NCBI GenBank assembly: GCA_965262725.1
Contig: OZ253555.1
Location: forward strand, 2,528,001 to 2,592,000
DNA length: 64,000 nt
Reading direction: 5' to 3'
Source of the DNA: Dehalococcoidia bacterium
GTDB taxonomy: Bacteria > Chloroflexota > Dehalococcoidia > UBA2979
Of the stretch, positions 1-64,000 are shown one piece after another. Made by a program: the position numbers and the translations under genes. Positions within the stretch are counted from its first letter, which is position 1, and every line of letters begins with the position of its first letter. Under the pieces are notes generated by a model. The model saw only the letters and a program-made list of their open reading frames with translations, searched no databases and was not told the origin of the DNA.

Positions 1-265
1 GCCGAACCGCGCCGCCCTCCACCTCAACGGCGTCGGCGCGCCCCGACAGTCCCAGTACCTCCGACCAGAGGGGGATCGCCCTGAGCACTTGCCGTCCCCG
101 TTCCTGACGATGCTGCCCGCCGTCCACCCGCCGGTGGGCACGCGTGCCCCTGACGGTGTGGGCGTTGTCGCTCCAGACGCCGTCGCAGTGGATGAGGGCG
201 CACTGCCGCGGGCAGTACACGAAGTGCTCGATCGCGGAGATCTGGACGACGGGTTCGGGCGTCAC
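1..265 (-). CDS. cas4: CRISPR-associated Cas4 exonuclease, 5' part (runs off window edge)
   Basis: Not in ORF track. Manual translation from GTG at 265 (GTGA overlap with upstream stop): MTPEPVVQISAIEHFVYCPRQCALIHCDGVWSDN...LWSEVLGLSGRADAVE, the typical Cas4 N-terminus (YCPRQ, GxxD). Confidence 0.9.
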   Translation of the reverse strand, partial: MTPEPVVQISAIEHFVYCPRQCALIHCDGVWSDNAHTVRGTRAHRRVDGGQHRQERGRQVLRAIPLWSEVLGLSGRADAVEVEGGAVR

Positions 266-1161
266 AGCCGCATGGCACCGATCGCCCGGGTCGAATCCGC
301 CGAGCTTCGGCGCTCGAACTGCACGCTCCGCCATCCGGCGTGTACACCAAGCCGTGCCCACCCGTCCTCCCGCTCAGGGCTCCAGGCGTCCAGGAGTGCA
401 TCGATGCCATCGCTGTCGAGCGGTTGGCTCCACGCGGGCCAGTGGAAACTGCGCAACTCCCCGGTTCCGGCAACCTGCCGCCACCCCCGTTGCAGTGGAG
501 AGAGGTGTGCGGAGCGATCAAGCCGCTTGTCGGCCCCTCGTCCTCGCACCGGCAGGAGGGCGAGGCCGAAGAACGCGAGCACCTCGACGACCGGATCAAC
601 CCAGGGGGCCGTCGCATCCTGTAGGGATCCAAGCCTCGTCTGGTCGAACCCTAATCCGTTGTCCTGCACGCGATCAGCCTGGCCCGCCAGCGATTCGCGG
701 AGTCGCGCCTCCGGGTCGTCCAGGCGCCCGTGGACCTTGAGCAGCCGGTGATGGAGCCACTTGGTGGTTCCGGGCCCGGCGGGGTCGAACGGAGCATGGG
801 CAACCTCGCCGCTCTCGTCGACTGAGAGATCGGTCATCGTCGACGAGAGCGTCCACGAGCGCCGGTGGCTCCGCGCCGCTCGGGCGCGCTCGGCGAACGC
901 CTCGACGGGAACCCTCCGCTGAAGCCTGGCGGCACCCTGCCAGTCCTCGGCGATCGGCAGCTCGGACAGGGCCGCCGCAGCCGGCCACGACTCGAGCAGG
1001 GCGGTCACCGGATCGAGGGCCGTGCAAGCGAGCACGGCAACGGGCTCACTATCGGTCGTCCAGCGCAACCGGATGCGTTCGTCAAGGACAGTGGCGCCCA
1101 CTGCCGCAAGCCACGCATTGACCCATGATGCCCGCCAGCCCGGACACGCTACGTCGGTCAC
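262..1161 (-). CDS. cas8: Type I-G large subunit, short Cas8g/Csb3-like protein (299 aa)
   Basis: Position between cas3 and cas4 with overlapping start/stop codons; N-terminal WLAAVG and C-terminal E.LAFFGLALLPV segments resemble I-G Cas8/Csb3 variants. Confidence 0.65.
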   Translation of the reverse strand: MTDVACPGWRASWVNAWLAAVGATVLDERIRLRWTTDSEPVAVLACTALDPVTALLESWPAAAALSELPIAEDWQGAARLQRRVPVEAFAERARAARSHRRSWTLSSTMTDLSVDESGEVAHAPFDPAGPGTTKWLHHRLLKVHGRLDDPEARLRESLAGQADRVQDNGLGFDQTRLGSLQDATAPWVDPVVEVLAFFGLALLPVRGRGADKRLDRSAHLSPLQRGWRQVAGTGELRSFHWPAWSQPLDSDGIDALLDAWSPEREDGWARLGVHAGWRSVQFERRSSADSTRAIGAMRL

Positions 1162-3947
1162 CGGGGCGCCCCCTGGGGTACATCCGCGCCGGCGGACACT
1201 GTCCAGTCCGCCAGGCGCACGATCGCTTCAAGCAGTGCTAACCCCCACGGGCCGAAGCGCTCGTTCAGCCTCCTGAAGCGGCGCGGTTGGCTCCAGTCGA
1301 CAATGGCCAGGTCAGCCGGTGCTTCGACCGACGCGCCATCCACTACAACCGACACCATCGGAGGAGTACGGTCGGTCACCGGTGGTACGAGCGGGCGGCC
1401 CTTGCCGTGGTGGCTGATCACGAGATGGAGCAGCAGGTCCCGACGATCGGGATCGCCCCAGGATCGGTGCGATTCGAGCCAGACGTGCACCAGGCGGGCG
1501 GACAGGACCTCGTGACGGCCGCCCTGCGGCCACCCACCGTGCGTCGCCTCCCAGCGGTGACGCGGTGTGTCCGACTTGGCCAAGAGCTCGTCACTTCGTC
1601 CCTCGGGATCGAGTCGTCGCTGGAAGCGCGCGTCGGCTTTCCCGATGTCGTGCAGCGCTCCGGCGCGCTCCACAACCTCAGCCAGGTCTGCCCGGAGCCC
1701 AATACGCTCCGCGATCACCCGCGCCAGTACACCCACAGCCCGGCCGTGCTCATCGAGCCGGACAGCCGCAGCGCTGAGCGACGTCTCGTCGAAGTCACTG
1801 CTGAGGTCGCTGCTCGGCCGTAAAGCCTCATCTGTCCGGCACGTCAGCCGGGGCACTTCGCGGCGCGGCTCTTCGACGGAGGAACCGAGGGCATCCGTGA
1901 ACTCGGACCATTCCCTGTCATCCCATCCGGGTGGCGTCACCGCCTCTCTGAGCCGAGCCCGGATCGTCTGCGCTGCTTCGTCGCGCGAGGCCTGATCGAC
2001 ATCTTCGTGCTCGTCGGTCTCCAACGCGATCGCCAGCTGGGGCGTCACGTCGACGCCGCACAGCCGCTCGATTGCCTTCGCATCGAGCGGTACTCCCTGC
2101 CCCGCCAGCGATGCATCCACGACGGGGCAGGATGCGGCGGGGTTCCAGCCGAACTCATCCAGGAGGCCGCGGTCGGCGGCAAGGATGATCTGGTCTCCGG
2201 GCCGTAGATCCGCCGCCCGCGTCAGCTCCACCGTCACGCCGTCCGGAGCCAGCCGATGGAGGTCTTCGTCATCCTGCAGCGCCATCCGTACCTCGCCGAT
2301 CGCAACATCCGCGGATTCGCGATCACTGGCACGGGGCCACAGCCGCTGACCCTCCCCGGGCACGTGGACGCGCCAGATGACGGACACGGAGTACTCGGAT
2401 ACCTGGATGCCGCTGAAGTAGGGCTCGACGGGGGCCTCCCCGTCCGGTGGGTTGGTCGTCTTCGTCCACTCGCGCACAATCCCCGGCAGCACTTCCGGTG
2501 CCCGGCCGTGATCATCGCCCGGAGCGCCCAGCACCTCGGCCACGCGCGCAGGCGGCAGATCCACGACGCGGCGCTTATCTCCAGCGCACGCGCCCTCCAG
2601 TCGCCGGAGAACCTGCGAGGGCTCCTCGCCGTACACGGGCCAGGCTGCAGACTCCTGGCCGCGGCCGGCCCCACGGCGCCCCCTGGGAGGCGGCGCATGC
2701 ACGTACACGGCCCGCGCGTGCGGATGGTGCCCGAGCCGATTCACTCTGCCCAGGCGTTGTGTGAGCGAGCGAACCCCGCACGCTTCCGTGACGAGGTATT
2801 CCGCGTCGAGGTCCGCGCCGACCTCGAGGGTCTGCGTCGCAACCACGACGAGGTGCCGTTCGCGGAGAAGTCCCGCCGGGCGCGCTGCAGCCATGCCGGT
2901 GGCGCGATCCAGGATGCGCGCCCGGATCTGCTCGGCCTCCCGTTCGCGGTTGAGGCCGGTCAGCAGTAACGCTTCGGCATCCGGCACCTGCTGACGCAGG
3001 CGCTCGAACACCTTCCGTGCCGTCCTCGGCGCGTTGGCGAAGATCAGGAAGGACGCCGGCTCCGGGGCGGCAGTGAGCAGCTCGAGTGCCGCCTCCGCGA
3101 GTAGCTTGCCCGTGTCGCCTGCGTCGTACCTCCGCACTTCCAGCGGCTTCGCGGCGTGCAGCCGGCGCTGAATGACCGGGTTCGACTCGTCCTGGTCATC
3201 GAGATCGAACCGCTCTCCGGAGGCATCGCCCGTCGCGGTCAGCGCGGTGATCCTCGCCCTCGAACGGGCTGCACCGAGTATGGGCTCTGCTTCGGGCGCA
3301 CACTCGGCGATCGCGGGAATCAACGTCATCAGGTGCGGGGCGAGGTGTGCTTCGTCCAGGAGGACGAGGCTGTCAGTCCCAGCCATCGCAGCGTCTATGG
3401 GGCACCGATTCAACGTCGATCCGTAGCCTCGGAACAGAAGCCGCGAGCCGTACATCGGTAACGTGCACAGGATGACCGTCGGCCGTGAAGGGTCGGCCGG
3501 CGTTCGCGACGCGACTCCCCCGCGCAGTCGTATGACGTCGAGCGGTGGTGCGGCTGGATTGGCGGAGAGGGAACGGAGCCGCTCGGCGATCTCGCCGACG
3601 ACCCCCCGCGCGTCCGCCGCGAGATCGACCGAACCGGGATCGGCGAGCACCCGCGCAAGCTGTTCGGCATAGTCTGCGGTCGAGTCCACCAGCAGGCGCC
3701 GGTTGACCACCCACCAGATGCGGGTCGGCGCCGTGCGCCGCGCCGGCTCGCGATCCGCCTGGGTCGCGAGCCACCACACGGCGATGTCCAGGCACGCCGT
3801 CTTGCCCAGCCCGGTCGGTACGCCAACCTCCCGGGGCCACTCGTCCGACTCGGCGACCTGCCCGGCCAGCCGCGCCTGCCACGGAAAGGGCTCACGCCCG
3901 TGGATGGCCCGGTAGAAGTCGGCGAAGGTCGGTGCGGGAGCCATCAT
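1158..3947 (-). CDS. cas3: Type I-G Cas3 helicase-nuclease with C-terminal HD domain
   Basis: PFPWQ, PTGLGKT, DEAH, ATQTLEVGADLD, QRLGRVNR helicase motifs; C-terminal LHDIGKAD...RHE...HHG HD domain (C-terminal HD is the I-G arrangement). Start reassigned to ATG 3947 (MMAPAPTF). Confidence 0.95.
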   Translation of the reverse strand: MMAPAPTFADFYRAIHGREPFPWQARLAGQVAESDEWPREVGVPTGLGKTACLDIAVWWLATQADREPARRTAPTRIWWVVNRRLLVDSTADYAEQLARVLADPGSVDLAADARGVVGEIAERLRSLSANPAAPPLDVIRLRGGVASRTPADPSRPTVILCTLPMYGSRLLFRGYGSTLNRCPIDAAMAGTDSLVLLDEAHLAPHLMTLIPAIAECAPEAEPILGAARSRARITALTATGDASGERFDLDDQDESNPVIQRRLHAAKPLEVRRYDAGDTGKLLAEAALELLTAAPEPASFLIFANAPRTARKVFERLRQQVPDAEALLLTGLNREREAEQIRARILDRATGMAAARPAGLLRERHLVVVATQTLEVGADLDAEYLVTEACGVRSLTQRLGRVNRLGHHPHARAVYVHAPPPRGRRGAGRGQESAAWPVYGEEPSQVLRRLEGACAGDKRRVVDLPPARVAEVLGAPGDDHGRAPEVLPGIVREWTKTTNPPDGEAPVEPYFSGIQVSEYSVSVIWRVHVPGEGQRLWPRASDRESADVAIGEVRMALQDDEDLHRLAPDGVTVELTRAADLRPGDQIILAADRGLLDEFGWNPAASCPVVDASLAGQGVPLDAKAIERLCGVDVTPQLAIALETDEHEDVDQASRDEAAQTIRARLREAVTPPGWDDREWSEFTDALGSSVEEPRREVPRLTCRTDEALRPSSDLSSDFDETSLSAAAVRLDEHGRAVGVLARVIAERIGLRADLAEVVERAGALHDIGKADARFQRRLDPEGRSDELLAKSDTPRHRWEATHGGWPQGGRHEVLSARLVHVWLESHRSWGDPDRRDLLLHLVISHHGKGRPLVPPVTDRTPPMVSVVVDGASVEAPADLAIVDWSQPRRFRRLNERFGPWGLALLEAIVRLADWTVSAGADVPQGAPR

Positions 3948-3973
3948 CGTTCCACCGCGAAGGTGTTCGCTCG

Positions 3974-5383
3974 TCAAGCCCGACCATCGAGTGGGACGCA
4001 GAGTCCGAAACCCCGCTGCCGTCCGGAGCCGATGACGACCGGCCCCGGGATCGCCTGCTCGAACCACAGCTCGACGTGTGAATACGGAAGCGGCGGCCTG
4101 CCCGGCCGGTTCACTTCCACCGGGGCGAGATCGAGCGCCCCGGGGATCAGCGGCGTGTGCGCCGACCGCAAGTCGATGGGCGCCGGTAACCCCGCATGCT
4201 CACACCAGCGGGTGACCTCCGCCAGGTCTAGGCGATGGCGGCGCTCGTGAATCGCCGGTACTGCCGTCGCCCAGCCGGACGAGGGTCGCAGCCATCGATT
4301 CGGATGGGCGGCCATGGGACGCTCCTCGTCGTCGCGCGGGGTCACCGCCACATCGACTCCGTGCCCGACGAGCCGCCGGATCGAGAACGCCGCATCGCGG
4401 GCCATGCCGTGTACCGCTGCGTCGCACCCCGGTGGTAGCCACAGGGCCAGCCCGTGGATGCGCCCGCGCGACCGCGGATAGCCTGCGTCAGGAAGCGCGA
4501 GGTAGCGGGCAAGCTCGTAGCCCGTCGCGCTGAATCCGTGTCCGTGGAGCACCGCCGGAGGCTCGCCGTGCATCTGCTGGTGCTGGCTGAGGATGGCCTC
4601 CTTGAAGAGCGCGGTCAGCGCCGAAACGCGTCGCCCGGAGACCGCCGTCGCGAGGCGCAACCACGCCACGACTTCGCCTCGGTCCCGCGGCTCCTCCGAC
4701 CGCGGTGAGCGGTACGGAACCGGGTGCGTCAGCGCCGGGGACTGCGACCGGCTGACCGAGGCACCGTGCACGACCCACCGCTCGTGGAGACGATCCCAGC
4801 GAGCAAGGTCCCCCTCAACGGGCACGTTGATCACGGTGCCGCCTGCGTGATCGGGGACGAACGCGCCGGCCTCGGCCGGGGGTGCGACCATCTCCGTGGA
4901 GACGCGTGTGCGCACCGGCGAGTCCGCGGAGCCCAGGTACCCTACACGCGCGGCGCGGCGCCGAAGCGCCTCGAGGATCGTGTCGTTGGGTGGCGCCACA
5001 TCCCACTGGTAGACCACGCGGGGCGAGCGCGGGGCGACCCGCACACCGGCCCGGCTGGCCGCGCCCGAGCGGCCCACGTACTCGTGGTGCGTCCCCTTCG
5101 CTGGCGCGGCCCCGTGCTGCACGACGAACCGCGGCCGAAGGGGCTGGTGAACGGGGTCGGGATCAGCGTGTATGACCGGCGACGGCAACCGCTCGAACCA
5201 CTCGAGCTCGGTGCCGTCGGTGACCCGGCACGCGTCTCCGGTCCCGTCGGCCGCCACCAACGCCGCGAAGAGGCGTGCCGGCGACGGCGGCCACTCGCCG
5301 CGCGTCAGGCGGCCGGTGTTGGCGGTACCGTCGGGGTCGCCGCGAAACGTGCCGTGCAGGAGTTCGACCGAGATCGAGAGCAT
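3974..5383 (-). CDS. csb2: Csb2 (Cas5-Cas6 fusion) of type I-G
   Basis: EWPPSPARLFAALVAA N-terminus, YLGSADS, C-terminal GPVVIGSGRQRGFGLC glycine loop. Confidence 0.92.
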   Translation of the reverse strand: MLSISVELLHGTFRGDPDGTANTGRLTRGEWPPSPARLFAALVAADGTGDACRVTDGTELEWFERLPSPVIHADPDPVHQPLRPRFVVQHGAAPAKGTHHEYVGRSGAASRAGVRVAPRSPRVVYQWDVAPPNDTILEALRRRAARVGYLGSADSPVRTRVSTEMVAPPAEAGAFVPDHAGGTVINVPVEGDLARWDRLHERWVVHGASVSRSQSPALTHPVPYRSPRSEEPRDRGEVVAWLRLATAVSGRRVSALTALFKEAILSQHQQMHGEPPAVLHGHGFSATGYELARYLALPDAGYPRSRGRIHGLALWLPPGCDAAVHGMARDAAFSIRRLVGHGVDVAVTPRDDEERPMAAHPNRWLRPSSGWATAVPAIHERRHRLDLAEVTRWCEHAGLPAPIDLRSAHTPLIPGALDLAPVEVNRPGRPPLPYSHVELWFEQAIPGPVVIGSGRQRGFGLCVPLDGRA

Positions 5384-6576
5384 CAGTCGCCTGGCTCGGG
5401 CCAGGTCGAGCGGATCGCCTTTGCGAGTGCATCGCCGGGTCGCAGCATCATCGGCGGCTGCCCCCAGCCATCGAGCGGTACTCCGACCGACTCAGCATGC
5501 GTGCGGGCAGCCTCCAGCAGCGTCCGTGTCGCCTCAGCGCCACCCAGGTCGCACGTCTCGTCACCGGAGCCACCGAGCCACGTCACCGTAGCGGCGGCCG
5601 GCCGCAGGTCGGCGCCGGAGCGGAGCGCGAAGGCGTGCCCGAAGGCGAGCTGGTGGGCGTGGAGCCCAAGCGCAACGAGGAGCGCCCGCGCGGCCGAGTC
5701 CGCTCCTCGCGACGCTTCCCGTCCCAGGCTGACACGCCGCAATTGGGCGAAGGACACGGTCGCTCGCTGGGTCACCCGCTGGAACGAGACGGCCGACGCG
5801 GCCGCGTCGCTCCCCATGAACGGCACCTGGCCGTGACCGAGCTCCGACAGCCTGTCCCGCTTCCCGCCCTCGACCTTCTCGGCCCCTCCGATATCCCACC
5901 TGGTTCGATCGTCCGGGTTCGAGGTCACGACTTCGTCTGTGTTCAGGTTCAGGGGGTCACCCTTCAGGCCCAGGACCCTGGTCTCGGTCGACCCCGGTCG
6001 CCACCCAACAATCTCCGAGACCCACGCCCGGGCGTGCTTGCTGTTGTGGCGCTTCCTGCCCAGGTGGGACTGCCAGAATCCGTACAGCAGTGCCTGCGGG
6101 AACCAGGACATCAGCGGCCCGCATTCTTGGGCGGTGGCGCCGAAGATGGCCTGCCCGACCTCCGTACGGATGAAGTCGAGGTCGCCCAACCGGGCGTCGC
6201 GAAGATACGCGTCCGCATTGCGGTGCGGGAATTCGAGGCTCGAGAGCGACCGGGGCAAGTGAGCCGGCAGGCCGCGGATCTCGGACAGGTCGAGAACCAA
6301 CTCCGGGATCGAACTCGACTCGCGGTCGCGCCGCAGGGCGTGCTCCAGGCGGTTGGCCTGCGACGGAACATTGTCGATCACGATGATTGGCGTGGGTTCC
6401 GCATCCCCCGGTGAGGCCCAACGGCGATCGAGTTGGTACGTCCCGCCCTCGTACACCGCCGGCTTGACCGGACCACCGGGCCCCGAAAGGGGCTGGAGTT
6501 CCGCATCGATCCGAATGCCGTCATCGAACGCGTCGTCCGCGCAGGCGAACAGCAGTTGTTCAGCGTCGATCGTCAT
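5383..6576 (-). CDS. cas7: Csb1/Cas7 backbone of type I-G
   Basis: LQPLSG..VKPAVY, IDNVPSQANRLE, PHRNADAYLR, ALLYGFWQS, ELGHGQVP motifs of Csb1. Confidence 0.93.
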   Translation of the reverse strand: MTIDAEQLLFACADDAFDDGIRIDAELQPLSGPGGPVKPAVYEGGTYQLDRRWASPGDAEPTPIIVIDNVPSQANRLEHALRRDRESSSIPELVLDLSEIRGLPAHLPRSLSSLEFPHRNADAYLRDARLGDLDFIRTEVGQAIFGATAQECGPLMSWFPQALLYGFWQSHLGRKRHNSKHARAWVSEIVGWRPGSTETRVLGLKGDPLNLNTDEVVTSNPDDRTRWDIGGAEKVEGGKRDRLSELGHGQVPFMGSDAAASAVSFQRVTQRATVSFAQLRRVSLGREASRGADSAARALLVALGLHAHQLAFGHAFALRSGADLRPAAATVTWLGGSGDETCDLGGAEATRTLLEAARTHAESVGVPLDGWGQPPMMLRPGDALAKAIRSTWPEPGD

Positions 6577-6633
6577 ACACCCCCTAGACCTAGCGTTGAC
6601 ACCCGTTGCGTGCAGCGACAGCTGGCCGGTCCG

Positions 6634-6765
6634 TCAGCGCTTCTTCTTCGGTCGTCGTCTCTCGGTTTCCCGAACGGTGGTACGAGGGTGGTCGTCGGCG
6701 TACTTGTTCGTAACGTATCTTCCGGACCCCGCGTCTCGATACTTGGGTTGCGGTTTGCCAGCCAC
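6634..6765 (-). CDS. Small basic protein (43 aa) with RDAxSGRYV...YA..HP.TTVRE motif
   Basis: Below ORF-track cutoff; GTG 6765 (or TTG 6780) to TGA 6634: MAGKPQPKYRDAGSGRYVTNKYADDHPRTTVRETERRRPKKKR; co-oriented directly upstream of cas7. Confidence 0.65.
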   Translation of the reverse strand: MAGKPQPKYRDAGSGRYVTNKYADDHPRTTVRETERRRPKKKR

Positions 6766-6914
6766 AGCAGGTTTCTTCAATACCCGCAATCGTTCTCGTA
6801 CGGGAATACTCGCGGATTAATATATGACACCTGTTGCGCCCCGCGCCAGCAACCCGGGATTATCGACCCGAGCCTCGCCTGCTGCACGGGCTCCATGACG
6901 GTGAGCTGCCTCCC

Positions 6915-7160
6915 GTAGGCGGACCGCCGCCGGTGCGGATCCGCGCGACGGTCATGTCGGGCGTGCAGGAATGCGCTCACGAGCCCGCGGTCGGGCCAGA
7001 GCTGCGCCGCGATCTCGACGCGGAAGGTTTCTTGGGGGCGCAGGGCCAGCAGCGCGATGAGACGGCTCGCCGCCTCCGGCACGTCGCAGTCGACGCCGTT
7101 CACGGTGACCGCGAAGCCTCCCAGCAGCGTGACGCGGATCGACGGCTGCACAGGACCGCC
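6915..7160 (-). pseudogene. SARP/AfsR-type regulator N-terminal fragment
   Basis: IRVTLLGGFAVTVNG...RLIALLAL...EIAAQLWPD winged-helix signature with no intact continuation. Confidence 0.55.
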
Positions 7161-7591
7161 CCTCCCCCACGAGTCCCGGTCGGGCCGGGTGGGGCGCTCC
7201 GCCCGGCGCTCGGCTCGACGCACTCCCCGCGTCTGCCTCCCGGTACTCATCGTGCCTGTCGTGCGCCGGCTGTGGCGAAGCGACGGCGAGGGTGAGCACG
7301 ATACCGCACGGCGACTGACCGTGTCGAGCAGGGGCGGCGCAAGGTCGAGCGCCACCGTGCCACGCACGCCATCGTGGTCATGACGGGTGCCTCCCCACGG
7401 CTCAGGGACAGCGGCGGCCGCGCGTGGACGGATGCGCCAGCTCGCGCCGACCGGGGACATCAACGGGGTCCGCAAGGTCTTCACGGTGCTGACCGAGTCG
7501 CTGCGGGAGCTGGACGACCCCGGGCCGGGCCCGCCCAGGAGAGGAGGGAGCTGCTCGCCGAGCTCCGGGCCCGCGAGCAGGGCGCGGTGGT

Positions 7592-8146
7592 GTGACGGGG
7601 TACATCGCGGGCGGGCGCCCTGCGTGGCTGGTGAGGGCCCGGGAGCCGTGCGCCGTGTACCCGGTGCTCGCGGGAGCAGCCCTCATGGTCGGGGCGATCC
7701 TCGGGATGCGCGGGCGCGAGCCTGTGGAGATCGTCTGGGGCGCGGGCTTCGGTGCCTGCTTCCTGGCGCCGGCCTGGTCGGACCTCCGCCGCCGCATCAT
7801 CCCGAACCGGATCGTCTACCCGGCGCTGGTCCTGGCGCTCGCCGCCTTCGGTGCCTGGCCCGACCGCGGATTCGCCGAGGCGCTCGCGGGCGGGCTCGGC
7901 CCGCTTGCCGTCGTGACCATCACCCGCGGACTGAGCGGCGGCGGCCTCGGCGGCGGGGACGTGAAGATGACTGCGCTGCCTTCGGGATTGCTACGCTGCC
8001 GCCCGCGAACAGGCCACTCCCCCCGATGGGATGTCGCGGTACTGAATCCGCGTGCAAGCGGGAGACGGCCTCAAAGGCTGGGTCTCGCAGGAGCACCTCG
8101 ACCACTCCAAGTGACGCGACCCGCGAGGCCTCCGTTGCCTCGATGA
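7592..8146 (+). pseudogene. Prepilin peptidase A24 family fragment
   Basis: SDLRRRIIPNRIVYP and GLGGGDVK catalytic motifs; hydrophobic segments; reading loses similarity after about 7975. Confidence 0.7.
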
Positions 8147-8184
8147 CTCAGCGAGCCCCGGGCGGGTCGCGGCGAGGCCGAACG

Positions 8185-8239
8185 TGGCGCGCCGGGAAGG
8201 ATTCGAACCCTCCAGCCTCAGTTGTCCGAACTGGCGCTC
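8185..8239 (-). other. Degenerate tRNA-like 3' half (possible att relic)
   Basis: Minus strand reads GAGCGCCAGTTCGGACAACTGAGGCTGGAGGGTTCGAATCCTTCCCGGCGCGCCA: anticodon-like stem, GGTTCGAATCC T-arm, acceptor strand ending CCA; no 5' acceptor/D-arm. Confidence 0.6.
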
Positions 8240-8379
8240 ATGCGCGGTGGCAGACGGGAACGGGGAAGCGATCGCCCTTCGGTCCCGCGGTCATGGTGAA
8301 CTCGAACTTCTCCGGCGGCGGCGCGTCGTTGTCCTGGACCGTCACGGACGCCCTGCCGTTGGTCGTGTGATCTCGTAGC

Positions 8380-9400
8380 CGGTGCCGCCTCGCACTTCCA
8401 CCGTGACGCGGTGGCCGACTCCACGCTTCTGTCTCCCGAGCACCGAGTCATAATGAGCTTCGTGTCCGGGTCGAGAGCCGTCCACGTGCGTCCGGAAGTC
8501 GAAGGGGTGGTGACGTGATGACGTGACCGGTCCGGAGACATGCTCGTTGCTGCCAGCCGGTGAGAGTCCGGCACGGGTAACTGTCAGGAGGCCCGTTAGC
8601 AGGTCGGCGGCGTGGACGGGAAACGGTCTGCGTCGAAGCCCGACGTCAAGAGCCCTATGAGGGGGAGCAAACGTGCGGTCCGCAGCATGACGCGAAGTCT
8701 GCCGCGCCGTGAGACTCGCCTGTCTATTGACAGGACCAAGGAGGAGCCGAGCCCGGGTGGTCAGGGCGAAGGCCATGGACGAGGTGAAGATCCTGGAATG
8801 CAGCCTCAAGAAACCTCCCGGCGTATGGGACGTGGAACGTACGGAAGGTAGCGACGGGAACCGGAGAAGCCCTCCCCGGCCCGGCACCCTGTGAGAGGGC
8901 GTCGGAGCGAGGCGTCCTATAACCGGTCAGAGCCGGGAAGTGGACAGCCAGCCGGAAGGGTGGCGGAGGGGGTCGTAGTACCGCTGGAGCCGGACGGACA
9001 ACATAACCGCCGGTGATGGGAAGGACCCCTACTTTGTCCGTGCATGTTGCTGGGGGTGTGGACTGGTGAGTGCCCCTCGGGGCTAGCAACCACTTGGTAG
9101 GGTTCGAGGCTCTCCGCACATGCTGTACCGGCTGGCCAAGGCACGACCCACGTTGTGGGGAGCGCTGCATGCCATCTGGTGAAGGGCATCGGTGAGCCGG
9201 ATGAGGGAGAACCTCACGTCCGGTTCGATGTGGCAGGGGCTGGAGACGGACGCTGCTATGGCCGTGGAGTTGGGCACCACCGGGAAACCGGCTTGGAACT
9301 GATGCGCCACCGCCTACGGCTCGCACCGCGCCAGCCCCTGACCCTACGTCCAAACAGTGCCAGGTGCGTCGGCACCCTTGCCGGGCGCTGGAGGACGAGA
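8380..9400 (-). pseudogene. IS1-family-like transposase fragment interrupted by group II intron
   Basis: Removing 8486-9347 restores GTVWT|WTALDPDTKLIM..GDRS, typical of IS1-like DDE transposases. Confidence 0.7.
8486..9347 (+). mobile_element. ORF-less group II intron, copy 1 (862 nt)
   Basis: 5' GTGCG, 3' CCCTGACCCTAC, domain V GAGCCGGATGAGGGAGAACCTCACGTCCGGTTC; matches reverse complement of 33330-34191; flanks rejoin in frame. Confidence 0.93.
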
Positions 9401-9473
9401 TAGTGAGTCGCATCATCGTCGGGTGCAGGCCGTTCCAGAATCCTCGTCCCGACTCCAAGCAAAGTGGGGAAGA

Positions 9474-9656
9474 ATGCTAGAGTCAGTCCTGCGTCGCACG
9501 GCTGAGAAGCTCGCCGCGTCGGGTGTGCTCGACGCCGCTGAGAACGCACGCCTGATGAGAGCGCTCGCCGACGGCCGCCTCAGGTCTATCGCCGAACTGA
9601 GCGCCTTCCTCGAGAAGCCCGCGGATACGGCCGAGGCCCAAACCGATGAAGATTAG
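9474..9656 (+). CDS. Small hypothetical protein (60 aa) coupled to the downstream ATPase
   Basis: ATG 9474 after GGGGAAG; overlaps start of 9646 ORF. Confidence 0.55.
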   Translation: MLESVLRRTAEKLAASGVLDAAENARLMRALADGRLRSIAELSAFLEKPADTAEAQTDED

Positions 9657-12084
9657 CTCGCTGACCATCACTGACTTCCGCGGCATTCGACACCTCTCGA
9701 TCCCGCTCGAGGGCCGAAGCGCCGTGATCTGGGGTGATAACGGCGTTGGGAAGAGCGGGGTCGTCGACGCCGTGGACTTCCTCTTGCACGGCGATGTAAC
9801 GAGGCTGGCCGGGCGCGGCGCGGGCGGCCTGTCGCTCCTGCGGCACGGCCCACACGTCCGCGCGAAACCGGAGCACGCCCGGGTTGACGCCGAGGTGATC
9901 TTGGACGATGGCGCAACATACCAAGTCAGCCGCTCGGTATCTCAACCCAACGCGCTCGTAGCTGACCCGGTGGTCTCTCCAGAGTTCCTCCGCGTGTCGG
10001 GCCGCGGACAACACCTTCTCACTCGCCGAGACATCTTGTCCGTAGTCACCGTTCCTCCGGGCGACCGCGGTGCCCAAATCAACGAACTCCTCAACCTGTC
10101 GCCGATCGAGCAGGTTCGCAAGCAACTCGTCACCTTGCGGAACGCCGCCAAGAACGCTGACACCGCGGCAGACGATCGAGTCACGCAACAGCGAATGCGC
10201 CTGGCGGCGATCTCACGCGTTCCGGTCTACGACCATGACGCCATCGTTCGGGCCATCAATGAACAACGCCATCTGCTCGCCCTCGATCCGATAGCCACTC
10301 TCCACGATGATGCCGCGGCCGGAGCCCCTCCAACGCGACCACTAGACGAAGCAGCCGAAAGGCGGGTCAACGCGCGTGCTGCGGTGAGCACTCTCGCAGA
10401 GCTACTCGTCGACTCTCAACTACTCGCGGACGTCCGGCGCGAATTCCAGGACGGGTGTGATGCATCCGACAGCCTCCTGGCCATCGTCGACTACGAGCGA
10501 ATCCTGTCTTTAGCGGCCCTGGTGAATGGGGGGCTATCGCTCCTTGACGGGACCGGGATGTGCCCACTTTGCGACACCCAGTGGGACGCGGGACGCCTCG
10601 CCGACCACCTCAATCGGAAGCATGACACGACCCGCGCGGTGCGAGAAGCTAAGCAGAAGATCGCAGATGCCGCCAAGCGGCTACGCACACGCCTCAACGG
10701 CGTTGCAGCGCGTGCGTCCGCTGCTCTCGACGCTGTGGCCCAAATGGATCCCGCGGCCTTGCCCCAATGGTTCTCCGACTGGAATACGACACTGGGCCAA
10801 TCGGTAGCGGCGTTGGCCGATCCAGTTGACGCGCTTTCAACCGTTGAACAGCGCGTAGTGATTGCTGCAGCGATAGTGCCCGACGAGTCGTTGGCGCAGC
10901 GCTTCGCTGACTTCGCTGCCACCATTCCGATAGAGGAGGAGCCGCAGGCCCGCACTCAGGCACGCGAGCAACTCATCCGGACCGATCAAGAAATTCGGAA
11001 TCTCCGCGATGCCGAGACGGAGACACGTGCTGCTCGGCGGCTTGCCACGAGCGCAACACTACTACACGACAGCTTCCTGGCTTCGCGCGATGAGCTACTG
11101 CACGAACTCTACGATTCAGTTCGGGATCGGTTCGTCGAACTCTACCGCTTCCTTCACCCGGAGGAAGCAGAATCTTTCGCCGCCGACCTCGGGCCGGACC
11201 AACGCGGGGGAGTCGACCTCGCTGTCGACTTCCACGCCGTGGGAAGGTATTCCCCTAACGCCGTCCACAGCGAGGGCCACCAAGACAGCATGGGGCTATG
11301 CCTCTTCCTCGCGCTCGCGGAAGTCCTCACGGGTGGCGCGGCCCCCGACCTACTCCTGCTCGACGATGTCGTCATGTCCGTTGACATGGATCACCGAGCC
11401 AAGGTCGCGGAGCTGCTGAAGGTCCACTTTCCAACCACCCAATTCATCCTCACCACTCACGATCGCGCTTGGGCGAGCTACCTCCAGTCATCCGGCGTCA
11501 TTCGGCCTGCCGATCGGTGGGAGTTCCGGACATGGAATCTAGAGAGCGGACCGTCCGTTGGCAGGGCCGTGGATGTTTGGACTCGAATCGAGAGCCAACT
11601 CGACGACGCAGACGTGCCCGCAGCAGCCGAGTCCCTACGCCGTCATGTCGAAGAAACGCTCTTCAACGTCTGCGATGCAATTCGTGCACCGGTTCGCCTG
11701 CGCGCAACCGCTCAGTACCAAGTTGGGGACCTCGCTGGGCCAGCGTTCGACACGCTCAAGGTGCTGATCACGAAAGGCATCAGTCGAGCACAAAACTTGA
11801 ATAACGTCTCGGCAATTCAGCGGCTTGAGCACCGCCAGGCCGTGCGCGCTCGTGCGCACACTGAGATGAAGATTCACGAGTGGTCCGTCAACGCCCAGAT
11901 ACACTGGAACGAACTCCTGCGCTTATCGGCAGCGGAATTCCGGCTCGTTACCGCCACCTATCGAGAAGCGCTAGCACTCTTTGGATGCGACCTTTGCCAC
12001 AGTCCCATCCGGTTGCTTGTCGACGGCGAAGGCCGGCCAAGCGCCGTCCAGTGTCACTGCGCGAACGTCGCCTGGGCCCTGTAG
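9646..12084 (+). CDS. Rad50/SMC-like AAA ATPase with zinc hook and C-terminal HEPN-like/Zn-ribbon region
   Basis: DFRGI, Walker A GDNGVGKS, coiled coil with CPLC hook, HSEGH signature, Walker B LLLDDVVMSVD, TTHD; C-terminal CDLC...CHC. Confidence 0.85.
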   Translation: MKISSLTITDFRGIRHLSIPLEGRSAVIWGDNGVGKSGVVDAVDFLLHGDVTRLAGRGAGGLSLLRHGPHVRAKPEHARVDAEVILDDGATYQVSRSVSQPNALVADPVVSPEFLRVSGRGQHLLTRRDILSVVTVPPGDRGAQINELLNLSPIEQVRKQLVTLRNAAKNADTAADDRVTQQRMRLAAISRVPVYDHDAIVRAINEQRHLLALDPIATLHDDAAAGAPPTRPLDEAAERRVNARAAVSTLAELLVDSQLLADVRREFQDGCDASDSLLAIVDYERILSLAALVNGGLSLLDGTGMCPLCDTQWDAGRLADHLNRKHDTTRAVREAKQKIADAAKRLRTRLNGVAARASAALDAVAQMDPAALPQWFSDWNTTLGQSVAALADPVDALSTVEQRVVIAAAIVPDESLAQRFADFAATIPIEEEPQARTQAREQLIRTDQEIRNLRDAETETRAARRLATSATLLHDSFLASRDELLHELYDSVRDRFVELYRFLHPEEAESFAADLGPDQRGGVDLAVDFHAVGRYSPNAVHSEGHQDSMGLCLFLALAEVLTGGAAPDLLLLDDVVMSVDMDHRAKVAELLKVHFPTTQFILTTHDRAWASYLQSSGVIRPADRWEFRTWNLESGPSVGRAVDVWTRIESQLDDADVPAAAESLRRHVEETLFNVCDAIRAPVRLRATAQYQVGDLAGPAFDTLKVLITKGISRAQNLNNVSAIQRLEHRQAVRARAHTEMKIHEWSVNAQIHWNELLRLSAAEFRLVTATYREALALFGCDLCHSPIRLLVDGEGRPSAVQCHCANVAWAL

Positions 12085-12189
12085 GCCGCGCCCGTGTCGC
12101 TGAACATCAAGTCCGGCGCCTGCGGTCCGGCCGGTCCGGGTCAGTGGCATCTGGTTGATCCTTGTCTTGATCTCGCGCAGCGCTTCGCC

Positions 12190-12580
12190 GAGTGACAACG
12201 ATCGCGGTGCCGCAGGCTGGCCCAGCCGCTCATCTCGCTGGTGCTGGCGACGTGGCCTTCGGCTCACGCGGCCAGCATGACGCCGACACCTACGTCGAGC
12301 CTTCCGACAGCTGCCGACGCGCGCGACGGCATCGAGCGCTGCGGGGAGCTCGCAGCAGCAGCGTGCCGGAGTGCGGCGGCGACGCGGCACGCGCCGTCCC
12401 CGCGCGGCGCGATTCGGCGCTGCGTCTGCTCATCGACGCGCCCCCAGAGTCGCCCGTCCTCACTACGTCCATTGTCGCGGGCGATGACCCAGGCGATGGA
12501 CCAACTGGCGCGCGCCGGGATCTTGGTCCAGATCACGGTCGGCCGGCACAATCGGGCGTTCGAGGCGCTAGACGAGGCGA
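12190..12580 (+). pseudogene. Fic-family protein C-terminal HTH fragment
   Basis: Frameshifted pieces SALRLLID..PVLT and AMDQLARAGILVQITVGRHNRAFEA resemble Fic C-termini. Confidence 0.5.
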
Positions 12581-12593
12581 GCGGAGCGGGGCG

Positions 12594-12650
12594 GGGCGCG
12601 CTGTGAAGGATTCGAACCCACGCCCCCCAGTCCCATGAACTGATGCTCTC
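12594..12650 (-). other. Second degenerate tRNA-like 3' half
   Basis: Minus strand AGAGCATCAGTTCATGGGACTGGGGGGCGTGGGTTCGAATCCTTCACAGCGCGCC; homologous to 8185-8239, tRNA-Arg-like acceptor GCGCGCC. Confidence 0.55.
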
Positions 12651-12990
12651 ATGTGCAGTGACGGCGCAAGCGAAGCCGCTTCGACCCCAGCCGCGGGGTC
12701 ACAAACCGAGCGACGGCCCGATCCTCAGAGCATCGCTTCCTCGAGCGCGCGCCTTGCGCGATACGGCTTCACCGTGAGCGAGCTCAGGACGCCGCGGGTT
12801 GTCATGGACAGTGGCGGCGGCCCGAGATTCGGCAGGCGACTCGGGCGACCTTGGCTCGCTCGCGCTGCAGGCTGTGACTGCGAATGGCGACCGCCACGGC
12901 AAGCACGATCCCCGCGGTCACCGACCTCGTCCGCTTGTCAACGGTTCCGATTCGCTTCGGCCGAGAGCCGACGCTACAACGGTAGCTCTA

Positions 12991-13530
12991 TCAATAGCCG
13001 ATCACGCATAGCGAGAATGGCATCTCTACGCGTGAGTGGGCGTAGAGCGCCTGCGCCACCGACACAGTATTCTCGTAGTCGCGGCTTACCGTGGCCCGTC
13101 CGCCCGACTTGTAGCGATATGCCTGTGGGACCGCCAGAATCAGGTGCTCCATGTCAACCATGACCAGGGCCTGGATCAAGTCTCGGTAGACCGCGTTGCC
13201 CATCCAGGCTCGGCCTGCCTCGATCTCAAGGCCAGCCAGCCACCCTTGGTGCCAAGCATCCACCTCATACTGGAGCTCAGGCTCGGCATTCTCTCCGAAG
13301 AACACTGGCCGCTTTATCTTGTCTCTGGTCCGCTTGCCTGCTTCCACCTCAAATCCAAGATCGATAAGGTCGGGCCGAAGTACCGCAAGTACCCCGTCGC
13401 TTGTCAGGCCCTTCTCGAGATGGGAGGTCCCTATCTCTCGAGCATGTTCCTCAAACAGCGCGACCAGACCCACCAGGAATCCGGGCGGTGTCCGTGTACG
13501 TGGAAACGTTGAGAAGCGAATTGACACCAT
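12991..13530 (-). CDS. Restriction-endonuclease-like PD-(D/E)XK protein
   Basis: YEVDAW...LEIEAGRAWMGNAVYRDL (D...ExE motif as in BglII/BstYI-like folds). Confidence 0.65.
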   Translation of the reverse strand: MVSIRFSTFPRTRTPPGFLVGLVALFEEHAREIGTSHLEKGLTSDGVLAVLRPDLIDLGFEVEAGKRTRDKIKRPVFFGENAEPELQYEVDAWHQGWLAGLEIEAGRAWMGNAVYRDLIQALVMVDMEHLILAVPQAYRYKSGGRATVSRDYENTVSVAQALYAHSRVEMPFSLCVIGY

Positions 13531-13639
13531 TCACCTAGTGTGCCGTACCACCGAGTAGTAGCGACAGCTGTAGGGCCTCGGAAGCAGGGGCCGTACGGTT
13601 CACTCTGCTGTGTGAACGAAGCACAGGAAGGAGACCTTC

Positions 13640-13850
13640 GTGACTCCCGACGACATACTCTACCGTGGTCGCGTGCGCACGCTCGCCCTCGCGCAGGAGC
13701 TCGGCAGCGTCCGTGCCGCCTGCCGGGCGATGGCATCCACTACTCGATGTTCTTACACTGCAAGAACAAGACCGAGCGCTTCGGCCCCGACATGCTCCGG
13801 CCCCGGGAGCGCCGCCAACCGCGTCTCCCCGACGCCTACACCCTGAAGAG
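13640..13850 (+). pseudogene. IS481-like transposase N-terminal remnant
   Basis: RVRTLALAQELGSVRAACRAM HTH, frameshift, then ERFGPDMLRPRERRQPRLP; no DDE domain. Confidence 0.65.
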
Positions 13851-14293
13851 CGCTATCGCGGGGCGCGGCCGCCACGCCGGCCAGCGAACAGCAACCCCCG
13901 ACGCGGAGACTTCGGGTACCGTCGCGGCTGCCGCGGAGCGCGACTGCCGGCCAGACGCGACCGGCTCCGCCCCTACGGGCACATGGTCTCCGGTATTGGG
14001 CGCCCCGCGCGGCGGAGGAGTCGGCCAGACAAGCGACTCGGGCTAGGGCGCGCGATCCCGCCTTCGATCAGTGGCTGCCGATATCAGGACACACGGTTTG
14101 GGGCTTGGTCGCCTAGGTCAGGCCGCTGCCCGTACCATGCGAGCCTGGCACCAGGATGGATAGATCCGGCGGGCTGGTACCACGACGTCACCAGCAACGA
14201 CGGGCGCTCGCCCACCATCTCGTGGTGCCTGAAGCCAGCCCGGTGGAGGATCGCGAGGCAGGTGTGGATCGAGATGCTGTGGTCGCGCGCCTG

Positions 14294-14704
14294 ATGACGC
14301 TCCCGCTCTGGGGTTCCATGGGAATCGAGTGCGGGATTCGTGCCGGGTTCCGGTGTGAGTACTGTGACCGTGATCTTCTCTCGTCGCTGGACGACTACAA
14401 GGCGTGGGCACAGGATCACATCGTTCCCGAGAGGCTCGGCGGCGCGGACACGATCGAGAAGATGGCTGTGTCTTGTGATCCCTGCAATTCTGCCTACAAG
14501 AAGGCATGGAACCCGCGCTCCGTGGCTGGCGCCACGGCAAGTCGCGCAGAACTGATCGCCGCCACCCGAAGACTCATCGCCGAGAAGCGCGCGGCAGAGC
14601 AGGCAGTGCTCACTGAGGTCCGCGAAGTCACGGGGTGGTCTCTCGCTGGGAGCCTGGAGCCATCACCGTCGCCGACGCCCGGCTCCGCAGCGGCGTCTCC
14701 GTGA
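14294..14704 (+). CDS. HNH endonuclease
   Basis: CEYC...DHIVP..LGG.D....VSCDPCN motif; stop overlaps GTG of next gene (start could be further upstream, 14156). Confidence 0.85.
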   Translation: MTLPLWGSMGIECGIRAGFRCEYCDRDLLSSLDDYKAWAQDHIVPERLGGADTIEKMAVSCDPCNSAYKKAWNPRSVAGATASRAELIAATRRLIAEKRAAEQAVLTEVREVTGWSLAGSLEPSPSPTPGSAAASP

Positions 14705-17700
14705 CTGACGTCCGCGCCGTCGAGCAATCGTTTGGCGCAATCTACGCCGCCCTCAATCGACTCGATGAGCCCGGTGGCTCGGCACTACGGGATCACTACG
14801 CGCTGCAGTCAACCCGCGACGGTGATCGCGAGATTCTCAGTTCGGTAGGTGCCGGCAGTCGCATGAACATGCTCATCGGGGCGAGGGCGCAGTTGAGCCG
14901 GTCGCTTGGCGGAGGCGTGAGCTCGGGTCTCGCAGATCTGGTGGCCCGCGTATCGGCCCTGACCGGCGAGTCGCCAGTCTCTCCTGAAGTGTGCCGCACA
15001 CTCGCGAGCCGCGTCGGTGGCGTGGACGCTGCCGATCTACCGGCGCTGCTGAGCGCCCTTAGCGGTGTGCAGCCTGCGGGGTGGGCGCGGTGGAGCGCGT
15101 ACGACATCTGGAATGAGTCCCTCATCGAGGAGTTCTTCAGCGGGTCGCGAGCGGGGCGCCCCGTCTACCTTGACCTCGAAGCGGATGTCGTCGAGCGTTT
15201 AACGGCCGCTATCGGTGCTCCGGCAGGCGCAGCCGCACCGGACGCTACTCGGGCGTTCAGTAGGTCGGTTGTACGGACCTTCGAGTTTCGACTCGACGGC
15301 CCTCCGATGCTCAGGGAGCATGTTCGAAAGGCTGTGACCTGGGCCGCTTCAGCGCCACGGGGCGATGGCGGCGAGGGCCACCCAGGCATCCGGCCTCCCC
15401 CGTTCATCGCTGCTTTGGGCCTCTTCTCGCTAGCAGCAGAATCGATGCGCTCGGGCGAGGGGATGCGTGCCACCAACTACTACGGGCGGCTCTGCGAGCG
15501 TCTTGAGGTGGGTAGCGACGCCGTAGCGCGCAAGGTTCAGAATGACTTCAGGCGGCACGCCAACAGGCTGTGGGCACATCTGAACGCGTGGTTGCGACGG
15601 GCCCACGGCGCGCGGGGTATTCCGACTGCCGAGGCGTTCGACCACCGTGTCTACGTCAGCATCCCCATCTCGCAGGCGCTCGTACGTGCGGCCGACCGGG
15701 ACCGGCTCTCGGAGTTCTTCTCGGCGTACCAGCTGAACCCCGGACAGCAATTCTCGAGACTCGACATGCGCGAGATTCTCGCTGCGTGGTTACCGGGGTC
15801 GCATCTAAGCGCGTCGTTGAAGTCCCTCTGGCGTTCGAGTCAGGAGGCCCGCCGCCGCATCGCGGACGTCGTGTGCATCGAACTTGAACATTGGGACGGG
15901 ACAGCCCCCCCTGAGCACTCTAGCTCGCAGCGACACTTCGACGCGGTCCTCGCAGCGAGTTACGAGGAGGTCCCCTTCCCGGAGTTCTCCATCGCTCTCG
16001 TAGTGCGCGACGAGGGTGACGTACCGGACGGCCGTTACCGCTTCGACGACGGCTCCGCACTGCCGGGCTTTTCTGGTGCGGTCCACGCCGTACGCGAGTC
16101 CGGCGGCTTGATCAGGCTCCAGCCGGCGACGCCGCAGTCCATGGGTAACGGGCTTCTCAACTCGGTGTTGCGACATCCGCTGGGCCTCGCACACGAATCG
16201 CGACCCGCGACGATCTCACGACCGAGCCGCTCGGTCGTGGTGTTCTTGATGGACGAATCGCGAGGATTGTTCACCGAGTCGGCGCGAGTCGAACTGGGCA
16301 GGGAGCACTTCATACTGGTGAGGAACGGTCTCGCAGCCCAGGTGCGCGGCGCCCTCGGCGAGATCGCACGGCCGGGTTATCGAGCGCTGAGTGGCGTAGC
16401 TGGTGTGCCTGATGGCTGGATGCTGTACATCGGCGTTCACGTCCGGTCACTGCTTACCGGCGCGTCTGAGGCACTCACCACCCTCGTTCCTCTGTCAACC
16501 ACGCAGGTCGACCTGACCGGTGGCATGCAACTCTCCGCTGGCCGCTGGCACTCGTCATCGCCTCCCGATGTGATGGCGGTAGACGCGGCCGGAAGGCGCT
16601 TCGCCGTCAGTCTGTTCGACGAGTCCGGTACGAGCGGCGAGTTCGTAGCAACGCCGCTCGGCACGCACTCCGGTGAAGCGCGGATCTCGCTGCGCGAGCT
16701 CGGGCTTGTTGATGGCAACTACCGGATCGTCCTGAACGAAACAACCCCGTCGGGCGGAATAGGCTCTCATCTCACGTCGCGCGGGCTCAGACTCAGGTCG
16801 GCGGAGTCGGCGCACCTTGATCCGCCCACGGATGTCTGTCTCGCCCACCAGGCAGGACCGTCGCCCGACGGATGGACCGCGCTGTCAGCAACGAGTCTTG
16901 ATGTATCGAGCACGGCTGCGATACGTGGCGCGGCCATCTCGGGTACTGAGGCCGGCCCGCGGCCAGTTCCCCCGGTGCGGCTGCCTGCTCGACTGGGCCG
17001 CAGTGTCTCCGTTAGTGATGTCGGCAGCCTCTCGCGGCTCTTTCCGAGAGCACATCCTGCCGCGATCGAGGCCGAGCTCGAGCAACTCATGCGTCTACAT
17101 CTGGTATCCGTCGACGACGGGAAGCCGCGGCTGACGCCGGCGGGGTACGCCTACGCGAACGAGGGCCTCAAGTCATCAGGCAGGGCGGTCACACGAGCCG
17201 GCACGACTCCACCAGACGAGATCGCCAGTCGCTTCGAGGCGGACCTCGACCTCATTCTCGATGCGCTGGGCGCAACTGGCGGCGGCACGTGGCGATCGCT
17301 GGAGCAGCTCATCAGGTACTCCAGCGTTGAGCGGTGGGAGCCGCTGGAGGCAGCCCGGAACCTCAGCGCGCTTGGCTACATTGATCTCGAGCTTGACCAC
17401 CACTCACAACGACCCCTGCGCTGGTCCGCAGCCCCAGCGACGATGGTCGTTCTGCCCGACGGCCTCAGCGCGTTCATCGCTGGCGCCCGCTCGGAGCCGT
17501 TGCTGCAAAGGGTCGAGGCAGAGGCCCGGCAGCTCGGGGGATCGATGTTTCGCCATGAGAGAGGCGGCCGGCCGGTTCTCGTTCAAGTGCACGGCCTCCA
17601 GGGTCGCGCCTTCGAGACGGTTGCTCAAAGGGCTAGCCTGGCGTGTGTGCGAGACGTGCCGAGACGCATCGCCCAGATGTTGCCGGCGATCCGCGATGTC

Positions 17701-18129
17701 TACAGGGAGCGCCCGGAGTTCTATCCACCTCAAGGCGCTTCCATTGAGCAGTTCGACTTCGGCACGAACACGTGGCGAGACGTCGAGCGAATCGAACTGT
17801 CCGGTGCCTACCGGATCACCGCGGACACGCGTCACTATGCGGCTCTGGCTGACGACGGGCTGCGCGAATGCGGCAACGCGGTGTCGAAGTATGCGGGCGC
17901 TGCGGCGACGGGCCGGAGCATCATGTCGTACAGCGTCGGCGATGAGAGACTGACGTGCCTGCTCGGGGCGCGCCCTCCCGGCCTCTACGAGCGGGTGCTG
18001 GTTCTTTGCACGGGTGAACTGCCTCGATCACTTTCAGACGGGACGTCCGTCTATGAAGGGGTCCCGCCGGGAGTCGCCGCCTGGCTAGCAGCGAGTCTTG
18101 GCCCTCACTCTTGGGAGACAGGGAGTTGA
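14701..18129 (+). CDS. Large Druantia accessory-like protein (DruH-like, or DruF/G-like fusion), 1142 aa
   Basis: Long ORF from GTG 14701, translationally coupled to a DruE-like helicase; NYYGRL...YVSIPISQAL block; assignment rests on size and context. Confidence 0.55.
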   Translation: MTDVRAVEQSFGAIYAALNRLDEPGGSALRDHYALQSTRDGDREILSSVGAGSRMNMLIGARAQLSRSLGGGVSSGLADLVARVSALTGESPVSPEVCRTLASRVGGVDAADLPALLSALSGVQPAGWARWSAYDIWNESLIEEFFSGSRAGRPVYLDLEADVVERLTAAIGAPAGAAAPDATRAFSRSVVRTFEFRLDGPPMLREHVRKAVTWAASAPRGDGGEGHPGIRPPPFIAALGLFSLAAESMRSGEGMRATNYYGRLCERLEVGSDAVARKVQNDFRRHANRLWAHLNAWLRRAHGARGIPTAEAFDHRVYVSIPISQALVRAADRDRLSEFFSAYQLNPGQQFSRLDMREILAAWLPGSHLSASLKSLWRSSQEARRRIADVVCIELEHWDGTAPPEHSSSQRHFDAVLAASYEEVPFPEFSIALVVRDEGDVPDGRYRFDDGSALPGFSGAVHAVRESGGLIRLQPATPQSMGNGLLNSVLRHPLGLAHESRPATISRPSRSVVVFLMDESRGLFTESARVELGREHFILVRNGLAAQVRGALGEIARPGYRALSGVAGVPDGWMLYIGVHVRSLLTGASEALTTLVPLSTTQVDLTGGMQLSAGRWHSSSPPDVMAVDAAGRRFAVSLFDESGTSGEFVATPLGTHSGEARISLRELGLVDGNYRIVLNETTPSGGIGSHLTSRGLRLRSAESAHLDPPTDVCLAHQAGPSPDGWTALSATSLDVSSTAAIRGAAISGTEAGPRPVPPVRLPARLGRSVSVSDVGSLSRLFPRAHPAAIEAELEQLMRLHLVSVDDGKPRLTPAGYAYANEGLKSSGRAVTRAGTTPPDEIASRFEADLDLILDALGATGGGTWRSLEQLIRYSSVERWEPLEAARNLSALGYIDLELDHHSQRPLRWSAAPATMVVLPDGLSAFIAGARSEPLLQRVEAEARQLGGSMFRHERGGRPVLVQVHGLQGRAFETVAQRASLACVRDVPRRIAQMLPAIRDVYRERPEFYPPQGASIEQFDFGTNTWRDVERIELSGAYRITADTRHYAALADDGLRECGNAVSKYAGAAATGRSIMSYSVGDERLTCLLGARPPGLYERVLVLCTGELPRSLSDGTSVYEGVPPGVAAWLAASLGPHSWETGS

Positions 18130-21100
18130 TGTCGCAGCCGCGAGACGTCTACCGGCAGATCGCCGACGCGTACCTCCGGTACTACGACACCGCCTTCTGG
18201 GTGCGAACCCCCGAGGTGCGAGCCGAGCGCCGTCACTTGCTCGCTACGGAAGGGGTCATCACGCGAGAGCCCCTCCTGGAGCCGGTGCTTCCGTACCCTC
18301 CCGCGGAACCTCTCGCACAGGTGACCAGACGCGTTGGTCTCAGCCCGGGAGTCTCCGACACGCTGGCCAAGATGCTGTTCCCAGGGCTGGCGACCGGCGC
18401 GGCCTTCCGGTTGCGGGAGCACCAGGGGAGGGCACTAGAGCTCTCGCTCTCGGACGCTGGTGCGGGCCCGGTGAACCCCGTGATTACCACCGGAACCGGA
18501 TCAGGCAAGACGGAGAGCTTTCTGCTGCCAGTGTTCGCCCGCCTGCTGCGCGAGGCGGAGCAGAACGGCGGTTGGCGGGCGGACGCCAAGCCAGTTCACT
18601 GTTGGTGGGACGAAGCTGAGGGGTCGGCGTGGGAGCCGGTGAGAACCTCTCGCGAGGAACGGCCAGCCGCGGTTCGGGCGCTGATCCTCTACCCGACAAA
18701 CGCGCTCGTTGAAGACCAGATCACTCGAATCCGGAGAGCTATTCATATCGCGGCCCGCCCGGACCGGTCGGGGCCGCAGTTCTTCTTCGGGCGGTACACG
18801 GGTGAGACGCTCGGCGGGGCGCGCATCCAGCGGCCCGCTGCGCTCCGAGGCCAGCACGTCCTCCAGGTGGCACGCGAGGTCCGCCAGATGGCTGCCGACG
18901 CTGCGGGGCTCGCCGGCGAGCTCCGTGTGCAGTTCCCTGACCCGGTTCGCGGCGAGATGGTAACCCGCTGGGACATGGTCGCAGCGCCTCCGGACATCCT
19001 CGTGTCAAACTTCTCGATGCTCAACGTGATGCTGATGCGGGGCTTTGAGGATCCCCTCTGGGCACAAACTCGCGCCTGGCTGCGCGACGACCGAAACGTC
19101 TTCACTCTGGTTATCGACGAGCTTCACCAGCAACGCGGTACGCCCGGGAGCGAGGTTGCATTGGTCATCCGCAACCTGCTCATGCGGCTGGGCCTGGAGC
19201 CGGACTCCCCGCAGCTACGTTGCATCGGAACGAGTGCATCGCTGGAACCTGGGGGCCCCGCGTCCGGCGATGGGCTGCCCGAGGAATATCTCGAGCAGTT
19301 CTTCGGCGTCCCACGGAACCGGTTCGAGATCGTGCCCGGCACACCTGTAGTGCCGTCCTCAGAGCTCCCCCTACCGCGAACTCGCTTCGAGGAGATCGCC
19401 AGCCTAGAGGGAGCTGACCGCAGCGACGCGCTGCTCGATGCGGTTGAACGGTTCCAGCTGCCGGAGGCCGTTGCGTCGAGCTGCGCGGGATCACCGCCAC
19501 GCGCGACCGCGATCCGCGAGATCGAGCAGTCTCTCTTCGGGGATGTCGTGGAGGGGTCACCCGCCATGGATATTGCCCTCGAGGCTCTCGCAGCCCGGAC
19601 CCCGGACGCCGGGGCAGTGACCTTCCGGTCGCACATGTTCATCCGGAACGTGACCGGCTTGTGGGCCTGCTCAAACCCGAACTGCCGCGACCTCGACGAT
19701 CGGTGGCGGCACGCCGATCGCCGCATCGGCAGGCTCTTCACGTCCCCGACTCCGGCCTGTAGCTGCGGATCGCGCGTCCTCGAGCTCCTCTACTGCGAGC
19801 AGTGCGGTGAGGAATCGCTGGGCGGGATCGTGGTTGCCAGGGAGGAGACCGGCGGCTCGCCATCGTGGTACCTGGGCGCGGAGGAGGCAGAGTTCCCTCC
19901 CGTCCAGCAGGCTCGGGTCAACCAGCGGCTCTACGACCGCTACATGTGGTACCGGCCGGGGCCACCAGAACCCGGGACAGACGGATGGTCACACGACAGC
20001 ACCCGACTCGCGTTCGCGCCTGCTACCTGGATGCCCGAGGTTGGCCTCCTTCGCCGAACCCCGCCGGGGCGCGATCCAACGGGAACGATCCTCCTGGCGA
20101 GCGGCGCCCCAGATCCTGAGCATGGCGCCGTCCCCGCGATTCCCGAGCGCTGTCCGAATTGCGCTCATCGCCGCCACAACCGACCGCGAGACTTCTTCCG
20201 GGGTACCGTTCGAAGCTCTATCCGCGGGATGAGGACCGGTTTCGCGCGCGTCAGTCAGGTGGCGCTTGACCAGCTCATCCGAGCGCTCGCCCATGACGGT
20301 GGCGAACCGAGAACGATCGTCTTTTCCGACAGCCGTGATGAGGCCGCTGTGGCTGCCGCAGGGATCGAACTGAACCACTTCCGTGACTTGGTGCGCCAGC
20401 TCACGGACCGGTTGCTCGGCGAACAACGCTCGCTCCCCGCTCTCATGCTCTCAGCAGCCCATGGAAAGGACCCGAGCGGTAGTGAATCGGCCCAGCTCGA
20501 GCTCGCGAAGAGCGAGCACCCCGATGTCTGGGCCGCGTACCAGGCCGTGCACCGGTACGGCGTCGACGATGACTCGGCGCGGGCCGCGATCGGTGCCTTC
20601 GAAGAGGTCCAGGCTGGTACGGCCCAGAAGCTCTCGTGGGACGATCTCCTGCGCCGGCTTGAACGAGCACTCGTCGCGCTCGGAGTCAATCCCGCCGGTC
20701 CGGGGGCCAGCCACTCGCACTGGGGGCCCGGAAGGTCGTTCCGGTGGTGGCAGGCCTACGCCCCACCGACACCTGGAGCCTGGGAGGTCGCAGGTTCGGC
20801 GGTCGACCGCCGGGTACAGTCGGGCGAAGTGCGCGAGCAAGAGCTCTCCGTCACCCTGTTCTCGTCCCTCTTCGACTTCACGGCCCGGGACTTCGAGTCG
20901 CTCGGGCTCGGCTGGATCGAACCAACGCGGACCGGGCCTGCGTCCATCGGTTCTCTTTCGCCCGCGGAGACGCGAGAGCTGCTCCTCAGCGCGATTCGCA
21001 TCCTCGGTCTCGCTGGCACGTACCCCGGTGCGCGTTGGTTTACGGGCCGCGAGAACATGCCCGTGGCGCTGCGAAAGTACGTCCGCGCCGTCGCAGACCT

Positions 21101-23537
21101 CCACGGAGTTGCGGCCGAATCCCTGGCAAGCGAACTAGCAACCGCGCTTCGCGAGACGGGAGTGATCACGGAGCGATGGGCGCTGGACGCCTCCCACTTG
21201 CGCGTGGCCCGATGGTCACGCGGGGATAGCGCCCCGGTCCGCTGCATGACGTGTGCGCGTGTGCACCTGCATGAGTCTGCGGGGGTGTGCACGTCGCGTG
21301 AGTGCTACTCCACGCAGTTCGAGGCAGCTGACCTCGACCAGCGCGATGACGGCTACTTCGAATGGCTCGCCCGCACAGCACCCTTCCGCCTCCGGACGGA
21401 GGAGCTCACTGGCCAGACGAAGCCCCTCTCCGTGCAGCGCGCACGGCAGCGCTACTTCAAGCACGCCTTCAAGGAAGAACCTGCGGAGCATGCGCTGAGC
21501 CACGGTATCGATGTGCTCAGCGTCACCACGACGATGGAGGTCGGAGTCGACATCGGGAGCTTGCGCTCCATTGTGATGGCGAACATGCCGCCGCAGCGGT
21601 TCAACTACCAGCAACGCGTGGGACGCGCGGGACGGCTAGGCCAGCCGTACTCGTACGCCCTCACGGTCTGCCGGGATCAGACCCACGACGACTACTATTT
21701 CAACCACCCGGAGCGGATCACAGGTGACCGGCCTCCGAGCCCGTACCTCGACCTTGCTCGGGAGTCGATAGTGCAACGGGTGGTTGCGGCAGAGGTGCTC
21801 CGTCGCGCGTTCAGCACTCTCGAGCCGGGATTCGACGGCGGCGGGAACGTCCACGGCCCCTTCGGGGAGGCGTCGGACTGGGCCGCGAACCGCTCTCACA
21901 TCGCGGGCTGGTTGTCATCCGGCCCCGACGTGAGGGATGTCGCGGCCCGGCTCACCACGTACACGGGCGTCGAAGCCCGCCACCTCGAGGACTGGGTGCG
22001 GGGAGACCTCGTGGGAGAGATCGACCGGGCGCTGGACAACCCTGCGTACACCCACCCCGATCTCAGCGAGCGGCTCGCCAATGCAGGTTTGCTTCCAATG
22101 TTCGGATTCCCTACCCGGGTGCGTCCCCTCTACTGGCGCGAGCCGAGATCCGCCTCAGATATCGAAAGCGCGATCGTCGCGGATCGGGATATCGAGCTGG
22201 CTGTCTCCAACTTCGCACCTGGGTCGGAAGTCGTGAAGGACAAGCAGAAGCACACAGTGGTTGGGTTCGCTCACTGGATCCCCTCCGGTGGACGTGCTAT
22301 CCAGGTTGACGACCCCCTCGGCGACGCTCATCCGGTGCTGCGCTGCACGCATTGCGGCGCTGTCGCGGTACGGGAGGGTGCCTCGGCTACATGTCCGGTG
22401 TGCGACCGAACCGCTGATACGTTCGATATGTACGAGCCGCAGGGGTTCAGAACGGACTTCCGTCCTCAGGACTTCGACGATCGCTTCGAGAGAGGTCCGG
22501 CATCCGCCCGGCCGCAGCTGGGGCTCAACGCCCCGGCGCGGGGGCACTTCCGGACGGGGGCGGTCGAGGTGAGCGTATTCGAGGCAGCCGACGTGTTCAC
22601 GATCAATGACAACGGCGGGAGGCTGTTCGGGCTCAAGCGCCGCGGGAAGTCCGTGCTCGTCGAGGATCCCGCCCTCTACGCGGATCCTCCATACGGTATC
22701 CAAGTCGGCCAGGATCCCCCCGACATCAGGGCTGCTATCGGTTCAGTCCGGCGAACGGACGCGCTCACGGCGACTCTCGTAGACCTGGCCCTTCCTGGTG
22801 GCTTGCGCGTGATCAGTACGCGGAGGCCTCCTGGGACCGCACTCGCGCCGGGACTCGCAGCTCTCCTCTCCTACGCGGCACTCCTGCGCGTGACCGCCGC
22901 GCAGGAAGTCCTCGATATCCGAGCCGCGGAACTCCAGGTTGGACTGCAACCGGTCAGGGTAGATGGTGATCTCACGCAGCGGATCTTCCTCGCCGACGAT
23001 CTGGCGAACGGAGCGGGCTACGCATCATTCCTCGGGAGCCACACCGAAATGCAGCGCCTGCTGCGGCAAGCGCTCCAGCTCGGCCAATCCTTCGAGCGTC
23101 AGCCGCACGCGTCGCGGTGCGGGGGCTCGTGTCCCGACTGCCTGCGCAGCTACGACAACAGGTGGCTCCATCCAGCCCTTGACTGGCGGCTTGCGCTCGA
23201 TGTCGCGGAACTGGCTGCGGGCGAACCGCTGCACGATGAACGCTGGCTGCGCACCGTTCCCGCGCACATCGACGCGTTCCTCTCTGGCTACTCGGGCGCA
23301 GCGCTGCAGCCAGTGCAGCTCGGACCGCTGGCGGGGATCCTGCACGCGGATCTCCGACGGGCCGTGTTCATCTCACCGCCGCTGTGGCCGTTCGAGAGCC
23401 AGTACTACGCTGAACAGCAGGCCGAGGCGCAGATCGCGGCGTCGATGATGGGGGCTGAAGCCCTCTCCTTCGATGCGTTCTCGTTCGGGAGACTGCCGAG
23501 CCGTGTTTTCGCGTGGCTGAGAGGGGGCACCCTGTGA
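18129..23537 (+). CDS. druE: DruE-like DEAD/DEAH helicase with C-terminal DUF1998 (MrfA-like Zn) domain
   Basis: TGTGSGKTESF, LYPTNAL, DELH, TTTMEVGVDIG, NYQQRVGRAGR, several CxxC pairs, C-terminal LADDLANGAGY...CGGSCPDCLRSYDN; about 1800 aa. Confidence 0.8.
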   Translation: MSQPRDVYRQIADAYLRYYDTAFWVRTPEVRAERRHLLATEGVITREPLLEPVLPYPPAEPLAQVTRRVGLSPGVSDTLAKMLFPGLATGAAFRLREHQGRALELSLSDAGAGPVNPVITTGTGSGKTESFLLPVFARLLREAEQNGGWRADAKPVHCWWDEAEGSAWEPVRTSREERPAAVRALILYPTNALVEDQITRIRRAIHIAARPDRSGPQFFFGRYTGETLGGARIQRPAALRGQHVLQVAREVRQMAADAAGLAGELRVQFPDPVRGEMVTRWDMVAAPPDILVSNFSMLNVMLMRGFEDPLWAQTRAWLRDDRNVFTLVIDELHQQRGTPGSEVALVIRNLLMRLGLEPDSPQLRCIGTSASLEPGGPASGDGLPEEYLEQFFGVPRNRFEIVPGTPVVPSSELPLPRTRFEEIASLEGADRSDALLDAVERFQLPEAVASSCAGSPPRATAIREIEQSLFGDVVEGSPAMDIALEALAARTPDAGAVTFRSHMFIRNVTGLWACSNPNCRDLDDRWRHADRRIGRLFTSPTPACSCGSRVLELLYCEQCGEESLGGIVVAREETGGSPSWYLGAEEAEFPPVQQARVNQRLYDRYMWYRPGPPEPGTDGWSHDSTRLAFAPATWMPEVGLLRRTPPGRDPTGTILLASGAPDPEHGAVPAIPERCPNCAHRRHNRPRDFFRGTVRSSIRGMRTGFARVSQVALDQLIRALAHDGGEPRTIVFSDSRDEAAVAAAGIELNHFRDLVRQLTDRLLGEQRSLPALMLSAAHGKDPSGSESAQLELAKSEHPDVWAAYQAVHRYGVDDDSARAAIGAFEEVQAGTAQKLSWDDLLRRLERALVALGVNPAGPGASHSHWGPGRSFRWWQAYAPPTPGAWEVAGSAVDRRVQSGEVREQELSVTLFSSLFDFTARDFESLGLGWIEPTRTGPASIGSLSPAETRELLLSAIRILGLAGTYPGARWFTGRENMPVALRKYVRAVADLHGVAAESLASELATALRETGVITERWALDASHLRVARWSRGDSAPVRCMTCARVHLHESAGVCTSRECYSTQFEAADLDQRDDGYFEWLARTAPFRLRTEELTGQTKPLSVQRARQRYFKHAFKEEPAEHALSHGIDVLSVTTTMEVGVDIGSLRSIVMANMPPQRFNYQQRVGRAGRLGQPYSYALTVCRDQTHDDYYFNHPERITGDRPPSPYLDLARESIVQRVVAAEVLRRAFSTLEPGFDGGGNVHGPFGEASDWAANRSHIAGWLSSGPDVRDVAARLTTYTGVEARHLEDWVRGDLVGEIDRALDNPAYTHPDLSERLANAGLLPMFGFPTRVRPLYWREPRSASDIESAIVADRDIELAVSNFAPGSEVVKDKQKHTVVGFAHWIPSGGRAIQVDDPLGDAHPVLRCTHCGAVAVREGASATCPVCDRTADTFDMYEPQGFRTDFRPQDFDDRFERGPASARPQLGLNAPARGHFRTGAVEVSVFEAADVFTINDNGGRLFGLKRRGKSVLVEDPALYADPPYGIQVGQDPPDIRAAIGSVRRTDALTATLVDLALPGGLRVISTRRPPGTALAPGLAALLSYAALLRVTAAQEVLDIRAAELQVGLQPVRVDGDLTQRIFLADDLANGAGYASFLGSHTEMQRLLRQALQLGQSFERQPHASRCGGSCPDCLRSYDNRWLHPALDWRLALDVAELAAGEPLHDERWLRTVPAHIDAFLSGYSGAALQPVQLGPLAGILHADLRRAVFISPPLWPFESQYYAEQQAEAQIAASMMGAEALSFDAFSFGRLPSRVFAWLRGGTL

Positions 23538-23649
23538 TCGCCGCCCGTTCACCTCAACCGCTTCCGATCGCGTCGATCTCAGCGACGCAGTTCGCGGTCC
23601 TCTCGGACTGCGTGTGTCAGGCGGCCTTCGGACGCGACCCGTTGTTGTA

Positions 23650-23833
23650 GTTGACCGGACCCCTTCGCGAGGCTACCGCTATGAGAGTCCACCCGATTGT
23701 TCCGCCCTCCATTGCTCGGCGTAGGTAGCCGGGGAGAGCCAGCCCACGCTGATGTGCGGCGCGTCGTGCTGTACTCGATCCACCAGTCCTCGATCAGCAC
23801 CTGCGCCTCGAGCAGGCTGTCGAACCGCATTGC
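23650..23833 (-). pseudogene. IS3-family transposase C-terminal remnant
   Basis: FDSLLEAQVLIEDW.IEY..., then GWLSPATYAEQW in another frame, ending near GGGGTCCGGTCA terminal-repeat-like sequence. Confidence 0.65.
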
Positions 23834-24975
23834 GCTGTGAGCCACGCGCGGTAGCCCGCAACTTCGTAGCGGGCATCGGTCAGCAACCGTTCCGTCTCGC
23901 CGATCAATTCTTCATTCAAGTCCGGCTGCTGTTCAAGGGTGGTGTCGACATCTAGACGGCGGGTTGAGCGCTTCACGATGGCCTTCGCGGTTGCGCACTC
24001 ATCTACCGATGCCGGCGCGGCCAGCGAGAACGCGTCTGGCGACGCTGCGATGACCGGATCGAAGCGAAGGGCGAACGAGACCAAGTCCTCCCGGACGGCA
24101 ACGGGATCGATTCGGTACCCATGTGTGCTTGCGAGCTGGACGCGACTGGGACCATAAACCTGCACCAGCGCCGACAGCCACTTGCAAATGGCAGCGGTCA
24201 TGAGAATGAGAAGGTCGGCCTCGCTGCACGTCGCAGGATCAATGGACTCCACATCCGATTCCAGTAGCTCCTCGCACGCTTCGGCGAATCCCTCGCAGTT
24301 GGCGACATTCTCACGAAAAAGACCCATGAGCCGCTGCTCGGCACCTGCGTCAAACATCCCACGTCCTATCCTCGTCGTGATGAGCAGAAGCCATGGGTTG
24401 TGGTTTCGCGCTTGAAAAGCCGTCAGCTGCGCCAGTGCCTCGTAGATCGATCCGCCGCTCTGCGGCGACTCGGATGCAAGCCCGTCGCAGAGGTCAATGT
24501 TGACAACATCGAACGGGCCGAGCTGCTCGGTCCGAGACCACGCGATCGACTTCGGATTGCCGATGCGCCGGAAATCATCGTGAATTACCCTGGACTGCGG
24601 ATCGACATTTGGCAGCCGCCGTACTTCGTCGAGCGAAACGCTCAGTTGGAGGTGCGCGGAGTTGCCGGGCTGCGCTTCCGTGTTGAATCCAAGGAAGCGC
24701 AGTGGGCGGTCGGTCGCTCGGCAAAGCTCCTCGTGCAGGTACCGCAGATCGATCAAGTCTGTACCAGGCAGGCCCAAGTAACGCAGCGGATCCCCCGGTT
24801 CCCGCTTCTCGTAGAGGCGCCGGAGCAAGACTGACAACTGCTCGCGCCGGACGAACTGCTTGCGTGGCCTGTGCCACGACTTGAACTCCTTCGGTTCCGC
24901 CTGCGTAGGCAGATATTCGATACCGCCAAAGATTCCTGCGATTAGATCGTCATGATCGCCCGATTGCTCGGTCAT
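23794..24975 (-). CDS. Conserved hypothetical partner of the MORC ATPase, possible Rossmann/methyltransferase-like fold
   Basis: WHRPRKQFVR, LRYLGLPGTDLIDL, FDVVNIDLCD; ATGA overlap with the MORC gene; last residues come from the IS3 remnant. Confidence 0.7.
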   Translation of the reverse strand: MTEQSGDHDDLIAGIFGGIEYLPTQAEPKEFKSWHRPRKQFVRREQLSVLLRRLYEKREPGDPLRYLGLPGTDLIDLRYLHEELCRATDRPLRFLGFNTEAQPGNSAHLQLSVSLDEVRRLPNVDPQSRVIHDDFRRIGNPKSIAWSRTEQLGPFDVVNIDLCDGLASESPQSGGSIYEALAQLTAFQARNHNPWLLLITTRIGRGMFDAGAEQRLMGLFRENVANCEGFAEACEELLESDVESIDPATCSEADLLILMTAAICKWLSALVQVYGPSRVQLASTHGYRIDPVAVREDLVSFALRFDPVIAASPDAFSLAAPASVDECATAKAIVKRSTRRLDVDTTLEQQPDLNEELIGETERLLTDARYEVAGYRAWLTAQCGSTACSRRRC

Positions 24976-26936
24976 TGATCGGACGTCTCGAGGATCTGAC
25001 GCATCCCGGAGAGGAGCCGTTCCTGCTGCTGGTCGGTCAGGCCCTCAAAAACTCCATACGCGGCGAGGACCTGGACGATCGTGCGCAGCTTACGCTCGGC
25101 TGAATCGCCCCGGCGCGTGCCCCGCCGGTCGAGTTCGCGGAAGACCGGCTCGCGCCTGAACCGATACGCTCCGGGCCTGGCAGGTGTCAGCTCGTCGGCC
25201 TCATCGGCGAAGTCGACCGGCGGCGGTTCCGCGCCTGGATCGTCGGACTCGTCCCGCCATGCTCGGGCTGCGACACTCGACAGAGCCTCCTCTTCCTCGT
25301 CCGCGGCGGCCTCGCGGGTAGCTGTGCGGATTGCAGCCGCGATGCGCTTCTGAACCGTCGCCACGCGCCTGAGCGACGCGTGGAGCCACTGCGTGAGGTA
25401 TACGACGTGTGGATGGGCGTAATTGAACGACTCACGATCGATGTTCAGCGCCGCTTCCAGACCCTCCGAGACAAATATCTCACACGAGATCTGCCTCAGC
25501 CGCGTCTGCTCGGATACCTGATACCGCAGGAACGTCGGGTCGAACAGCGTTCCGCTCGATCCGTGAACCCGGACGAGAACGCCCTGATGCTCGGTAGGAG
25601 CGATCTTCGGCGCCCACATGAGGTATGCCTCGAACTCAAGTGGGCCGCCAGTGAGTTCGGGCGGCACGCCGTCGAATTCCTCTCGGCATCGTCCGACGAC
25701 GAGGATCGGCTTCTTGACTGCGTGGCTCGTCTCAGGGAGATTCCTGAACAAGAGGGGACGAGCGAGCCGCAGGTCGTCGACGAGTACAGTGAAGTCGCTC
25801 CCGACATCGGCTGCAGAGCCGATCGACTTGCTCAGGCGAATTGTCTCGTCGTCGGTGAGTTTGAACTCGGCTGCTGCTTCTCTGATGGACTGCGGCATTT
25901 CGAAGAGACGGAGCTCGTCCTGAAGCAGAAGGTCGAATGGGTTACCCGAGACGTACGGCGCGGGAATAGCCAGACTCAGCTGCCACACCATCCGGAGGTA
26001 GTAGTCAAAGATGCGTTCGAGCTGGGGGTTGGGTGTTCCTCGCTCAACGCGCTGCCATACAGCCTTGACCAGCTTCTCGAAGGCGACCTCTGGTCGATCA
26101 TCGCGAGACCACGGGAGGCTGCTGTAGGCATCGGCGTCATTCTGGAGAACACCGGCGTCATCCGGCCGCACGCGCCCGATGTGGAAGTCAGGCGGCCTGA
26201 GGTCCCGGTTCCTCGCTTCGCTAGGCGCCAAGGCGGGGTCGGAATCGATAACCGCCCACAGGTCACGGCTCTGGAGCCTGTCGCGAGTCTGCGGCCGTAT
26301 GTCAGTGAGGATGATCGTCGTACCGTGCGAGTGGGCGTCGGAAGCTGGCTCGCGCCAGATCGTCACCCGCCCCGCCTCGTACGCCCCTTCTTCGTTCGGC
26401 CTAGGCGCACCCTCGTCCGAGTATTGGCGGAGCACGACCGATGCGATGGTCCGGAAGGGATCACCAGCTGTCGTCGTGATGATCTGGAAGCGGTGGGTCA
26501 GCTGGGCGACTGAGAAGAGGCCGATCCCAATCTTCCCGATGAGTCGGCGCCCCGACGGGCTGAGCGCTAAGTCCGTGGTACTCGCGATTCCAAGCTCGGC
26601 TCCATCGGGTGACCGCTTCGCGCTGCCCCCGATGTGGTGGAGCAGGTGGGCAAGAGCGGCGGGTGTCATACCCATGCCGTCGTCCTCCACCGACAGCGCG
26701 TGGAACCGGGGTCGATCGGTCTTTATGACTACCTGTTTCGCATCTGCGTCGTAGGCGTTCGACACAAGCTCCCGTATCGCCGACCCCGGCTGCCGGTAGA
26801 TGCCGTCAGTGACACGGGCAAGAACCTGCTCGTCTGTCCGGAGAACGGTGCTGACGGGGGATTCGCTGGAGCTGACTGCTATATGGGCAGCGAGGACGGC
26901 GTCCTCCTCGCGTCGTGGATCGTGCGCCGGGGTCAC
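24972..26936 (-). CDS. MORC/GHKL (HATPase_c_3) ATPase
   Basis: IRELVSNAYDA, VEDDGMGM, IGKIGIGLFS, HGTTIIL GHKL motifs; LNIDRESF S5-fold motif; probable GTG start 26936. Confidence 0.9.
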   Translation of the reverse strand: MTPAHDPRREEDAVLAAHIAVSSSESPVSTVLRTDEQVLARVTDGIYRQPGSAIRELVSNAYDADAKQVVIKTDRPRFHALSVEDDGMGMTPAALAHLLHHIGGSAKRSPDGAELGIASTTDLALSPSGRRLIGKIGIGLFSVAQLTHRFQIITTTAGDPFRTIASVVLRQYSDEGAPRPNEEGAYEAGRVTIWREPASDAHSHGTTIILTDIRPQTRDRLQSRDLWAVIDSDPALAPSEARNRDLRPPDFHIGRVRPDDAGVLQNDADAYSSLPWSRDDRPEVAFEKLVKAVWQRVERGTPNPQLERIFDYYLRMVWQLSLAIPAPYVSGNPFDLLLQDELRLFEMPQSIREAAAEFKLTDDETIRLSKSIGSAADVGSDFTVLVDDLRLARPLLFRNLPETSHAVKKPILVVGRCREEFDGVPPELTGGPLEFEAYLMWAPKIAPTEHQGVLVRVHGSSGTLFDPTFLRYQVSEQTRLRQISCEIFVSEGLEAALNIDRESFNYAHPHVVYLTQWLHASLRRVATVQKRIAAAIRTATREAAADEEEEALSSVAARAWRDESDDPGAEPPPVDFADEADELTPARPGAYRFRREPVFRELDRRGTRRGDSAERKLRTIVQVLAAYGVFEGLTDQQQERLLSGMRQILETSDQ

Positions 26937-27582
26937 CGATTCCCCCAGCTGCGCGGATGGAGAGGATCCAGCGCTTGTCGCCGTGGGGGCCGCACGGCCG
27001 CGATCCATGCCGACGAGCATCGAAGGCCCGTCACCCCTCGGGGGTCCGAGTCCGCGTCCAGCAGGGGCGGCGTGAAGTGGAGACCAGCGGCGTTCTCGAC
27101 GATGTGCGAACCCGCCAGCGCTCCGCGCTGGCGGTCGAGGGCGTAGCTCGTTTGAAGAAGGTAAGGGGCCATTTCACCCTGTCACACCCACCCCACTCTA
27201 CAGGGACGATGTGGACAGTAGCTTCGCGAGGAGCGCTGGTTTCCGCCAGATGGCGATGACGTCCGCGCGTTTATGCGAGGTTACACACCGCCCCCCGACG
27301 GGAGGTGATGGTGGAGGCCCTCAACGGGGTCGGGCATTCCGATACACTGCGCTACAGGTCGAGGCCCGACGCGGGGCCAGAATCAGGTTCCGGGCTGAGT
27401 CCGCATCGTTCTCGCGTGGCGGAGTAGCGGCGAGACCTGAACCCGCCCCGGCTCCGAGGGTGGCTGCGCCAGCTCTTAGGTCGAGCAGCCCCCGGAGAAG
27501 AAGGCGCACGGAACCGGCATCGGCGGTGCGGTTGTGCTTACCATGATCCGGGCTGCCTCTCGGTCGGAATGCTGAGGACTGA

Positions 27583-29388
27583 ATGCAAGTCAGATCGCTT
27601 GTCGGCGCTGGACTGATCTCCCGTATCGACGAGTTGCTGGAGGCCCGGTACCGGTCCGCTGATCTGGGGAACATGGAAGATCCTCTGGACGAGACCATGT
27701 ACATCCTGCTGAGCAGGCAGACGCAGGAACCTGTCTACAGGCGGATGTACCAGAACCTCCGGCGCTGCTATCCGAGCTGGAATGACGTGCTTCAGGCTCC
27801 GGAAGAGCACCTGTCCCTTCTACTGCGCCCGGCAGGGCTCCATGAGCAGAGAGCTCGGCAAGTGAAAGCTCTACTTGCGGCAGTGCAAGAGGAGAACCGT
27901 CGGCGGGGTGTCGGGCCGGCCGCAATACCTGCAACCGACCTGACCCTCGACTTTCTCCGGACGCTCGGTGACGAGGAGGCTGAACAGTTCCTGATCCGAC
28001 TGCCGGGCATCGGCCCGAAGAGCGCACGCTGTGTCCTAGCGTATTCGCTCAACCGTCCCGCGTTCGCTGTCGACACGCACGTTCACAGGGTGTTCTCCCG
28101 GCTGGGCCTCGTCACACCGGCCGGAAGGAAGAAGGATCACGACCCATTCCAGGACGCGGTTCCCAAGGGTGCTCGGAAGCGGTTCCACATCAACCTCATC
28201 CACCACGGACGCGCGATCTGCCGTGCCAGAAGGCCGAAGTGTGGGGATTGCGTCCTCGTGTCGTTCTGCCCGGAAGGGCGCAAGACCGTAGCCAACAACG
28301 GGCGTCCCGCCGTGGTTGATCTCTTCGCCGGGGCTGGTGGCCTCGGCTATGGCTTCAGAAAGGCTGGCTTCCGTGTGGCACTTGCTGTCGAGTCAGACCG
28401 GCATGCGGCGCAAACCTATCGCCTGAACAACCCGGGTGTCCCCGTGATAGAGGCCCAGATCGATGCAACCACCTCATCACACCAGCTAGCCCGCTTCATG
28501 CCTGGCGTCGAGCAGGTCATGGGACTCCTCGCGGGTCCGCCGTGCCAGGGATACTCAGCCGCCGGTGCGCGTGACCCCGATGCCGAAGGGAACTTCCTGT
28601 ACCGGCAGGTCGCGAGGCTGGCAGCGGAGCTACGGGCTGAGACCGTCTGCCTCGAGAACGTTCCAGGCGTACGGCGCGTCAGGGGCCACGGCTTCCTTGA
28701 CTCCATCCTACAGAGCCTCCGCGACGCGGGCTTTGCGACCGATGCTCACCTGGTTAATGCCTGCGACTTTGGAGTCCCACAGCACAGGGCACGCTATCTC
28801 TTCCTCGGGCGCCGAGGCGAAGGAACATCCCCTCCTCCTGGACCGGGTGCAACACACCGCTCCCACGGGGAGGCCGCACCGAGCCACCTGCCGGAGGTCC
28901 CCACTCTTCGCGATGCACTCGCCGCCCTGCCCGAACTTCCCGCCGGCACCACTGGAGAGCCCGTAACAGGGCCCGACGGTAGGGAGTACTTCAACGTTGA
29001 GACGATGGCACACTCGGAGCGTGTGGTGGCCAAGATCAGAGGGATCAAGCCTGGTGAGGGCCCCATCTCGTACAGACGCCTCAAGGACGATGAAGCGCGC
29101 ACGTTGATCGCTGGGCACCGCGCCCTTCCCGTCCATCCATGGCTTGACCGGACCATCTCGGTGCGTGAGGCGGCGACCATTCAGGGGTTTCCGCATCACT
29201 ACCGTTTTTCCGGACCCCGTTCAACCCAGCCTCTCCAAGTGGCTAACGCAGTTCCGCCACCGCTTGCGGAGGCTGTCGCCCTCCACCTGATGCGGGTGAC
29301 CAAGGAGGGTCGCGCACCCGCGGACCCTTCCGAGGCCGCAGCCGCTGATGCCAACGGAGCAGGTCCGCGCCAGCCGCCCGAAGCCTGA
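27583..29388 (+). CDS. Fusion: HhH-GPD [4Fe-4S] DNA glycosylase (EndoIII-like) + C5-cytosine DNA methyltransferase
   Basis: N-term LLSRQT, LPGIGPKSARCV, VDTHV, C-x6-C-x2-C-x5-C; C-term DLFAGAGG, GPPCQGYS, ENVPG, QHRARY, REAATIQGFP, QVANAVPP, all in one frame. Confidence 0.92.
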   Translation: MQVRSLVGAGLISRIDELLEARYRSADLGNMEDPLDETMYILLSRQTQEPVYRRMYQNLRRCYPSWNDVLQAPEEHLSLLLRPAGLHEQRARQVKALLAAVQEENRRRGVGPAAIPATDLTLDFLRTLGDEEAEQFLIRLPGIGPKSARCVLAYSLNRPAFAVDTHVHRVFSRLGLVTPAGRKKDHDPFQDAVPKGARKRFHINLIHHGRAICRARRPKCGDCVLVSFCPEGRKTVANNGRPAVVDLFAGAGGLGYGFRKAGFRVALAVESDRHAAQTYRLNNPGVPVIEAQIDATTSSHQLARFMPGVEQVMGLLAGPPCQGYSAAGARDPDAEGNFLYRQVARLAAELRAETVCLENVPGVRRVRGHGFLDSILQSLRDAGFATDAHLVNACDFGVPQHRARYLFLGRRGEGTSPPPGPGATHRSHGEAAPSHLPEVPTLRDALAALPELPAGTTGEPVTGPDGREYFNVETMAHSERVVAKIRGIKPGEGPISYRRLKDDEARTLIAGHRALPVHPWLDRTISVREAATIQGFPHHYRFSGPRSTQPLQVANAVPPPLAEAVALHLMRVTKEGRAPADPSEAAAADANGAGPRQPPEA

Positions 29389-30640
29389 ACTACCCCCGCA
29401 ACACGTAGTGGCTGGGTTGCTGCCTGGACGCACTCCGCCCACGGTCCGAACGGGGGCGGCTGGGCCGCGCTCATACGAAGCGGCCGACCTGCGAGTCAGT
29501 CGCGGCGCGGCACTCGTGTAACGCGGCGAGTGTGGGGAACGGGCCGAGCGCAGGACGCACAGCGACAAGACGCGGAGGTTCGCGATGTCAGCACTCACTA
29601 GTGTCCCGAGTTGCAAATGCTGAAAACAATCGCACCGAGCCTCGCAGGCCTGGTCCGCTCAGTGGAGGCTTGGGTCGCAACTGGAAACGAGCACCGGAGG
29701 CGCTTCATCTCGCACAAACCGCCGACCAGATCCTTGAGTAGGGTCAGGGGCTGGCGCGGTGCGAGCCGTAGGCGGTGGCGCATATTGCCAGGCCGGTTTC
29801 CCGGTGGCGCCCATCTCCACAGCCGTAGCATCGTCCGTCTCCAGCCCCTGCCGCCTCGAACCGGACGTGAGGTTTTCCCTCATCCGGCTCACCGATGCCC
29901 TTCACCGGGCGGCATGCGGGGTGCCCCGCCACGGTCGATATGGCCGTGGTGCCACGACGCGCTGTCCAGCTAGCGAGATGAGCCCCAGACGGTCGGCGAC
30001 GGGAAACGGGTGCCCGCGATGGCGTCGCCGCCAACGCAACCGCTTCCCCAGCCAGAGTTTGAGTCTCCACATGGCAAACCAGTGCAGGACGTCGAACGCC
30101 CTCGCCGAGTTGCCGTAGCGGAAGTAGCTCATCCAGCCGCGGAGGTAGCGATTGACTTCCTCCACGACCTGCCGGGGACTCAGCAGCAGACGCAACCGCG
30201 CCGTGATTTCACGGATGCGGTCCCGCGCCCGCTGCATCGCTCGCCGTGAGGGCCAGCGTGCGAGGAACTGGATATTCTTGTTGCGCTTCGCACGTACCCA
30301 GCGATGCTCGAAGCCGAGGAACTCCAGCCCCTCGCCTCCCTCCCGCAGGTGCACGATGCGCGTCTTCTCCGCCTTGAGCTCCAGTCCGAGCTCACCCAGC
30401 AGGTCACGCAGCAGGGCCAACGCCCGCTCCGCTTCCTCCCGGCTCCGGCAGAGCACCACGAGGTCATCCGCATAGCGCACCAGCACGCCATCACCCTTCG
30501 CCTCCCAGTCCCGGTGGGAATGATGCTCTGAATTGGCCCCACCTGGAGCCGTTTTGATCCTTTGAATTGGCCCCACCCCCGACCCATCCAGGATCTACGC
30601 TCGGGTGACTGCATGACTCCCGGAGCGAGGGAAGAGGAGT

Positions 30641-32275
30641 GTGTCGAGAGTGGAGCTGTTCGAGTCTATCCGACGGATGGCGAGGGAGGAGGAGCTGTCG
30701 ATCCATGAGCTGGGACGCCGGCATGGCGTGCACCGGCGCACGGTGCGGCAGGCTCTTGGGTCGGCGATACCCCCGGAACGCAAGCAGGCGACCCGCGTGG
30801 CCCCGAAGCTCGGGCCGTACGTCTCGGTCATCCGGGGCTGGCTCGTGGACGACCTCAGCGCGCCGCGCAAGCAGCGGCACACGGCCCGGCGCATCTGGGA
30901 GCGCCTCGTCGACGAACACGGGGCGACGGTGGCCGAGCCCACGGTCCGCGCCTGCGTCGCGCGCCTGCGTCGCGAGATCCAGGGCGGGCGCGCGGTTGTG
31001 ACGATCCCGCAGGTCCATCCTCCCGGCGAGGAGGCGGAGGTCGACTTCGGCACGGTGACGGTGTGGCTGGAGGGCGTCGAGACCCGGCTGGCGATGTTCG
31101 TGATGCGGCTCTCGCATTCGGGGCGGGCGGCGCACGTCTGCTTCGTCGGCGAGGGCCAGGAGTCTCTGCTCGAGGGGCACGTGGTCGCCTTCGAGCGGCT
31201 CGGCGGAGTGCCGCGGCGCATCCGCTACGACAATCTGACGGCGGCCGTCACCACCGTGCTGCAGGGACGCGAGCGCCTGCAGACCGAGCGCTTCATCGCG
31301 CTCCGCTCGCATTACGGCTTCGACAGCTTCTTCTGTGAGCCCGGCATCGAGGGCGCGCACGAGAAGGGCGGTGTGGAGGGCGAGGTCGGCCGCTTCCGCC
31401 GGCGGCACTTCGTGCCGGTCCCGAAGGTGGCGACCCTCGGCGAGCTGAACGAACGAGTGCGGGAGGCGGACCGCACCGACGACGCCCGGCACATCGAGAG
31501 CCGCCTCGCCACCGTCGGCGAGATGGGAGAGAACGAGAAGGCCTCGCTGCGTCCGCTTCCGGCGGAGCGCTTCGACCCGTCAATCCCGCTGCGCGCGAAG
31601 GTCGACCGCAAGGCGCGCATCGCCGTGCGTAGCTCCCGCTACTCGGTCCCGGCGGCCTATGCAGGCCGGAAGCTGGACGTGCGGCTGTCCGGGAACAGCC
31701 TGACCGTGTGGGCCGAGGGGCGTGAAGTCGCCCACCACGAGCGCAGCGCCCGCACCGGAGCAGAGGTCCTGCTGCTCGACCACTATCTGGAGGTGCTCGC
31801 GCGCAAGCCCGGGGCGGTCCCGGGCTCGGTGGCGCTCCAGCAGGCGCGTGCGAAGGGACACGTCACAGCCGAGCATCAGCGCTTCTGGGACCGCGCCCGC
31901 CGCAAGCTCGGCGACCGCGCGGGCACGCAGGCGTACATCGAGGTCCTGCTCCTGCATCGCCATCTTCCCTTCACGGCGGTGCACGCCGCGCTCGGGACGG
32001 TCAACAGGATCCAGTCGGTGAACCCCGAACTGGTCGCCATCGAGGCGCGCCGTCTCGCCGACCGCAGGCCACCAGACGCCGCCGTCGAGAGACCGCACCT
32101 GGAGCGCTACGACCGACCTGCCCCGCTCCTCGATGGCTACGATGCGCTGCTCTCGGGTGATTCCCGATGGCCCGGCACGTCGCCGGGCGGGCGCTCCCGC
32201 GCTCCGCGGTCTGCCGAGAACGCGTCGCACACCACCACAACCGCCGTCACCGCTGCGGTGTCGACGGCACGCTGA
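30641..32275 (+). CDS. istA: IS21 transposase IstA
   Basis: HTH, EAEVDFG, RIRYDN, HEKGGVE DDE motifs. Confidence 0.95.
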   Translation: MSRVELFESIRRMAREEELSIHELGRRHGVHRRTVRQALGSAIPPERKQATRVAPKLGPYVSVIRGWLVDDLSAPRKQRHTARRIWERLVDEHGATVAEPTVRACVARLRREIQGGRAVVTIPQVHPPGEEAEVDFGTVTVWLEGVETRLAMFVMRLSHSGRAAHVCFVGEGQESLLEGHVVAFERLGGVPRRIRYDNLTAAVTTVLQGRERLQTERFIALRSHYGFDSFFCEPGIEGAHEKGGVEGEVGRFRRRHFVPVPKVATLGELNERVREADRTDDARHIESRLATVGEMGENEKASLRPLPAERFDPSIPLRAKVDRKARIAVRSSRYSVPAAYAGRKLDVRLSGNSLTVWAEGREVAHHERSARTGAEVLLLDHYLEVLARKPGAVPGSVALQQARAKGHVTAEHQRFWDRARRKLGDRAGTQAYIEVLLLHRHLPFTAVHAALGTVNRIQSVNPELVAIEARRLADRRPPDAAVERPHLERYDRPAPLLDGYDALLSGDSRWPGTSPGGRSRAPRSAENASHTTTTAVTAAVSTAR

Positions 32276-32291
32276 CCACAGGAGGCACCCG

Positions 32292-33074
32292 ATGACAGCA
32301 CCCCTCACCGACCAGGCCGCGGAGCTGACAATCGAGGCGATCTGCCGCGAGCTCCGTCTCCCCACCGTCAGGAAGCAGGCGCTCCCGCTCGCCGAAGCCG
32401 CGGTCCGAGACCGGATCACCCATCTGGGCTATCTCGCCGAAGTGCTGGGAGCCGAACGCGATGACCGTGAGGAGCGGCGCCGTCAGCGCCGTATCGTCGA
32501 GGCGCGGTTCCCGCGTTTCAAGTACCTCGCCGACTTCGACCTCGAGGCGGCGCCGACAGTCGACGCGCCGGCGCTCGCCACGCTGGAGCGCTGCGACTGG
32601 GTCGAAAGGGGCGAGCCCGTCGTCCTGCTCGGTGACAGCGGCACCGGGAAGTCACACCTGCTCATCGGCCTCGGCATGGCCGCCTGCCACCTGGGGCTGC
32701 GCGTGCGGTACATGACCACGGCCGCCCTGGTGAATGAACTGGCCGAAGCGTCGGATGATCGCGCGCTCTCACGCCTCGTCGCCCGCTACGGCCGCCTCGA
32801 CCTGCTCTGCCTGGATGAGTTCGGGTACGTCCACCTCGACCCGCGCGGTGCCGAAATGCTGTTCCAGATCCTGACCGAGCGCGAGGAACGGGCATCGGTC
32901 GCCGTCGCCTCCAACTCCCCGTTCTCCGAGTGGGGCCGCATCTTCACCGACCCTCGTCTCGCCGCGGCCGTCGTTGACCGCCTCACCTACCGTGCCCATA
33001 TCATCGAGACCGGCACCGAGTCCTACCGGCTCCGGGCCTCGACCTCCCCGAGAGGAGGTGCCCCAACGACCTGA
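32292..33074 (+). CDS. istB: IS21 helper ATPase IstB
   Basis: GDSGTGKSH, LCLDEFGY, AVVDRL; GGAGG before ATG 32292. Confidence 0.95.
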   Translation: MTAPLTDQAAELTIEAICRELRLPTVRKQALPLAEAAVRDRITHLGYLAEVLGAERDDREERRRQRRIVEARFPRFKYLADFDLEAAPTVDAPALATLERCDWVERGEPVVLLGDSGTGKSHLLIGLGMAACHLGLRVRYMTTAALVNELAEASDDRALSRLVARYGRLDLLCLDEFGYVHLDPRGAEMLFQILTEREERASVAVASNSPFSEWGRIFTDPRLAAAVVDRLTYRAHIIETGTESYRLRASTSPRGGAPTT

Positions 33075-33329
33075 TCCCGGTCCCCGGGGGTGGGGCCAGA
33101 TCAGAGGATCAAAGTGGGGCCAGATGTAAGCATCATTCCCAGTCCCGGTCCAACCGGTGCAGGTAGACATTGGCCAGCAGCGGGGACATCACCCCGCCCT
33201 GCGGCGTACCCGTCGCGCTGTGCTGCACGACCCCCGACTCCATCACACCGGCACGCAGCATCGCCCGTACCAGCTTCAGGAGATTGCGGTCGCATATCCG
33301 TTCCTCGACGGCCGTCATCAGACGGTCGT

Positions 33330-34191
33330 GTAGGGTCAGGGGCTGGCGCGGTGCGAGCCGTAGGCGGTGGCGCATCAGTTCCAAGCCGGTTTCCCGGTGG
33401 TGCCCAACTCCACGGCCATAGCAGCGTCCGTCTCCAGCCCCTGCCACATCGAACCGGACGTGAGGTTCTCCCTCATCCGGCTCACCGATGCCCTTCACCA
33501 GATGGCATGCAGCGCTCCCCACAACGTGGGTCGTGCCTTGGCCAGCCGGTACAGCATGTGCGGAGAGCCTCGAACCCTACCAAGTGGTTGCTAGCCCCGA
33601 GGGGCACTCACCAGTCCACACCCCCAGCAACATGCACGGACAAAGTAGGGGTCCTTCCCATCACCGGCGGTTATGTTGTCCGTCCGGCTCCAGCGGTACT
33701 ACGACCCCCTCCGCCACCCTTCCGGCTGGCTGTCCACTTCCCGGCTCTGACCGGTTATAGGACGCCTCGCTCCGACGCCCTCTCACAGGGTGCCGGGCCG
33801 GGGAGGGCTTCTCCGGTTCCCGTCGCTACCTTCCGTACGTTCCACGTCCCATACGCCGGGAGGTTTCTTGAGGCTGCATTCCAGGATCTTCACCTCGTCC
33901 ATGGCCTTCGCCCTGACCACCCGGGCTCGGCTCCTCCTTGGTCCTGTCAATAGACAGGCGAGTCTCACGGCGCGGCAGACTTCGCGTCATGCTGCGGACC
34001 GCACGTTTGCTCCCCCTCATAGGGCTCTTGACGTCGGGCTTCGACGCAGACCGTTTCCCGTCCACGCCGCCGACCTGCTAACGGGCCTCCTGACAGTTAC
34101 CCGTGCCGGACTCTCACCGGCTGGCAGCAACGAGCATGTCTCCGGACCGGTCACGTCATCACGTCACCACCCCTTCGACTTCCGGACGCAC
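33330..34191 (-). mobile_element. ORF-less group II intron, copy 2 (twintron inside the RT ORF)
   Basis: Same 862 nt as 8486-9347, reversed; removal restores RT codon C|AC (ESIPHDRL). Confidence 0.94.
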
Positions 34192-36190
34192 GCGGTATCG
34201 ACTCGAAACACGAGGCGATGTCCGTCTCCACTACCCACCGCCTGCCCCGCCACGCCTCGTCAATGAGGACCTGCAGGGCGTCATGGGCCGAACGCTTCGG
34301 GCGGAAGCCGAAGCTGCATGGCAGGAAGTCGGCCTCGAAGACCGGCTCCGTCACGAGCTTCAGCGACGCCTGCACGATGCGGTCGCGGACCGAAGGAATC
34401 GAGAGCGGGCGCTCTTCCGACCGACCGGGCTTGGGTATCCAGACCCGGCGGCTCGGCTGCACCCGGTAGCTTCCCTCCTTCAGTTCCGTGGCCAGTTCAT
34501 CCAGCAGGCGCTCCACGCCGTAGCGCTCGACCTCGGCGAGCGTGACGCCGTCGATACCGGCTGCGCCGCGATTGCGACGCACCTGCTCCCACGCGCGCTC
34601 CAGAATGTCTCTGCGATAAACCTTGTCGTAGAGCGCATGAAAGCGTCTATTGGGGTCGGCCTTGGCCGCCCGGTAAAGCGTGCGTTGTAGTGTTCGGACC
34701 TTGTCTTGGATGGAGTTAGCCGCTTGGGCACTCACCGATTCATCCCTACTCCCCACGCGTGAGCAAAGCAGGGGTCCTTCCCATCACCGGCGGTTGTGTT
34801 GTCCGTCCGGCTCAAGCGGTACTACGACCCCCTCCGTCACCCTTCCGGCTAGCTGCCCACTTCCCGGCTTTGACCGGTTATAGGGCACCTCGCTCCGACA
34901 CCATCTCGCAGGGTGCCGGGCCGGGGAGGGCTTCTCCCGTTCCCGTCGCTACCTTCCAAACGTTCCACGCCCCTTACGCCGGGAGGTTCCTTGAGGCTGC
35001 AGCGCAACGCGCATTCAGGATCTTCACCTCGTCCATGGCCTTCGCCCTGAATTGCCGGGCTCGGCTCCTCCACTATCCGTTAACGACGCGGCAGGCTTCG
35101 CTTGATGCTGCGGACCGCTTGGTTGCTCCCCCTGATAGGGCTCTTGACGTCGGGCTTCGACGTGGACCGTTTCCCGTCCGCGCCGCCGACCTGCTAACGG
35201 GCCTCCTGACAGTTACCCGTGCCGGACTCGCACCGGCTGGCAACGACGAGCATGTCTCCAGACCGGTTACGTCATCACGTCACCCGCCCTTCGACTTCGG
35301 GACACACCAACCTCGCCGGCTATCTCAATCGCATTTCCAATTCAGGACACTAGGCACCTGCGGGACTTCAACAGGAAGGAGCGAGTCATCCTCCTCCGCG
35401 AAGCACTCGGCGAAGACACGTTCACGCTCGATACGAGCTTCAGGGAGCGGCTGGGAGCGAAGGTCGGCGTGAATATCCCTGCTGACGCGTTCGTTGCAAT
35501 GGACTACCACCTCGACTGGTTGCAGATGGCCCTGTACTTCGCCGCAACACCTTCGCCACCGTCCCCCATTCCGAACGACGATCTGTTCATGGCCAATCCG
35601 GAGGACACCGATCTACTCATCGCGTTCGACGAGGACGAGACGACCCACATCGTGCTGCTCGAGGCGAAGATGGAGACCGGCTGGATCAACGAACAGCTGC
35701 ACTCGAAGGCGCAGCGACTCGATCTGATCTTCGGGGCCGGCCGGCCGGGCGTGAATCTTGCCACCCCCTACTTCGTGTTGGCGTCACCGAAGCAGTCAGA
35801 GCAGATCCTGGTCAGCGGGTGGCCCGCGTGGATGACTCGTCGCGGCGTGCCGCTCTGGATGGCGTTGCCGCGACCGCCGGGGCTTCAGAAGGTGACGCGT
35901 TGCACGGCCGACGGGAAACGATCCAAATCGGGCCTGTCCCTGAAGCTCCGCTCGTAGCCCGAGACGCCGATCCAGCCGATTACCGCCACCCCAGCCCAAG
36001 CGTCAGCCCGCAGCCCCGGTCTTCCAGAGGATTGAACGAAGAAGGTGCCCGCCGAGCAATTGTGTCGGGTGGCCGTGGCGGCACTGACAACGGCGTTGCT
36101 CGTCGACATCGACCCTCAGTCCATGAAGCTGAGACTCATGCGCGGTGCATGCGAAGGTGGGGGGAGGTGGGCGGATCTGCCCGCGAGTCC

Positions 36191-37017
36191 CTATGAGACT
36201 TCGATTTCCAGGCGGCAGTGGTCGCTGGGACCCCACTGATCCGGCTCGCTGAGCGCGCTCACTCTCACGGAATCCGCAAGTCCCCTCGAGACGAAGGCGA
36301 AGTCCAGCTGCCGTGTCGCGGTCTCCGGCGTCTGGCTACTCGTGTAGTAGGTCGGGACGTTCTTGCTTCCCTCGGGCAGCTCACGCGGGCACGGATCCGC
36401 CTGGCGCCCGCGCGGGGCCTGGGGCCCACGAAGGGGAGCCCCAGTGCCCCCATCCTGTCGAACACGGTTCCGTAGCGCGAGGCCCAGTACCTGCTGCCGT
36501 AGTCTCCGTACCCATGGAGAATGTTGAGGTCGCCGGCCGCCAGGATGCTGTGACCGGACTGGCGGCCGATCAGCGCGGAGAGGTCAGAGACGACACGGTG
36601 CGCAGAGGCATCCGAGAGAATCCAGCTGCTGCCGGTGGAGGCGTGGGGCCTGCTCCAGAGCGAGTACATCGAGACGGCGAAGAAGGGCTCGATCTCGGGG
36701 GCGGGGACGGGCGCGACGGCGAGCGAGCCGGAACGTCTGACGGCCAAGTCGTTCCCGGTCGCGTCCTCGAGCGATCTCGCCTCGATCCACTCCACCGTGA
36801 CGCGCTGCGAGAGCCTGGCGACGGCCGTCCGCCAGGGCCGCGAGGCGTCCGTGCCGGCGGTCGACCAGGACGCCTCGTCGACATCGACTCGCCCGGCCAC
36901 GTCCTGCGGGGGCTCTGCGGCCTCTTGCAGGAGCGCGACGTCGGCGCCCATCTCGGCAAGGATGCGCCACGACTCGGGGTTGCGCCGGACGTTCCAGGAG
37001 ACGATCTTCACGGTCAA
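36191..37017 (-). pseudogene. Endonuclease/exonuclease/phosphatase (EEP) family, frameshifted
   Basis: SWNV, LLQE, AGDLN in frame 1; after a shift near 36420 the other frame gives PTYY...QLDFAFVS...PSDHCRLEIEVS*. Confidence 0.8.
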
Positions 37018-37410
37018 CGGGCAGACGTACCTTCGTGCTCACGAACATGGCCCGCGGATGCGGAGCGAACCCGTGCAGTCGGCGGCGATTGTAGCGGCAG
37101 GGCGCCGAACCTCCCGCCCCGAGTTCGATCCGCGACCGCTGATCGCCCGCCCGACGGCGCGCCGGGTGTCGTGACATTCGACTCGCAGGCAGCGAGGCGT
37201 CCGGCGGCACGACTCACCCGCGCCACTGGCGCTCTTGGCGCAACAGCGCCCGCTCGTCGCCGGCCTGTGCTGGACGCGAGACCCGGCGCTGATCCCAGCG
37301 CGATCGTTGGGTGGCGGGGCGATATGGTCTCGCCACCGATCTTCTGGGGATTCGGCACGTTGGTTTAGGTCGTCCTTGCGACCAGACTAGGCCCGCAGGC
37401 AGGTGATGAC

Positions 37411-39159
37411 ATGCAGATCCGACAGATCGACATTCGGCACTTTCGTGGGTTTGACTCGCTGCGCATTACGCCATCGGGCCACGTACTCCTTGTGGGTGAG
37501 CCCCGCGCAGGTCGGTCTGATGTCGTGGAGGCTCTGACTCGAGTCTTCGATCCCGACGCCACCCGAGCACCGCTCACCGAGGACTTGGACTTCTTTCGGC
37601 GGGGCACTGGGACCAGGGCGGAGGTCGAAGTCGTCATCGGCGATCTTGGGGTTGAGTTGGAGCAGCGATTCTTTGACCAGATCGAGTTTTGGGACGCCTC
37701 CCACGGGTCGCTGGTGCCTGCAGCAGGCCCGGGAGAAGTTGCACTCGAAGACTGGGAGCCAGTGGTTCGCCTCTGCTATCGAGCCGAGTGGCAACAGAGC
37801 GAACAGCTCGCCGATCACTGGGTCGACTTCCCAAAATTCTCCGATCCCGACGCGGATGACGTCCGCCGGATTCGGCGTGTCGATCACGCAGCGCTTCCCT
37901 TCCAGCGCGTGAATGCGTCGGGTCTCCCGCTGAGGCTCACATCCCGCTCGCCCTTTCGACGGATTGTGGCCCAGTCGGATGGCGACGACTTCCCGGAAGC
38001 ACTCGACCGGATGGTGGAGGAACTCCGCGGCGGTTCCGGAGAGTTCACTGCTAGTGCTCAAGTGCAGGCTGCTCTGAAGGCAGTCTTTCGCGATATTTCC
38101 CATCCGCTCCGGGTGCCCGACACACTGCCTGAAGATATGGTGAAGTTCATCCCTGACGGAGGGTCGCTTCCGTTTCTGCTCCGGTCCTTCAGCCCTACGG
38201 TCGATCTCGGCGACGAGGCAGGTCAACTTCCCATACAGCGGCACGGGTCGACGACCGAGGCTCTCATGGCAACGGGCGAAGCACTTGCCACTATGCACGG
38301 TGGGTCGGCCATCGTCGTAGTCGATGACTTCGGTGAGGGAATGGACGCGGCGTCCGCAAAGTTCGCTGCACAAGCTCTCCGAGCGGCGGCGCGGCAGGGG
38401 TGGGTGTCTACAAGAAGAGGATCAGTCGCGGAAGCATTCCGCCCCTCGGAGATGGTGCGTCTGGCCCGGACAACCGATTCGAAACGATCGTCCTTCCAGG
38501 GCAAAGAGCCCAGTAGCAGAGCGGAGCGACTCGCTGCGCGCCACCTGGCGTTACAGCTGCTACCCGCGATCGCGGCCCGCGCACTGATCGTGGTCGAGGG
38601 TCCCCATGATCACGCTGCATACCAAGCGCTCGCGACCCGGCTGTTCGAGGACGAGGGGATCCCTCCCCCAGGTGCACACGGTGTACACCTCATCCACGCG
38701 GCGGCTGCAGATTCGGCAGGGGGGTCGAGCGCGACGGCCCGACTTGCCAGAGCTGCGCAGGGCCTTGGGTTTCGGGTCGCAACTGTCATTGACCACGACG
38801 GCGATGGCCACCAAGCACAGGCTGAGCTGGAGGCGAATCTTGAGTCAGCCGACGCGGTTGTGCGCCTGCCGACGCGAGTTGCCGTGGAACGCGCTCTGGT
38901 GAAGGGGTTGGCCGCCGCCACGCTTCGGTCCGTCATCAGTGATCTGGATACCGCATTCGACCTGCAGATCGAGGTGGCTGGCACGGCGGACGCGGACTTG
39001 GAAGATTTGGCTGTCCGTACGCTGAAATCGCGCGGTGGATTCCACGCGCAGTTCGTCGAGGCACTTCCGCCGGGCTGCATTCCGGGAATCGCTCGTCGAG
39101 TGCTGGAGACAGGTTTGCGTTGCGCCCTGGGCGAAGAACAGGGTCATCAGCAACTGTGA
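37411..39159 (+). CDS. gajA: OLD-family ATPase-TOPRIM nuclease (GajA-like)
   Basis: HFRG N-terminus, degenerate Walker A GEPRAGRS, TOPRIM VVEGPHD and DHD; coupled to a UvrD helicase. Confidence 0.75.
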   Translation: MQIRQIDIRHFRGFDSLRITPSGHVLLVGEPRAGRSDVVEALTRVFDPDATRAPLTEDLDFFRRGTGTRAEVEVVIGDLGVELEQRFFDQIEFWDASHGSLVPAAGPGEVALEDWEPVVRLCYRAEWQQSEQLADHWVDFPKFSDPDADDVRRIRRVDHAALPFQRVNASGLPLRLTSRSPFRRIVAQSDGDDFPEALDRMVEELRGGSGEFTASAQVQAALKAVFRDISHPLRVPDTLPEDMVKFIPDGGSLPFLLRSFSPTVDLGDEAGQLPIQRHGSTTEALMATGEALATMHGGSAIVVVDDFGEGMDAASAKFAAQALRAAARQGWVSTRRGSVAEAFRPSEMVRLARTTDSKRSSFQGKEPSSRAERLAARHLALQLLPAIAARALIVVEGPHDHAAYQALATRLFEDEGIPPPGAHGVHLIHAAAADSAGGSSATARLARAAQGLGFRVATVIDHDGDGHQAQAELEANLESADAVVRLPTRVAVERALVKGLAAATLRSVISDLDTAFDLQIEVAGTADADLEDLAVRTLKSRGGFHAQFVEALPPGCIPGIARRVLETGLRCALGEEQGHQQL

Positions 39160-40796
39160 AGTTCGGTGATCTGTCGGACCAGCAACAGTCCGTGGTCACG
39201 GTGTCGGGTTCTACGACTCTCGTGCTCGGAGGTGCGGGAACCGGCAAGACCACAGCGGCCCTGTGGGTGGCGCGAACCGCCATCGAGCAAGGCGATGTTG
39301 GCCCCCACCAGAGGGTGTTGTTCCTGACCTTTTCGCGCACCGCGGTAAGCCAGATCGCCTCAAGATCGCTTGGTGTACTCGACGCGATCCGCGAGCGTGT
39401 CGAAGTGTCCACGTTTCATGCGTTCGGCCTGCGAATGCTGCAGGACTTTGGCCGATACACAGGCCTCGGCGCGGGGATACCGCGTGTGCAGTCTGTAGCT
39501 CGCGAACGACTGCTTGGGCGAGACCCCGCGTCTACTACCTACGACGAACTGGTACCGGCGGCGATTCGCATTCTCGGGGCGCCCCGAGTTGGGCCCCTCA
39601 TCGAGCGGCGCTGGCCGTTGGTCATCTGCGACGAATTCCAAGACACGAGCCCTGAGCAATGGGAGCTGCTCCGCCAGCTCTCACGGCACGCCCGGATGGT
39701 TCTTCTCGCCGACCCCAACCAGATGATCTACACCTTTGTACCCGGTGTAAGCCCGGAGCGACTGCAAACAGCACGAGCGCACGCCGACGTAGTGACCACA
39801 CTGCAGCCGAGTTCATTTCGAGATCCGAGTGGGTGCATCCCAGTGATGGCTGGAGCGATTCGAGAGCGGCGATTCTCATCCCAGGAAGTGCGTCACGCTG
39901 TGGCCGAAGGGCGCCTGACCGTGCACGCGGGCGTTACCGACGAAGCGGTAGTCGCAGTCATCAGGGCGGAGTTACAGGTCGCGAGAGAGACGGCCCTCCG
40001 CTCCGTAGGGATCTTTGCTCACTCGAACGAAGGCGTTGCGCAGCTTGGCGCAAGTCTTGCTGACGACGGAATAGAACATGCGCTTGTCGGCATCCCCGAG
40101 GCGCAGGGAGAGGCTCTGGCTACGCTCGCCGCGCTTTGTGGGTACGGCGCAGGCCTTGTTGACGAAGAGGGCGTCGGACAGGCGCTGGGAACGTTTCTTA
40201 CCGCCTGCACGCGTGGTGCCCCACCGGGTCTAGCGAAAGGCATGGCGTTTGGGAGCCCACTACTTCCCAGTGGGCTCCTCGTTCGCCTCCAGACTCTGAA
40301 GGAGGCACTCCTCCAAGCCTCACAAGAGAACCTCGATCGCCTAGTGGCCACTGCATGTGGTGCCTGGGACCAACTTGGCATTATTGGTGGCAGCCGCCCC
40401 TGGCGGCTGGCCGCAATCCGTTTCGCCGCATCCGCTCGACGTCTGACTCAACGTGACCGCCCGCTGCAGGAGTCGGTACTGCAACTGATTCAACAGGCCG
40501 AGCGTGACCGCGCGTCAGTCCTGGTTGGGAACGACTTCGTCGACCATCACCCGGTGCAGATCATGAACTTCCACCAGACAAAGGGAAGGGAGGTCGACCA
40601 GGTCATCCTTCTCTACCGCTCAGGTGACTACCTAGCGGACCGCCGTGCAACTGAGCCGTTTGCCGATGCATCACGTGTCCTCTATGTGGCACTCACTCGC
40701 GCTCGGCAGCGGGTCGTCGTCATGCTGCCCAGCGATCCACATCCGCTGATCGCGCCTTTCGGCCAACTTCTAGATCCGCCACACTGGTCGTCGTGA
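39156..40796 (+). CDS. gajB: UvrD-like helicase (GajB-like)
   Basis: GGAGTGKT, STFHAF, DEFQD, DPNQMIY, HQTKGRE, LYVALTRAR; GTGA overlap with gajA. Confidence 0.8.
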   Translation: MKFGDLSDQQQSVVTVSGSTTLVLGGAGTGKTTAALWVARTAIEQGDVGPHQRVLFLTFSRTAVSQIASRSLGVLDAIRERVEVSTFHAFGLRMLQDFGRYTGLGAGIPRVQSVARERLLGRDPASTTYDELVPAAIRILGAPRVGPLIERRWPLVICDEFQDTSPEQWELLRQLSRHARMVLLADPNQMIYTFVPGVSPERLQTARAHADVVTTLQPSSFRDPSGCIPVMAGAIRERRFSSQEVRHAVAEGRLTVHAGVTDEAVVAVIRAELQVARETALRSVGIFAHSNEGVAQLGASLADDGIEHALVGIPEAQGEALATLAALCGYGAGLVDEEGVGQALGTFLTACTRGAPPGLAKGMAFGSPLLPSGLLVRLQTLKEALLQASQENLDRLVATACGAWDQLGIIGGSRPWRLAAIRFAASARRLTQRDRPLQESVLQLIQQAERDRASVLVGNDFVDHHPVQIMNFHQTKGREVDQVILLYRSGDYLADRRATEPFADASRVLYVALTRARQRVVVMLPSDPHPLIAPFGQLLDPPHWSS

Positions 40797-41200
40797 TGGC
40801 GCAGACGCCGTGCCTCGTTCGTGGCACGACCCCCAGTCCATGAATCTGAGGCCCCAGTGACACCCCGCATCCGCCTCCCCGAACGATGCCTCGATGCCGG
40901 AGCGCCCCTCCCCCATGCCGAATGTAGCGATCGAGCGCGGAGTCCCGCTCGGCGACTCATCAACCGCTAGACCTGGCGTGCGAGCTACCCGACTCGCACG
41001 ACCTACGCCCTCCTGCGGCCCCTGGTGCGCCACGATGTGACCAGACTAAGATCACGCGCCTAACTCGCTGGCCAGCAATGGCGAGCGCCAAGACCTCCGA
41101 GAGGAAAGGAGCCGGGTTGTGGCCGGACACCGCGGACTGATTGCCGAGCTCAACCGGCAGACTAAGCAGGACGCCAGGCGGCGGGAGCAGAGGCAGCGGC

Positions 41201-42388
41201 ATGCAGCGTGAAGAGGCAGCCGCGCAACGGAAAGCAGAGCAAGCGGTGAGGGCGGAGCAGCGGGCCAGGGCCCAAGCGGAAAGGGCGCGCGCTGCCGAGC
41301 AGAGGCATACTGACCAGGAGGCCAAGCGTCTCCACATTGAGTCGATGGAGGCCGAGGTGTCTGCCCGGAACGCAGCACTTGCGGCCACCTATGGCGAGAT
41401 CGACAGCATCCTCGCCCACACGCTGGAGGTCGACGACTACGTCGACCTCGAAACGTTGCGCCGGGTTGCGGAGCACCCGCCGTTCGAGCCGGGGCAGTTA
41501 GCCACTCCCAATTCGCGGCCTGACCCCATCAAGCCGCCGCTTCGTCCCAAATTCGTCGCACCAACTGGCAAACCGAAGAAGTTCTCTCTGGTGCCCGGTG
41601 CCAAGAAGAGGTATGCCGCGTTGCTGGCACAGGCACAGGCCGACCATGACGAAGCCGTCCGTGCTTGGGAGTCGGAGGTCGCGAGTGTCCCCACGCGGCA
41701 AGAGGAAAAGGACCGTGCGTATGAGGCTGCGGAGAATCTCCGTGTGCAGCAACTCGAGGCCGCGAAAGCAAACCACGACACGGAGTGCGAGCAGCGCGAG
41801 GCCGAGGTCGCTGAAGCGAATCGCGCTCTCGACGAACTCATCACGAACCTCGCGTACGGCGTCGAGGATGCCGTACAGGAGTATGTATCGATCGTCTTGG
41901 GGAACTCCGTGTACCGCGACTCGTTCCCTGTAGCGCACGAGTTCGCCTTCGACTCGACGCAGGGTGAGTTGACACTGAAGGCCACTGTACCCGCGCCCTC
42001 CTCGATGCCAAGCATCCGCCAATACAAGTACATCAAGGCACGCGATGAAATCACGGAGACCGCGCTGTCCCAGAAGGAACAGAGGGAGCGCTACGCAAAC
42101 GCGGTGGCCCAAGTCGCCGTCAGGACGCTGCATGAGATATTCGAGGCTGACCGGACGGGCCGCATTCAGACGATCTCGCTCACGGTTGCAACCCAGACGA
42201 TCGACCCTGGCACGGGCCACATGACCGACATTCCATTCGTTGCGGTCGCGTCGGACCGTGCGACCTTCGAGTCCCTCGAGCTCACGAACGTCGTGCCAGC
42301 CGCTACTCTTGCACACCTAAAGGCCGCTGTGTCGAAGAACCCGTTCGCGTTAGTGGCGATTGACCTGTCCAAGGGCGTCCGGGGCTAA
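41201..42388 (+). CDS. Coiled-coil protein resembling the N-terminal region of long Mrr-type restriction proteins, no nuclease domain
   Basis: Ala/Glu/Arg coiled coil, YANAVAQVAVRTLHEIFEAD, DPGTG, TLAHLKAAVSKNP; likely frameshifted N-terminus (GLIAELNRQ at about 41135 in another frame). Confidence 0.6.
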   Translation: MQREEAAAQRKAEQAVRAEQRARAQAERARAAEQRHTDQEAKRLHIESMEAEVSARNAALAATYGEIDSILAHTLEVDDYVDLETLRRVAEHPPFEPGQLATPNSRPDPIKPPLRPKFVAPTGKPKKFSLVPGAKKRYAALLAQAQADHDEAVRAWESEVASVPTRQEEKDRAYEAAENLRVQQLEAAKANHDTECEQREAEVAEANRALDELITNLAYGVEDAVQEYVSIVLGNSVYRDSFPVAHEFAFDSTQGELTLKATVPAPSSMPSIRQYKYIKARDEITETALSQKEQRERYANAVAQVAVRTLHEIFEADRTGRIQTISLTVATQTIDPGTGHMTDIPFVAVASDRATFESLELTNVVPAATLAHLKAAVSKNPFALVAIDLSKGVRG

Positions 42389-42395
42389 CTCGGAC

Positions 42396-43790
42396 ATGAG
42401 CGACCGCGTGTTCAACCCTCCCCCCAACTGGCCGAAACCGCCAGACGGGTGGATCCCGCCAACCGGGTGGAGGCCCGATTCGTCATGGCCTCCACCGCCA
42501 GACGGGTGGGAACTCTGGATCGCGCCCAACACCGACACAACCGATGTGGCCGAAGACCCGCCAGGCGCCACCGGTCCGCCTCCTTGGCCCGCGGCTCTTA
42601 CGCCACCATCGGGGTCTCCAAGCGCATCGCATCCTGGCAACGACCAACACGATGCCGAGGCGCTCGCTGAAGAGGTACGCCTGCTACAAGCCGAGGTGGA
42701 GTCGCTCCGGGGTCGCGACACCCGAGGCGGTGACGCGCTCGTCGACCTTGACGACGAGCGCGTCCTCCAAGAGGTCGGTATCTACAACTACCACCACCCC
42801 CTAGAGAATGCCGAGCAGTACCGGTCCAAGCTCGGTGCCATCAATCAGAGAATCAAGGAAATGGTGAAGGCCGGGGACGCGATTCTCGCCTCGGACATGT
42901 TCACGTACAACAACTCGCTGGCTAAGGGCCGCAAGATGACCGCCGACTTCTCGAAGCTGATGCTGCGGGCCTACAACGCCGAAGCCGACAACTGCGTCCG
43001 CGCGCTGCGGGCTGGCAACATTGCCACCGCCAAGAAGCGGCTGGAGGGGGCGGTGCAGGCTATCGCCAAGCTCGGGGCGATGATGGAGATGCGCGTGAAC
43101 CCTAGCTACCACGAACTCCGATTCGAGGAGTTGGAGTTGACATCGGACTACCTCATGAAGAAGCAGGAAGAGAAGGAGGCCGCGCGGGAGGAGCGCGAGC
43201 GGCTTCGCGAGGAGAGGCGGGCGGAGCAGGAACTAGCCGCTGAGCGTGAGCGACTCGACAAGGAGCGTTCCCACTACCTCGCGGCGCTCGAGGCGCTTCG
43301 TGCCAATGCCGACGAGACGGCAGTTGCCGAGATGGAGCAACGGCTCCGGAATGTCGACGAATCGATCGCACAGAATGACGATCGCGTCGCGAACATCCGT
43401 GCTGGCTACGTCTACGTGATCAGCAATCCCGGCTCGTTCGGGAAACGGATGGTCAAGATCGGGATGACACGTCGACTTGAACCAATGGATCGTGTCCGTG
43501 AACTCGGCGATGCCTCGGTGCCCTTCCCGTTCGACGTGCACGCGCTGTTCTTCGCCGACGACGCGGTCGCTGTCGAGCAAGAGCTGCACGACGCATTTGC
43601 GGAGGCGAGAGTCAACCGCGTGAACACGCGCCGCGAGTTCTTTTTCGCAACCCCCCTCGAGGTCCGCGACGTACTGACGGAGAAACTCGGCGCGCTTCTC
43701 GAATTCACCGAACAACCCGAAGCCACACAGTACCTCCAGAGCCGCAAGTACTGGCCCACGGACCCACCGGCCACTAGTCCGCCTCACTGA
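42396..43790 (+). CDS. DUF4041 + GIY-YIG (T5orf172/MUG113) nuclease, PD-lambda-1/SNIPE-like
   Basis: KLMLRAYNAEADN (DUF4041), AGYVYVISN.GSFG..MVKIGMTRRLEPMDRV.ELGDASVPFPFDVH, RREFF; Pro/Trp-rich N-terminus. Confidence 0.85.
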   Translation: MSDRVFNPPPNWPKPPDGWIPPTGWRPDSSWPPPPDGWELWIAPNTDTTDVAEDPPGATGPPPWPAALTPPSGSPSASHPGNDQHDAEALAEEVRLLQAEVESLRGRDTRGGDALVDLDDERVLQEVGIYNYHHPLENAEQYRSKLGAINQRIKEMVKAGDAILASDMFTYNNSLAKGRKMTADFSKLMLRAYNAEADNCVRALRAGNIATAKKRLEGAVQAIAKLGAMMEMRVNPSYHELRFEELELTSDYLMKKQEEKEAAREERERLREERRAEQELAAERERLDKERSHYLAALEALRANADETAVAEMEQRLRNVDESIAQNDDRVANIRAGYVYVISNPGSFGKRMVKIGMTRRLEPMDRVRELGDASVPFPFDVHALFFADDAVAVEQELHDAFAEARVNRVNTRREFFFATPLEVRDVLTEKLGALLEFTEQPEATQYLQSRKYWPTDPPATSPPH

Positions 43791-43909
43791 TCGAGTCTCC
43801 GGCGCTAGACGTACGCTGAGGCGCGAGATAGGCGGTAGCGGCCGCCCTTGCGGCTCGGGCCGCTTCTCGCCAAAGGTTGTCGGACTCGGGTGCCAGGAAG
43901 GTTCCGTCC

Positions 43910-45133
43910 ATGCCGCCGGCCGTTCTCGCGTGGCTCGACTATTCCGAGGCTGACCAGCGTCGGGCCCGGGAGATCATCGCGATATTCTCGCAGCGGGAGA
44001 GTCGCGACGAGCTGGGGCTCGGCGGGATTCGGGACGCGCTGAGCGACACGCTCTTCCCGGGCATCTCCGTGCTGCTCACGCGCGCCCGGTATCTCCTCTT
44101 CGTGCCCTGGCTCTTCCGCGAGGGGGCGAGCCGCGGCTACCGTGGCCCGCAACTCGCGTCGTGGGTCGACGGGCAGGAACGGCGTCTCATCGGCGCGCTC
44201 CGCACGGGCGGCGATCTCGGAGGGCTGATCGGCCGCAACGTGGGCCCTGCCGTCCGGATCCTTCCCTCCACGATCTATTGGCCCAGCCTCCGGCGCTTCG
44301 GGATCCTGCGGCACGAGGGGACGGTGGCCCAGGTCGCGGGTCTTCGCCAGATCTCGCGCACGCCGGACGATGCGACCGAGTTCCTCGAACGCTCCGATGC
44401 GGTTTGGGCTCCCTCGATTCCCGCGCCCCCGAGCGACTTCTCCGGCATGACTCGCTGCAACTTTGCGCTCACGCACGACGAGGCGACGTGGCTTGCCGAG
44501 AGGATCGTCGCGGCCGTACCCGGAACCCTGCTCGAATTCCTGGTGGCCGGGGGGCACCGTCCCTCGGCTGTCGCCGACTACGCCTGGGAGGATCCCTCGG
44601 CCCATGCGGCGACCGGGCCAGTCCGCGCCGCGCTCGACGAGACGCGCCGCTTCGCCGTCGCGATGCACGGAGCCCAGCTCCTCTACAACGTGCTCCTAGC
44701 CGAACGCGCCGAGGAGATCGGTCTCTCCGAGTCCGGCGGCCGCCGCGAGGTGTACACCTCCCGGATGGACGAGTGGCTCCGCGAGGTGGAAGCGAGCGAC
44801 ATCGGAGACTGGGACCTGGACGGGCTGTGGATGCTGGTCGCGGAGCAGGGGAGGCCGGCCCCGCCGCGGACGCGCGCCTTCGTGACGGAGTGGGTCGCCC
44901 TGGCGCAGGGTCGGAGCGGCCACGGGCTCGCGGGCGATCCACATGCGCGGGAGCTGGTTCGGAGCCGCGAGCTCCATCAGAAGGGCGGCCAGGCGCGGCT
45001 CCGCAACGACCGACTGATGCGGCAATGGGGCGGCGCCTCCGGATCCGGCCGCCTCAACTTCCGCTGGCCCGCCGTCGTGGTCCTTCTCGGCGACATCGCC
45101 GACGGGCGGGAGCGTGGCCATGCTCGCCCCTGA
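43910..45133 (+). CDS. zacA: DUF6361-like protein (Azaca ZacA-like)
   Basis: LAWLDYS, RDELGLGGIRDALSDTLFPGISVLLTRARYLLFVPW, GLIG, PSTIYW, E..QKG..ARL, LNFRW. Confidence 0.7.
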   Translation: MPPAVLAWLDYSEADQRRAREIIAIFSQRESRDELGLGGIRDALSDTLFPGISVLLTRARYLLFVPWLFREGASRGYRGPQLASWVDGQERRLIGALRTGGDLGGLIGRNVGPAVRILPSTIYWPSLRRFGILRHEGTVAQVAGLRQISRTPDDATEFLERSDAVWAPSIPAPPSDFSGMTRCNFALTHDEATWLAERIVAAVPGTLLEFLVAGGHRPSAVADYAWEDPSAHAATGPVRAALDETRRFAVAMHGAQLLYNVLLAERAEEIGLSESGGRREVYTSRMDEWLREVEASDIGDWDLDGLWMLVAEQGRPAPPRTRAFVTEWVALAQGRSGHGLAGDPHARELVRSRELHQKGGQARLRNDRLMRQWGGASGSGRLNFRWPAVVVLLGDIADGRERGHARP

Positions 45134-46919
45134 CAGCCGCGCGCTACTACTCGACGCGCTGAGGCCGCCCCCGGGTCACTCCCTCGATCACGCCGTCGCG
45201 ACCACCTTCACGCTCGATCTCGAGACGGCCCTCATGGTCCCACTCGCCTTCGCGGGCTTCCGATTCGATGAGCAGACGGATCCCATCGAGATCATGGAAG
45301 CCCTGCGCGGGATGGGCGAACGGCTCGACATCTTCTGCCAGGCCGGCGCGATCGGCGCGGGAAGATGGCCCTCCGATCTCGTGGCGCTGCTCGAAGACGC
45401 CATCCACCAGGTGAGCCCCTCCCGGCCGGGCCACATCTTCCACCCGAAGGTCTGGGTGCTGAGGCTCCTCGATCGGGACCAGGCGCTCTCGTACCGCCTC
45501 CTCGTGCTCTCCCGGAACCTCACCGACGACCGCAGCTGGGACACGATCCTCTGGCTGGACGGACGGCCCGAGGAGCGGCCCGTCGCGAGCAGCGAGCCGC
45601 TCGCGCGGTTCGTCTCGGCGCTGCCGGAGCTCGCCGTCACACGGTTGCCGGCCGACCGCCGGGCGACCCTGACCGCGCTCGCCGACGAGCTGGGGCGCGT
45701 CCGGTGGGACCTCCCGGCCGGCGTGCGGGAGATCCGCTTTCACCCCATCGGACTGCCGGGTGTGCCACCGTTCGCTGCCGACGAGCATTTCGACGGCTAT
45801 CGCACGCTCGCGATCTCACCATTCGTTCGGGCCGGTGCGATTCGCCGTCTCCTTCGACCAGAGGCGGGGCCGGCCGTGCTCGTCTCGCGCGGCGAGGAGC
45901 TCGATGCGCTTCCCGGGGGCGCTCTCGAGGGCCTGGACGTCTACGAACTCGATCCGGCCGCGAGTCTCTCCGGGGACGACGTCGAGGGGGAATCGGGGCC
46001 GGCCCGCCTCACACGTCTGCACGCGAAGCTCTTCGCGGTCGAGCGGGACCGGCAAGCGCACCTCTTCGTCGGATCGGCCAACGCGACGGACGCGGGTCTC
46101 GGCGGCAACGTCGAGTTCCTCTGCGAGCTCATCGGCTCCGTCGCGAGGCTCGGGGTCGACGCGCTCGTCGGCGACGAGGCGCCGCTCCGCGGCATGCTGA
46201 CGCCGTACGTCGCCTCCGAGGCGCGGCCCCCCGACGAAGCCGTCGCGGCGGGCCGCGCGCTCGAGGACCTGTTGCGCACCATCGCGGCGCAGCTCCGCTT
46301 CCGCACGAGCGTCACGAGAGGAGGGGGCGGATGGGTCGCACGCGTCACGGCCGACGGCGTGCTGCCGCGCATTCCCGAGGGCGCGCAGGTGACGCTCGCT
46401 CCCCACAACCGGCCGACCGAGACCCACGCTCTCACTCCCGCGGAGCCCATCGACGTGGAACTGCCGCCCCGTGAGCTCGCGGACATCACTCCGTTCCTGC
46501 GGCTCACGGGGCGCCGGACGGTCGGGCGGACGATGCTGGAGCGCTCGGCCGTCGTCCTGGCGCGGCTCGACGGTGCGCCGGACGACCGCCTCCAGGAGAT
46601 CCTGGCGCGGCAGATCGACACGCCGGAGAAGTTCCTGCGGCTGCTCGCCCTGCTGATCGGCTTCGCCGCGGGAAGGGGCGGCGCCGGTACCGTGACGGGC
46701 GATGGGGCGGCTGGCTGGTCGGGCGGCGCCGGGCAGGGCGTCCTGGAGCTGCTCGCGCGCGCCCTCTCGGAGAGGCCCGAGTCCATCGATCACCTGGAGG
46801 CGATCGTCGAGCACCTCCGTCGGTCGCCGAGCGGGAGGGAGGTCCTCCCTCCGGGCTGGGACGAGGTGTGGCTTCCGGCGCTCGAGGCGCGGCGCGCGAT
46901 GCGAGCTGACGACTCGTGA
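45120..46919 (+). CDS. zacB: Phospholipase D-family nuclease (Azaca ZacB-like)
   Basis: ATTFTLDL, FHPKVW...SRNLT and LHAKLF...GSANAT HxK motifs. Confidence 0.72.
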   Translation: MLAPDSRALLLDALRPPPGHSLDHAVATTFTLDLETALMVPLAFAGFRFDEQTDPIEIMEALRGMGERLDIFCQAGAIGAGRWPSDLVALLEDAIHQVSPSRPGHIFHPKVWVLRLLDRDQALSYRLLVLSRNLTDDRSWDTILWLDGRPEERPVASSEPLARFVSALPELAVTRLPADRRATLTALADELGRVRWDLPAGVREIRFHPIGLPGVPPFAADEHFDGYRTLAISPFVRAGAIRRLLRPEAGPAVLVSRGEELDALPGGALEGLDVYELDPAASLSGDDVEGESGPARLTRLHAKLFAVERDRQAHLFVGSANATDAGLGGNVEFLCELIGSVARLGVDALVGDEAPLRGMLTPYVASEARPPDEAVAAGRALEDLLRTIAAQLRFRTSVTRGGGGWVARVTADGVLPRIPEGAQVTLAPHNRPTETHALTPAEPIDVELPPRELADITPFLRLTGRRTVGRTMLERSAVVLARLDGAPDDRLQEILARQIDTPEKFLRLLALLIGFAAGRGGAGTVTGDGAAGWSGGAGQGVLELLARALSERPESIDHLEAIVEHLRRSPSGREVLPPGWDEVWLPALEARRAMRADDS

Positions 46920-49900
46920 CCCGGGAGAGCCGGGGAGGCCGGGCGGCAGCACTGAGCGACTTCCAGCGAGCGACGGCTCAGCACGCGTTCCGGCGCCTCT
47001 ATCTCGATGGGGACTCATCGCGACGCTTTCTCGTGGCCGATGAGACGGGGCTGGGGAAGACACATGTCGCCAAGGAGGTCATCGCCCTCACCCTCGATCA
47101 CCTGCAGCAGGTCGACCACGTCGAGCGCATCGACATCGTCTACGTCTGCTCCAACGCGGACATCGCCCGCCAGAACATCCGCAAGCTCACCATCACGGGC
47201 TCGGAAGGCCCGAGCTTCGCGACCCGCCTGAGCCTTCTGATCACGCAGCCGGACGTGCTCACACCCGCGCCCGGCCGCGAGGGGAAGGCGTCCACCTTCG
47301 TCGCCTTCACGCCGGCGACGTCCTTCCAGTTCGGGCTGCAGATGGGGACGGCTGCGGAGCGCGCCGTGCTCTACGTGCTCCTGCGCGATCACCTGGGCCT
47401 CCGGCGGGCACGGGCAACGGCGGCGCAGCGGATCTTCCGGGGAGCCGTGAGCAGCCGGCGCAGGTTCGTCAAATCGTACGTCGCGTCCGTTCACCCACGG
47501 CGCTTCGAGCCCGTCATCCGCCGGACGTTCCTCGAGGAGTTCGACCGGAGTCCCGAGCGCGCATCGCTCGTCTCCCTGGTCGATGAGGTCACGGGGCGGC
47601 GATCGCTGACCCCGCACCAGCACCGCGCGGCACGCCGTATTGTCGGAGGCCTGCGCCGGATGCTCGCACGAGCGGCTGTGCAGGCGCTCACGCCGGACCT
47701 CGTGATCCTGGACGAGTTCCAGCGCTTCCGGGATCTCCTCGACGTGAAGAGCGGCACCGAGGCGGCCGAGCTCGCGAACTACTTCTTCACGCAATCGGAC
47801 GCGCGCGTGCTGTTGCTCTCGGCCACGCCCTACAAGCCGTTCACCTACGCGGAGGAGAGCGCCGGAGGTGCCGGTCACTACGAGGACTTCCTGAAGACGG
47901 TGGAGTTCCTCGCGGCATCCGAGCGACCCGTGGATGCCGTGCGCGCAGACCTCGACGCCCTGCGGCAGGCGGCGCTCTCGGGCGAACCGACCGCCGCGAT
48001 CCGGGATCGCGTCCAGGCCCGCCTCCGGAGGTGGATCGCCCGGACCGAGCGGCCCACGGACGACCGGCGCACCACCACCCTCGATATGGCCGCGACTCCG
48101 TTCCGTGTCCGGGCGGAGGACTTCTCGGGCTGGGTCGCCCTCAAGCGGGTCGCGGACGAGGTCGGGGGGCCGCTCGGCATCGAGTACTGGAAGTCGGCCC
48201 CCTACTTCCTCAACTTCCTGAGCGGCTACCGCGTCGGCGAACACGTCCGCGAGCACATGAAGGTCCCGGACCGGCGGTCCCGGCTGATGCCGCTCTTCCG
48301 CGGCGCGCAGCGGATCGCGAGGTCCGACGTGGAGCGCTTCCAGCCGCTCGAGTGGGCCAACGCCCGCATGCGCGCTCTGGCCGCGGAGATGCTCGATCCG
48401 GGCTGGTGGCGATTGCTCTGGATGCCGCCGTCCCTTACCTACCAGGCGCTCGGCGGTCCGTACGCGTCGGTCGACGCCACCGCCATCACCAAGCAGCTCA
48501 TCTTCTCGAGCTGGGTCGCCGCTCCCTCGGCCATCGCCTCGCTCCTCAGCTACGAGGTCCAGCGGCGGATCTTCGCGGGAGCCGGCCACGTCGCGAACAC
48601 GCCCGCGGCCCGGGCCGCGATCTCGAGCCGCCTCGACTACCGGACGGCGGACGAGCGGCCCGCCTCGATGTCGGTGCTCGCGCTCTTCTGGCCGCAGCCG
48701 GAGCTGGCCTCTCGCACCGACCCGCTCGACGCCGCCCGCGAAGAGCCCGATCCGCCGAGCGTGGATCGTCTGCTCGAGTGGTCGCGGGGCCGCGTCGAGG
48801 CGCTCGTCGGACCTGCCGGCGAGACGATCTCCTCAGCGAGCGCTGCCTGGTACTGGTTCGCACCCGTACGCGCCGAGCGGGGCCGAGCCCTCGCATTCGC
48901 GCTCCTCGCGGCGCCGCGGAGCGCCCAGGCCGAGGCCCTGGCCGGAGCCTCCCCGGATCACACGCCGGACGTTCCGCGCGCACTGGACGCGCACGTGGAG
49001 CAGGTGATCCGGGCCCTCACCGGCTGGACACCGGAGTCGGAGCCGCCGGCGGACCTGGTCGCGACCACGGCGCTCCTCGGCGTGGGGGCGCCGGGAAACA
49101 TCGCGTGGCGGGCGCTCAACCGGCTGCGGCGGGCGGATGACCAGGCGACCGAGCTGGGGCGGTGGCGGGCGGCGGCGATCCTCGCCTCGGGGCTGCGGAG
49201 CCTCTTCGGCCGTCCCGACGCGATGCTGCTCATCGACCACGTCTACTCCGGCTCGGGCGGCACGCGCGAGGACGACGGTGCCTACTGGCGCCGGGTCGCG
49301 CGCTACTGCATCGACGGGGGCCTCCAGGCCGTTCTCGACGAGTACATCCACCACCTCGCCGGGGAATCAGGGGTCGACACGACGACCGACGAGGGGCTGA
49401 TCGCGCTGGCCGCGACCGCGCGGCGCGCGATCTCCCTCCGGGAGTCGGTCTACCGCGCGACCGACATCGATCACTTCGACGGCGAGGGGATCGCGTTCCC
49501 GAGCCGGTACGCGCTGCGCTTCGGCAGCACGCGCCACACCCAGGATGAGGCCCGCCTCCCCGAGGTCAGGGCGGCCTTCAACTCGCCGTTCTGGCCGTTC
49601 GTGCTGGCGACCACCTCCGTCGGACAGGAGGGGATCGACTTCCACTGGTGGTGCCACTCGATCGTCCACTGGAATCTCCCGGGCAACCCCGTCGACTTCG
49701 AGCAGCGCGAGGGCCGCGTGGACCGCTACAAGGGTCACGCGATCCGCAAGAACGTCGCGGCCGCTCACCGGTCGGCGGCTCTGGGTCCGGGAGTCACGGA
49801 CCCGTGGGCCGCGGTCTTCGACGCCGCCGCGGCAGGCGACGACCACGGCCTGGGGGACCTCACCCCCTGCTGGATATACCCGGGCGATGCCCGGCTCCAG

Positions 49901-50110
49901 CGGCGGATCATGGCCCTCCCCCTGAGTCGCGACGAGGAGCGATGGGACCGGCTGCAGGAGGCGCTGGCGCTCTATCGACTGGCGTTCGGGCAGCCGAGAC
50001 AGGAGGACATGCTGGCCGCACTAGAGCGTCGCGGCATAGCCGGGAGGCCGGAGCGGATCGCCGAGCTGCGGATCGACCTGAGACCGCCGGCGCTGCAAGC
50101 AAGCCCCTAG
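46916..50110 (+). CDS. zacC: SF2 helicase (Azaca ZacC-like)
   Basis: LVADETGLGKT, DEFQRF, LSATPY, FNSPFWPFVLATTSVGQEGIDFH, EQREGRVDR; stop TAG coincides with the IS5 target CTAG. Confidence 0.75.
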   Translation: MTRESRGGRAAALSDFQRATAQHAFRRLYLDGDSSRRFLVADETGLGKTHVAKEVIALTLDHLQQVDHVERIDIVYVCSNADIARQNIRKLTITGSEGPSFATRLSLLITQPDVLTPAPGREGKASTFVAFTPATSFQFGLQMGTAAERAVLYVLLRDHLGLRRARATAAQRIFRGAVSSRRRFVKSYVASVHPRRFEPVIRRTFLEEFDRSPERASLVSLVDEVTGRRSLTPHQHRAARRIVGGLRRMLARAAVQALTPDLVILDEFQRFRDLLDVKSGTEAAELANYFFTQSDARVLLLSATPYKPFTYAEESAGGAGHYEDFLKTVEFLAASERPVDAVRADLDALRQAALSGEPTAAIRDRVQARLRRWIARTERPTDDRRTTTLDMAATPFRVRAEDFSGWVALKRVADEVGGPLGIEYWKSAPYFLNFLSGYRVGEHVREHMKVPDRRSRLMPLFRGAQRIARSDVERFQPLEWANARMRALAAEMLDPGWWRLLWMPPSLTYQALGGPYASVDATAITKQLIFSSWVAAPSAIASLLSYEVQRRIFAGAGHVANTPAARAAISSRLDYRTADERPASMSVLALFWPQPELASRTDPLDAAREEPDPPSVDRLLEWSRGRVEALVGPAGETISSASAAWYWFAPVRAERGRALAFALLAAPRSAQAEALAGASPDHTPDVPRALDAHVEQVIRALTGWTPESEPPADLVATTALLGVGAPGNIAWRALNRLRRADDQATELGRWRAAAILASGLRSLFGRPDAMLLIDHVYSGSGGTREDDGAYWRRVARYCIDGGLQAVLDEYIHHLAGESGVDTTTDEGLIALAATARRAISLRESVYRATDIDHFDGEGIAFPSRYALRFGSTRHTQDEARLPEVRAAFNSPFWPFVLATTSVGQEGIDFHWWCHSIVHWNLPGNPVDFEQREGRVDRYKGHAIRKNVAAAHRSAALGPGVTDPWAAVFDAAAAGDDHGLGDLTPCWIYPGDARLQRRIMALPLSRDEERWDRLQEALALYRLAFGQPRQEDMLAALERRGIAGRPERIAELRIDLRPPALQASP

Positions 50111-51318
50111 GGGTTCTCTGAACAGGTCGCCGCGTCGTTACTGGAGCACATGCACACTCCGATGACTATATGCGATCATGGCACTCCTCCGGGAAAGGGG
50201 AGCGCTGCCATGCATCAGCCGACATTCGCGAGAGTCGAGTTCGAGCGGGATGGCTACAAGACGCGCCGCCAGAAGTTCCTCGAACGGCTGGATGGCCTCG
50301 TCCCGTGGCAGAGGTTCGAAGCAGCCATCGAGCCCCACTACCCGAAACCGGGCCGCGGGCGGAGGCCCTACCCGCTCTCCGTGATGCTGCGCATCCATAC
50401 CGTGCAACTCTGCTACAACCTCAGCGACCCCGGCATGGAGGATCTGCTCCACGAGGCCGAGTCGGTGCGAGCCTTCTGCTTCCTCACGCTCTCCGAGCCC
50501 ATCCCCGACGAGACGACGATCCTCAACTTCCGGCACCTGCTCGAGCGCCACTCCCTGGGTAGCAGGATCCTCCAACTCATCAACGAGCACCTCACGAGCA
50601 AGGGATTGAAGCTGAGCGAGGGCAGCATCGTGGATGCGACCATCATCTCGGCGCCATCGTCGACGAAGAATCGCGGGCGGGCGCGGGACCCGGAGATGCA
50701 TCAGACCAAGAAGGGGAAACAGTGGTTCTTCGGGATGAAGCTGCACATCGGCGCCGACAGGGATACTGGACTGGTCCACAACTTCACGACCACGCCTGCG
50801 AACGTGTCGGACGTGTCTGAGACGCACCGCCTGCTGCACGGCGAGGAAGCCGAGGTCTACGGCGACGCCGGGTACCGGGGCGTGCAGAAGAGACCCGAGA
50901 ACGCGGACTCCAGGGTCAAGGACTGGAACGTGGCGATGCGCCCGGGCCTCCGGCGTGCGCTCGACCCGGAGAGTCCTGAGGCCGTCGAGGAGAAGCGGAA
51001 GGCATCGGTGCGAGCGCTGGTGGAGCACCCGTTCTACAGCGTGAAGCGGCGCTTCGGCTACGCCAAGGTGCGGTACCGAGGTCTCTTCAAGAACCACGAG
51101 CGGTGTGCGGTCTTGCTGGGGTTCCACAACCTGCTCACCGCGAAGCCGCACCGTGCCTGACCGTGGGTGGAGTGCGCCCTCCCCGCCCCACACGGGGCGA
51201 GGAGGGGAGCCACAGGGGCCCGCGAGGGGGCGGATATGACCACTGTCATCGGGAATCCGCCTGAGAGCGCCTGATCGCGGCGAAACTGGGTCGCTAGACC
51301 CACCTGATCAGACTTGCC
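50111..51318 (+). mobile_element. IS5-family element copy 1
   Basis: IRs GGGTTCTCTGAACAGGT / ACCTGATCAGACTTGCC flanked by CTAG (50107-50110; 51319-51322). Confidence 0.92.
50210..51160 (+). CDS. IS5 transposase
   Basis: PDETTILNFRHLLE, IVDATII, WFFGMKLHIG, GDAGYRG, VEHPF..VKRRFGY.KVRYRG. Confidence 0.95.
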   Translation: MHQPTFARVEFERDGYKTRRQKFLERLDGLVPWQRFEAAIEPHYPKPGRGRRPYPLSVMLRIHTVQLCYNLSDPGMEDLLHEAESVRAFCFLTLSEPIPDETTILNFRHLLERHSLGSRILQLINEHLTSKGLKLSEGSIVDATIISAPSSTKNRGRARDPEMHQTKKGKQWFFGMKLHIGADRDTGLVHNFTTTPANVSDVSETHRLLHGEEAEVYGDAGYRGVQKRPENADSRVKDWNVAMRPGLRRALDPESPEAVEEKRKASVRALVEHPFYSVKRRFGYAKVRYRGLFKNHERCAVLLGFHNLLTAKPHRA

Positions 51319-51653
51319 CTAGGGAGAGCCCGCTGATGCGCCCATCGGAACAGCACGAGCGGTGGAGACTGAGTCTCCTTGGCGACCTCAAGCGACGCCT
51401 GAGCGGCTGCATCTGGTGTGGGTTCGGGCTTCGGCGCCAGCATTTTGTCCGGCTCAAGGAACCGTACAACGTGATCGTGTGGTTCGGACGCTCTGCACAG
51501 TGTGCTACGCTGCGCGAGCGGAGGCATGGGCCGGCCTCCTGAAGGAACCCTGTCACCCAGTCGGTGCCGGTTTGCGGGAGCTTCCTCACTCGACGGACGC
51601 TCTACCCCACGCCGCCACAAGCACCACCACCAGCGCCGGAGGAGGAGACAGCT

Positions 51654-52394
51654 ATGCTCCGTTCGAGGCTCGCGATCGCGGTGACGTTCGCTCTCGCGGG
51701 GCTTGTCGCCGCGGTGGGCGTCGCGGTCGCGCAGGCCGTCACGCACACGGCGGAGGTGAGGATCGTCGCTCAGCGCCTCGACGACGGGCGGGTGGAGTTC
51801 GGCCTCCAGCAGCGCGAGGGCGACGGCTGGGGCGACCGGATCCTGCCGCAGAGCCGCTTCTTCCCCGTCTCCAGCCAGGGCCGCTGGCTGTCGAGCTCAG
51901 CGATCGACGTGACAATCGAGGTCGCGGCGCCGACACCGACGCCGACAGTGTCCGGTATCGGGGAGTGGACGTACGTCGACGGCGAGGGCATCGACGGGAC
52001 GTATGAGGGCTACTACCTCGTCGCCGAGTCACACTCCGGCTACGACTGGCAGCTAGCTCCGATCCTCTACGTTCGCTGTGGCGGTGACAGCAACGAGTGG
52101 GACGACATCTTCGTTGCAACCCCCTTCCTGATCCACGGCGGCGATGACAACGAGGCCACCGTGCGGTACCGGTTCACGGCCGACTCGTCCGCGACGAGTG
52201 AAATTTGGTGGAGCGACGAGGAGACCGACTCCGCCGTTTTTAGCCAGAGCGGAGCATTCGGTTCTCGTCTGGCCGGGGCGTCGGGCACGCTTTATATGGC
52301 CTTCGTCAGTCACTACGACTACGACGAGGAGACGGCCACCTTCGACGTGACCGGGGCGGCTGAAGTCGCGCGTCAGCTCGACTGCTTCCCGTAG
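51654..52394 (+). CDS. Secreted hypothetical protein
   Basis: GGAGG RBS, signal-peptide-like N-terminus (..AVAQA), EVRIVAQRLDDGRVEFGLQQR domain, PTPTPT linker, acidic C-terminal domain. Confidence 0.75.
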   Translation: MLRSRLAIAVTFALAGLVAAVGVAVAQAVTHTAEVRIVAQRLDDGRVEFGLQQREGDGWGDRILPQSRFFPVSSQGRWLSSSAIDVTIEVAAPTPTPTVSGIGEWTYVDGEGIDGTYEGYYLVAESHSGYDWQLAPILYVRCGGDSNEWDDIFVATPFLIHGGDDNEATVRYRFTADSSATSEIWWSDEETDSAVFSQSGAFGSRLAGASGTLYMAFVSHYDYDEETATFDVTGAAEVARQLDCFP

Positions 52395-52722
52395 GGGCTT
52401 ATGCAGGCGTGCCGACGAGGGGCGCCAAGCTGCATTGACACGCAGGACATCGGCGGTGCCCCCTGATCAAGCTACGCGAAGCGGCGTGGAGCGCTACCTC
52501 GCCGATCAGCTCCTACCGGCTATCGGCAAGGCGTATCCCCAGGCCTTCCCCGTACCGTCAACCTCCCGCGGAATCCTCTAGGAGAGCGAGGAGCGGCTGT
52601 CACGGCCCAGGGAGGTCCCGGCTATTGCCACACAGGAGAGACGCACGGGGCCTTCAACACTTGGCCCCCGCGCCACTGAGGGGCTAGGACCAAACGTCGT
52701 GGCTGTGGCCGCGACGCACTAG

Positions 52723-53929
52723 GGCAAGTCTGATCAGGTGGGTCTAGCGACCCAGTTTCGCCGCGATCAGGCGCTCTCAGGCGGATTCCCGATGACAGTG
52801 GTCATATCCGCCCCTCGCGGGCCCCTGTGGCTCCCCTCCTCGCCCCGTGTGGGGCGGGGAGGGCGCACTCCACCCACGGTCAGGCACGGTGCGGCTTCGC
52901 GGTGAGCAGGTTGTGGAACCCCAGCAAGACCGCACACCGCTCGTGGTTCTTGAAGAGACCCCGGTACCGCACCTTGGCGTAGCCGAAGCGCCGCTTCACC
53001 GTATAGAACGGGTGCTCCACCAGCGCCCGCGCCGATGCCTTCCGCTTCTCCTCGACGGCCTCAGGACTCTCCGGGTCGAGCGCACGCCGGAGGCCCGGGC
53101 GCATCGCCACGTTCCAGTCCTTGACCCTGGAGTCCGCGTTCTCGGGTCTCTTCTGCACGCCCCGGTACCCGGCGTCGCCGTAGACCTCGGCTTCCTCGCC
53201 GTGCAGCAGGCGGTGCGTCTCAGACACGTCCGACACGTTCGCAGGCGTGGTCGTGAAGTTGTGGACCAGTCCAGTATCCCTGTCGGCGCCGATGTGCAGC
53301 TTCATCCCGAAGAACCACTGTTTCCCCTTCTTGGTCTGATGCATCTCCGGGTCCCGCGCCCGCCCGCGATTCTTCGTCGACGATGGCGCCGAGATGATGG
53401 TCGCATCCACGATGCTGCCCTCGCTCAGCTTCAATCCCTTGCTCGTGAGGTGCTCGTTGATGAGTTGGAGGATCCTGCTACCCAGGGAGTGGCGCTCGAG
53501 CAGGTGCCGGAAGTTGAGGATCGTCGTCTCGTCGGGGATGGGCTCGGAGAGCGTGAGGAAGCAGAAGGCTCGCACCGACTCGGCCTCGTGGAGCAGATCC
53601 TCCATGCCGGGGTCGCTGAGGTTGTAGCAGAGTTGCACGGTATGGATGCGCAGCATCACGGAGAGCGGGTAGGGCCTCCGCCCGCGGCCCGGTTTCGGGT
53701 AGTGGGGCTCGATGGCTGCTTCGAACCTCTGCCACGGGACGAGGCCATCCAGCCGTTCGAGGAACTTCTGGCGGCGCGTCTTGTAGCCATCCCGCTCGAA
53801 CTCGACTCTCGCGAATGTCGGCTGATGCATGGCAGCGCTCCCCTTTCCCGGAGGAGTGCCATGATCGCATATAGTCATCGGAGTGTGCATGTGCTCCAGT
53901 AACGACGCGGCGACCTGTTCAGAGAACCC
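52723..53929 (-). mobile_element. IS5-family element copy 2 (inverted; transposase 52880-53830)
   Basis: Near-identical reverse complement of 50111-51318 (ASARAL/YTVK vs ASVRAL/YSVK); CTAG flanks. Confidence 0.92.
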
Positions 53930-54116
53930 CTAGTGTCCCGAGTTGCAAATGCTGAAAACAATCGCACCGAGCCTCGCAGGCCTGGTCCGCTCAGTGGAGG
54001 CTTGGGTCGCAACTGGAAACGAGCACCGGAGGCGCTTCATCTGGCACAAGTCCGCGGACCAGATCCTTGACAACCTCACCGGATATCTCAATCGCATTTC
54101 CAATTCAGGACACTAG
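53930..54116 (+). mobile_element. IS630-derived MITE copy B (intact)
   Basis: CTAGTGTCC...GGACACTAG ends; internal remnant FIWHKSADQILDNL...ISNSGH of an IS630 transposase C-terminus. Confidence 0.88.
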
Positions 54117-54183
54117 GGCACTTCGAAGAATGACTATATCGTCGGCATGGTGAATGATATAGTCATTCTTCGAAGTGCCCTAG
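54113..54183. repeat. Perfect 28-bp inverted repeat (micro-MITE-like hairpin)
   Basis: CTAGGGCACTTCGAAGAATGACTATATC, 15-nt loop, GATATAGTCATTCTTCGAAGTGCCCTAG. Confidence 0.9.
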
Positions 54184-54222
54184 GGCGTCTCGGCTCCGGG
54201 CCGCTGCTGGGAAGGCTTCGCG

Positions 54223-55146
54223 ATGTCTCAGTCCGATCCGCCCGATCCATCGATCCGTGACGACACTGGCTCTGCATGGCTCTCGCCGCGGAGGTGGCCT
54301 CCATGGCTGAGGCTCCCGTTGGTAGCAGCTGCGTGCATCTGGATCGTGACGTTTCCGTTTGCCTTCTCGCGCTCGTCTCGCGCCTCCTGGCTGCCGTGGG
54401 TCGGAGCAGTGACTGTGCTCATTCTGATGCTGGGGTTCGTCGGAAGTGGCAACACAAACCCAGATGAGTCAACCGGTGCATCAGCCACCTCGGCCAACTC
54501 CGCACCGATTACGACGCCATCGCCGCCGCCCGCGGTCGCGCCAGAGCGCGTGGCGATCGAACTACGCGAGTTACATTACATCGCATGGGAAGAACTGTTC
54601 CGGGGCGTGCGCGTTCATTTCGTAGCACGGATCGAAAACACGGGGAACGTACCTGCCGAAGTGCGTGACATCCGCTACGCGATGCGTGATTCAGGTGGCG
54701 CGCTGATCGAGGAAGGCGACGTCCCGCACTCGTTTCCTCAGAAGCTGGCGCCTGGTCAGATGGGCGTGATTGGACGGACAGTCACGGCCGACACCGCGAG
54801 GGGGCCGTGGGACGTAGACGATGTCGCCATCGCCTTCGACGTGCGGTCTGCCGAGAAGCCCGACAACCTGCTCACCATCGCTTCCGTGGATGCCCCCGAT
54901 CTGAGCGGTAGCGACGTCTTCGTCTCGGGTTCGGTGAGAAATACGGGTAGCAAGATGTATGACGATGTTCGGATCGCCGTCATCCTCATCGATGCCGGGG
55001 GCGCATCGGTCGGCTATAGCACGGCGGATCTCCCCGTAGATGAGCTTCCTCCCGGTGAGCTGGCTCGGTTCGCCACCGTGGCGGATCTTCCTGCGGAGCA
55101 ATTGCCGCAGATCGCAGCGGTCGAGGTCATCGCCTTCGACAGGTGA
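54223..55146 (+). CDS. Membrane-anchored protein with two FxLYD/Ig-like domains
   Basis: Two N-terminal hydrophobic segments, S/T/P linker, repeated (I/V)(E/R)NTG...D..G..LAPG/LPPGE units. Confidence 0.7.
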   Translation: MSQSDPPDPSIRDDTGSAWLSPRRWPPWLRLPLVAAACIWIVTFPFAFSRSSRASWLPWVGAVTVLILMLGFVGSGNTNPDESTGASATSANSAPITTPSPPPAVAPERVAIELRELHYIAWEELFRGVRVHFVARIENTGNVPAEVRDIRYAMRDSGGALIEEGDVPHSFPQKLAPGQMGVIGRTVTADTARGPWDVDDVAIAFDVRSAEKPDNLLTIASVDAPDLSGSDVFVSGSVRNTGSKMYDDVRIAVILIDAGGASVGYSTADLPVDELPPGELARFATVADLPAEQLPQIAAVEVIAFDR

Positions 55147-55415
55147 TGCCGGGCTGGCCCGTGCGTGCTCAGCGGGACTAGTGATGGCTCCCGCTGATCG
55201 AAGTGCGCGTCGGGACGCATGCGCTGGTGAGTCGACGATGCGAATGTCGACGCCAGCAGTCGTCGCGAAGCCGCCCACGAATCGTTGTCGTGGGAGTGGA
55301 TCATGGGTATGATCGACGATAGGAACCCGGTGCCGACGAAGCGAGGGCCGTTTAGAAAGCGGAAGGCTCAACAGAATATAGCCTCCCCTCACTTATCCAT
55401 GACAGCGGGGAGGCT

Positions 55416-56219
55416 GTGACAAACACCACGTCGCTCGAACGCTACAAGCACGACCTAGACAATCTGATCCGTACTGGCCGGACCCTGCAGCATGCATTTC
55501 AACATGAGTACAGGCAGGACCGGTTCACTGCACTCGCACATGAGCAACTAGGCGAAGGTGCACAGCGTTTTCTCGATGAGCTACCCTCATTCTCTCAGGA
55601 CTACCAACTTTGGTATTCGGAAGCTAAGGCGTTAGTCCGGCAGTTACTACCAGATCGCCTCGACGACTTCACGCGCTACTACGAGCGACCAAAGGTAGCC
55701 CGCAAGCAGATTACGTACTCGAATTATACTATCGAAGATGCTCTGTACGGGCTCACCGTCTCAGGGCATGGGCCAAGACCGGATGCGGCGCTTAACGCCT
55801 TTGATCAGCAGCTACAAATCGTCAGATCAATCGAATCGCGCTTTGAGAGCTCACTATTCGATATTCGCCAGTTGGCTCAAGCAGACGTGTTCGACTCTGA
55901 GTTAGAAGCGGCTAAAGAACTCGTGAAGAACAGGTTTCTCCGAGCGGCGGGAGTAGTCGCCGGAGTTGTCTTAGAGCGACACCTTAAGGAAGTGTGTGCT
56001 CGCCGCAACGTAACCATTCGCAAGCAACGTCCTCAAGTCTCGGACCTGAACAACAAGCTGAAGGACGCGGGGGTTATCGATACATCTCAGTGGCGATTCA
56101 ATCAGCACCTGAGTGGTTTGCGGAATCTGTGCGCCCATGACGGCGACCTAGAACCATCACTAGATCAAGTCAATGATCTCTTGGTGGGCGTGGCGAAGGT
56201 TACCAAGACCATCTCTTGA
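55416..56219 (+). CDS. HEPN/DUF4145-like protein
   Basis: RAAGVVAGVVLERHL and RNLCAH (Rx4H) motifs; lower GC than flanks. Confidence 0.7.
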   Translation: MTNTTSLERYKHDLDNLIRTGRTLQHAFQHEYRQDRFTALAHEQLGEGAQRFLDELPSFSQDYQLWYSEAKALVRQLLPDRLDDFTRYYERPKVARKQITYSNYTIEDALYGLTVSGHGPRPDAALNAFDQQLQIVRSIESRFESSLFDIRQLAQADVFDSELEAAKELVKNRFLRAAGVVAGVVLERHLKEVCARRNVTIRKQRPQVSDLNNKLKDAGVIDTSQWRFNQHLSGLRNLCAHDGDLEPSLDQVNDLLVGVAKVTKTIS

Positions 56220-56576
56220 GTTGGAGGAGCGTTTCCCCAAAGACAGTTCCTCAACTACAGTGCCAGACTATCCAGAAGTGAGTAGTGCACCCGGGGCTGC
56301 GCGAGAATCGAAACGAACCTGTGCTCGTGCCAAAGAGGATGCATCAGAGTTCTACATGGTGCTCGCGTTTGCCGGGACACCCCTCGCTAGGGCCAGGGTC
56401 GGCTCTCGGTACGTGACCGCGAACGTGGTGTGGTGGTCGCGGTTCCGCGGATCTGTTCCGGATCTCGACAACCTGGCCTATCCGGCAATCGCGACCGCCC
56501 TGATCGCCAACTCCTGCACGTGGACCTGCGCTCGTGCAGCTGCGGCGCTCAAGGCTCAAGACAGCTGAGCGACGGT

Positions 56577-57104
56577 CTAGCACCCTATCCGCTGAAAGTG
56601 CGGTGGGAGACCCCGCCCCCAGCACGACGCAAGGAGGGCATCTGTCCGAGCTATCAGCCTCTCGGCGTGTTCAGGCCTGGCCAACACAAAATAGACGCGC
56701 GGGGAGCGCCGTCTGTAGCGAAGTGCGGGCAGCTCGGCTTCGAGCCATGCCTGCCGCTTGGCCCGCGGAGTCTCCGCGAAGCTGAGCTCAAGGTTGAAGA
56801 ACGCCGTGCCGGTAGGCAGCGCGCTGCTCGCCTCCAGCCCTGAGATGGTTCGTGCGGTCGAGACCAGCTCCCGCATCGTCTCCCAGAGAGCTGGGTCACA
56901 CTGCTGGAGGAGCTGTTCCTCATACGGAGAGAAGATGTAGTCCGTGTGGCTCCCGTCGCCGGGACCCTCTCCCGAAGCCCCACCGCACCGGTACCAGAGC
57001 ACGCCGAGACGGAGTGCCTCGCCGTGCGGGTCGCGGGCACACAGAGCACGCAGCAACCCGTACTTTCCAAAGTCGCCGACATCTCCCACATATGCGTCCT
57101 GCAT
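56577..57104 (-). pseudogene. Conserved hypothetical (YVGDVGDFGKYGLLR type), internally deleted
   Basis: Recognisable N-terminus joined directly to a C-terminal-like SPRVYFVL segment; short. Confidence 0.45.
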
Positions 57105-57216
57105 CCAGACCGCCTCTCGGTGCTATCGTGTCGATCGCCAGGGTCATTGAGCCACGCGTCGCCACGGTCATTAGACCACCCGGGACGCCGGTAGGCGGCT
57201 TGATATCAGTGAGCGT

Positions 57217-57402
57217 CTAGTGTCCTGAATTGGAAATGCGATTGAGATATCCGGTGAGGTTGTCCAGGATCTGGTCGGTGGTCTTGTGCGAGATGAAGCG
57301 CATCCGGTGCTCGTTCCAGTTGCGACCCAAGCCTCCACTGAGCGGACCAAGCCTGCGAGGCTCGGTGCGATTGTTTTCAGCATTTGCAACTCGGGACACT
57401 AG
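57217..57402 (-). mobile_element. IS630-derived MITE copy C
   Basis: Reverse complement of 53930-54116 with a few differences; CTAG ends; inserted between istB and the IS21 end. Confidence 0.88.
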
Positions 57403-57406
57403 CGCG

Positions 57407-58180
57407 TCAATCACCTCCCGTCTGCGCCTCGAGCAGGGCGCGGTGCGGCGAGAGCCGCTGGCGGTAGCTATCGCCCTCGATCACGATCTGGTAGCTGGCG
57501 TTCGCGAGCCGGTCGAGGGCGCTGTTGCCGAGGATCGGGTCGTCGAAGAGACCCAGCCATTCCTCCACGGCGCGGTTCGAGGTGATGACGAAGCTGGAGC
57601 TGCGGTGGCGCCCGATGACCAGCTCGTAGAGGTCGATGGACTGCTGCGCGCTGAGGCGATGGAGCCCGAGGTCGTCGAGGATGAGCAGGTCGGGCGCGAG
57701 GAAGCTTCGGAAGACCTTCTCGGCCGAGTGGTCGACGCGGGCCTGCGCCATCTCGCGGAAGTAGTGGTCGGCCGGGGCGAAGCGCACGCTGCGTCCGGAG
57801 CGGACGGCTGAGTAGCCGAGCGCTTGGGCTAAGAAGCTCTTGCCGACGCCGACGGGGCCGACGAGCAGGACGTGCTCGCGGCGATCGAGGAAGTGCAGCG
57901 AGAAGGCGGCGTCGAGCAGGCGGCGGTCGAGCCGGATGGCGGCCGCCCAGTCGAAGTCCTCGAGGCGGCAGAGCTGCTCGAAGCCGGCCTGGCGCAGGCG
58001 CAGCTCCAACCGCCCGTGGTCGCGGCGGCTCACCTCGTCGACGAGCAGGATCTGCAGGAAGTCCGCGTAGTCGAGGTGGTCGCGCCGCGCGAGGGCGATG
58101 CGCTCGGGCAACGTGTCGAGCATGCGGCCGAGCTTGAGGCGCTTGAGCAGCGGACGGAGGTCTGAGGTGGTGGCGGTCAT
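57407..58180 (-). CDS. istB: IstB-like ATPase
   Basis: GPVGVGKSF, LILDDLG, ITSNR, ALDRL. Confidence 0.92.
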   Translation of the reverse strand: MTATTSDLRPLLKRLKLGRMLDTLPERIALARRDHLDYADFLQILLVDEVSRRDHGRLELRLRQAGFEQLCRLEDFDWAAAIRLDRRLLDAAFSLHFLDRREHVLLVGPVGVGKSFLAQALGYSAVRSGRSVRFAPADHYFREMAQARVDHSAEKVFRSFLAPDLLILDDLGLHRLSAQQSIDLYELVIGRHRSSSFVITSNRAVEEWLGLFDDPILGNSALDRLANASYQIVIEGDSYRQRLSPHRALLEAQTGGD

Positions 58181-58423
58181 CGTGGTGCTCCTGTCGGGGT
58201 CTGCGTGCGGGACTGTGCGAAGACGGAGCCCGAGTGGGCGAAGCGCCCCGGAGGCGGCGGCAGCTCGGGCTGGTCTGGGGTGCTCTCCTGGTCGAGGGCG
58301 CGGACGAGGATGCGCTCGAGGCGGCGCACGTCGATGAGGTCGACCTCGAGCGCGCGGCGGCAGGCGGCATCGAGGCGGGCGGGGGAGTAGCGCTCGGCGA
58401 GGCGCAGCAGCTTGTGCCCCTAA

Positions 58424-61400
58424 CAGGCTGCTGAAAAAGCCGCTGCGGTGGTGGCGAGAGGCGTCGGGCGGCGCTGAAGCCGCCCCGCGGCGGTGCGGTC
58501 GTTGCTCCTGAGCTGCCCTGCGGCTGTCTGCAGGGGCTGCAGACAGGCAGGAGGGCGCACTGCGCCTACGCCGGGTCGAGTTCGAGTTTGGCGATGCGGA
58601 CCAGGTTGTAGGCCGATGCGTTGAGCTCCAGCCAGAAGCGGTTGGCGGCGGCTCCCACGTAGCGGAGCTTGCGGCCTCCGCCCACGGTCTTGATCCAGCC
58701 GAAGACCTCTTCGACGCGCTTGCGCCGGCGCTGACTCAGCGCGTAGCCGTCGTGCCGCGTCGTGCGCCCGTCGATTGCCCCGTGACCCCAGCGGTGGTCG
58801 TTGACCGCCACGTGCGGGGTCACCCCGCGCGAGCGCAGCTGCGCCACGAAGTCACGCGTGTCGTAGCCGCGGTCTGCTCCCAGCGTGGCGCGGCCTGTGG
58901 TGCTGCGCTCCACCATCGCGACTGCCGCCTCGCGCTCGGCGCGTCCGTGCGCTTCGGTGAGTTCGACGTCCACCACCAGGCCGTGCCGGTTCTCCGTCAA
59001 CAGGTGACCCATGTAGCTGAGCGCCGCTTTCTGCCCCCGCCCCTTGCGGTAGAGCCGCGCTTCGGGGTCCGTGCTGCTGGCGTGGGTGTCGCTGCGCCGC
59101 TGCTGCCCCCGGAAATCGACCTCCGGGTTGCGCCCGCCCCCGGACGGCGGGTCCTGGTCGTCGCGCGGGCGGTAGCTCTTCAGTGACGCCCACGCCTCGA
59201 GCAGCGTCCCGTCGACGGTGAAGTGCTCGGCCGAGAGCAGCCTGCGCCGCCTCGCCTCGGCCACCACCTCGGCGAAGAAAGCGCGTGCGACGCTGGCCGC
59301 GAGCAGGCGCTCGCGGTTCTTGGAGAACGTGGTGGCGTTGAAGGGCTCGTCTGAGATGTTGAGGTCCAGGAACCACTTGAACAGCAGGTCGTAGCGCAGC
59401 CGCTCGCAGAACTGGCGCTCGCTGCGGATCGAGTAGAGCGCGATCAGCAGGCTCGCCTTGAGCAGATGCTCGGGCGGGATCGAGGGCCGCCCCTCCGTTG
59501 AGTACATCGTGTCGAACAGCGGCGAGAGCCGCCGCAGCGCGGCATCGACGATCTGGGAATGATGCTCTGAATTGGCCCCACCTGGAGCCGTTTTGATCCT
59601 TTGAATTGGCCCCACCCCCGACCCATCCAGGACCTACGCTCGGGTGACTGCATGACTCCCGGAGCGAGGGAAGAGGAGTGTGTCGAGAGTGGAGCTGTTC
59701 GAGTCTATCCGACGGATGGCGAGGGAGGAGGAGCTGTCGATCCATGAGCTGGGACGCCGGCATGGCGTGCACCGGCGCACGGTGCGGCAGGCTCTTGGGT
59801 CGGCGATACCCCCGGAACGCAAGCAGGCGACCCGCGTGGCCCCGAAGCTCGGGCCGTACGTCTCGGTCATCCGGGGCTGGCTCGTGGACGACCTCAGCGC
59901 GCCGCGCAAGCAGCGGCACACGGCCCGGCGCATCTGGGAGCGCCTCGTCGACGAACACGGGGCGACGGTGGCCGAGCCCACGGTCCGCGCCTGCGTCGCG
60001 CGCCTGCGTCGCGAGATCCAGGGCGGGCGCGCGGTTGTGACGATCCCGCAGGTCCATCCTCCCGGCGAGGAGGCGGAGGTCGACTTCGGCACGGTGACGG
60101 TGTGGCTGGAGGGCGTCGAGACCCGGCTGGCGATGTTCGTGATGCGGCTCTCGCATTCGGGGCGGGCGGCGCACGTCTGCTTCGTCGGCGAGGGCCAGGA
60201 GTCTCTGCTCGAGGGGCACGTGGTCGCCTTCGAGCGGCTCGGCGGAGTGCCGCGGCGCATCCGCTACGACAATCTGACGGCGGCCGTCACCACCGTGCTG
60301 CAGGGACGCGAGCGCCTGCAGACCGAGCGCTTCATCGCGCTCCGCTCGCATTACGGCTTCGACAGCTTCTTCTGTGAGCCCGGCATCGAGGGCGCGCACG
60401 AGAAGGGCGGTGTGGAGGGCGAGGTCGGCCGCTTCCGCCGGCGGCACTTCGTGCCGGTCCCGAAGGTGGCGACCCTCGGCGAGCTGAACGAACGAGTGCG
60501 GGAGGCGGACCGCACCGACGACGCCCGGCACATCGAGAGCCGCCTCGCCACCGTCGGCGAGATGGGAGAGAACGAGAAGGCCTCGCTGTGTCCGCTTCCG
60601 GCGGAGCGCTTCGACCCGTCAATCCCGCTGCGCGCGAAGGTCGACCGCAAGGCGCGCATCGCCGTGCGTAGCTCCCGCTACTCGGTCCCGGCGGCCTATG
60701 CAGGCCGGAAGCTGGACGTGCGGCTGTCCGGGAACAGCCTGACCGTGTGGGCCGAGGGGCGTGAAGTCGCCCACCACGAGCGCAGCGCCCGCACCGGAGC
60801 AGAGGTCCTGCTGCTCGACCACTATCTGGAGGTGCTCGCGCGCAAGCCCGGGGCGGTCCCGGGCTCGGTGGCGCTCCAGCAGGCGCGTGCGAAGGGACAC
60901 GTCACAGCCGAGCATCAGCGCTTCTGGGACCGCGCCCGCCGCAAGCTCGGCGACCGCGCGGGCACGCAGGCGTACATCGAGGTCCTGCTCCTGCATCGCC
61001 ATCTTCCCTTCACGGCGGGGCACGCCGCGCTCGGGACGGTCAACAGGATCCAGTCGGTGAACCCCGAACTGGTCGCCATCGAGGCGCGCCGTCTCGCCGA
61101 CCGCAGGCCACCAGACGCCGCCGTCGAGAGACCGCACCTGGAGCGCTACGACCGACCTGCCCCGCTCCTCGATGGCTACGATGCGCTGCTCTCGGGTGAT
61201 TCCCGATGGCCCGGCACGTCGCCGGGCGGGCGCTCCCGCGCTCCGCGGTCTGCCGAGAACGCGTCGCACACCACCACAACCGCCGTCACCGCTGCGGTGT
61301 CGACGGCACGCTGACCACAGGAGGCACCCGATGACAGCACCCCTCACCGACCAGGCCGCGGAGCTGACAATCGAGGCGATCTGCCGCGAGCTCCGTCTCC

Positions 61401-62354
61401 CCACCGTCAGGAAGCAGGCGCTCCCGCTCGCCGAAGCCGCGGTCCGAGACCGGATCACCCATCTGGGCTATCTCGCCGAAGTGCTGGGAGCCGAACGCGA
61501 TGACCGTGAGGAGCGGCGCCGTCAGCGCCGTATCGTCGAGGCGCGGTTCCCGCGTTTCAAGTACCTCGCCGACTTCGACCTCGAGGCGGCGCCGACAGTC
61601 GACGCGCCGGCGCTCGCCACGCTGGAGCGCTGCGACTGGGTCGAAAGGGGCGAGCCCGTCGTCCTGCTCGGTGACAGCGGCACCGGGAAGTCACACCTGC
61701 TCATCGGCCTCGGCATGGCCGCCTGCCACCTGGGGCTGCGCGTGCGGTACATGACCACGGCCGCCCTGGTGAATGAACTGGCCGAAGCGTCGGATGATCG
61801 CGCGCTCTCACGCCTCGTCGCCCGCTACGGCCGCCTCGACCTGCTCTGCCTGGATGAGTTCGGGTACGTCCACCTCGACCCGCGCGGTGCCGAAATGCTG
61901 TTCCAGATCCTGACCGAGCGCGAGGAACGGGCATCGGTCGCCGTCGCCTCCAACTCCCCGTTCTCCGAGTGGGGCCGCATCTTCACCGACCCTCGTCTCG
62001 CCGCGGCCGTCGTTGACCGCCTCACCTACCGTGCCCATATCATCGAGACCGGCACCGAGTCCTACCGGCTCCGGGCCTCGACCTCCCCGAGAGGAGGTGC
62101 CCCAACGACCTGATCCCGGTCCCCGGGGGTGGGGCCAGATCAGAGGATCAAAGTGGGGCCAGATGTAAGCATCATTCCCAACGATCGGCTTGATGCGGCG
62201 AATCGGGTGGTCGTCCGGGATGAAGGAGTCCGGCGTCACCGCCAGCAGCATGTTCGTCTGACGCTCGGCGTCGCCTCGCATGGGGCAGCCTCCAGGCTAC
62301 GCCCCCGCCGCCAACTCCATCTTGCCAGACGATCAGGGGTTTTTCATCACCCTG
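58424..62354 (-). mobile_element. IS5-family (DUF772-type) element interrupted by IS21
   Basis: IRs CAGGCTGCTGAAAAA / TTTTTCATCACCCTG, CTAA duplication; transposase MRGDAERQ...IKPIV (62281-62181) | DAALRR...VDGT...GADRGYD...RVEEVFGW (59553-58566). Confidence 0.9.
59554..62180 (+). mobile_element. IS21-family element copy 2 (istA 59680-61314, istB 61331-62113)
   Basis: Near-identical to 30515-33141 (IstA R>C and V>G); 6-bp duplication ACGATC. Confidence 0.95.
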
Positions 62355-62470
62355 CTAATCCCTGATCCACCGAAGAAGAGTGCGCGAGCGGCTGGGGTTG
62401 GGTGCTCCGCTGTAGCTGGGACAATGGTTTTTGACCGAATCACGTCACAGCCACAGGGAGCACCCATTCG

Positions 62471-63796
62471 ATGTTAGCAACGAGCAGCCCCGACCGGATA
62501 CACATCGCCTTCGACGACGACCGCCTCGTGGACCACGCGGGCCTGCTGCTCCCGGCCACGCTCGCTGGCCGGCTCGGCCTCCGTGAACTGGCAGACGCCC
62601 ACCTCGACCTCGGTGACGCAGCGGGGCGGGCGAACGTCGGCGACAAGCTGATGACTCTCATCGCCTCGGCGCTCGCGGGCGGCGACTGCATCGATGACGC
62701 CGATGCCATGCGCTCAGGCGGCGCCGGGCGCGTGCTCGGCTGCACGGTGAAGGCGCCGTCCACCCTCGGGACGTTCCTGCGCAGCTTCCGCTGGGGCCAC
62801 GTCCGCCAGCTCGACCGCGTCAGCCGCGAGTTGCTGGCCCGCAGTTGGGCGGCCGGGGCGGGACCCGGCGCGGCACCGTTCACGATCGACCTCGACTCGA
62901 CGCTCTGCGAGACCTACGGACTGGCGAAAGAGGGCGCCCGGCACCACGGCTACACGGGCGTGCGCGGCTATCACCCGCTGCTCGCGGTGGCGGCCGGGAC
63001 GGGTGAGGTGCTGATGGCCCGGCTGCGCGGGGGCCGTGCCAACACCGCTCGGGGGGCCGCCCACTTCCTGCGTGAGACGGTGGGCCGGGTGCGCGACGCC
63101 GGGGCGAGCGGGCAGCTCACGGTGCGCGCCGACAGCGGCTTCTACAACCACGCTGTCGTCGCCGTCTGTCGCAAGCAGGATGTCCGCTTCTCCATCACCA
63201 TTCGCCAGCAGCCGAACGTACGCCGGCTGATCGAGGCGATACCGGAAGAGGACTGGACGCCGATCCCGTACTGGCAGGACGACGGCGCCGCTGTCGCCGA
63301 GACGACCTACACGCCGTTCCAGCACACGAGGGACGCCACCGCGGTGCGGCTCATCGTGCGGCGCGTCAAGCCGACGCCCGGCTCACAGCTCGCGCTCTTC
63401 GTGAACTACAGTTACCACGCCTTCATCACCGATCGCGCGGGGGAGATGATGGAGCTGGAGGCCGACCATCGCCGTCACGCCGAGATCGAGAACGCGATCC
63501 GCGACCTCAAGTACGGCGTCGGGTTGAACCATCTCCCCTCGGGCCGCTTCGCCGCGAACGCGGCGTGGCTCGCGGTGCAGGTGATCGCGCACAACCTCGC
63601 CCGCTGGACGGCACGCCTCGGGCTCGGCGAGGGGATCGTGACGACCAGGACGCTCAGGCGGCGCTACTTCTCTCTCGCCGGACGGCTCACCCACTCTGCC
63701 CGGCGGTGGACCCTGCACCTCCCGAAGCGCTGGCCCTGGGCCGGGCAGCTGGCAGCCGCGCTCGCGCGACTACGGGCGATACCGCTCCCGACCTGA
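62471..63796 (+). CDS. IS1380-family transposase
   Basis: HAGL, APSTLGTFL, IDLDST, GYHPL, VRADSGF, HRRHAEIENAIRDLK, LPSGRFAANAAW. Confidence 0.93.
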   Translation: MLATSSPDRIHIAFDDDRLVDHAGLLLPATLAGRLGLRELADAHLDLGDAAGRANVGDKLMTLIASALAGGDCIDDADAMRSGGAGRVLGCTVKAPSTLGTFLRSFRWGHVRQLDRVSRELLARSWAAGAGPGAAPFTIDLDSTLCETYGLAKEGARHHGYTGVRGYHPLLAVAAGTGEVLMARLRGGRANTARGAAHFLRETVGRVRDAGASGQLTVRADSGFYNHAVVAVCRKQDVRFSITIRQQPNVRRLIEAIPEEDWTPIPYWQDDGAAVAETTYTPFQHTRDATAVRLIVRRVKPTPGSQLALFVNYSYHAFITDRAGEMMELEADHRRHAEIENAIRDLKYGVGLNHLPSGRFAANAAWLAVQVIAHNLARWTARLGLGEGIVTTRTLRRRYFSLAGRLTHSARRWTLHLPKRWPWAGQLAAALARLRAIPLPT

Positions 63797-64000
63797 CGCC
63801 CGCTCACAGCGCCGAACCGGAGCCGAAGCTCGCGCCAGCATGCCCGCGCACGCCTCGCGCACCCTCGCGCCCGCACCCTCAGCGCCCCCGAGCGGCGCTG
63901 AGCGACGACTCCTGGCTCCGGCCCGCCCCCGGCGCCGCCCGGCGAACGCCGACACACCCGTCGAACTCTCCGGCAGCCCGGCACCCCGCCTCGTCAAGCT

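Follow-up and report, generated by a model that had tools for sequence, protein, structure and literature searches.

An ORF-less group II intron that probably homes into the reverse transcriptase genes of related introns

Our analysis of a 64-kb stretch of DNA (hereafter, the window) identified two copies of a group II intron without an ORF of its own, one of them intergenic and the other nested within the reverse transcriptase (RT) gene of a related intron. We consider it likely that this element is a non-autonomous, IIB-like intron that homes into the RT genes of related introns and uses RT/maturase supplied in trans; its splicing, its mobilization in trans and the RT that acts on it are the parts of this proposal that we infer. 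The two copies are:

8486-9347, + strand: copy 1 of the ORF-less group II intron, 862 nt, intergenic
33330-34191, - strand: copy 2 of the ORF-less group II intron, inserted in sense within the outer intron's RT ORF

Pairwise alignment showed the copies to be identical at 862 of 862 positions, each beginning with GUGCG (at 8486 in copy 1) and ending with CUAC (up to 9347), in agreement with the conserved GUGYG and AY ends of such introns. Three of the four bases directly upstream are shared (CCAC vs. CCGC), and the downstream flanks give no alignment. The two copies are separate insertions and not a duplicated block of DNA. The initial annotation had described two apparently identical copies in unrelated targets and had named shared flanks as evidence that would speak against its reading; the alignment bears out the description, and no flank sharing extends beyond those three bases. 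Its proposal that an ORF-less group II intron moved recently is supported by the identity of the copies, by the fit of both sites to the exon-binding sites (EBS) and by the absence of an ORF.

The ribozyme of the ORF-less intron is apparently complete, and its 3' half includes the following elements:

9066-9143, + strand: domain IV remnant of an RT ORF, with a GTG start at 9066, an in-frame TAG at 9084-9086 and the peptide HMLYRLAKA at 9117-9143
9194-9226, + strand: domain V, located by its RF00029 match and by folding; D5-only models also match
9232-9343, + strand: extended domain VI, in which the branch-point A at 9341 is bulged

Both copies match the Rfam model RF02003 (group II D1-D4-4) with 102.8 bits, at a gathering score of 49. 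The RF00029 score of 37.5 bits lies below the gathering score of 40 because domain VI is about 115 nt long, including an insertion of about 65 nt that is absent from three relatives (L004-L006). In the fold, domain V is followed by a domain VI whose bulged A (9341) lies 7 nt from the 3' end of the intron. A consensus fold with relatives (RNAalifold, nine introns) comprises 139 pairs, 37 of which carry compensatory changes, and substitutions relative to the outer intron fall in 35 of 259 unpaired columns and in 19 of 278 paired ones. The deletion in domain IV spared both ends of the former ORF: about 26 codons remain at the N terminus, including the RT start region and the HMLYRLAKA scrap recognized earlier, and about 12 at the C terminus, following the deletion junction.

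Comparative analysis further indicates that the ORF-less intron is a group II intron with an IIB-like exon-recognition layout, in which three exon-binding sites can be assigned and matched to both targets:

8755-8763, + strand: EBS1 terminal loop GGGUGGUCA of a hairpin at 8751-8767, assigned from the RNAalifold consensus and covariation
8713-8718, + strand: EBS2, GACUCG, assigned from pairing with the sites and a family register test
8826, + strand: EBS3, U, in a 3-nt internal (coordination) loop, unpaired between two helices in the consensus fold
8472-8485, + strand: target site 1, with IBS2 CGAGAG (8472-8477), IBS1 CCAC (8482-8485) and IBS3 G (9348)
34192-34205, - strand: target site 2, within the RT ORF, with IBS2 CGAGUC (34205-34200), IBS1 CCGC (34195-34192) and IBS3 A (33329)

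The assignment was based on a comparison set of about 100 related actinobacterial introns; a broader DNA pattern for relatives retrieved at least 110 stretches, 80 of them with 2-kb flanks. Within the GCCC-loop-GGGC hairpin, the ORF-less intron carries GGGUGGUCA (8755-8763) and the RT intron GGCAAUUCA (35056-35048), and the family comparison places the EBS1 core, GUGG, at 8757-8760. Loop positions 3-6 pair with exon positions -1 to -4 at 4/4 in 32 of 50 distinct intron/exon combinations and at 3/4 in a further 16, while non-cognate combinations reach 4/4 in 4.2%; both sites in the window pair 4/4. This family pairing bears out the earlier proposal that the loop is EBS1. The folded structure agrees with it in one respect and not in another: the hairpin appears in the consensus of nine introns, and it is absent from the minimum-energy structure of the 862-nt intron folded as a single sequence, where its pair probability is 0.16. 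The predicted EBS1 hairpin is, in other words, supported by comparison and not by the single-sequence fold. EBS1 loops vary within the family (48 distinct pairings among 97 related introns compared), and the ORF-less intron is alone among 100 introns compared in having GUGG.

The reading of GACTCG as EBS2, also made in the initial annotation, is sustained by its pairing with CGAGUC at -14 to -9 of site 2 (6/6; 4/6 at site 1) and by a positive family register test. When the register was fixed, cognate combinations paired on average at 3.00 of 5 positions vs. 2.22 of 5 in non-cognate ones, and at least 4/5 was reached by 39% vs. 15%. An unconstrained search for EBS2/IBS2 helices barely separated the two (4.26 vs. 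3.71), so that the fixed register alone is informative, and family support for this putative EBS2 is moderate, with a weaker signal than for EBS1. A small hairpin (8719-8734, pair probability 0.87-0.96) follows directly after EBS2. As to EBS3, column 8826 is the sole alignment column with the expected pattern: in 29 of 30 intron/exon pairs it pairs with its exon partner, 24 times by Watson-Crick pairing and with all four bases in use, against a fraction of 0.44 expected from base frequencies (20 loci whose 3' end or EBS3 motif did not match the pattern were left out of this count). Its partners in the window are the first bases of the 3' exons, G at 9348 and A at 33329.

Copy 2 lies in a second, RT-encoding group II intron, whose parts and empty targets are as follows:

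29738-35307, - strand: RT-encoding outer group II intron, 5570 nt with its two insertions (RF02003, 95.3 bits; RF00029, 41.5 bits)
35056-35048, - strand: EBS1 loop of the outer intron
35079-35074, - strand: EBS2 of the outer intron, CGGAUA
34974, - strand: EBS3 of the outer intron, A
34193-34756, - strand: RT ORF piece 1, 188 codons, RVT_1 positions 1-88, ending in ...CFESIP
33142-33329, - strand: RT ORF piece 2, HDRLM...LDRD, RVT_1 positions 88-141, flanked by the inner intron and the IS element
29902-30514, - strand: RT ORF piece 3, WEAKGDG...YADD..., with the remaining RVT_1 positions, the GIIM maturase domain and the stop
30515-33141, + strand: IS21-family element, 2627 bp, with istA (30641-32275) and istB (32133-33074)
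53930-54117, - strand: empty outer-intron target 1, junction 54071/54070
57217-57402, + strand: empty outer-intron target 2, junction 57262/57263

The ends of the outer intron were set by the two empty copies of its target within the window. The coordinates first given for both ORF-less copies stand, and the outer intron reaches 35307, past the end of the feature as originally delimited. Its IEP has RT and maturase domains and lacks an endonuclease domain. Copy 2 lies on the same strand within the outer intron, forming a twintron, and splits the RT between ...FESIP and HDRLM...; at the exon junction, ATA CCG C/AC GAC CGT would read I P H D R. An intact public RT of 445 aa (P0002, representing a cluster of 51 sequences) is near-identical to the window RT, corresponds to the uninterrupted form of its three pieces and reads straight through the IP/HDR junction, which substantiates the earlier prediction that splicing of the sense-oriented copy 2 restores the RT frame there.

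The second insertion, overlooked in the initial annotation, is the 2.6-kb IS21-family element in domain IV of the outer intron. It has the ends TGGGAATGATGC...GCATCATTCCCA and is flanked by a 7-bp target duplication, GTCCCGG (30508-30514 and 33142-33148); another copy, 99.9% identical, lies at 59554-62180. No intact RT gene is present in the 64-kb window, its sole RT gene being broken twice, and the local helper is therefore dead irrespective of inner-intron splicing.

These data bear on a reading that we regard as rather unlikely, in which this particular RT intron has the ORF-less intron as its satellite, and the position of the satellite within the RT gene couples expression of the helper RT to the satellite's splicing. 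The insertion is in sense and in the middle of the RT domain, so that an otherwise intact twintron would make RT only once the inner intron has been removed, and four other RT genes are interrupted at this junction. However, such coupling cannot operate here because the RT gene is also cut by the IS21-family element, and, to splice in vivo, the inner intron would itself probably need the maturase of another copy. Moreover, identity between the two introns is only 86-89% and they share none of EBS1, EBS2 and EBS3, from which it follows that the ORF-less intron is not derived from the RT intron of the window and that the local copy is not its parent. Two earlier claims, that the element inserted into the RT gene of its helper and that RT expression here depends on inner-intron splicing, do not survive. 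The description of EBS1 as retargeted is correct in that EBS1 differs, and it is an understatement, as EBS2 and EBS3 differ too and varied EBS1 sequences are normal in this family.

The preferred reading, homing into RT genes of related introns, draws on the properties of the target sites. When 124,502 sites of the window were scored for pairing at 13 positions, site 2 was the single best (11.5), despite one G-U pair within IBS1 and a mismatched -6 position, while site 1 scored 9.5, with 232 of the 124,502 sites as good or better. At the homologous site of family RT genes, located by tblastn, 45 of 61 genes match at IBS1 (4/4) and IBS3, vs. a window background of 3.1%, and 19 of the 61 additionally pair with EBS2 at 5/6 or better (window background, 0.10%). 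In addition, four public RT proteins (P0126-P0129) end in ...CFESIP followed by RASGSRR(G/A)GDVMT and a stop. This 13-residue tail corresponds to read-through of the 5' end of the ORF-less intron and not of the outer intron. Compared with the window RT and with one another, the four show 83-93% identity, except for the near-identical P0127 and P0128. Counting the window RT gene, at least five diverged RT genes have this junction occupied. Since these four diverged RTs break off at one residue with one and the same read-through, this RT motif appears to be a recurrent homing site and not a chance match, which also explains annotated truncated RTs of about 193 aa ending in RASGSRRGGDVMT. The elements in P0126-P0129 are seen through only 13 codons and could instead be full-length relatives of the ORF-less intron.

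It is accordingly difficult to see the insertion in the RT gene as a chance ectopic retrotransposition without site preference, with site 1 or an unseen site as the true home. This account, to which we give very little weight, can point to the imperfection of both sites, including the G-U pair and the -6 mismatch at site 2, but it is countered by the first rank of site 2, by the four other diverged RT genes, which share both the interrupted nucleotide and the read-through peptide, and by the IBS1 and IBS3 matches in most family RT genes; the insertion is not incidental, and the case for this is stronger than the initial annotation had supposed. Just as improbable in our view is that the element is an old fossil capable of splicing and no longer mobile: bacterial ORF-less introns are described as rare and their derivative forms as having mostly lost mobility (PMC4424553), and the window has no intact RT, but the copies show no differences in 862 nt, vs. 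a protein divergence of 7-17% in the outer intron family, and the same 5' end is found in four diverged RT genes. Least credible of all is an origin of the two copies by DNA-level duplication, gene conversion or assembly artefact, since, although perfect identity over 862 nt would also be expected of a collapsed or duplicated repeat, the identity stops exactly at GUGCG and CUAC amid unrelated flanks that both pair with the EBS sequences of the intron, there is no target-site duplication, and removal of copy 2 recreates the exact frame of P0002.

We propose that the ORF-less intron would have arisen from a full-length, endonuclease-less actinobacterial intron through an in-frame deletion that removed nearly all of the RT/maturase ORF from domain IV. 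Its spread would proceed by reverse splicing into DNA sites able to pair with EBS1 GUGG, EBS2 GACUCG and EBS3 U, with a related intron at another location in the cell lending the RT/maturase in trans. The cognate homing site would be the DNA for the conserved CFE(S/A)IP/H segment in the RT domain encoded by introns of its own family, so that insertion inside the RT genes of related introns would generate twintrons. Copy 1 may represent an ectopic insertion at a poorer-matched site upstream of a small gene, and the outer intron of the window, hit by the IS21-family element, is a dead end that cannot act as helper. More tentatively, and with well under even confidence, the element may be a dedicated hyperparasite of its helper family, whose three EBSs evolved to read the codon-constrained CFE(S/A)IP/H DNA and whose insertions brake the copy number of the family. 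If so, nearly any RT gene of the family would be a homing site that the helper could hardly mutate away, and each insertion would make RT production conditional on removal of the parasite.

Nesting of one such parasite within another is already known from other microbes, and the arrangement in the window matches the TeI3/TeI4 twintrons of Thermosynechococcus and the nested introns of Methanosarcina. The nested group II introns of Methanosarcina acetivorans were reportedly the subject of a 2003 study by Dai and Zimmerly in RNA 9:14. In Thermosynechococcus elongatus, ORF-less TeI3 and RT-encoding TeI4 introns form twintrons, as described by Mohr, Ghanem and Lambowitz (2010, PMC2882425). According to that account, a domain IV deletion in TeI3 left N- and C-terminal ORF remnants, EBS1, EBS2 and EBS3 vary between families, RT-encoding relatives carry ORF-less introns within their ORF, divergence among the outer introns contrasts with identity among the inner ones, and one outer ORF is also interrupted by an IS (PMC2882425), all of which is paralleled here. 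As with TeI3, near-identical copies occupy different EBS-fitting sites, in our case two copies with 100% identity. TeI3 is mobilized by the IEPs of related introns (PMC2882425), and mobilization in trans would apply here by analogy. In contrast, the insertion in T. elongatus is placed between the first two ATGs, from the second of which an IEP is still possible (PMC2882425), whereas here it lies in the middle of the RT domain (RVT_1 position 88 of 205), where splicing would be obligatory. The window IEP also differs from the T. elongatus case in lacking an endonuclease domain, and the copies number two in 64 kb, vs. 17 in T. elongatus (PMC2882425).

For M. acetivorans, ORF-less and RT-encoding introns are described as coexisting and as homing, in a site-specific manner, into related introns, including their ORFs, which provides a perpetual homing site (PMC4424553). 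That case, likened here as it is described in PMC4424553, is archaeal and reaches up to five nesting levels. A bacterial intron within an intron is likewise represented by the group II twintron of Trichodesmium (Pfreundt and Hess, 2015, PMC4649490). The titles and abstracts returned by our literature searches describe no actinobacterial twintron or ORF-less intron. The window offers a natural case, located in a high-GC island of defence and IS genes, of an intron without a protein gene that appears to live off the RT genes of its relatives. To the cyanobacterial and archaeal precedents it adds a target that is a conserved, functionally constrained RT motif and not a dispensable 5' region, and occupation of the same junction in at least five diverged RT genes. 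It could serve as a usable system for the co-evolution of ORF-less introns and a shared trans-acting maturase, which bears on models for the origin of spliceosomal introns.

The close DNA relatives include an intron of the Rhodococcus jostii RHA1 plasmid pRHL1, 76% identical over D1-D3; this similarity provides a lead only towards placing the window intron in ORF class g1. One of the relatives used above, L004, is presumably Rh.js.I1, judging from the organism name. Group "g1" of endonuclease-less introns includes Rh.js.I1 (Toro and Martinez-Abarca, 2013, PMC3552965), and, like g1 introns as described there, the IEP of the window consists of RT and maturase domains only.

Finally, copies elsewhere and the surroundings of copy 1 were examined. 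Among plasmid records, blastn matched 34, none of which held at least 80% of the 862-nt element, and none of the 82 listed family loci with at least 700 nt of downstream sequence had a domain V within 1200 nt, as a second ORF-less copy would. A sublineage-specific DNA pattern around the EBS1 loop, with 44 of its 50 positions specified, gave no matches in a genome contig collection that does not cover the source genome and its closest relatives. A scan for promoters and terminators around copy 1 found none, and ARAGORN found no tRNA. A 164-codon open frame across the copy 1 exon junction was rejected as a gene because homologues of its downstream part are only 60-67 aa long. Copy 1 lies 126 nt upstream of a 60-aa gene (9474-9656) in the same orientation, whose homologues are 60-67 aa in length.

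The ORF-less intron is present as two copies, copy 1 (8486-9347, plus strand) and copy 2 (33330-34191, minus strand), which align with 0 differences across 862 nt. A self-BLAST match between them is 4 nt longer, owing to similar upstream bases (CCAC versus CCGC), and past those 4 nt the flanks of the two copies do not align. Identical copies at unrelated targets, as the initial annotation described, were thus confirmed, and its core reading of an ORF-less, recently mobile group II intron is right. Each copy matches RF02003 (group II D1-D4-4) with 102.8 bits (gathering score 49), and the D5/D6 score of 37.5 bits lies just below the gathering score of 40 because domain VI is unusually long. When 9185-9347 is folded (z-score -4.6), D5 forms its usual hairpin, and D6, extended to about 115 nt, has its bulged A at 9341, 7 nt from the intron 3' end. 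The extended helix is made by an insertion of about 65 nt (9251-9323). The outer intron carries this insertion at the equivalent place, as does the related intron locus L001, and loci L004-L006 lack it. Domain IV retains the RT start region, with about 26 N-terminal codons, including HMLYRLAKA (RTLYRAAKA in the outer intron), and some 12 codons of the C-terminus; a short CGACC repeat marks the deletion junction.

The outer intron, which encodes the RT gene in which copy 2 is nested in sense orientation, runs from 35307 to 29738 on the minus strand. It carries the third RF02003-related match in the window (95.3 bits, 35103-35239, minus strand) and an RF00029 match to its D5/D6 (41.5 bits, 29825-29892, minus strand). 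Its ends are fixed independently, since the flanking 187 bp (29598-29737 plus 35308-35354) occur twice more, uninterrupted, in the window (53930-54117 and 57217-57402). This sequence of about 187 bp, with three copies in the window, is the homing site of the outer intron, whose EBS2 (CGGAUA) pairs 6/6 with both empty targets and 5/6 with its own occupied site. The empty targets are in inverted orientation and bracket 3.1 kb containing two ORFs without a Pfam match (54223-55146 and 55416-56219).

The RT gene of the outer intron, which lacks an endonuclease domain, is split into three pieces, the first break being copy 2 of the ORF-less intron and the second a 2627-bp IS21-family element:

Pieces of the outer intron RT gene and copies of the IS21-family element
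34193-34756, minus strand: RT piece 1, RVT_1 profile positions 1-88
33142-33329, minus strand: RT piece 2, RVT_1 positions 88-141
29902-30514, minus strand: RT piece 3, RVT_1 positions 147-204 and GIIM maturase domain
30515-33141: IS21-family element in the RT gene, with istA and istB, inverted ends TGGGAATGATGC/GCATCATTCCCA and a 7-bp target duplication, GTCCCGG
59554-62180: second IS21-family copy, 99.9% identical, target duplication ACGATC

A public protein of 445 amino acids (P0002, from a cluster of 51 sequences) is near-identical to all three pieces and uninterrupted across both breaks (...CFESIPHDRLM... and ...LDRDWEAKGDG...), so that the two insertions look like the sole lesions of the RT gene. 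The window RT locus cannot yield RT, whatever the inner intron does, and the proposal that this gene serves as helper fails on the IS21-family insertion.

The outer intron also proved to be a relative of the ORF-less intron and not its parent, with 86% identity over D1-D3 and 89% over D5-D6. Substitutions between the two affect 35/259 unpaired and 19/278 paired columns, and among 14 differing pairs, 4 are compensatory, 6 show a one-sided change that preserves the pair and 4 are broken in one intron; this pattern suggests that both introns are constrained as ribozymes. The ORF-less intron arose by deletion from a full-length member of its family, but not from the outer copy in the window.

To analyze the exon-binding sites, we used two sets of relatives: seven RT-encoding introns of actinobacterial plasmids (about 76% identity), and at least 110 stretches from one genome per species, 80 of them with 2-kb flanks. 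A consensus fold of nine introns comprises 139 pairs, 37 with compensatory changes, and assigns the motif proposed as EBS1 to the 9-nt loop capping a conserved GCC-GCCC/GGGC-GGC hairpin. Among the matches listed, the 5' end is canonical in 100 of 107 aligned introns; in these, loop positions 3-6 pair 4/4 with exon positions -1 to -4 in 32 of 50 distinct combinations and 3/4 in 16 (the other two pair at 2 and 1), compared to 4/4 in 4.2% of non-cognate combinations. This excess of cognate pairing identifies the loop as EBS1, as had been proposed. The hairpin is not formed in the thermodynamic fold of the ORF-less intron alone (pair probability 0.16), and the assignment rests on comparative evidence. 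The EBS1 core of the ORF-less intron, GUGG (8757-8760), is found in no other of these 100 introns among the matches listed.

EBS3 is assigned to position 8826, a U in the ORF-less intron and an A in the outer intron, as the sole alignment column with the expected pattern. Pairing with the first base of the 3' exon is seen in 29/30 cases among the matches listed, 24 of them Watson-Crick (0.44 expected), a count that excludes 20 loci in which the 3' end or the EBS3 motif was not found by pattern. In the consensus fold, 8826 belongs to an internal loop of 3 nt that separates two helices, the expected place of the IIB coordination loop. EBS2 (GACUCG, 8713-8718) pairs 6/6 with site 2, the target of copy 2, and 4/6 with site 1, the target of copy 1; in the same register, the family averages 3.00/5 pairs versus 2.22 for non-cognate combinations, other registers being worse (among the matches listed). 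EBS1 GAAA and a 5' exon ending in TTTC are common to at least 22 related introns, including loci L003, L005, L006 and L013, and many family introns among the matches listed follow a CTAGCCTCG...TTTC-type sequence. This shared upstream sequence points to a common target that is widespread and may be another mobile element.

The two sites differ in how well they match the ORF-less intron. With both copies removed computationally, all positions on both strands were scored over 13 pairing positions; site 2 (score 11.5) was the unique best among 124,502 positions in the window, and site 1 scored 9.5, with 232 window sites equal or better. For the homologous RT position, 66 family loci among those listed had a tblastn match, of which 5 stop before the site. 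IBS1 pairing of 4/4 with a paired IBS3 was found at 45 of the 61 loci scored, 19 of which also have EBS2 pairing of at least 5/6, against window backgrounds of 3.1% and 0.10%, respectively. This frequent pairing is explained by the conserved peptide C-F-E/S-A/S-I-P-H. The homologous site is occupied in none of these 61 loci.

Occupied sites were found among public proteins. Four of the 237 proteins fetched (P0126-P0129, 193-194 amino acids) end in ...CFESIP followed by RASGSRR(G/A)GDVMT and a stop, a tail that is the exact read-through, in the frame imposed by the split His codon, of the first 41 nt of the ORF-less intron; the outer intron 5' end predicts a different peptide. Identity among the four proteins, and between each and the window RT, is 83-93%, apart from the pair P0127/P0128 (99%). 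At least four other RT genes, from three further RT lineages, thus carry an insertion at this same junction. Occupation of one junction in diverged RT genes is the pattern expected if one inner intron had homed recently into diverged outer introns. The inner elements of these four genes, visible over 13 codons, may be ORF-less or full-length. The RT-gene site is the regular home of the ORF-less intron. An intact RT of 442 amino acids (P0014) is 87% identical. The longest contig is 3,674,403 nt for both P0129 and a 60-aa protein encoded in the window (P0121), and 3,674,387 nt for P0014; another twintron and an intact family RT may thus be present on the same or a near-identical replicon.

A gene for 60 amino acids (9474-9656; homologues of 60-67 amino acids) begins 126 nt after copy 1 and overlaps the beginning of an SMC/LmuB-like ATPase gene; copy 1 and both genes have the same orientation. 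We interpret copy 1 as having inserted ectopically, into an untranslated region. Direct repeats at 8172-8239 and 12581-12648 (71% identical) bracket copy 1 and the ATPase gene and resemble the 3' portion of a minus-strand tRNA gene, with a GGTTCGAATCC-type arm. ARAGORN found no tRNA in the window; these repeats may be attachment-site remnants.

In the ORF-less intron, D5 is 448 nt from the EBS1 hairpin. Among the matches listed, 82 family loci have 700 nt or more of downstream sequence, and in none of them is D5 closer to the hairpin than 1200 nt: D5 lies at 1283-1703 nt in 47, and 35, including loci L002, L003 and L007, have no domain V within the 700-2950 nt of downstream sequence examined. 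None of 34 matching plasmid records contains at least 80% of the ORF-less element. In L003, IS3-family transposase genes truncate the annotated RT gene, and in L007 integrase genes do so; together with the missing domain V, this suggests that disruption of family introns by other mobile elements is common.

As described in PMC2882425, T. elongatus has intron families defined by EBS1-3, including ORF-less TeI3 introns that retain N- and C-terminal ORF remnants and are mobilised by the IEPs of related TeI4 introns, and identical inner introns lie in the ORFs of diverged outer introns, one of which also carries an IS element. On that account, TeI3/TeI4 is the same kind of system as the window introns. 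The review PMC4424553 describes ORF-less introns as rare in bacteria and as almost always accompanied, in the same genome, by related introns that encode an IEP; it also describes M. acetivorans introns that home into other group II introns. The window system differs from these cases in its host phylum, in an IEP without endonuclease (possibly of the g1 variety, which includes Rh.js.I1, PMC3552965) and in its target, which lies in a conserved motif of the RT, so that the insertion could not be bypassed from a start codon further downstream. No actinobacterial twintron or ORF-less intron was found by title or abstract in the literature searched.

Elsewhere, 1123-bp inverted repeats (50107-51229 and 52811-53933, 99% identical), each with a DDE_Tnp_1/DUF772 transposase, flank 1.6 kb containing an ORF without a Pfam match. 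The window is a defence island (1158-6576, 14635-29388 and 37411-50110), with Cas3 and GSU0054/GSU0053-type cas genes, Druantia-like DruF, DruE (1527 bits) and DruM matches, a GajA/GajB pair, a type IV restriction enzyme match, PD-Lambda-1, and ZacA, ZacB and ZacC matches.

Follow-up and report, generated by a model that had tools for sequence, protein, structure and literature searches.

A predicted endonuclease III-type glycosylase fused to a C5 DNA methyltransferase, a candidate self-repairing modification enzyme of defence loci

In the 64-kb window analysed here (the term denotes the whole stretch of DNA under study), a single gene encodes a HhH-GPD DNA glycosylase followed by a C5 DNA methyltransferase, which raises the question of why a predicted base-excising enzyme is carried on the same polypeptide as a methylase. 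The coupling of C5 methylases to T:G repair is textbook knowledge, as exemplified by Dcm–Vsr and MthTI–MIG. In Escherichia coli, Dcm is coupled to Vsr (Pfam PF03852), a sequence-specific endonuclease that is specific for T:G and acts in very short patch repair, and the T:G glycosylase Mig.MthI (structure 1KEA) is encoded beside M.MthTI on plasmid pFV1. In the literature searched, no description was found of a lysine-bearing EndoIII-type enzyme and a C5 methylase on one polypeptide; REBASE may already list such fusions.

Structure and conservation of the fusion gene

The features of the locus are listed in Table 1. The N-terminal half of the product matches the Pfam models HhH-GPD (PF00730; residues 42–180, 47.9 bits against a cut-off of 26.2) and EndIII_4Fe-2S (residues 213–229, 20.5 bits, exactly the cut-off of 20.5), and the C-terminal half matches DNA_methylase (PF00145; residues 244–568, 169.1 bits against a cut-off of 22) and TIGR00675 dcm (131 against 100.65), which assigns it to the C5 DNA methyltransferases. 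The initial annotation, made from the sequence of the window, had described one 601-aa frame joining a glycosylase to a methylase, and this was confirmed. Every motif it had named was found at its place in the protein, namely LPGIGPKSA with K146, AVDTHV with D164, and C213/C220/C223/C229 in the glycosylase and F248xGxGG253, P320–C321, E358–N359–V360, Q400xRxR404, and QVANAVPPP (motif X) in the methylase. In PADLOC, the protein scored 246.9 bits with MTase_II, 190.4 with DruM2, and 142.6 with DrmMII. The best PDB match of the methylase half is 3G7U, an uncharacterised methylase, and databases name these fusion proteins merely ‘DNA (cytosine-5-)-methyltransferase’. A scan of positions 26900–29950 yielded no promoter-like site and one terminator-like site, which is not above the level in shuffled sequences, and no tRNA gene was found in the 64-kb window.

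Table 1. Features of the fusion gene and its neighbourhood (positions in the window).
Feature	Position	Strand	Basis
Fusion gene, 601 aa, ATG start, EndoIII-type glycosylase :: C5 DNA methyltransferase	27583..29388	+	Frame and Pfam/NCBIfam profiles; same order in 39 related loci and in contigs of other studies
EndoIII-like HhH-GPD/[4Fe-4S] glycosylase domain, residues ~10–232	27610..28278	+	Pfam, NCBIfam, and PDB matches
K146 codon, where Nth has its catalytic lysine in the HhH (lyase nucleophile)	28018..28020	+	Alignment; codon checked
D164 codon, catalytic Asp of the GPD loop (AVDTHV)	28072..28074	+	Alignment; codon checked
[4Fe-4S] cluster loop (predicted), C213-x6-C220-x2-C223-x5-C229	28219..28269	+	Pfam EndIII_4Fe-2S; invariant Cys
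Linker, 14 residues (230–243), from the last Cys to methylase motif I	28270..28311	+	Sequence; equal spacing in relatives
C5 DNA methyltransferase domain, residues 244–568, motifs I, IV, VI, VIII, and X	28312..29286	+	Pfam, TIGR00675, PADLOC; P320–C321 at 28540–28545
GHKL/HATPase_c_3 (paraMORC-like) protein, 682 aa, divergent neighbour	24972..27020	-	HATPase_c_3, 50.3 bits (Pfam)
PP_RS20740-family protein, 393 aa, same operon as HATPase gene	23794..24975	-	NF047698, 346.9 bits (cut-off 200)
Druantia DruF with DruL-like C-terminus	14635..18129	+	PADLOC DruF2, 466.9 bits; DruL4, 78.2 bits
Druantia DruE helicase, 1808 aa	18111..23537	+	PADLOC DruE2, 1527 bits

The possibility that the fusion is a singleton, or the product of a sequencing error that removed a stop codon, was rejected because homologue clusters, related loci, and independent contigs all carry the junction. 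Both PF00730 and PF00145 are present in 119 of the best 120 homologue clusters (59–100% identity). A contig from an independent study spans positions 27145–28550 with neither differences nor gaps. A variant found in a third study, at 94% identity, spans 27492–29385 with 116 substitutions and no gaps, and no indels inside the ORF were listed in the comparison with these contigs. The lysine, the aspartate, and the four cysteines are all kept in the 39 full fusion ORFs of the related loci, of which only 15 have at least 3 kb of flanking sequence on both sides; many of the loci are short or near-identical copies (L005/L013/L020, L034/L035, L036/L091, and L037–L039). Among 24 aligned family members with 58–90% identity, these six residues do not vary either, nor do motifs I, IV, VI, and VIII of the methylase, and both halves look catalytically intact as far as the sequence can tell. 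When genome contigs were searched with the fusion protein alone, five fusion loci were recovered from four genomes, all of them close relatives, and no plasmid record covered ≥80% of the query. Twenty-five sequences longer than 355 aa from among the best 150 homologues of the glycosylase domain were scanned, and in 23 of them a C5 methylase domain lies before or after the glycosylase.

Kinship of the glycosylase domain

The closest PDB entry of the glycosylase domain is EndoIII-1 of Deinococcus radiodurans (DR2438; 8a5c/4unf, E-value 2e-30, aligned over residues 9–229), followed by 4uob (EndoIII-3; 9e-23), 1orn (1e-19), and 1kea (6e-11). The domain shares with the two Deinococcus enzymes an extended segment before the HhH motif, the lysine, the aspartate, and the FeS loop, whereas the Deinococcus enzymes are standalone repair proteins; the best NCBIfam glycosylase model is NF053634 (DR2438-type monofunctional), but the score of 114.8 bits falls far below its cut-off of 400. 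The scores with the Nth equivalogs were likewise below the cut-offs (TIGR01083 nth, 89.8 against 211.7; NF007978, 55 against 405). K146 aligns with the lysine of EndoIII sequences, suggesting a bifunctional glycosylase/lyase, and occupies the position of the tyrosine that is the hallmark of MIG and is absent from this domain (1KEA match, 6.4e-11). We know of no methylase linkage of EndoIII-1 or EndoIII-3 in Deinococcus. In the part of the source available to us, the two enzymes show weak or no activity on classical substrates, and T:G activity is unreported there (PMC9268735).

Standalone EndoIII-type enzymes, which are common in these phyla (in the class sampled), are 35–43% identical to the glycosylase domain, and the sole other FeS EndoIII homologue in the genome of the window is a paralogue (L174) with 41% identity. 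In the tree, fused and operon-linked glycosylases form a clade apart from 20 standalone homologues (support 92/57 versus 92/85), so that the methylase-linked glycosylases appear, with moderate confidence, to be separate from the standalone enzymes. The question posed by the initial annotation, whether the domain groups with housekeeping Nth, was therefore only half informative: the identity to standalone EndoIII-type enzymes speaks for such a grouping and the moderately supported methylase-linked clade speaks against it.

This kinship bears on an alternative in which the domain repairs other lesions, either by keeping the general specificity of EndoIII for oxidised pyrimidines (among them thymine glycol opposite G, which derives from oxidised 5mC) or by removing further by-products of C5 methylases, for example U:G or 3-methylcytosine, the methylase tether serving only to let it work at damage sites. 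The best matches are to EndoIII enzymes and not to MIG, the catalytic lysine is typical of bifunctional oxidised-base glycosylases, and standalone homologues at this level of identity are common in the class sampled. Because L174 is the only other FeS EndoIII homologue in the genome, the clade would also derive from a housekeeping-type enzyme. We nevertheless consider this alternative unlikely, since it accounts neither for the replacement of the glycosylase on the same methylase clade by the T:G-specific Vsr and by a MIG-like domain (see below) nor for the finding that C5 methylases are the only fusion partners of the 23 fused long relatives.

The initial annotation had also been reminded of the plant DEMETER/ROS1 branch, which excises T from T:G in addition to 5mC. 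This resemblance did not hold up beyond generic HhH similarity, as the ROS1 match (7yhq) is confined to residues 120–177 with an E-value of 2e-7, against 2e-30 over residues 9–229 for EndoIII-1. It is highly improbable that the glycosylase removes 5mC itself as the plant enzymes do. Both are bifunctional HhH-GPD/[4Fe-4S] enzymes (predicted in the case of the fusion) in a 5mC context, with Lys and Asp as in DME/ROS1, but the local match covers the HhH segment only and is far weaker than those to EndoIII, MIG, and MutY, and none of the additional DME-specific domains is present in the fusion. Erasing the self-mark would, moreover, be futile, and dangerous beside restriction modules, and it does not fit the equivalence with Vsr described below.

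Exchange of the glycosylase barrel with Vsr and MIG-like modules

The absence of vsr reported in the initial annotation extends beyond the window, as the PF03852 profile gave no match in the whole genome (a single 3.67-Mb contig, 91.55% complete by markers). In relatives, the glycosylase and Vsr occupy equivalent positions. Methylases that seemed to be unfused proved to be internally deleted fusions, in which residues ~35–165, comprising the HhH barrel with the lysine and the aspartate, are gone, and the N-terminal helix and the FeS part with all four cysteines are retained in all 18 such barrel-less relatives. Six of the 18 are accompanied by Vsr and four by a standalone glycosylase; in seven loci the contig ends within two genes, and a companion repair gene is thus found in 10 of the 11 assessable loci, L067 being the only one without. 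In two further proteins (P0410 and P0412), Vsr, the FeS remnant, and the methylase form a single chain. By contrast, none of the 39 full fusions has a standalone glycosylase in its locus, and Vsr occurs in three of the loci (L002, L018, and L029), each time abutting a second C5 methylase gene.

Barrel loss occurred at least three separate times on the methylase tree; for instance, L045, which has the remnant and Vsr, is nested with the full fusions L034/L041 (SH-aLRT 99). The association between barrel loss and a companion gene comprises only two (starred branches) to three phylogenetically independent contrasts, all in the same direction but too few for significance (sign test, p 0.5). Operons in which a methylase gene is followed by a HATPase gene and a PP_RS20740-like gene end either with a standalone glycosylase of the fusion's clade (L049, L051, L057, L061, and L087) or with Vsr (L053, L059, and L071), and the order in L063 is methylase–HATPase–Vsr. 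In the same HATPase operon, methylases of a sister family end in a domain that matches MIG best among PDB entries (1KEA, 1.5e-32, versus 2e-24 for MutY); the C-terminal MIG-like domains of L077 and L078 have a MutY-like core with Tyr at the position of the Nth lysine, and methylases with such a C-terminal MIG-like domain form 41 clusters. Vsr, MIG-like, and EndoIII-like modules are thus interchangeable on one methylase clade.

Because these modules interchange on the same methylase clade, we favour built-in T:G repair as the role of the fusion. On this comparative evidence and by analogy with Vsr and MIG, the protein is probably a self-repairing modification module that would repair T:G mismatches left by 5mC deamination. 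Of the two possibilities raised in the initial annotation, built-in T:G repair is thus the one that the comparison favours, and excision of bases in invading DNA is disfavoured by the equivalence with Vsr and by the separate effector modules. The C-terminal methyltransferase would mark host DNA for the neighbouring defence modules, which in the window would be the HATPase and PP_RS20740-family pair and probably also DruF/DruE, and in relatives can be class-2 DISARM. When 5mC deaminates to thymine and thereby creates a T:G mismatch, that thymine, and perhaps also U from U:G, may be excised by the N-terminal EndoIII-type glycosylase; K146 would then nick the abasic site, and the AP endonuclease, polymerase, and ligase of the host would restore C:G. 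A difficulty of this scheme is that the glycosylase and the methylase would each need to flip one and the same nucleotide.

The choice of T:G as substrate of the EndoIII-type domain is suggested by its equivalence with the Vsr and MIG-like modules. Several points speak against it: the lysine is invariant in the clade of the window, whereas the prokaryotic HhH T:G glycosylases known to us (MIG) lack it, and the closest solved relatives, DrEndoIII1 and DrEndoIII3, have no reported T:G activity (see above). In addition, the 35–43% identity to ordinary standalone enzymes means that specificity for oxidised pyrimidines could have been kept. The moderate support for the methylase-linked clade, the small number of independent contrasts, and the many short or redundant loci also weigh against the self-repair reading. 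Like Dcm–Vsr, the predicted system pairs a C5 methylase with an enzyme that would nick DNA at T:G mismatches, and in relatives Vsr takes the place of the glycosylase in the operon or in the fusion; Vsr, however, has another fold and is a separate protein, whereas here a predicted HhH-GPD/[4Fe-4S] glycosylase-lyase resides on the same chain. The MIG/M.MthTI pair likewise links a glycosylase of the HhH/[4Fe-4S] type with the C5 methylase of a restriction system, and a MIG-like domain occurs on the sister clade, but MIG has Tyr and is MutY-like, whereas the domain in the window has Lys, is EndoIII-1-like and N-terminal, and is fused. If the self-repair reading is correct, one methylase scaffold would accept swapped Vsr, MIG-like, and EndoIII-like modules, and the DrEndoIII1/3-like branch, enigmatic so far, would gain a concrete substrate hypothesis.

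The retention of the FeS part raises a further possibility, that the EndoIII part, chiefly the FeS sub-domain, is integral to the methylase clade in a structural or DNA-binding role and that glycosylase chemistry is secondary. The FeS part with its four cysteines and the N-terminal helix persist both in the Vsr fusions and in all relatives without the barrel, and the linker is only 14 residues long, but K146 and D164 do not vary in any protein that has the barrel (39/39), which argues for selection on catalysis, and we regard a mainly structural role as very unlikely. It is compatible with the self-repair reading and not opposed to it. We infer that the FeS sub-domain may pack on the methylase and be needed by it; this candidate need follows from the survival of the [4Fe-4S] domain through every loss of the glycosylase barrel. 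A C5 DNA methyltransferase clade that needs such a domain would be the first of its kind, a candidate iron–sulfur DNA methyltransferase, and this is rated as more likely than a base-excision restriction–modification enzyme.

Defence contexts of the fusion

The fusion appears to serve as the methylase of three contexts, namely a paraMORC-like HATPase and PP_RS20740-family module, Druantia, and class-2 DISARM. The HATPase gene is linked to the fusion in L001–L003, L029, and L043, and its pairing with the PP_RS20740-family gene is conserved beside the fusion. The fusion directly adjoins DruF/DruE in L004, L005, L013, L020, L024, L026, and L052, and it is contained in DISARM-like (DrmA/DrmB) clusters in L016, L019, L028, L033–L042, L047, and L091. 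The N-terminus of the 682-aa HATPase protein weakly matches the model for BbrUII/HgiDII-family REases (58.1 bits, where the cut-off is 550), and this protein is likely to be the restriction-side partner of the fusion. Neighbourhoods that combine a paraMORC/HATPase_c_3 protein and its small partner with a C5 methylase and, at the cluster end, Vsr have been described (PMC8011034). The present module shares this set of genes, including the GHKL HATPase_c_3 protein and the terminal repair gene, and differs from what is described there in that the partner belongs to the PP_RS20740 family, Response_reg_2 is not detectable, and a glycosylase, fused or standalone, replaces Vsr.

These contexts bear on the other possibility mentioned above, in which the glycosylase/lyase acts on foreign DNA, either attacking it or sensing it, at hypermodified phage bases or at target sites that lack methylation. 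The protein would then be a single-chain base-excision restriction–modification enzyme, or a sensor that serves the HATPase module, Druantia, or DISARM: with the target cytosine marked by the methylase, the EndoIII half, as the damage-making or sensing arm, would excise or nick at unmarked or foreign-modified sites and feed DISARM, Druantia, or paraMORC effectors. We judge this quite unlikely. The fusion was seen only in defence contexts, and a haloarchaeal plasmid methylase carries a degenerate glycosylase copy without the lysine and the Cys motif. Base-excision restriction enzymes exist in the R.PabI family (PMC10273834), and DrEndoIII1 and DrEndoIII3 have no clear classical substrate (PMC9268735). 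END nucleases contain an inactive EndoIII domain that is related to 4UOB, senses hypermodified DNA, and is fused to nucleases (PMC12191111). They share with the fusion the recruitment of a DrEndoIII-type domain into a defence protein, but they have lost the catalytic residues and have a nuclease partner and no methylase, whereas in the fusion the residues are intact, with invariant Lys and Asp, and a methylase is the partner. Further points against an effector or sensor are that the barrel is replaced by Vsr, a repair nickase, that nuclease or helicase effectors are already present in each context, and that, for an enzyme in cis with its own methylase, the nicking of unmethylated sites would have to be regulated, of which there is no sign here. 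The domain is also missing from the best 80 viral-contig matches, which are plain C5 methylases with 24–36% identity and none of which covers the glycosylase part.

If self-repair is indeed the role of the fusion, the methylases of DISARM, Druantia, and paraMORC would bring their own mutation insurance, which would be relevant in genomes of 65–70% GC with many methylated sites. The fusion has the same role and operon position in relatives as DISARM DrmMII and Druantia DruM and matches their PADLOC models; the DruM/DrmMII models (329–491 positions) match residues 237–576 only, that is, the methylase part, and no paper noting a glycosylase on these methylases was found in the literature search. 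In the window itself, 4 kb separate the end of DruF/DruE from the fusion downstream, with the HATPase module in between, and because no other methylase lies beside DruE, the fusion may double as its DruM.

Structure and setting of the fusion gene

The fusion gene is a single ATG-started ORF with the 601-aa frame that the initial annotation had described, and all of the motifs named there were recovered codon by codon: K146 in LPGIGPKSA and D164 in AVDTHV of the EndoIII-type HhH-GPD glycosylase, an intact four-Cys [4Fe-4S] motif (C213-x6-C220-x2-C223-x5-C229), and a complete set of C5 DNA methyltransferase motifs (F248xGxGG253, P320-C321, E358-N359-V360, Q400xRxR404, and motif X). The spacing between the last cluster Cys and methylase motif I is just 14 residues. 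The protein passes the cut-off of the NCBIfam dcm model, and its top NCBIfam glycosylase models, DR2438-type (114.8 bits) and nth (89.8 bits), are both below cut-off.

The fusion is real. A homologue search in which 8000 candidates were scored yielded 806 proteins at E <= 1e-5. Both PF00730 and PF00145 are present in 119 of the 120 top clusters listed (59–100% identity to the fusion), the sole exception being a methylase-only protein of 373 aa (P0092). Across 24 aligned members, neither the glycosylase residues (K146, D164, and four Cys) nor the methylase motifs vary. In a comparison with public-run contigs, the best-matching run (X1, share 1.00) covers positions 27146–29627 without difference and may itself be the sample from which the window derives; contig X5 from a second study spans 27145–28550, including the domain junction, and is identical there, free of gaps, and variant contig X6 from a third study, covering 27492–29385, has 116 substitutions and again no gap. 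No indels within the fusion ORF were listed in this comparison. Because nearly all of the homologue clusters listed are two-domain and X5 and X6 span the junction gap-free, the alternative of a singleton created by sequencing error can be set aside. Between ~29600 and 29900, contig depth increases 10- to 40-fold, as at a repeat.

The window is a defence island (see the table), in which the fusion is transcribed divergently from a paraMORC-like HATPase gene and a PP_RS20740-family gene. A group II intron RT/maturase gene appears to have been split, its two parts flanking an IS21 istA/istB pair. Since a methyl-directed restriction enzyme is encoded within a few kb of the C5 methylase, the specificities of the two should not overlap. 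The DUF6361 protein and the two large ORFs that follow it possibly represent another defence system.

Features of the window and of other loci (coordinates are window positions unless a locus or contig is named)
Feature	Position	Strand	Remarks
Cas3 (HD + helicase C), GSU0054-family and GSU0053-family genes	1161–6633	-	type I-U-like CRISPR-Cas effector set; left end of island
SMC-like ATPase			between cas and Druantia genes
Druantia DruF/DruL	14635–18129
Druantia DruE	18111–23537
PP_RS20740-family gene	23794–24975	-	NF047698, 346.9 bits
HATPase_c_3 protein	24972–27020	-	682 aa; N-terminal part weakly matches BbrUII/HgiDII-type restriction enzymes
Fusion	27583–29388	+	601 aa
Fusion, HhH-GPD	residues 42–180	+	Pfam
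Fusion, EndoIII FeS motif	residues 213–229	+	Pfam, 20.5 bits, exactly at cut-off
Fusion, DNA_methylase	residues 244–568	+	Pfam, 169 bits
Group II intron RT/maturase, C-part	29902–30576	-	RVT_1 146–204 + GIIM
IS21 istA/istB	30641–33074	+
Group II intron RT/maturase, N-part	34154–34783	-	RVT_1 1–88
Gabija GajA/GajB through PD-Lambda-1	37411–43790	+	after IS21
Type IV methyl-directed restriction enzyme	41141–42388	+
PD-Lambda-1	42360–43790	+
DUF6361 protein, two large ORFs	43832–50107	+	ORFs of 633 and 1066 aa, no Pfam match
AspBHI-like enzyme	L036:8498–9712	+	RE_AspBHI_N + Mrr_cat
MIG/MutY-like stretch	L002:12734–13236	-	tblastn, 31–33% identity
Second C5 methylase of the window's genome	C1:1705842–1706900		L010/L011; 406 aa
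Sister-family methylases	L077:344–2005; L078:2727–4580		also L081, L082, P0121–P0161
Haloarchaeal methylase	L197:6710–8950		746 aa

Kinship of the glycosylase and distribution of the fusion

When residues 1–246 were compared with PDB sequences, the best match was D. radiodurans EndoIII-1 (2e-30, residues 9–229), followed by EndoIII-3 (9e-23), Geobacillus Nth (1e-19), and human NTH1 (1e-12), with weaker matches to the T:G glycosylase MIG (1KEA; 6e-11), MutY (about 1e-7), and ROS1 (2e-7). The DEMETER/ROS1 likeness noted earlier is generic, because the ROS1 match is weak compared with the EndoIII matches and confined to residues 120–177, and a DME-like eraser is most improbable. According to one report (PMC9268735), DrEndoIII1 has weak, largely monofunctional activity and can process ssDNA, and no EndoIII activity is detectable for DrEndoIII3. 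That the fused glycosylase retains a specificity for oxidised pyrimidines or other by-products is unlikely. In a maximum-likelihood tree of 60 glycosylase domains (identical rows removed; MutY and MIG-like domains as outgroup), 31 fused domains and 5 operon-linked standalone glycosylases lie on one side (support 92/57) and 20 ordinary standalone homologues on the other (92/85). Defence contexts are intermixed inside the fused-domain clade.

The window's genome, a single contig of 3.67 Mb, contains five HhH-GPD genes: the fusion, a 265-aa EndoIII-like paralogue with 41% identity (L174; NF053634, 175 bits), and MutY-like, AlkA-like (by eye), and 3-methyladenine-glycosylase-like genes. No canonical Nth besides L174 was seen among these five genes of the 91.55% complete assembly. 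The absence of vsr, encoding the T:G repair nickase (PF03852), extends from the window to the whole contig, which is consistent with T:G repair built into the fusion. A second C5 methylase of this genome lacks an EndoIII part and adjoins another HATPase_c_3 gene; as there is no Vsr, T:G repair for this enzyme, if any, would come from the fusion or L174.

G001 is a fusion-bearing genome; of 201 sampled genomes of its class, 92 have a match at E <= 1e-30, but most of the matches listed are standalone homologues (35–43% identical over residues ~15–235), and the full fusion was found in G001 only. In the window's phylum, 2 of 301 sampled genomes carry it, the window's own and G220 (56% identity). 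Given this rarity of the full form, the gene is sporadic, like defence-island genes.

Genomic contexts and relatives lacking the HhH barrel

Five fusion loci from genomes and 79 related loci from metagenomes were compared; for the latter, relatives were encoded by 430 of 590 pattern stretches, of which the best 80 were retained. ORFs of the fetched loci were clustered, and clusters were named by Pfam and PADLOC. Three contexts were seen for the full fusion: with HATPase and PP_RS20740-family genes (window, L001–L003, L029, and L043); adjoining Druantia DruF/DruL, DruE, and a DruK-like PD-(D/E)XK gene (L004, L005, L013, L020, L024, L026, and L052; at 4 kb in the window); and with DISARM-like DrmA, DrmB, and NERD-helicase genes, some with DrmE or PLD DrmC (L016, L019, L028, L029, L033–L042, L047, and L091). 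These counts are not independent because some loci are near-identical (L005/L013/L020, L034/L035, L036/L091, and L037–L039). In L029 and in the window, two contexts surround one methylase. In L036, a gene for an AspBHI-like 5mC-dependent restriction enzyme separates the DISARM genes from the fusion methylase. One Dehalococcoidia MAG (OZ242017.1) carries the HATPase/PP_RS20740/fusion module twice, at sites far apart (L002 and L003; 85% identical to the window), which suggests that the module is mobile. In L002, a stretch with weak MIG/MutY-like matches is placed between the fusion and a cluster of Vsr, second methylase, and HATPase genes.

Seemingly unfused methylases (~460–520 aa) that are 44–55% identical to that of the window proved to be fusions with an internal deletion. 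In all 18 such remnant loci (L045, L048–L051, L053–L057, L059–L063, L065, L067, and L072), the N-terminal helix (residues 12–28) and the FeS part (residues 168–232) with all four Cys are retained, and residues ~35–165, the HhH barrel including K146, are gone; D164 is absent or replaced except in L048 and L059. One remnant protein (P0397) matches Pfam EndIII_4Fe-2S. The remnant forms may be iron-sulfur DNA methyltransferases. That the FeS sub-domain was kept repeatedly, and that its linker spans a mere 14 residues, suggests that it is a structural or functional part of the methylase. That the EndoIII part of the full fusion is mainly structural is very unlikely; K, D, and the four Cys are kept in all 39 full-fusion ORFs.

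A Vsr gene is present in 6 of the 18 remnant loci (L045, L048, L053, L055, L059, and L063) and a standalone fusion-clade glycosylase with K, D, and four Cys in 4 (L049, L051, L057, and L061); in 7, the contig ends at most two genes downstream, and L067 is the only assessable locus with neither. The same pattern is seen in L071 (Vsr) and L087 (glycosylase), whose methylase N-termini are lost to the contig end, and P0410 and P0412 are single chains ordered Vsr, FeS remnant, C5 methylase. No standalone glycosylase was found near the full fusion in 39 loci, only 15 of which extend 3 kb or more to each side. Vsr is encoded in three full-fusion loci, in every case directly beside a second C5 methylase, which in L018 is accompanied by a SacI-like endonuclease. 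In L046 and L080 the fusion is frameshifted, and Vsr lies 2 kb off. By tblastn, L016 and L024 also carry the full fusion; they fall outside the 39-ORF table because an antisense frame overlapping the gene was picked there.

In a quick methylase-domain tree (57 rows, those with <85% methylase coverage left out; SH-aLRT support only), full and remnant forms constitute one clade (97) in which the remnant state requires three changes: one for a large clade (99), one for L045, which nests with the full fusions L034/L041 (99), and one for L054/L055/L063/L067 (100). As a raw association, a companion or fused Vsr accompanies 12 of 13 assessable remnant rows and none of the 28 rows with the full form, where short-flank loci and the three Vsr genes that adjoin a second methylase were all coded 0; independent contrasts number two (starred branches) to three, none contrary (sign test, p 0.5).

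Related fusions and the proposed repair function

The reverse order is found in a sister family of methylases (39% identical), which is encoded in the same HATPase/PP_RS20740-like operon and has a C-terminal glycosylase whose top NCBIfam model is mutY, whose best PDB match is MIG (1KEA, 1.5e-32, versus MutY, 2e-24), and which carries Tyr at the Nth Lys position. This architecture comprises 41 clusters, some from Planctomycetes and Nitrospiraceae MAGs. The N-domain alone, searched against 1.84 billion representatives, gave 9186 matches at E <= 1e-3, of which 219 reach E <= 1e-30. A Pfam scan among the best 150 covered 25 long proteins (>355 aa) and one short; 23 of the 25 contain a C5 methylase domain, and the other two have no second known domain. 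The domain order is mostly that of the window, with five reversed, e.g. P0327 with a Lys-type HhH.

Vsr and MIG are dedicated to T:G mismatches arising from 5mC deamination. Because Vsr, MIG-like, and EndoIII-type modules swap on one methylase scaffold, fused or adjacent, and loss of the EndoIII barrel goes with gain of Vsr or another module, repair of such mismatches is probably also the task of the EndoIII half. At methylated sites it would remove T, and perhaps U as well, from opposite G and, as the invariant Lys suggests, then nick the AP site, leading to Vsr-like short-patch repair. Of the two functions initially proposed, built-in T:G repair is therefore favoured, and attack on invading DNA is rated low: a defence effector or sensor, comparable with the END nucleases and base-excision restriction enzymes described in PMC12191111 and PMC10273834, is quite unlikely.

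In PMC8011034, HATPase_c_3/paraMORC-type genes are described as occurring with C5 methylases, and Vsr genes as lying directly downstream of the partner gene, the same operon frame as in the HATPase/methylase loci here. In the main texts of open-access papers, as far as accessible, no description was found of an EndoIII/HhH-GPD–C5-methylase fusion or of an FeS remnant in a C5 methylase, and no mention of a glycosylase on DruM or DrmMII. The fusion is a novel form of the established pairing of a methylase with T:G repair, and its iron-sulfur aspect is unexpected; its architecture is widespread yet uncharacterised, and source databases label such proteins merely 'DNA (cytosine-5-)-methyltransferase'. 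A methylase annotated dcm on haloarchaeal plasmid NZ_CP101457.1 (Natronobeatus ordinarius), in which Pfam sees DNA_methylase only, has a degenerate EndoIII-like N-domain with no HhH Lys and the Cys motif lost.
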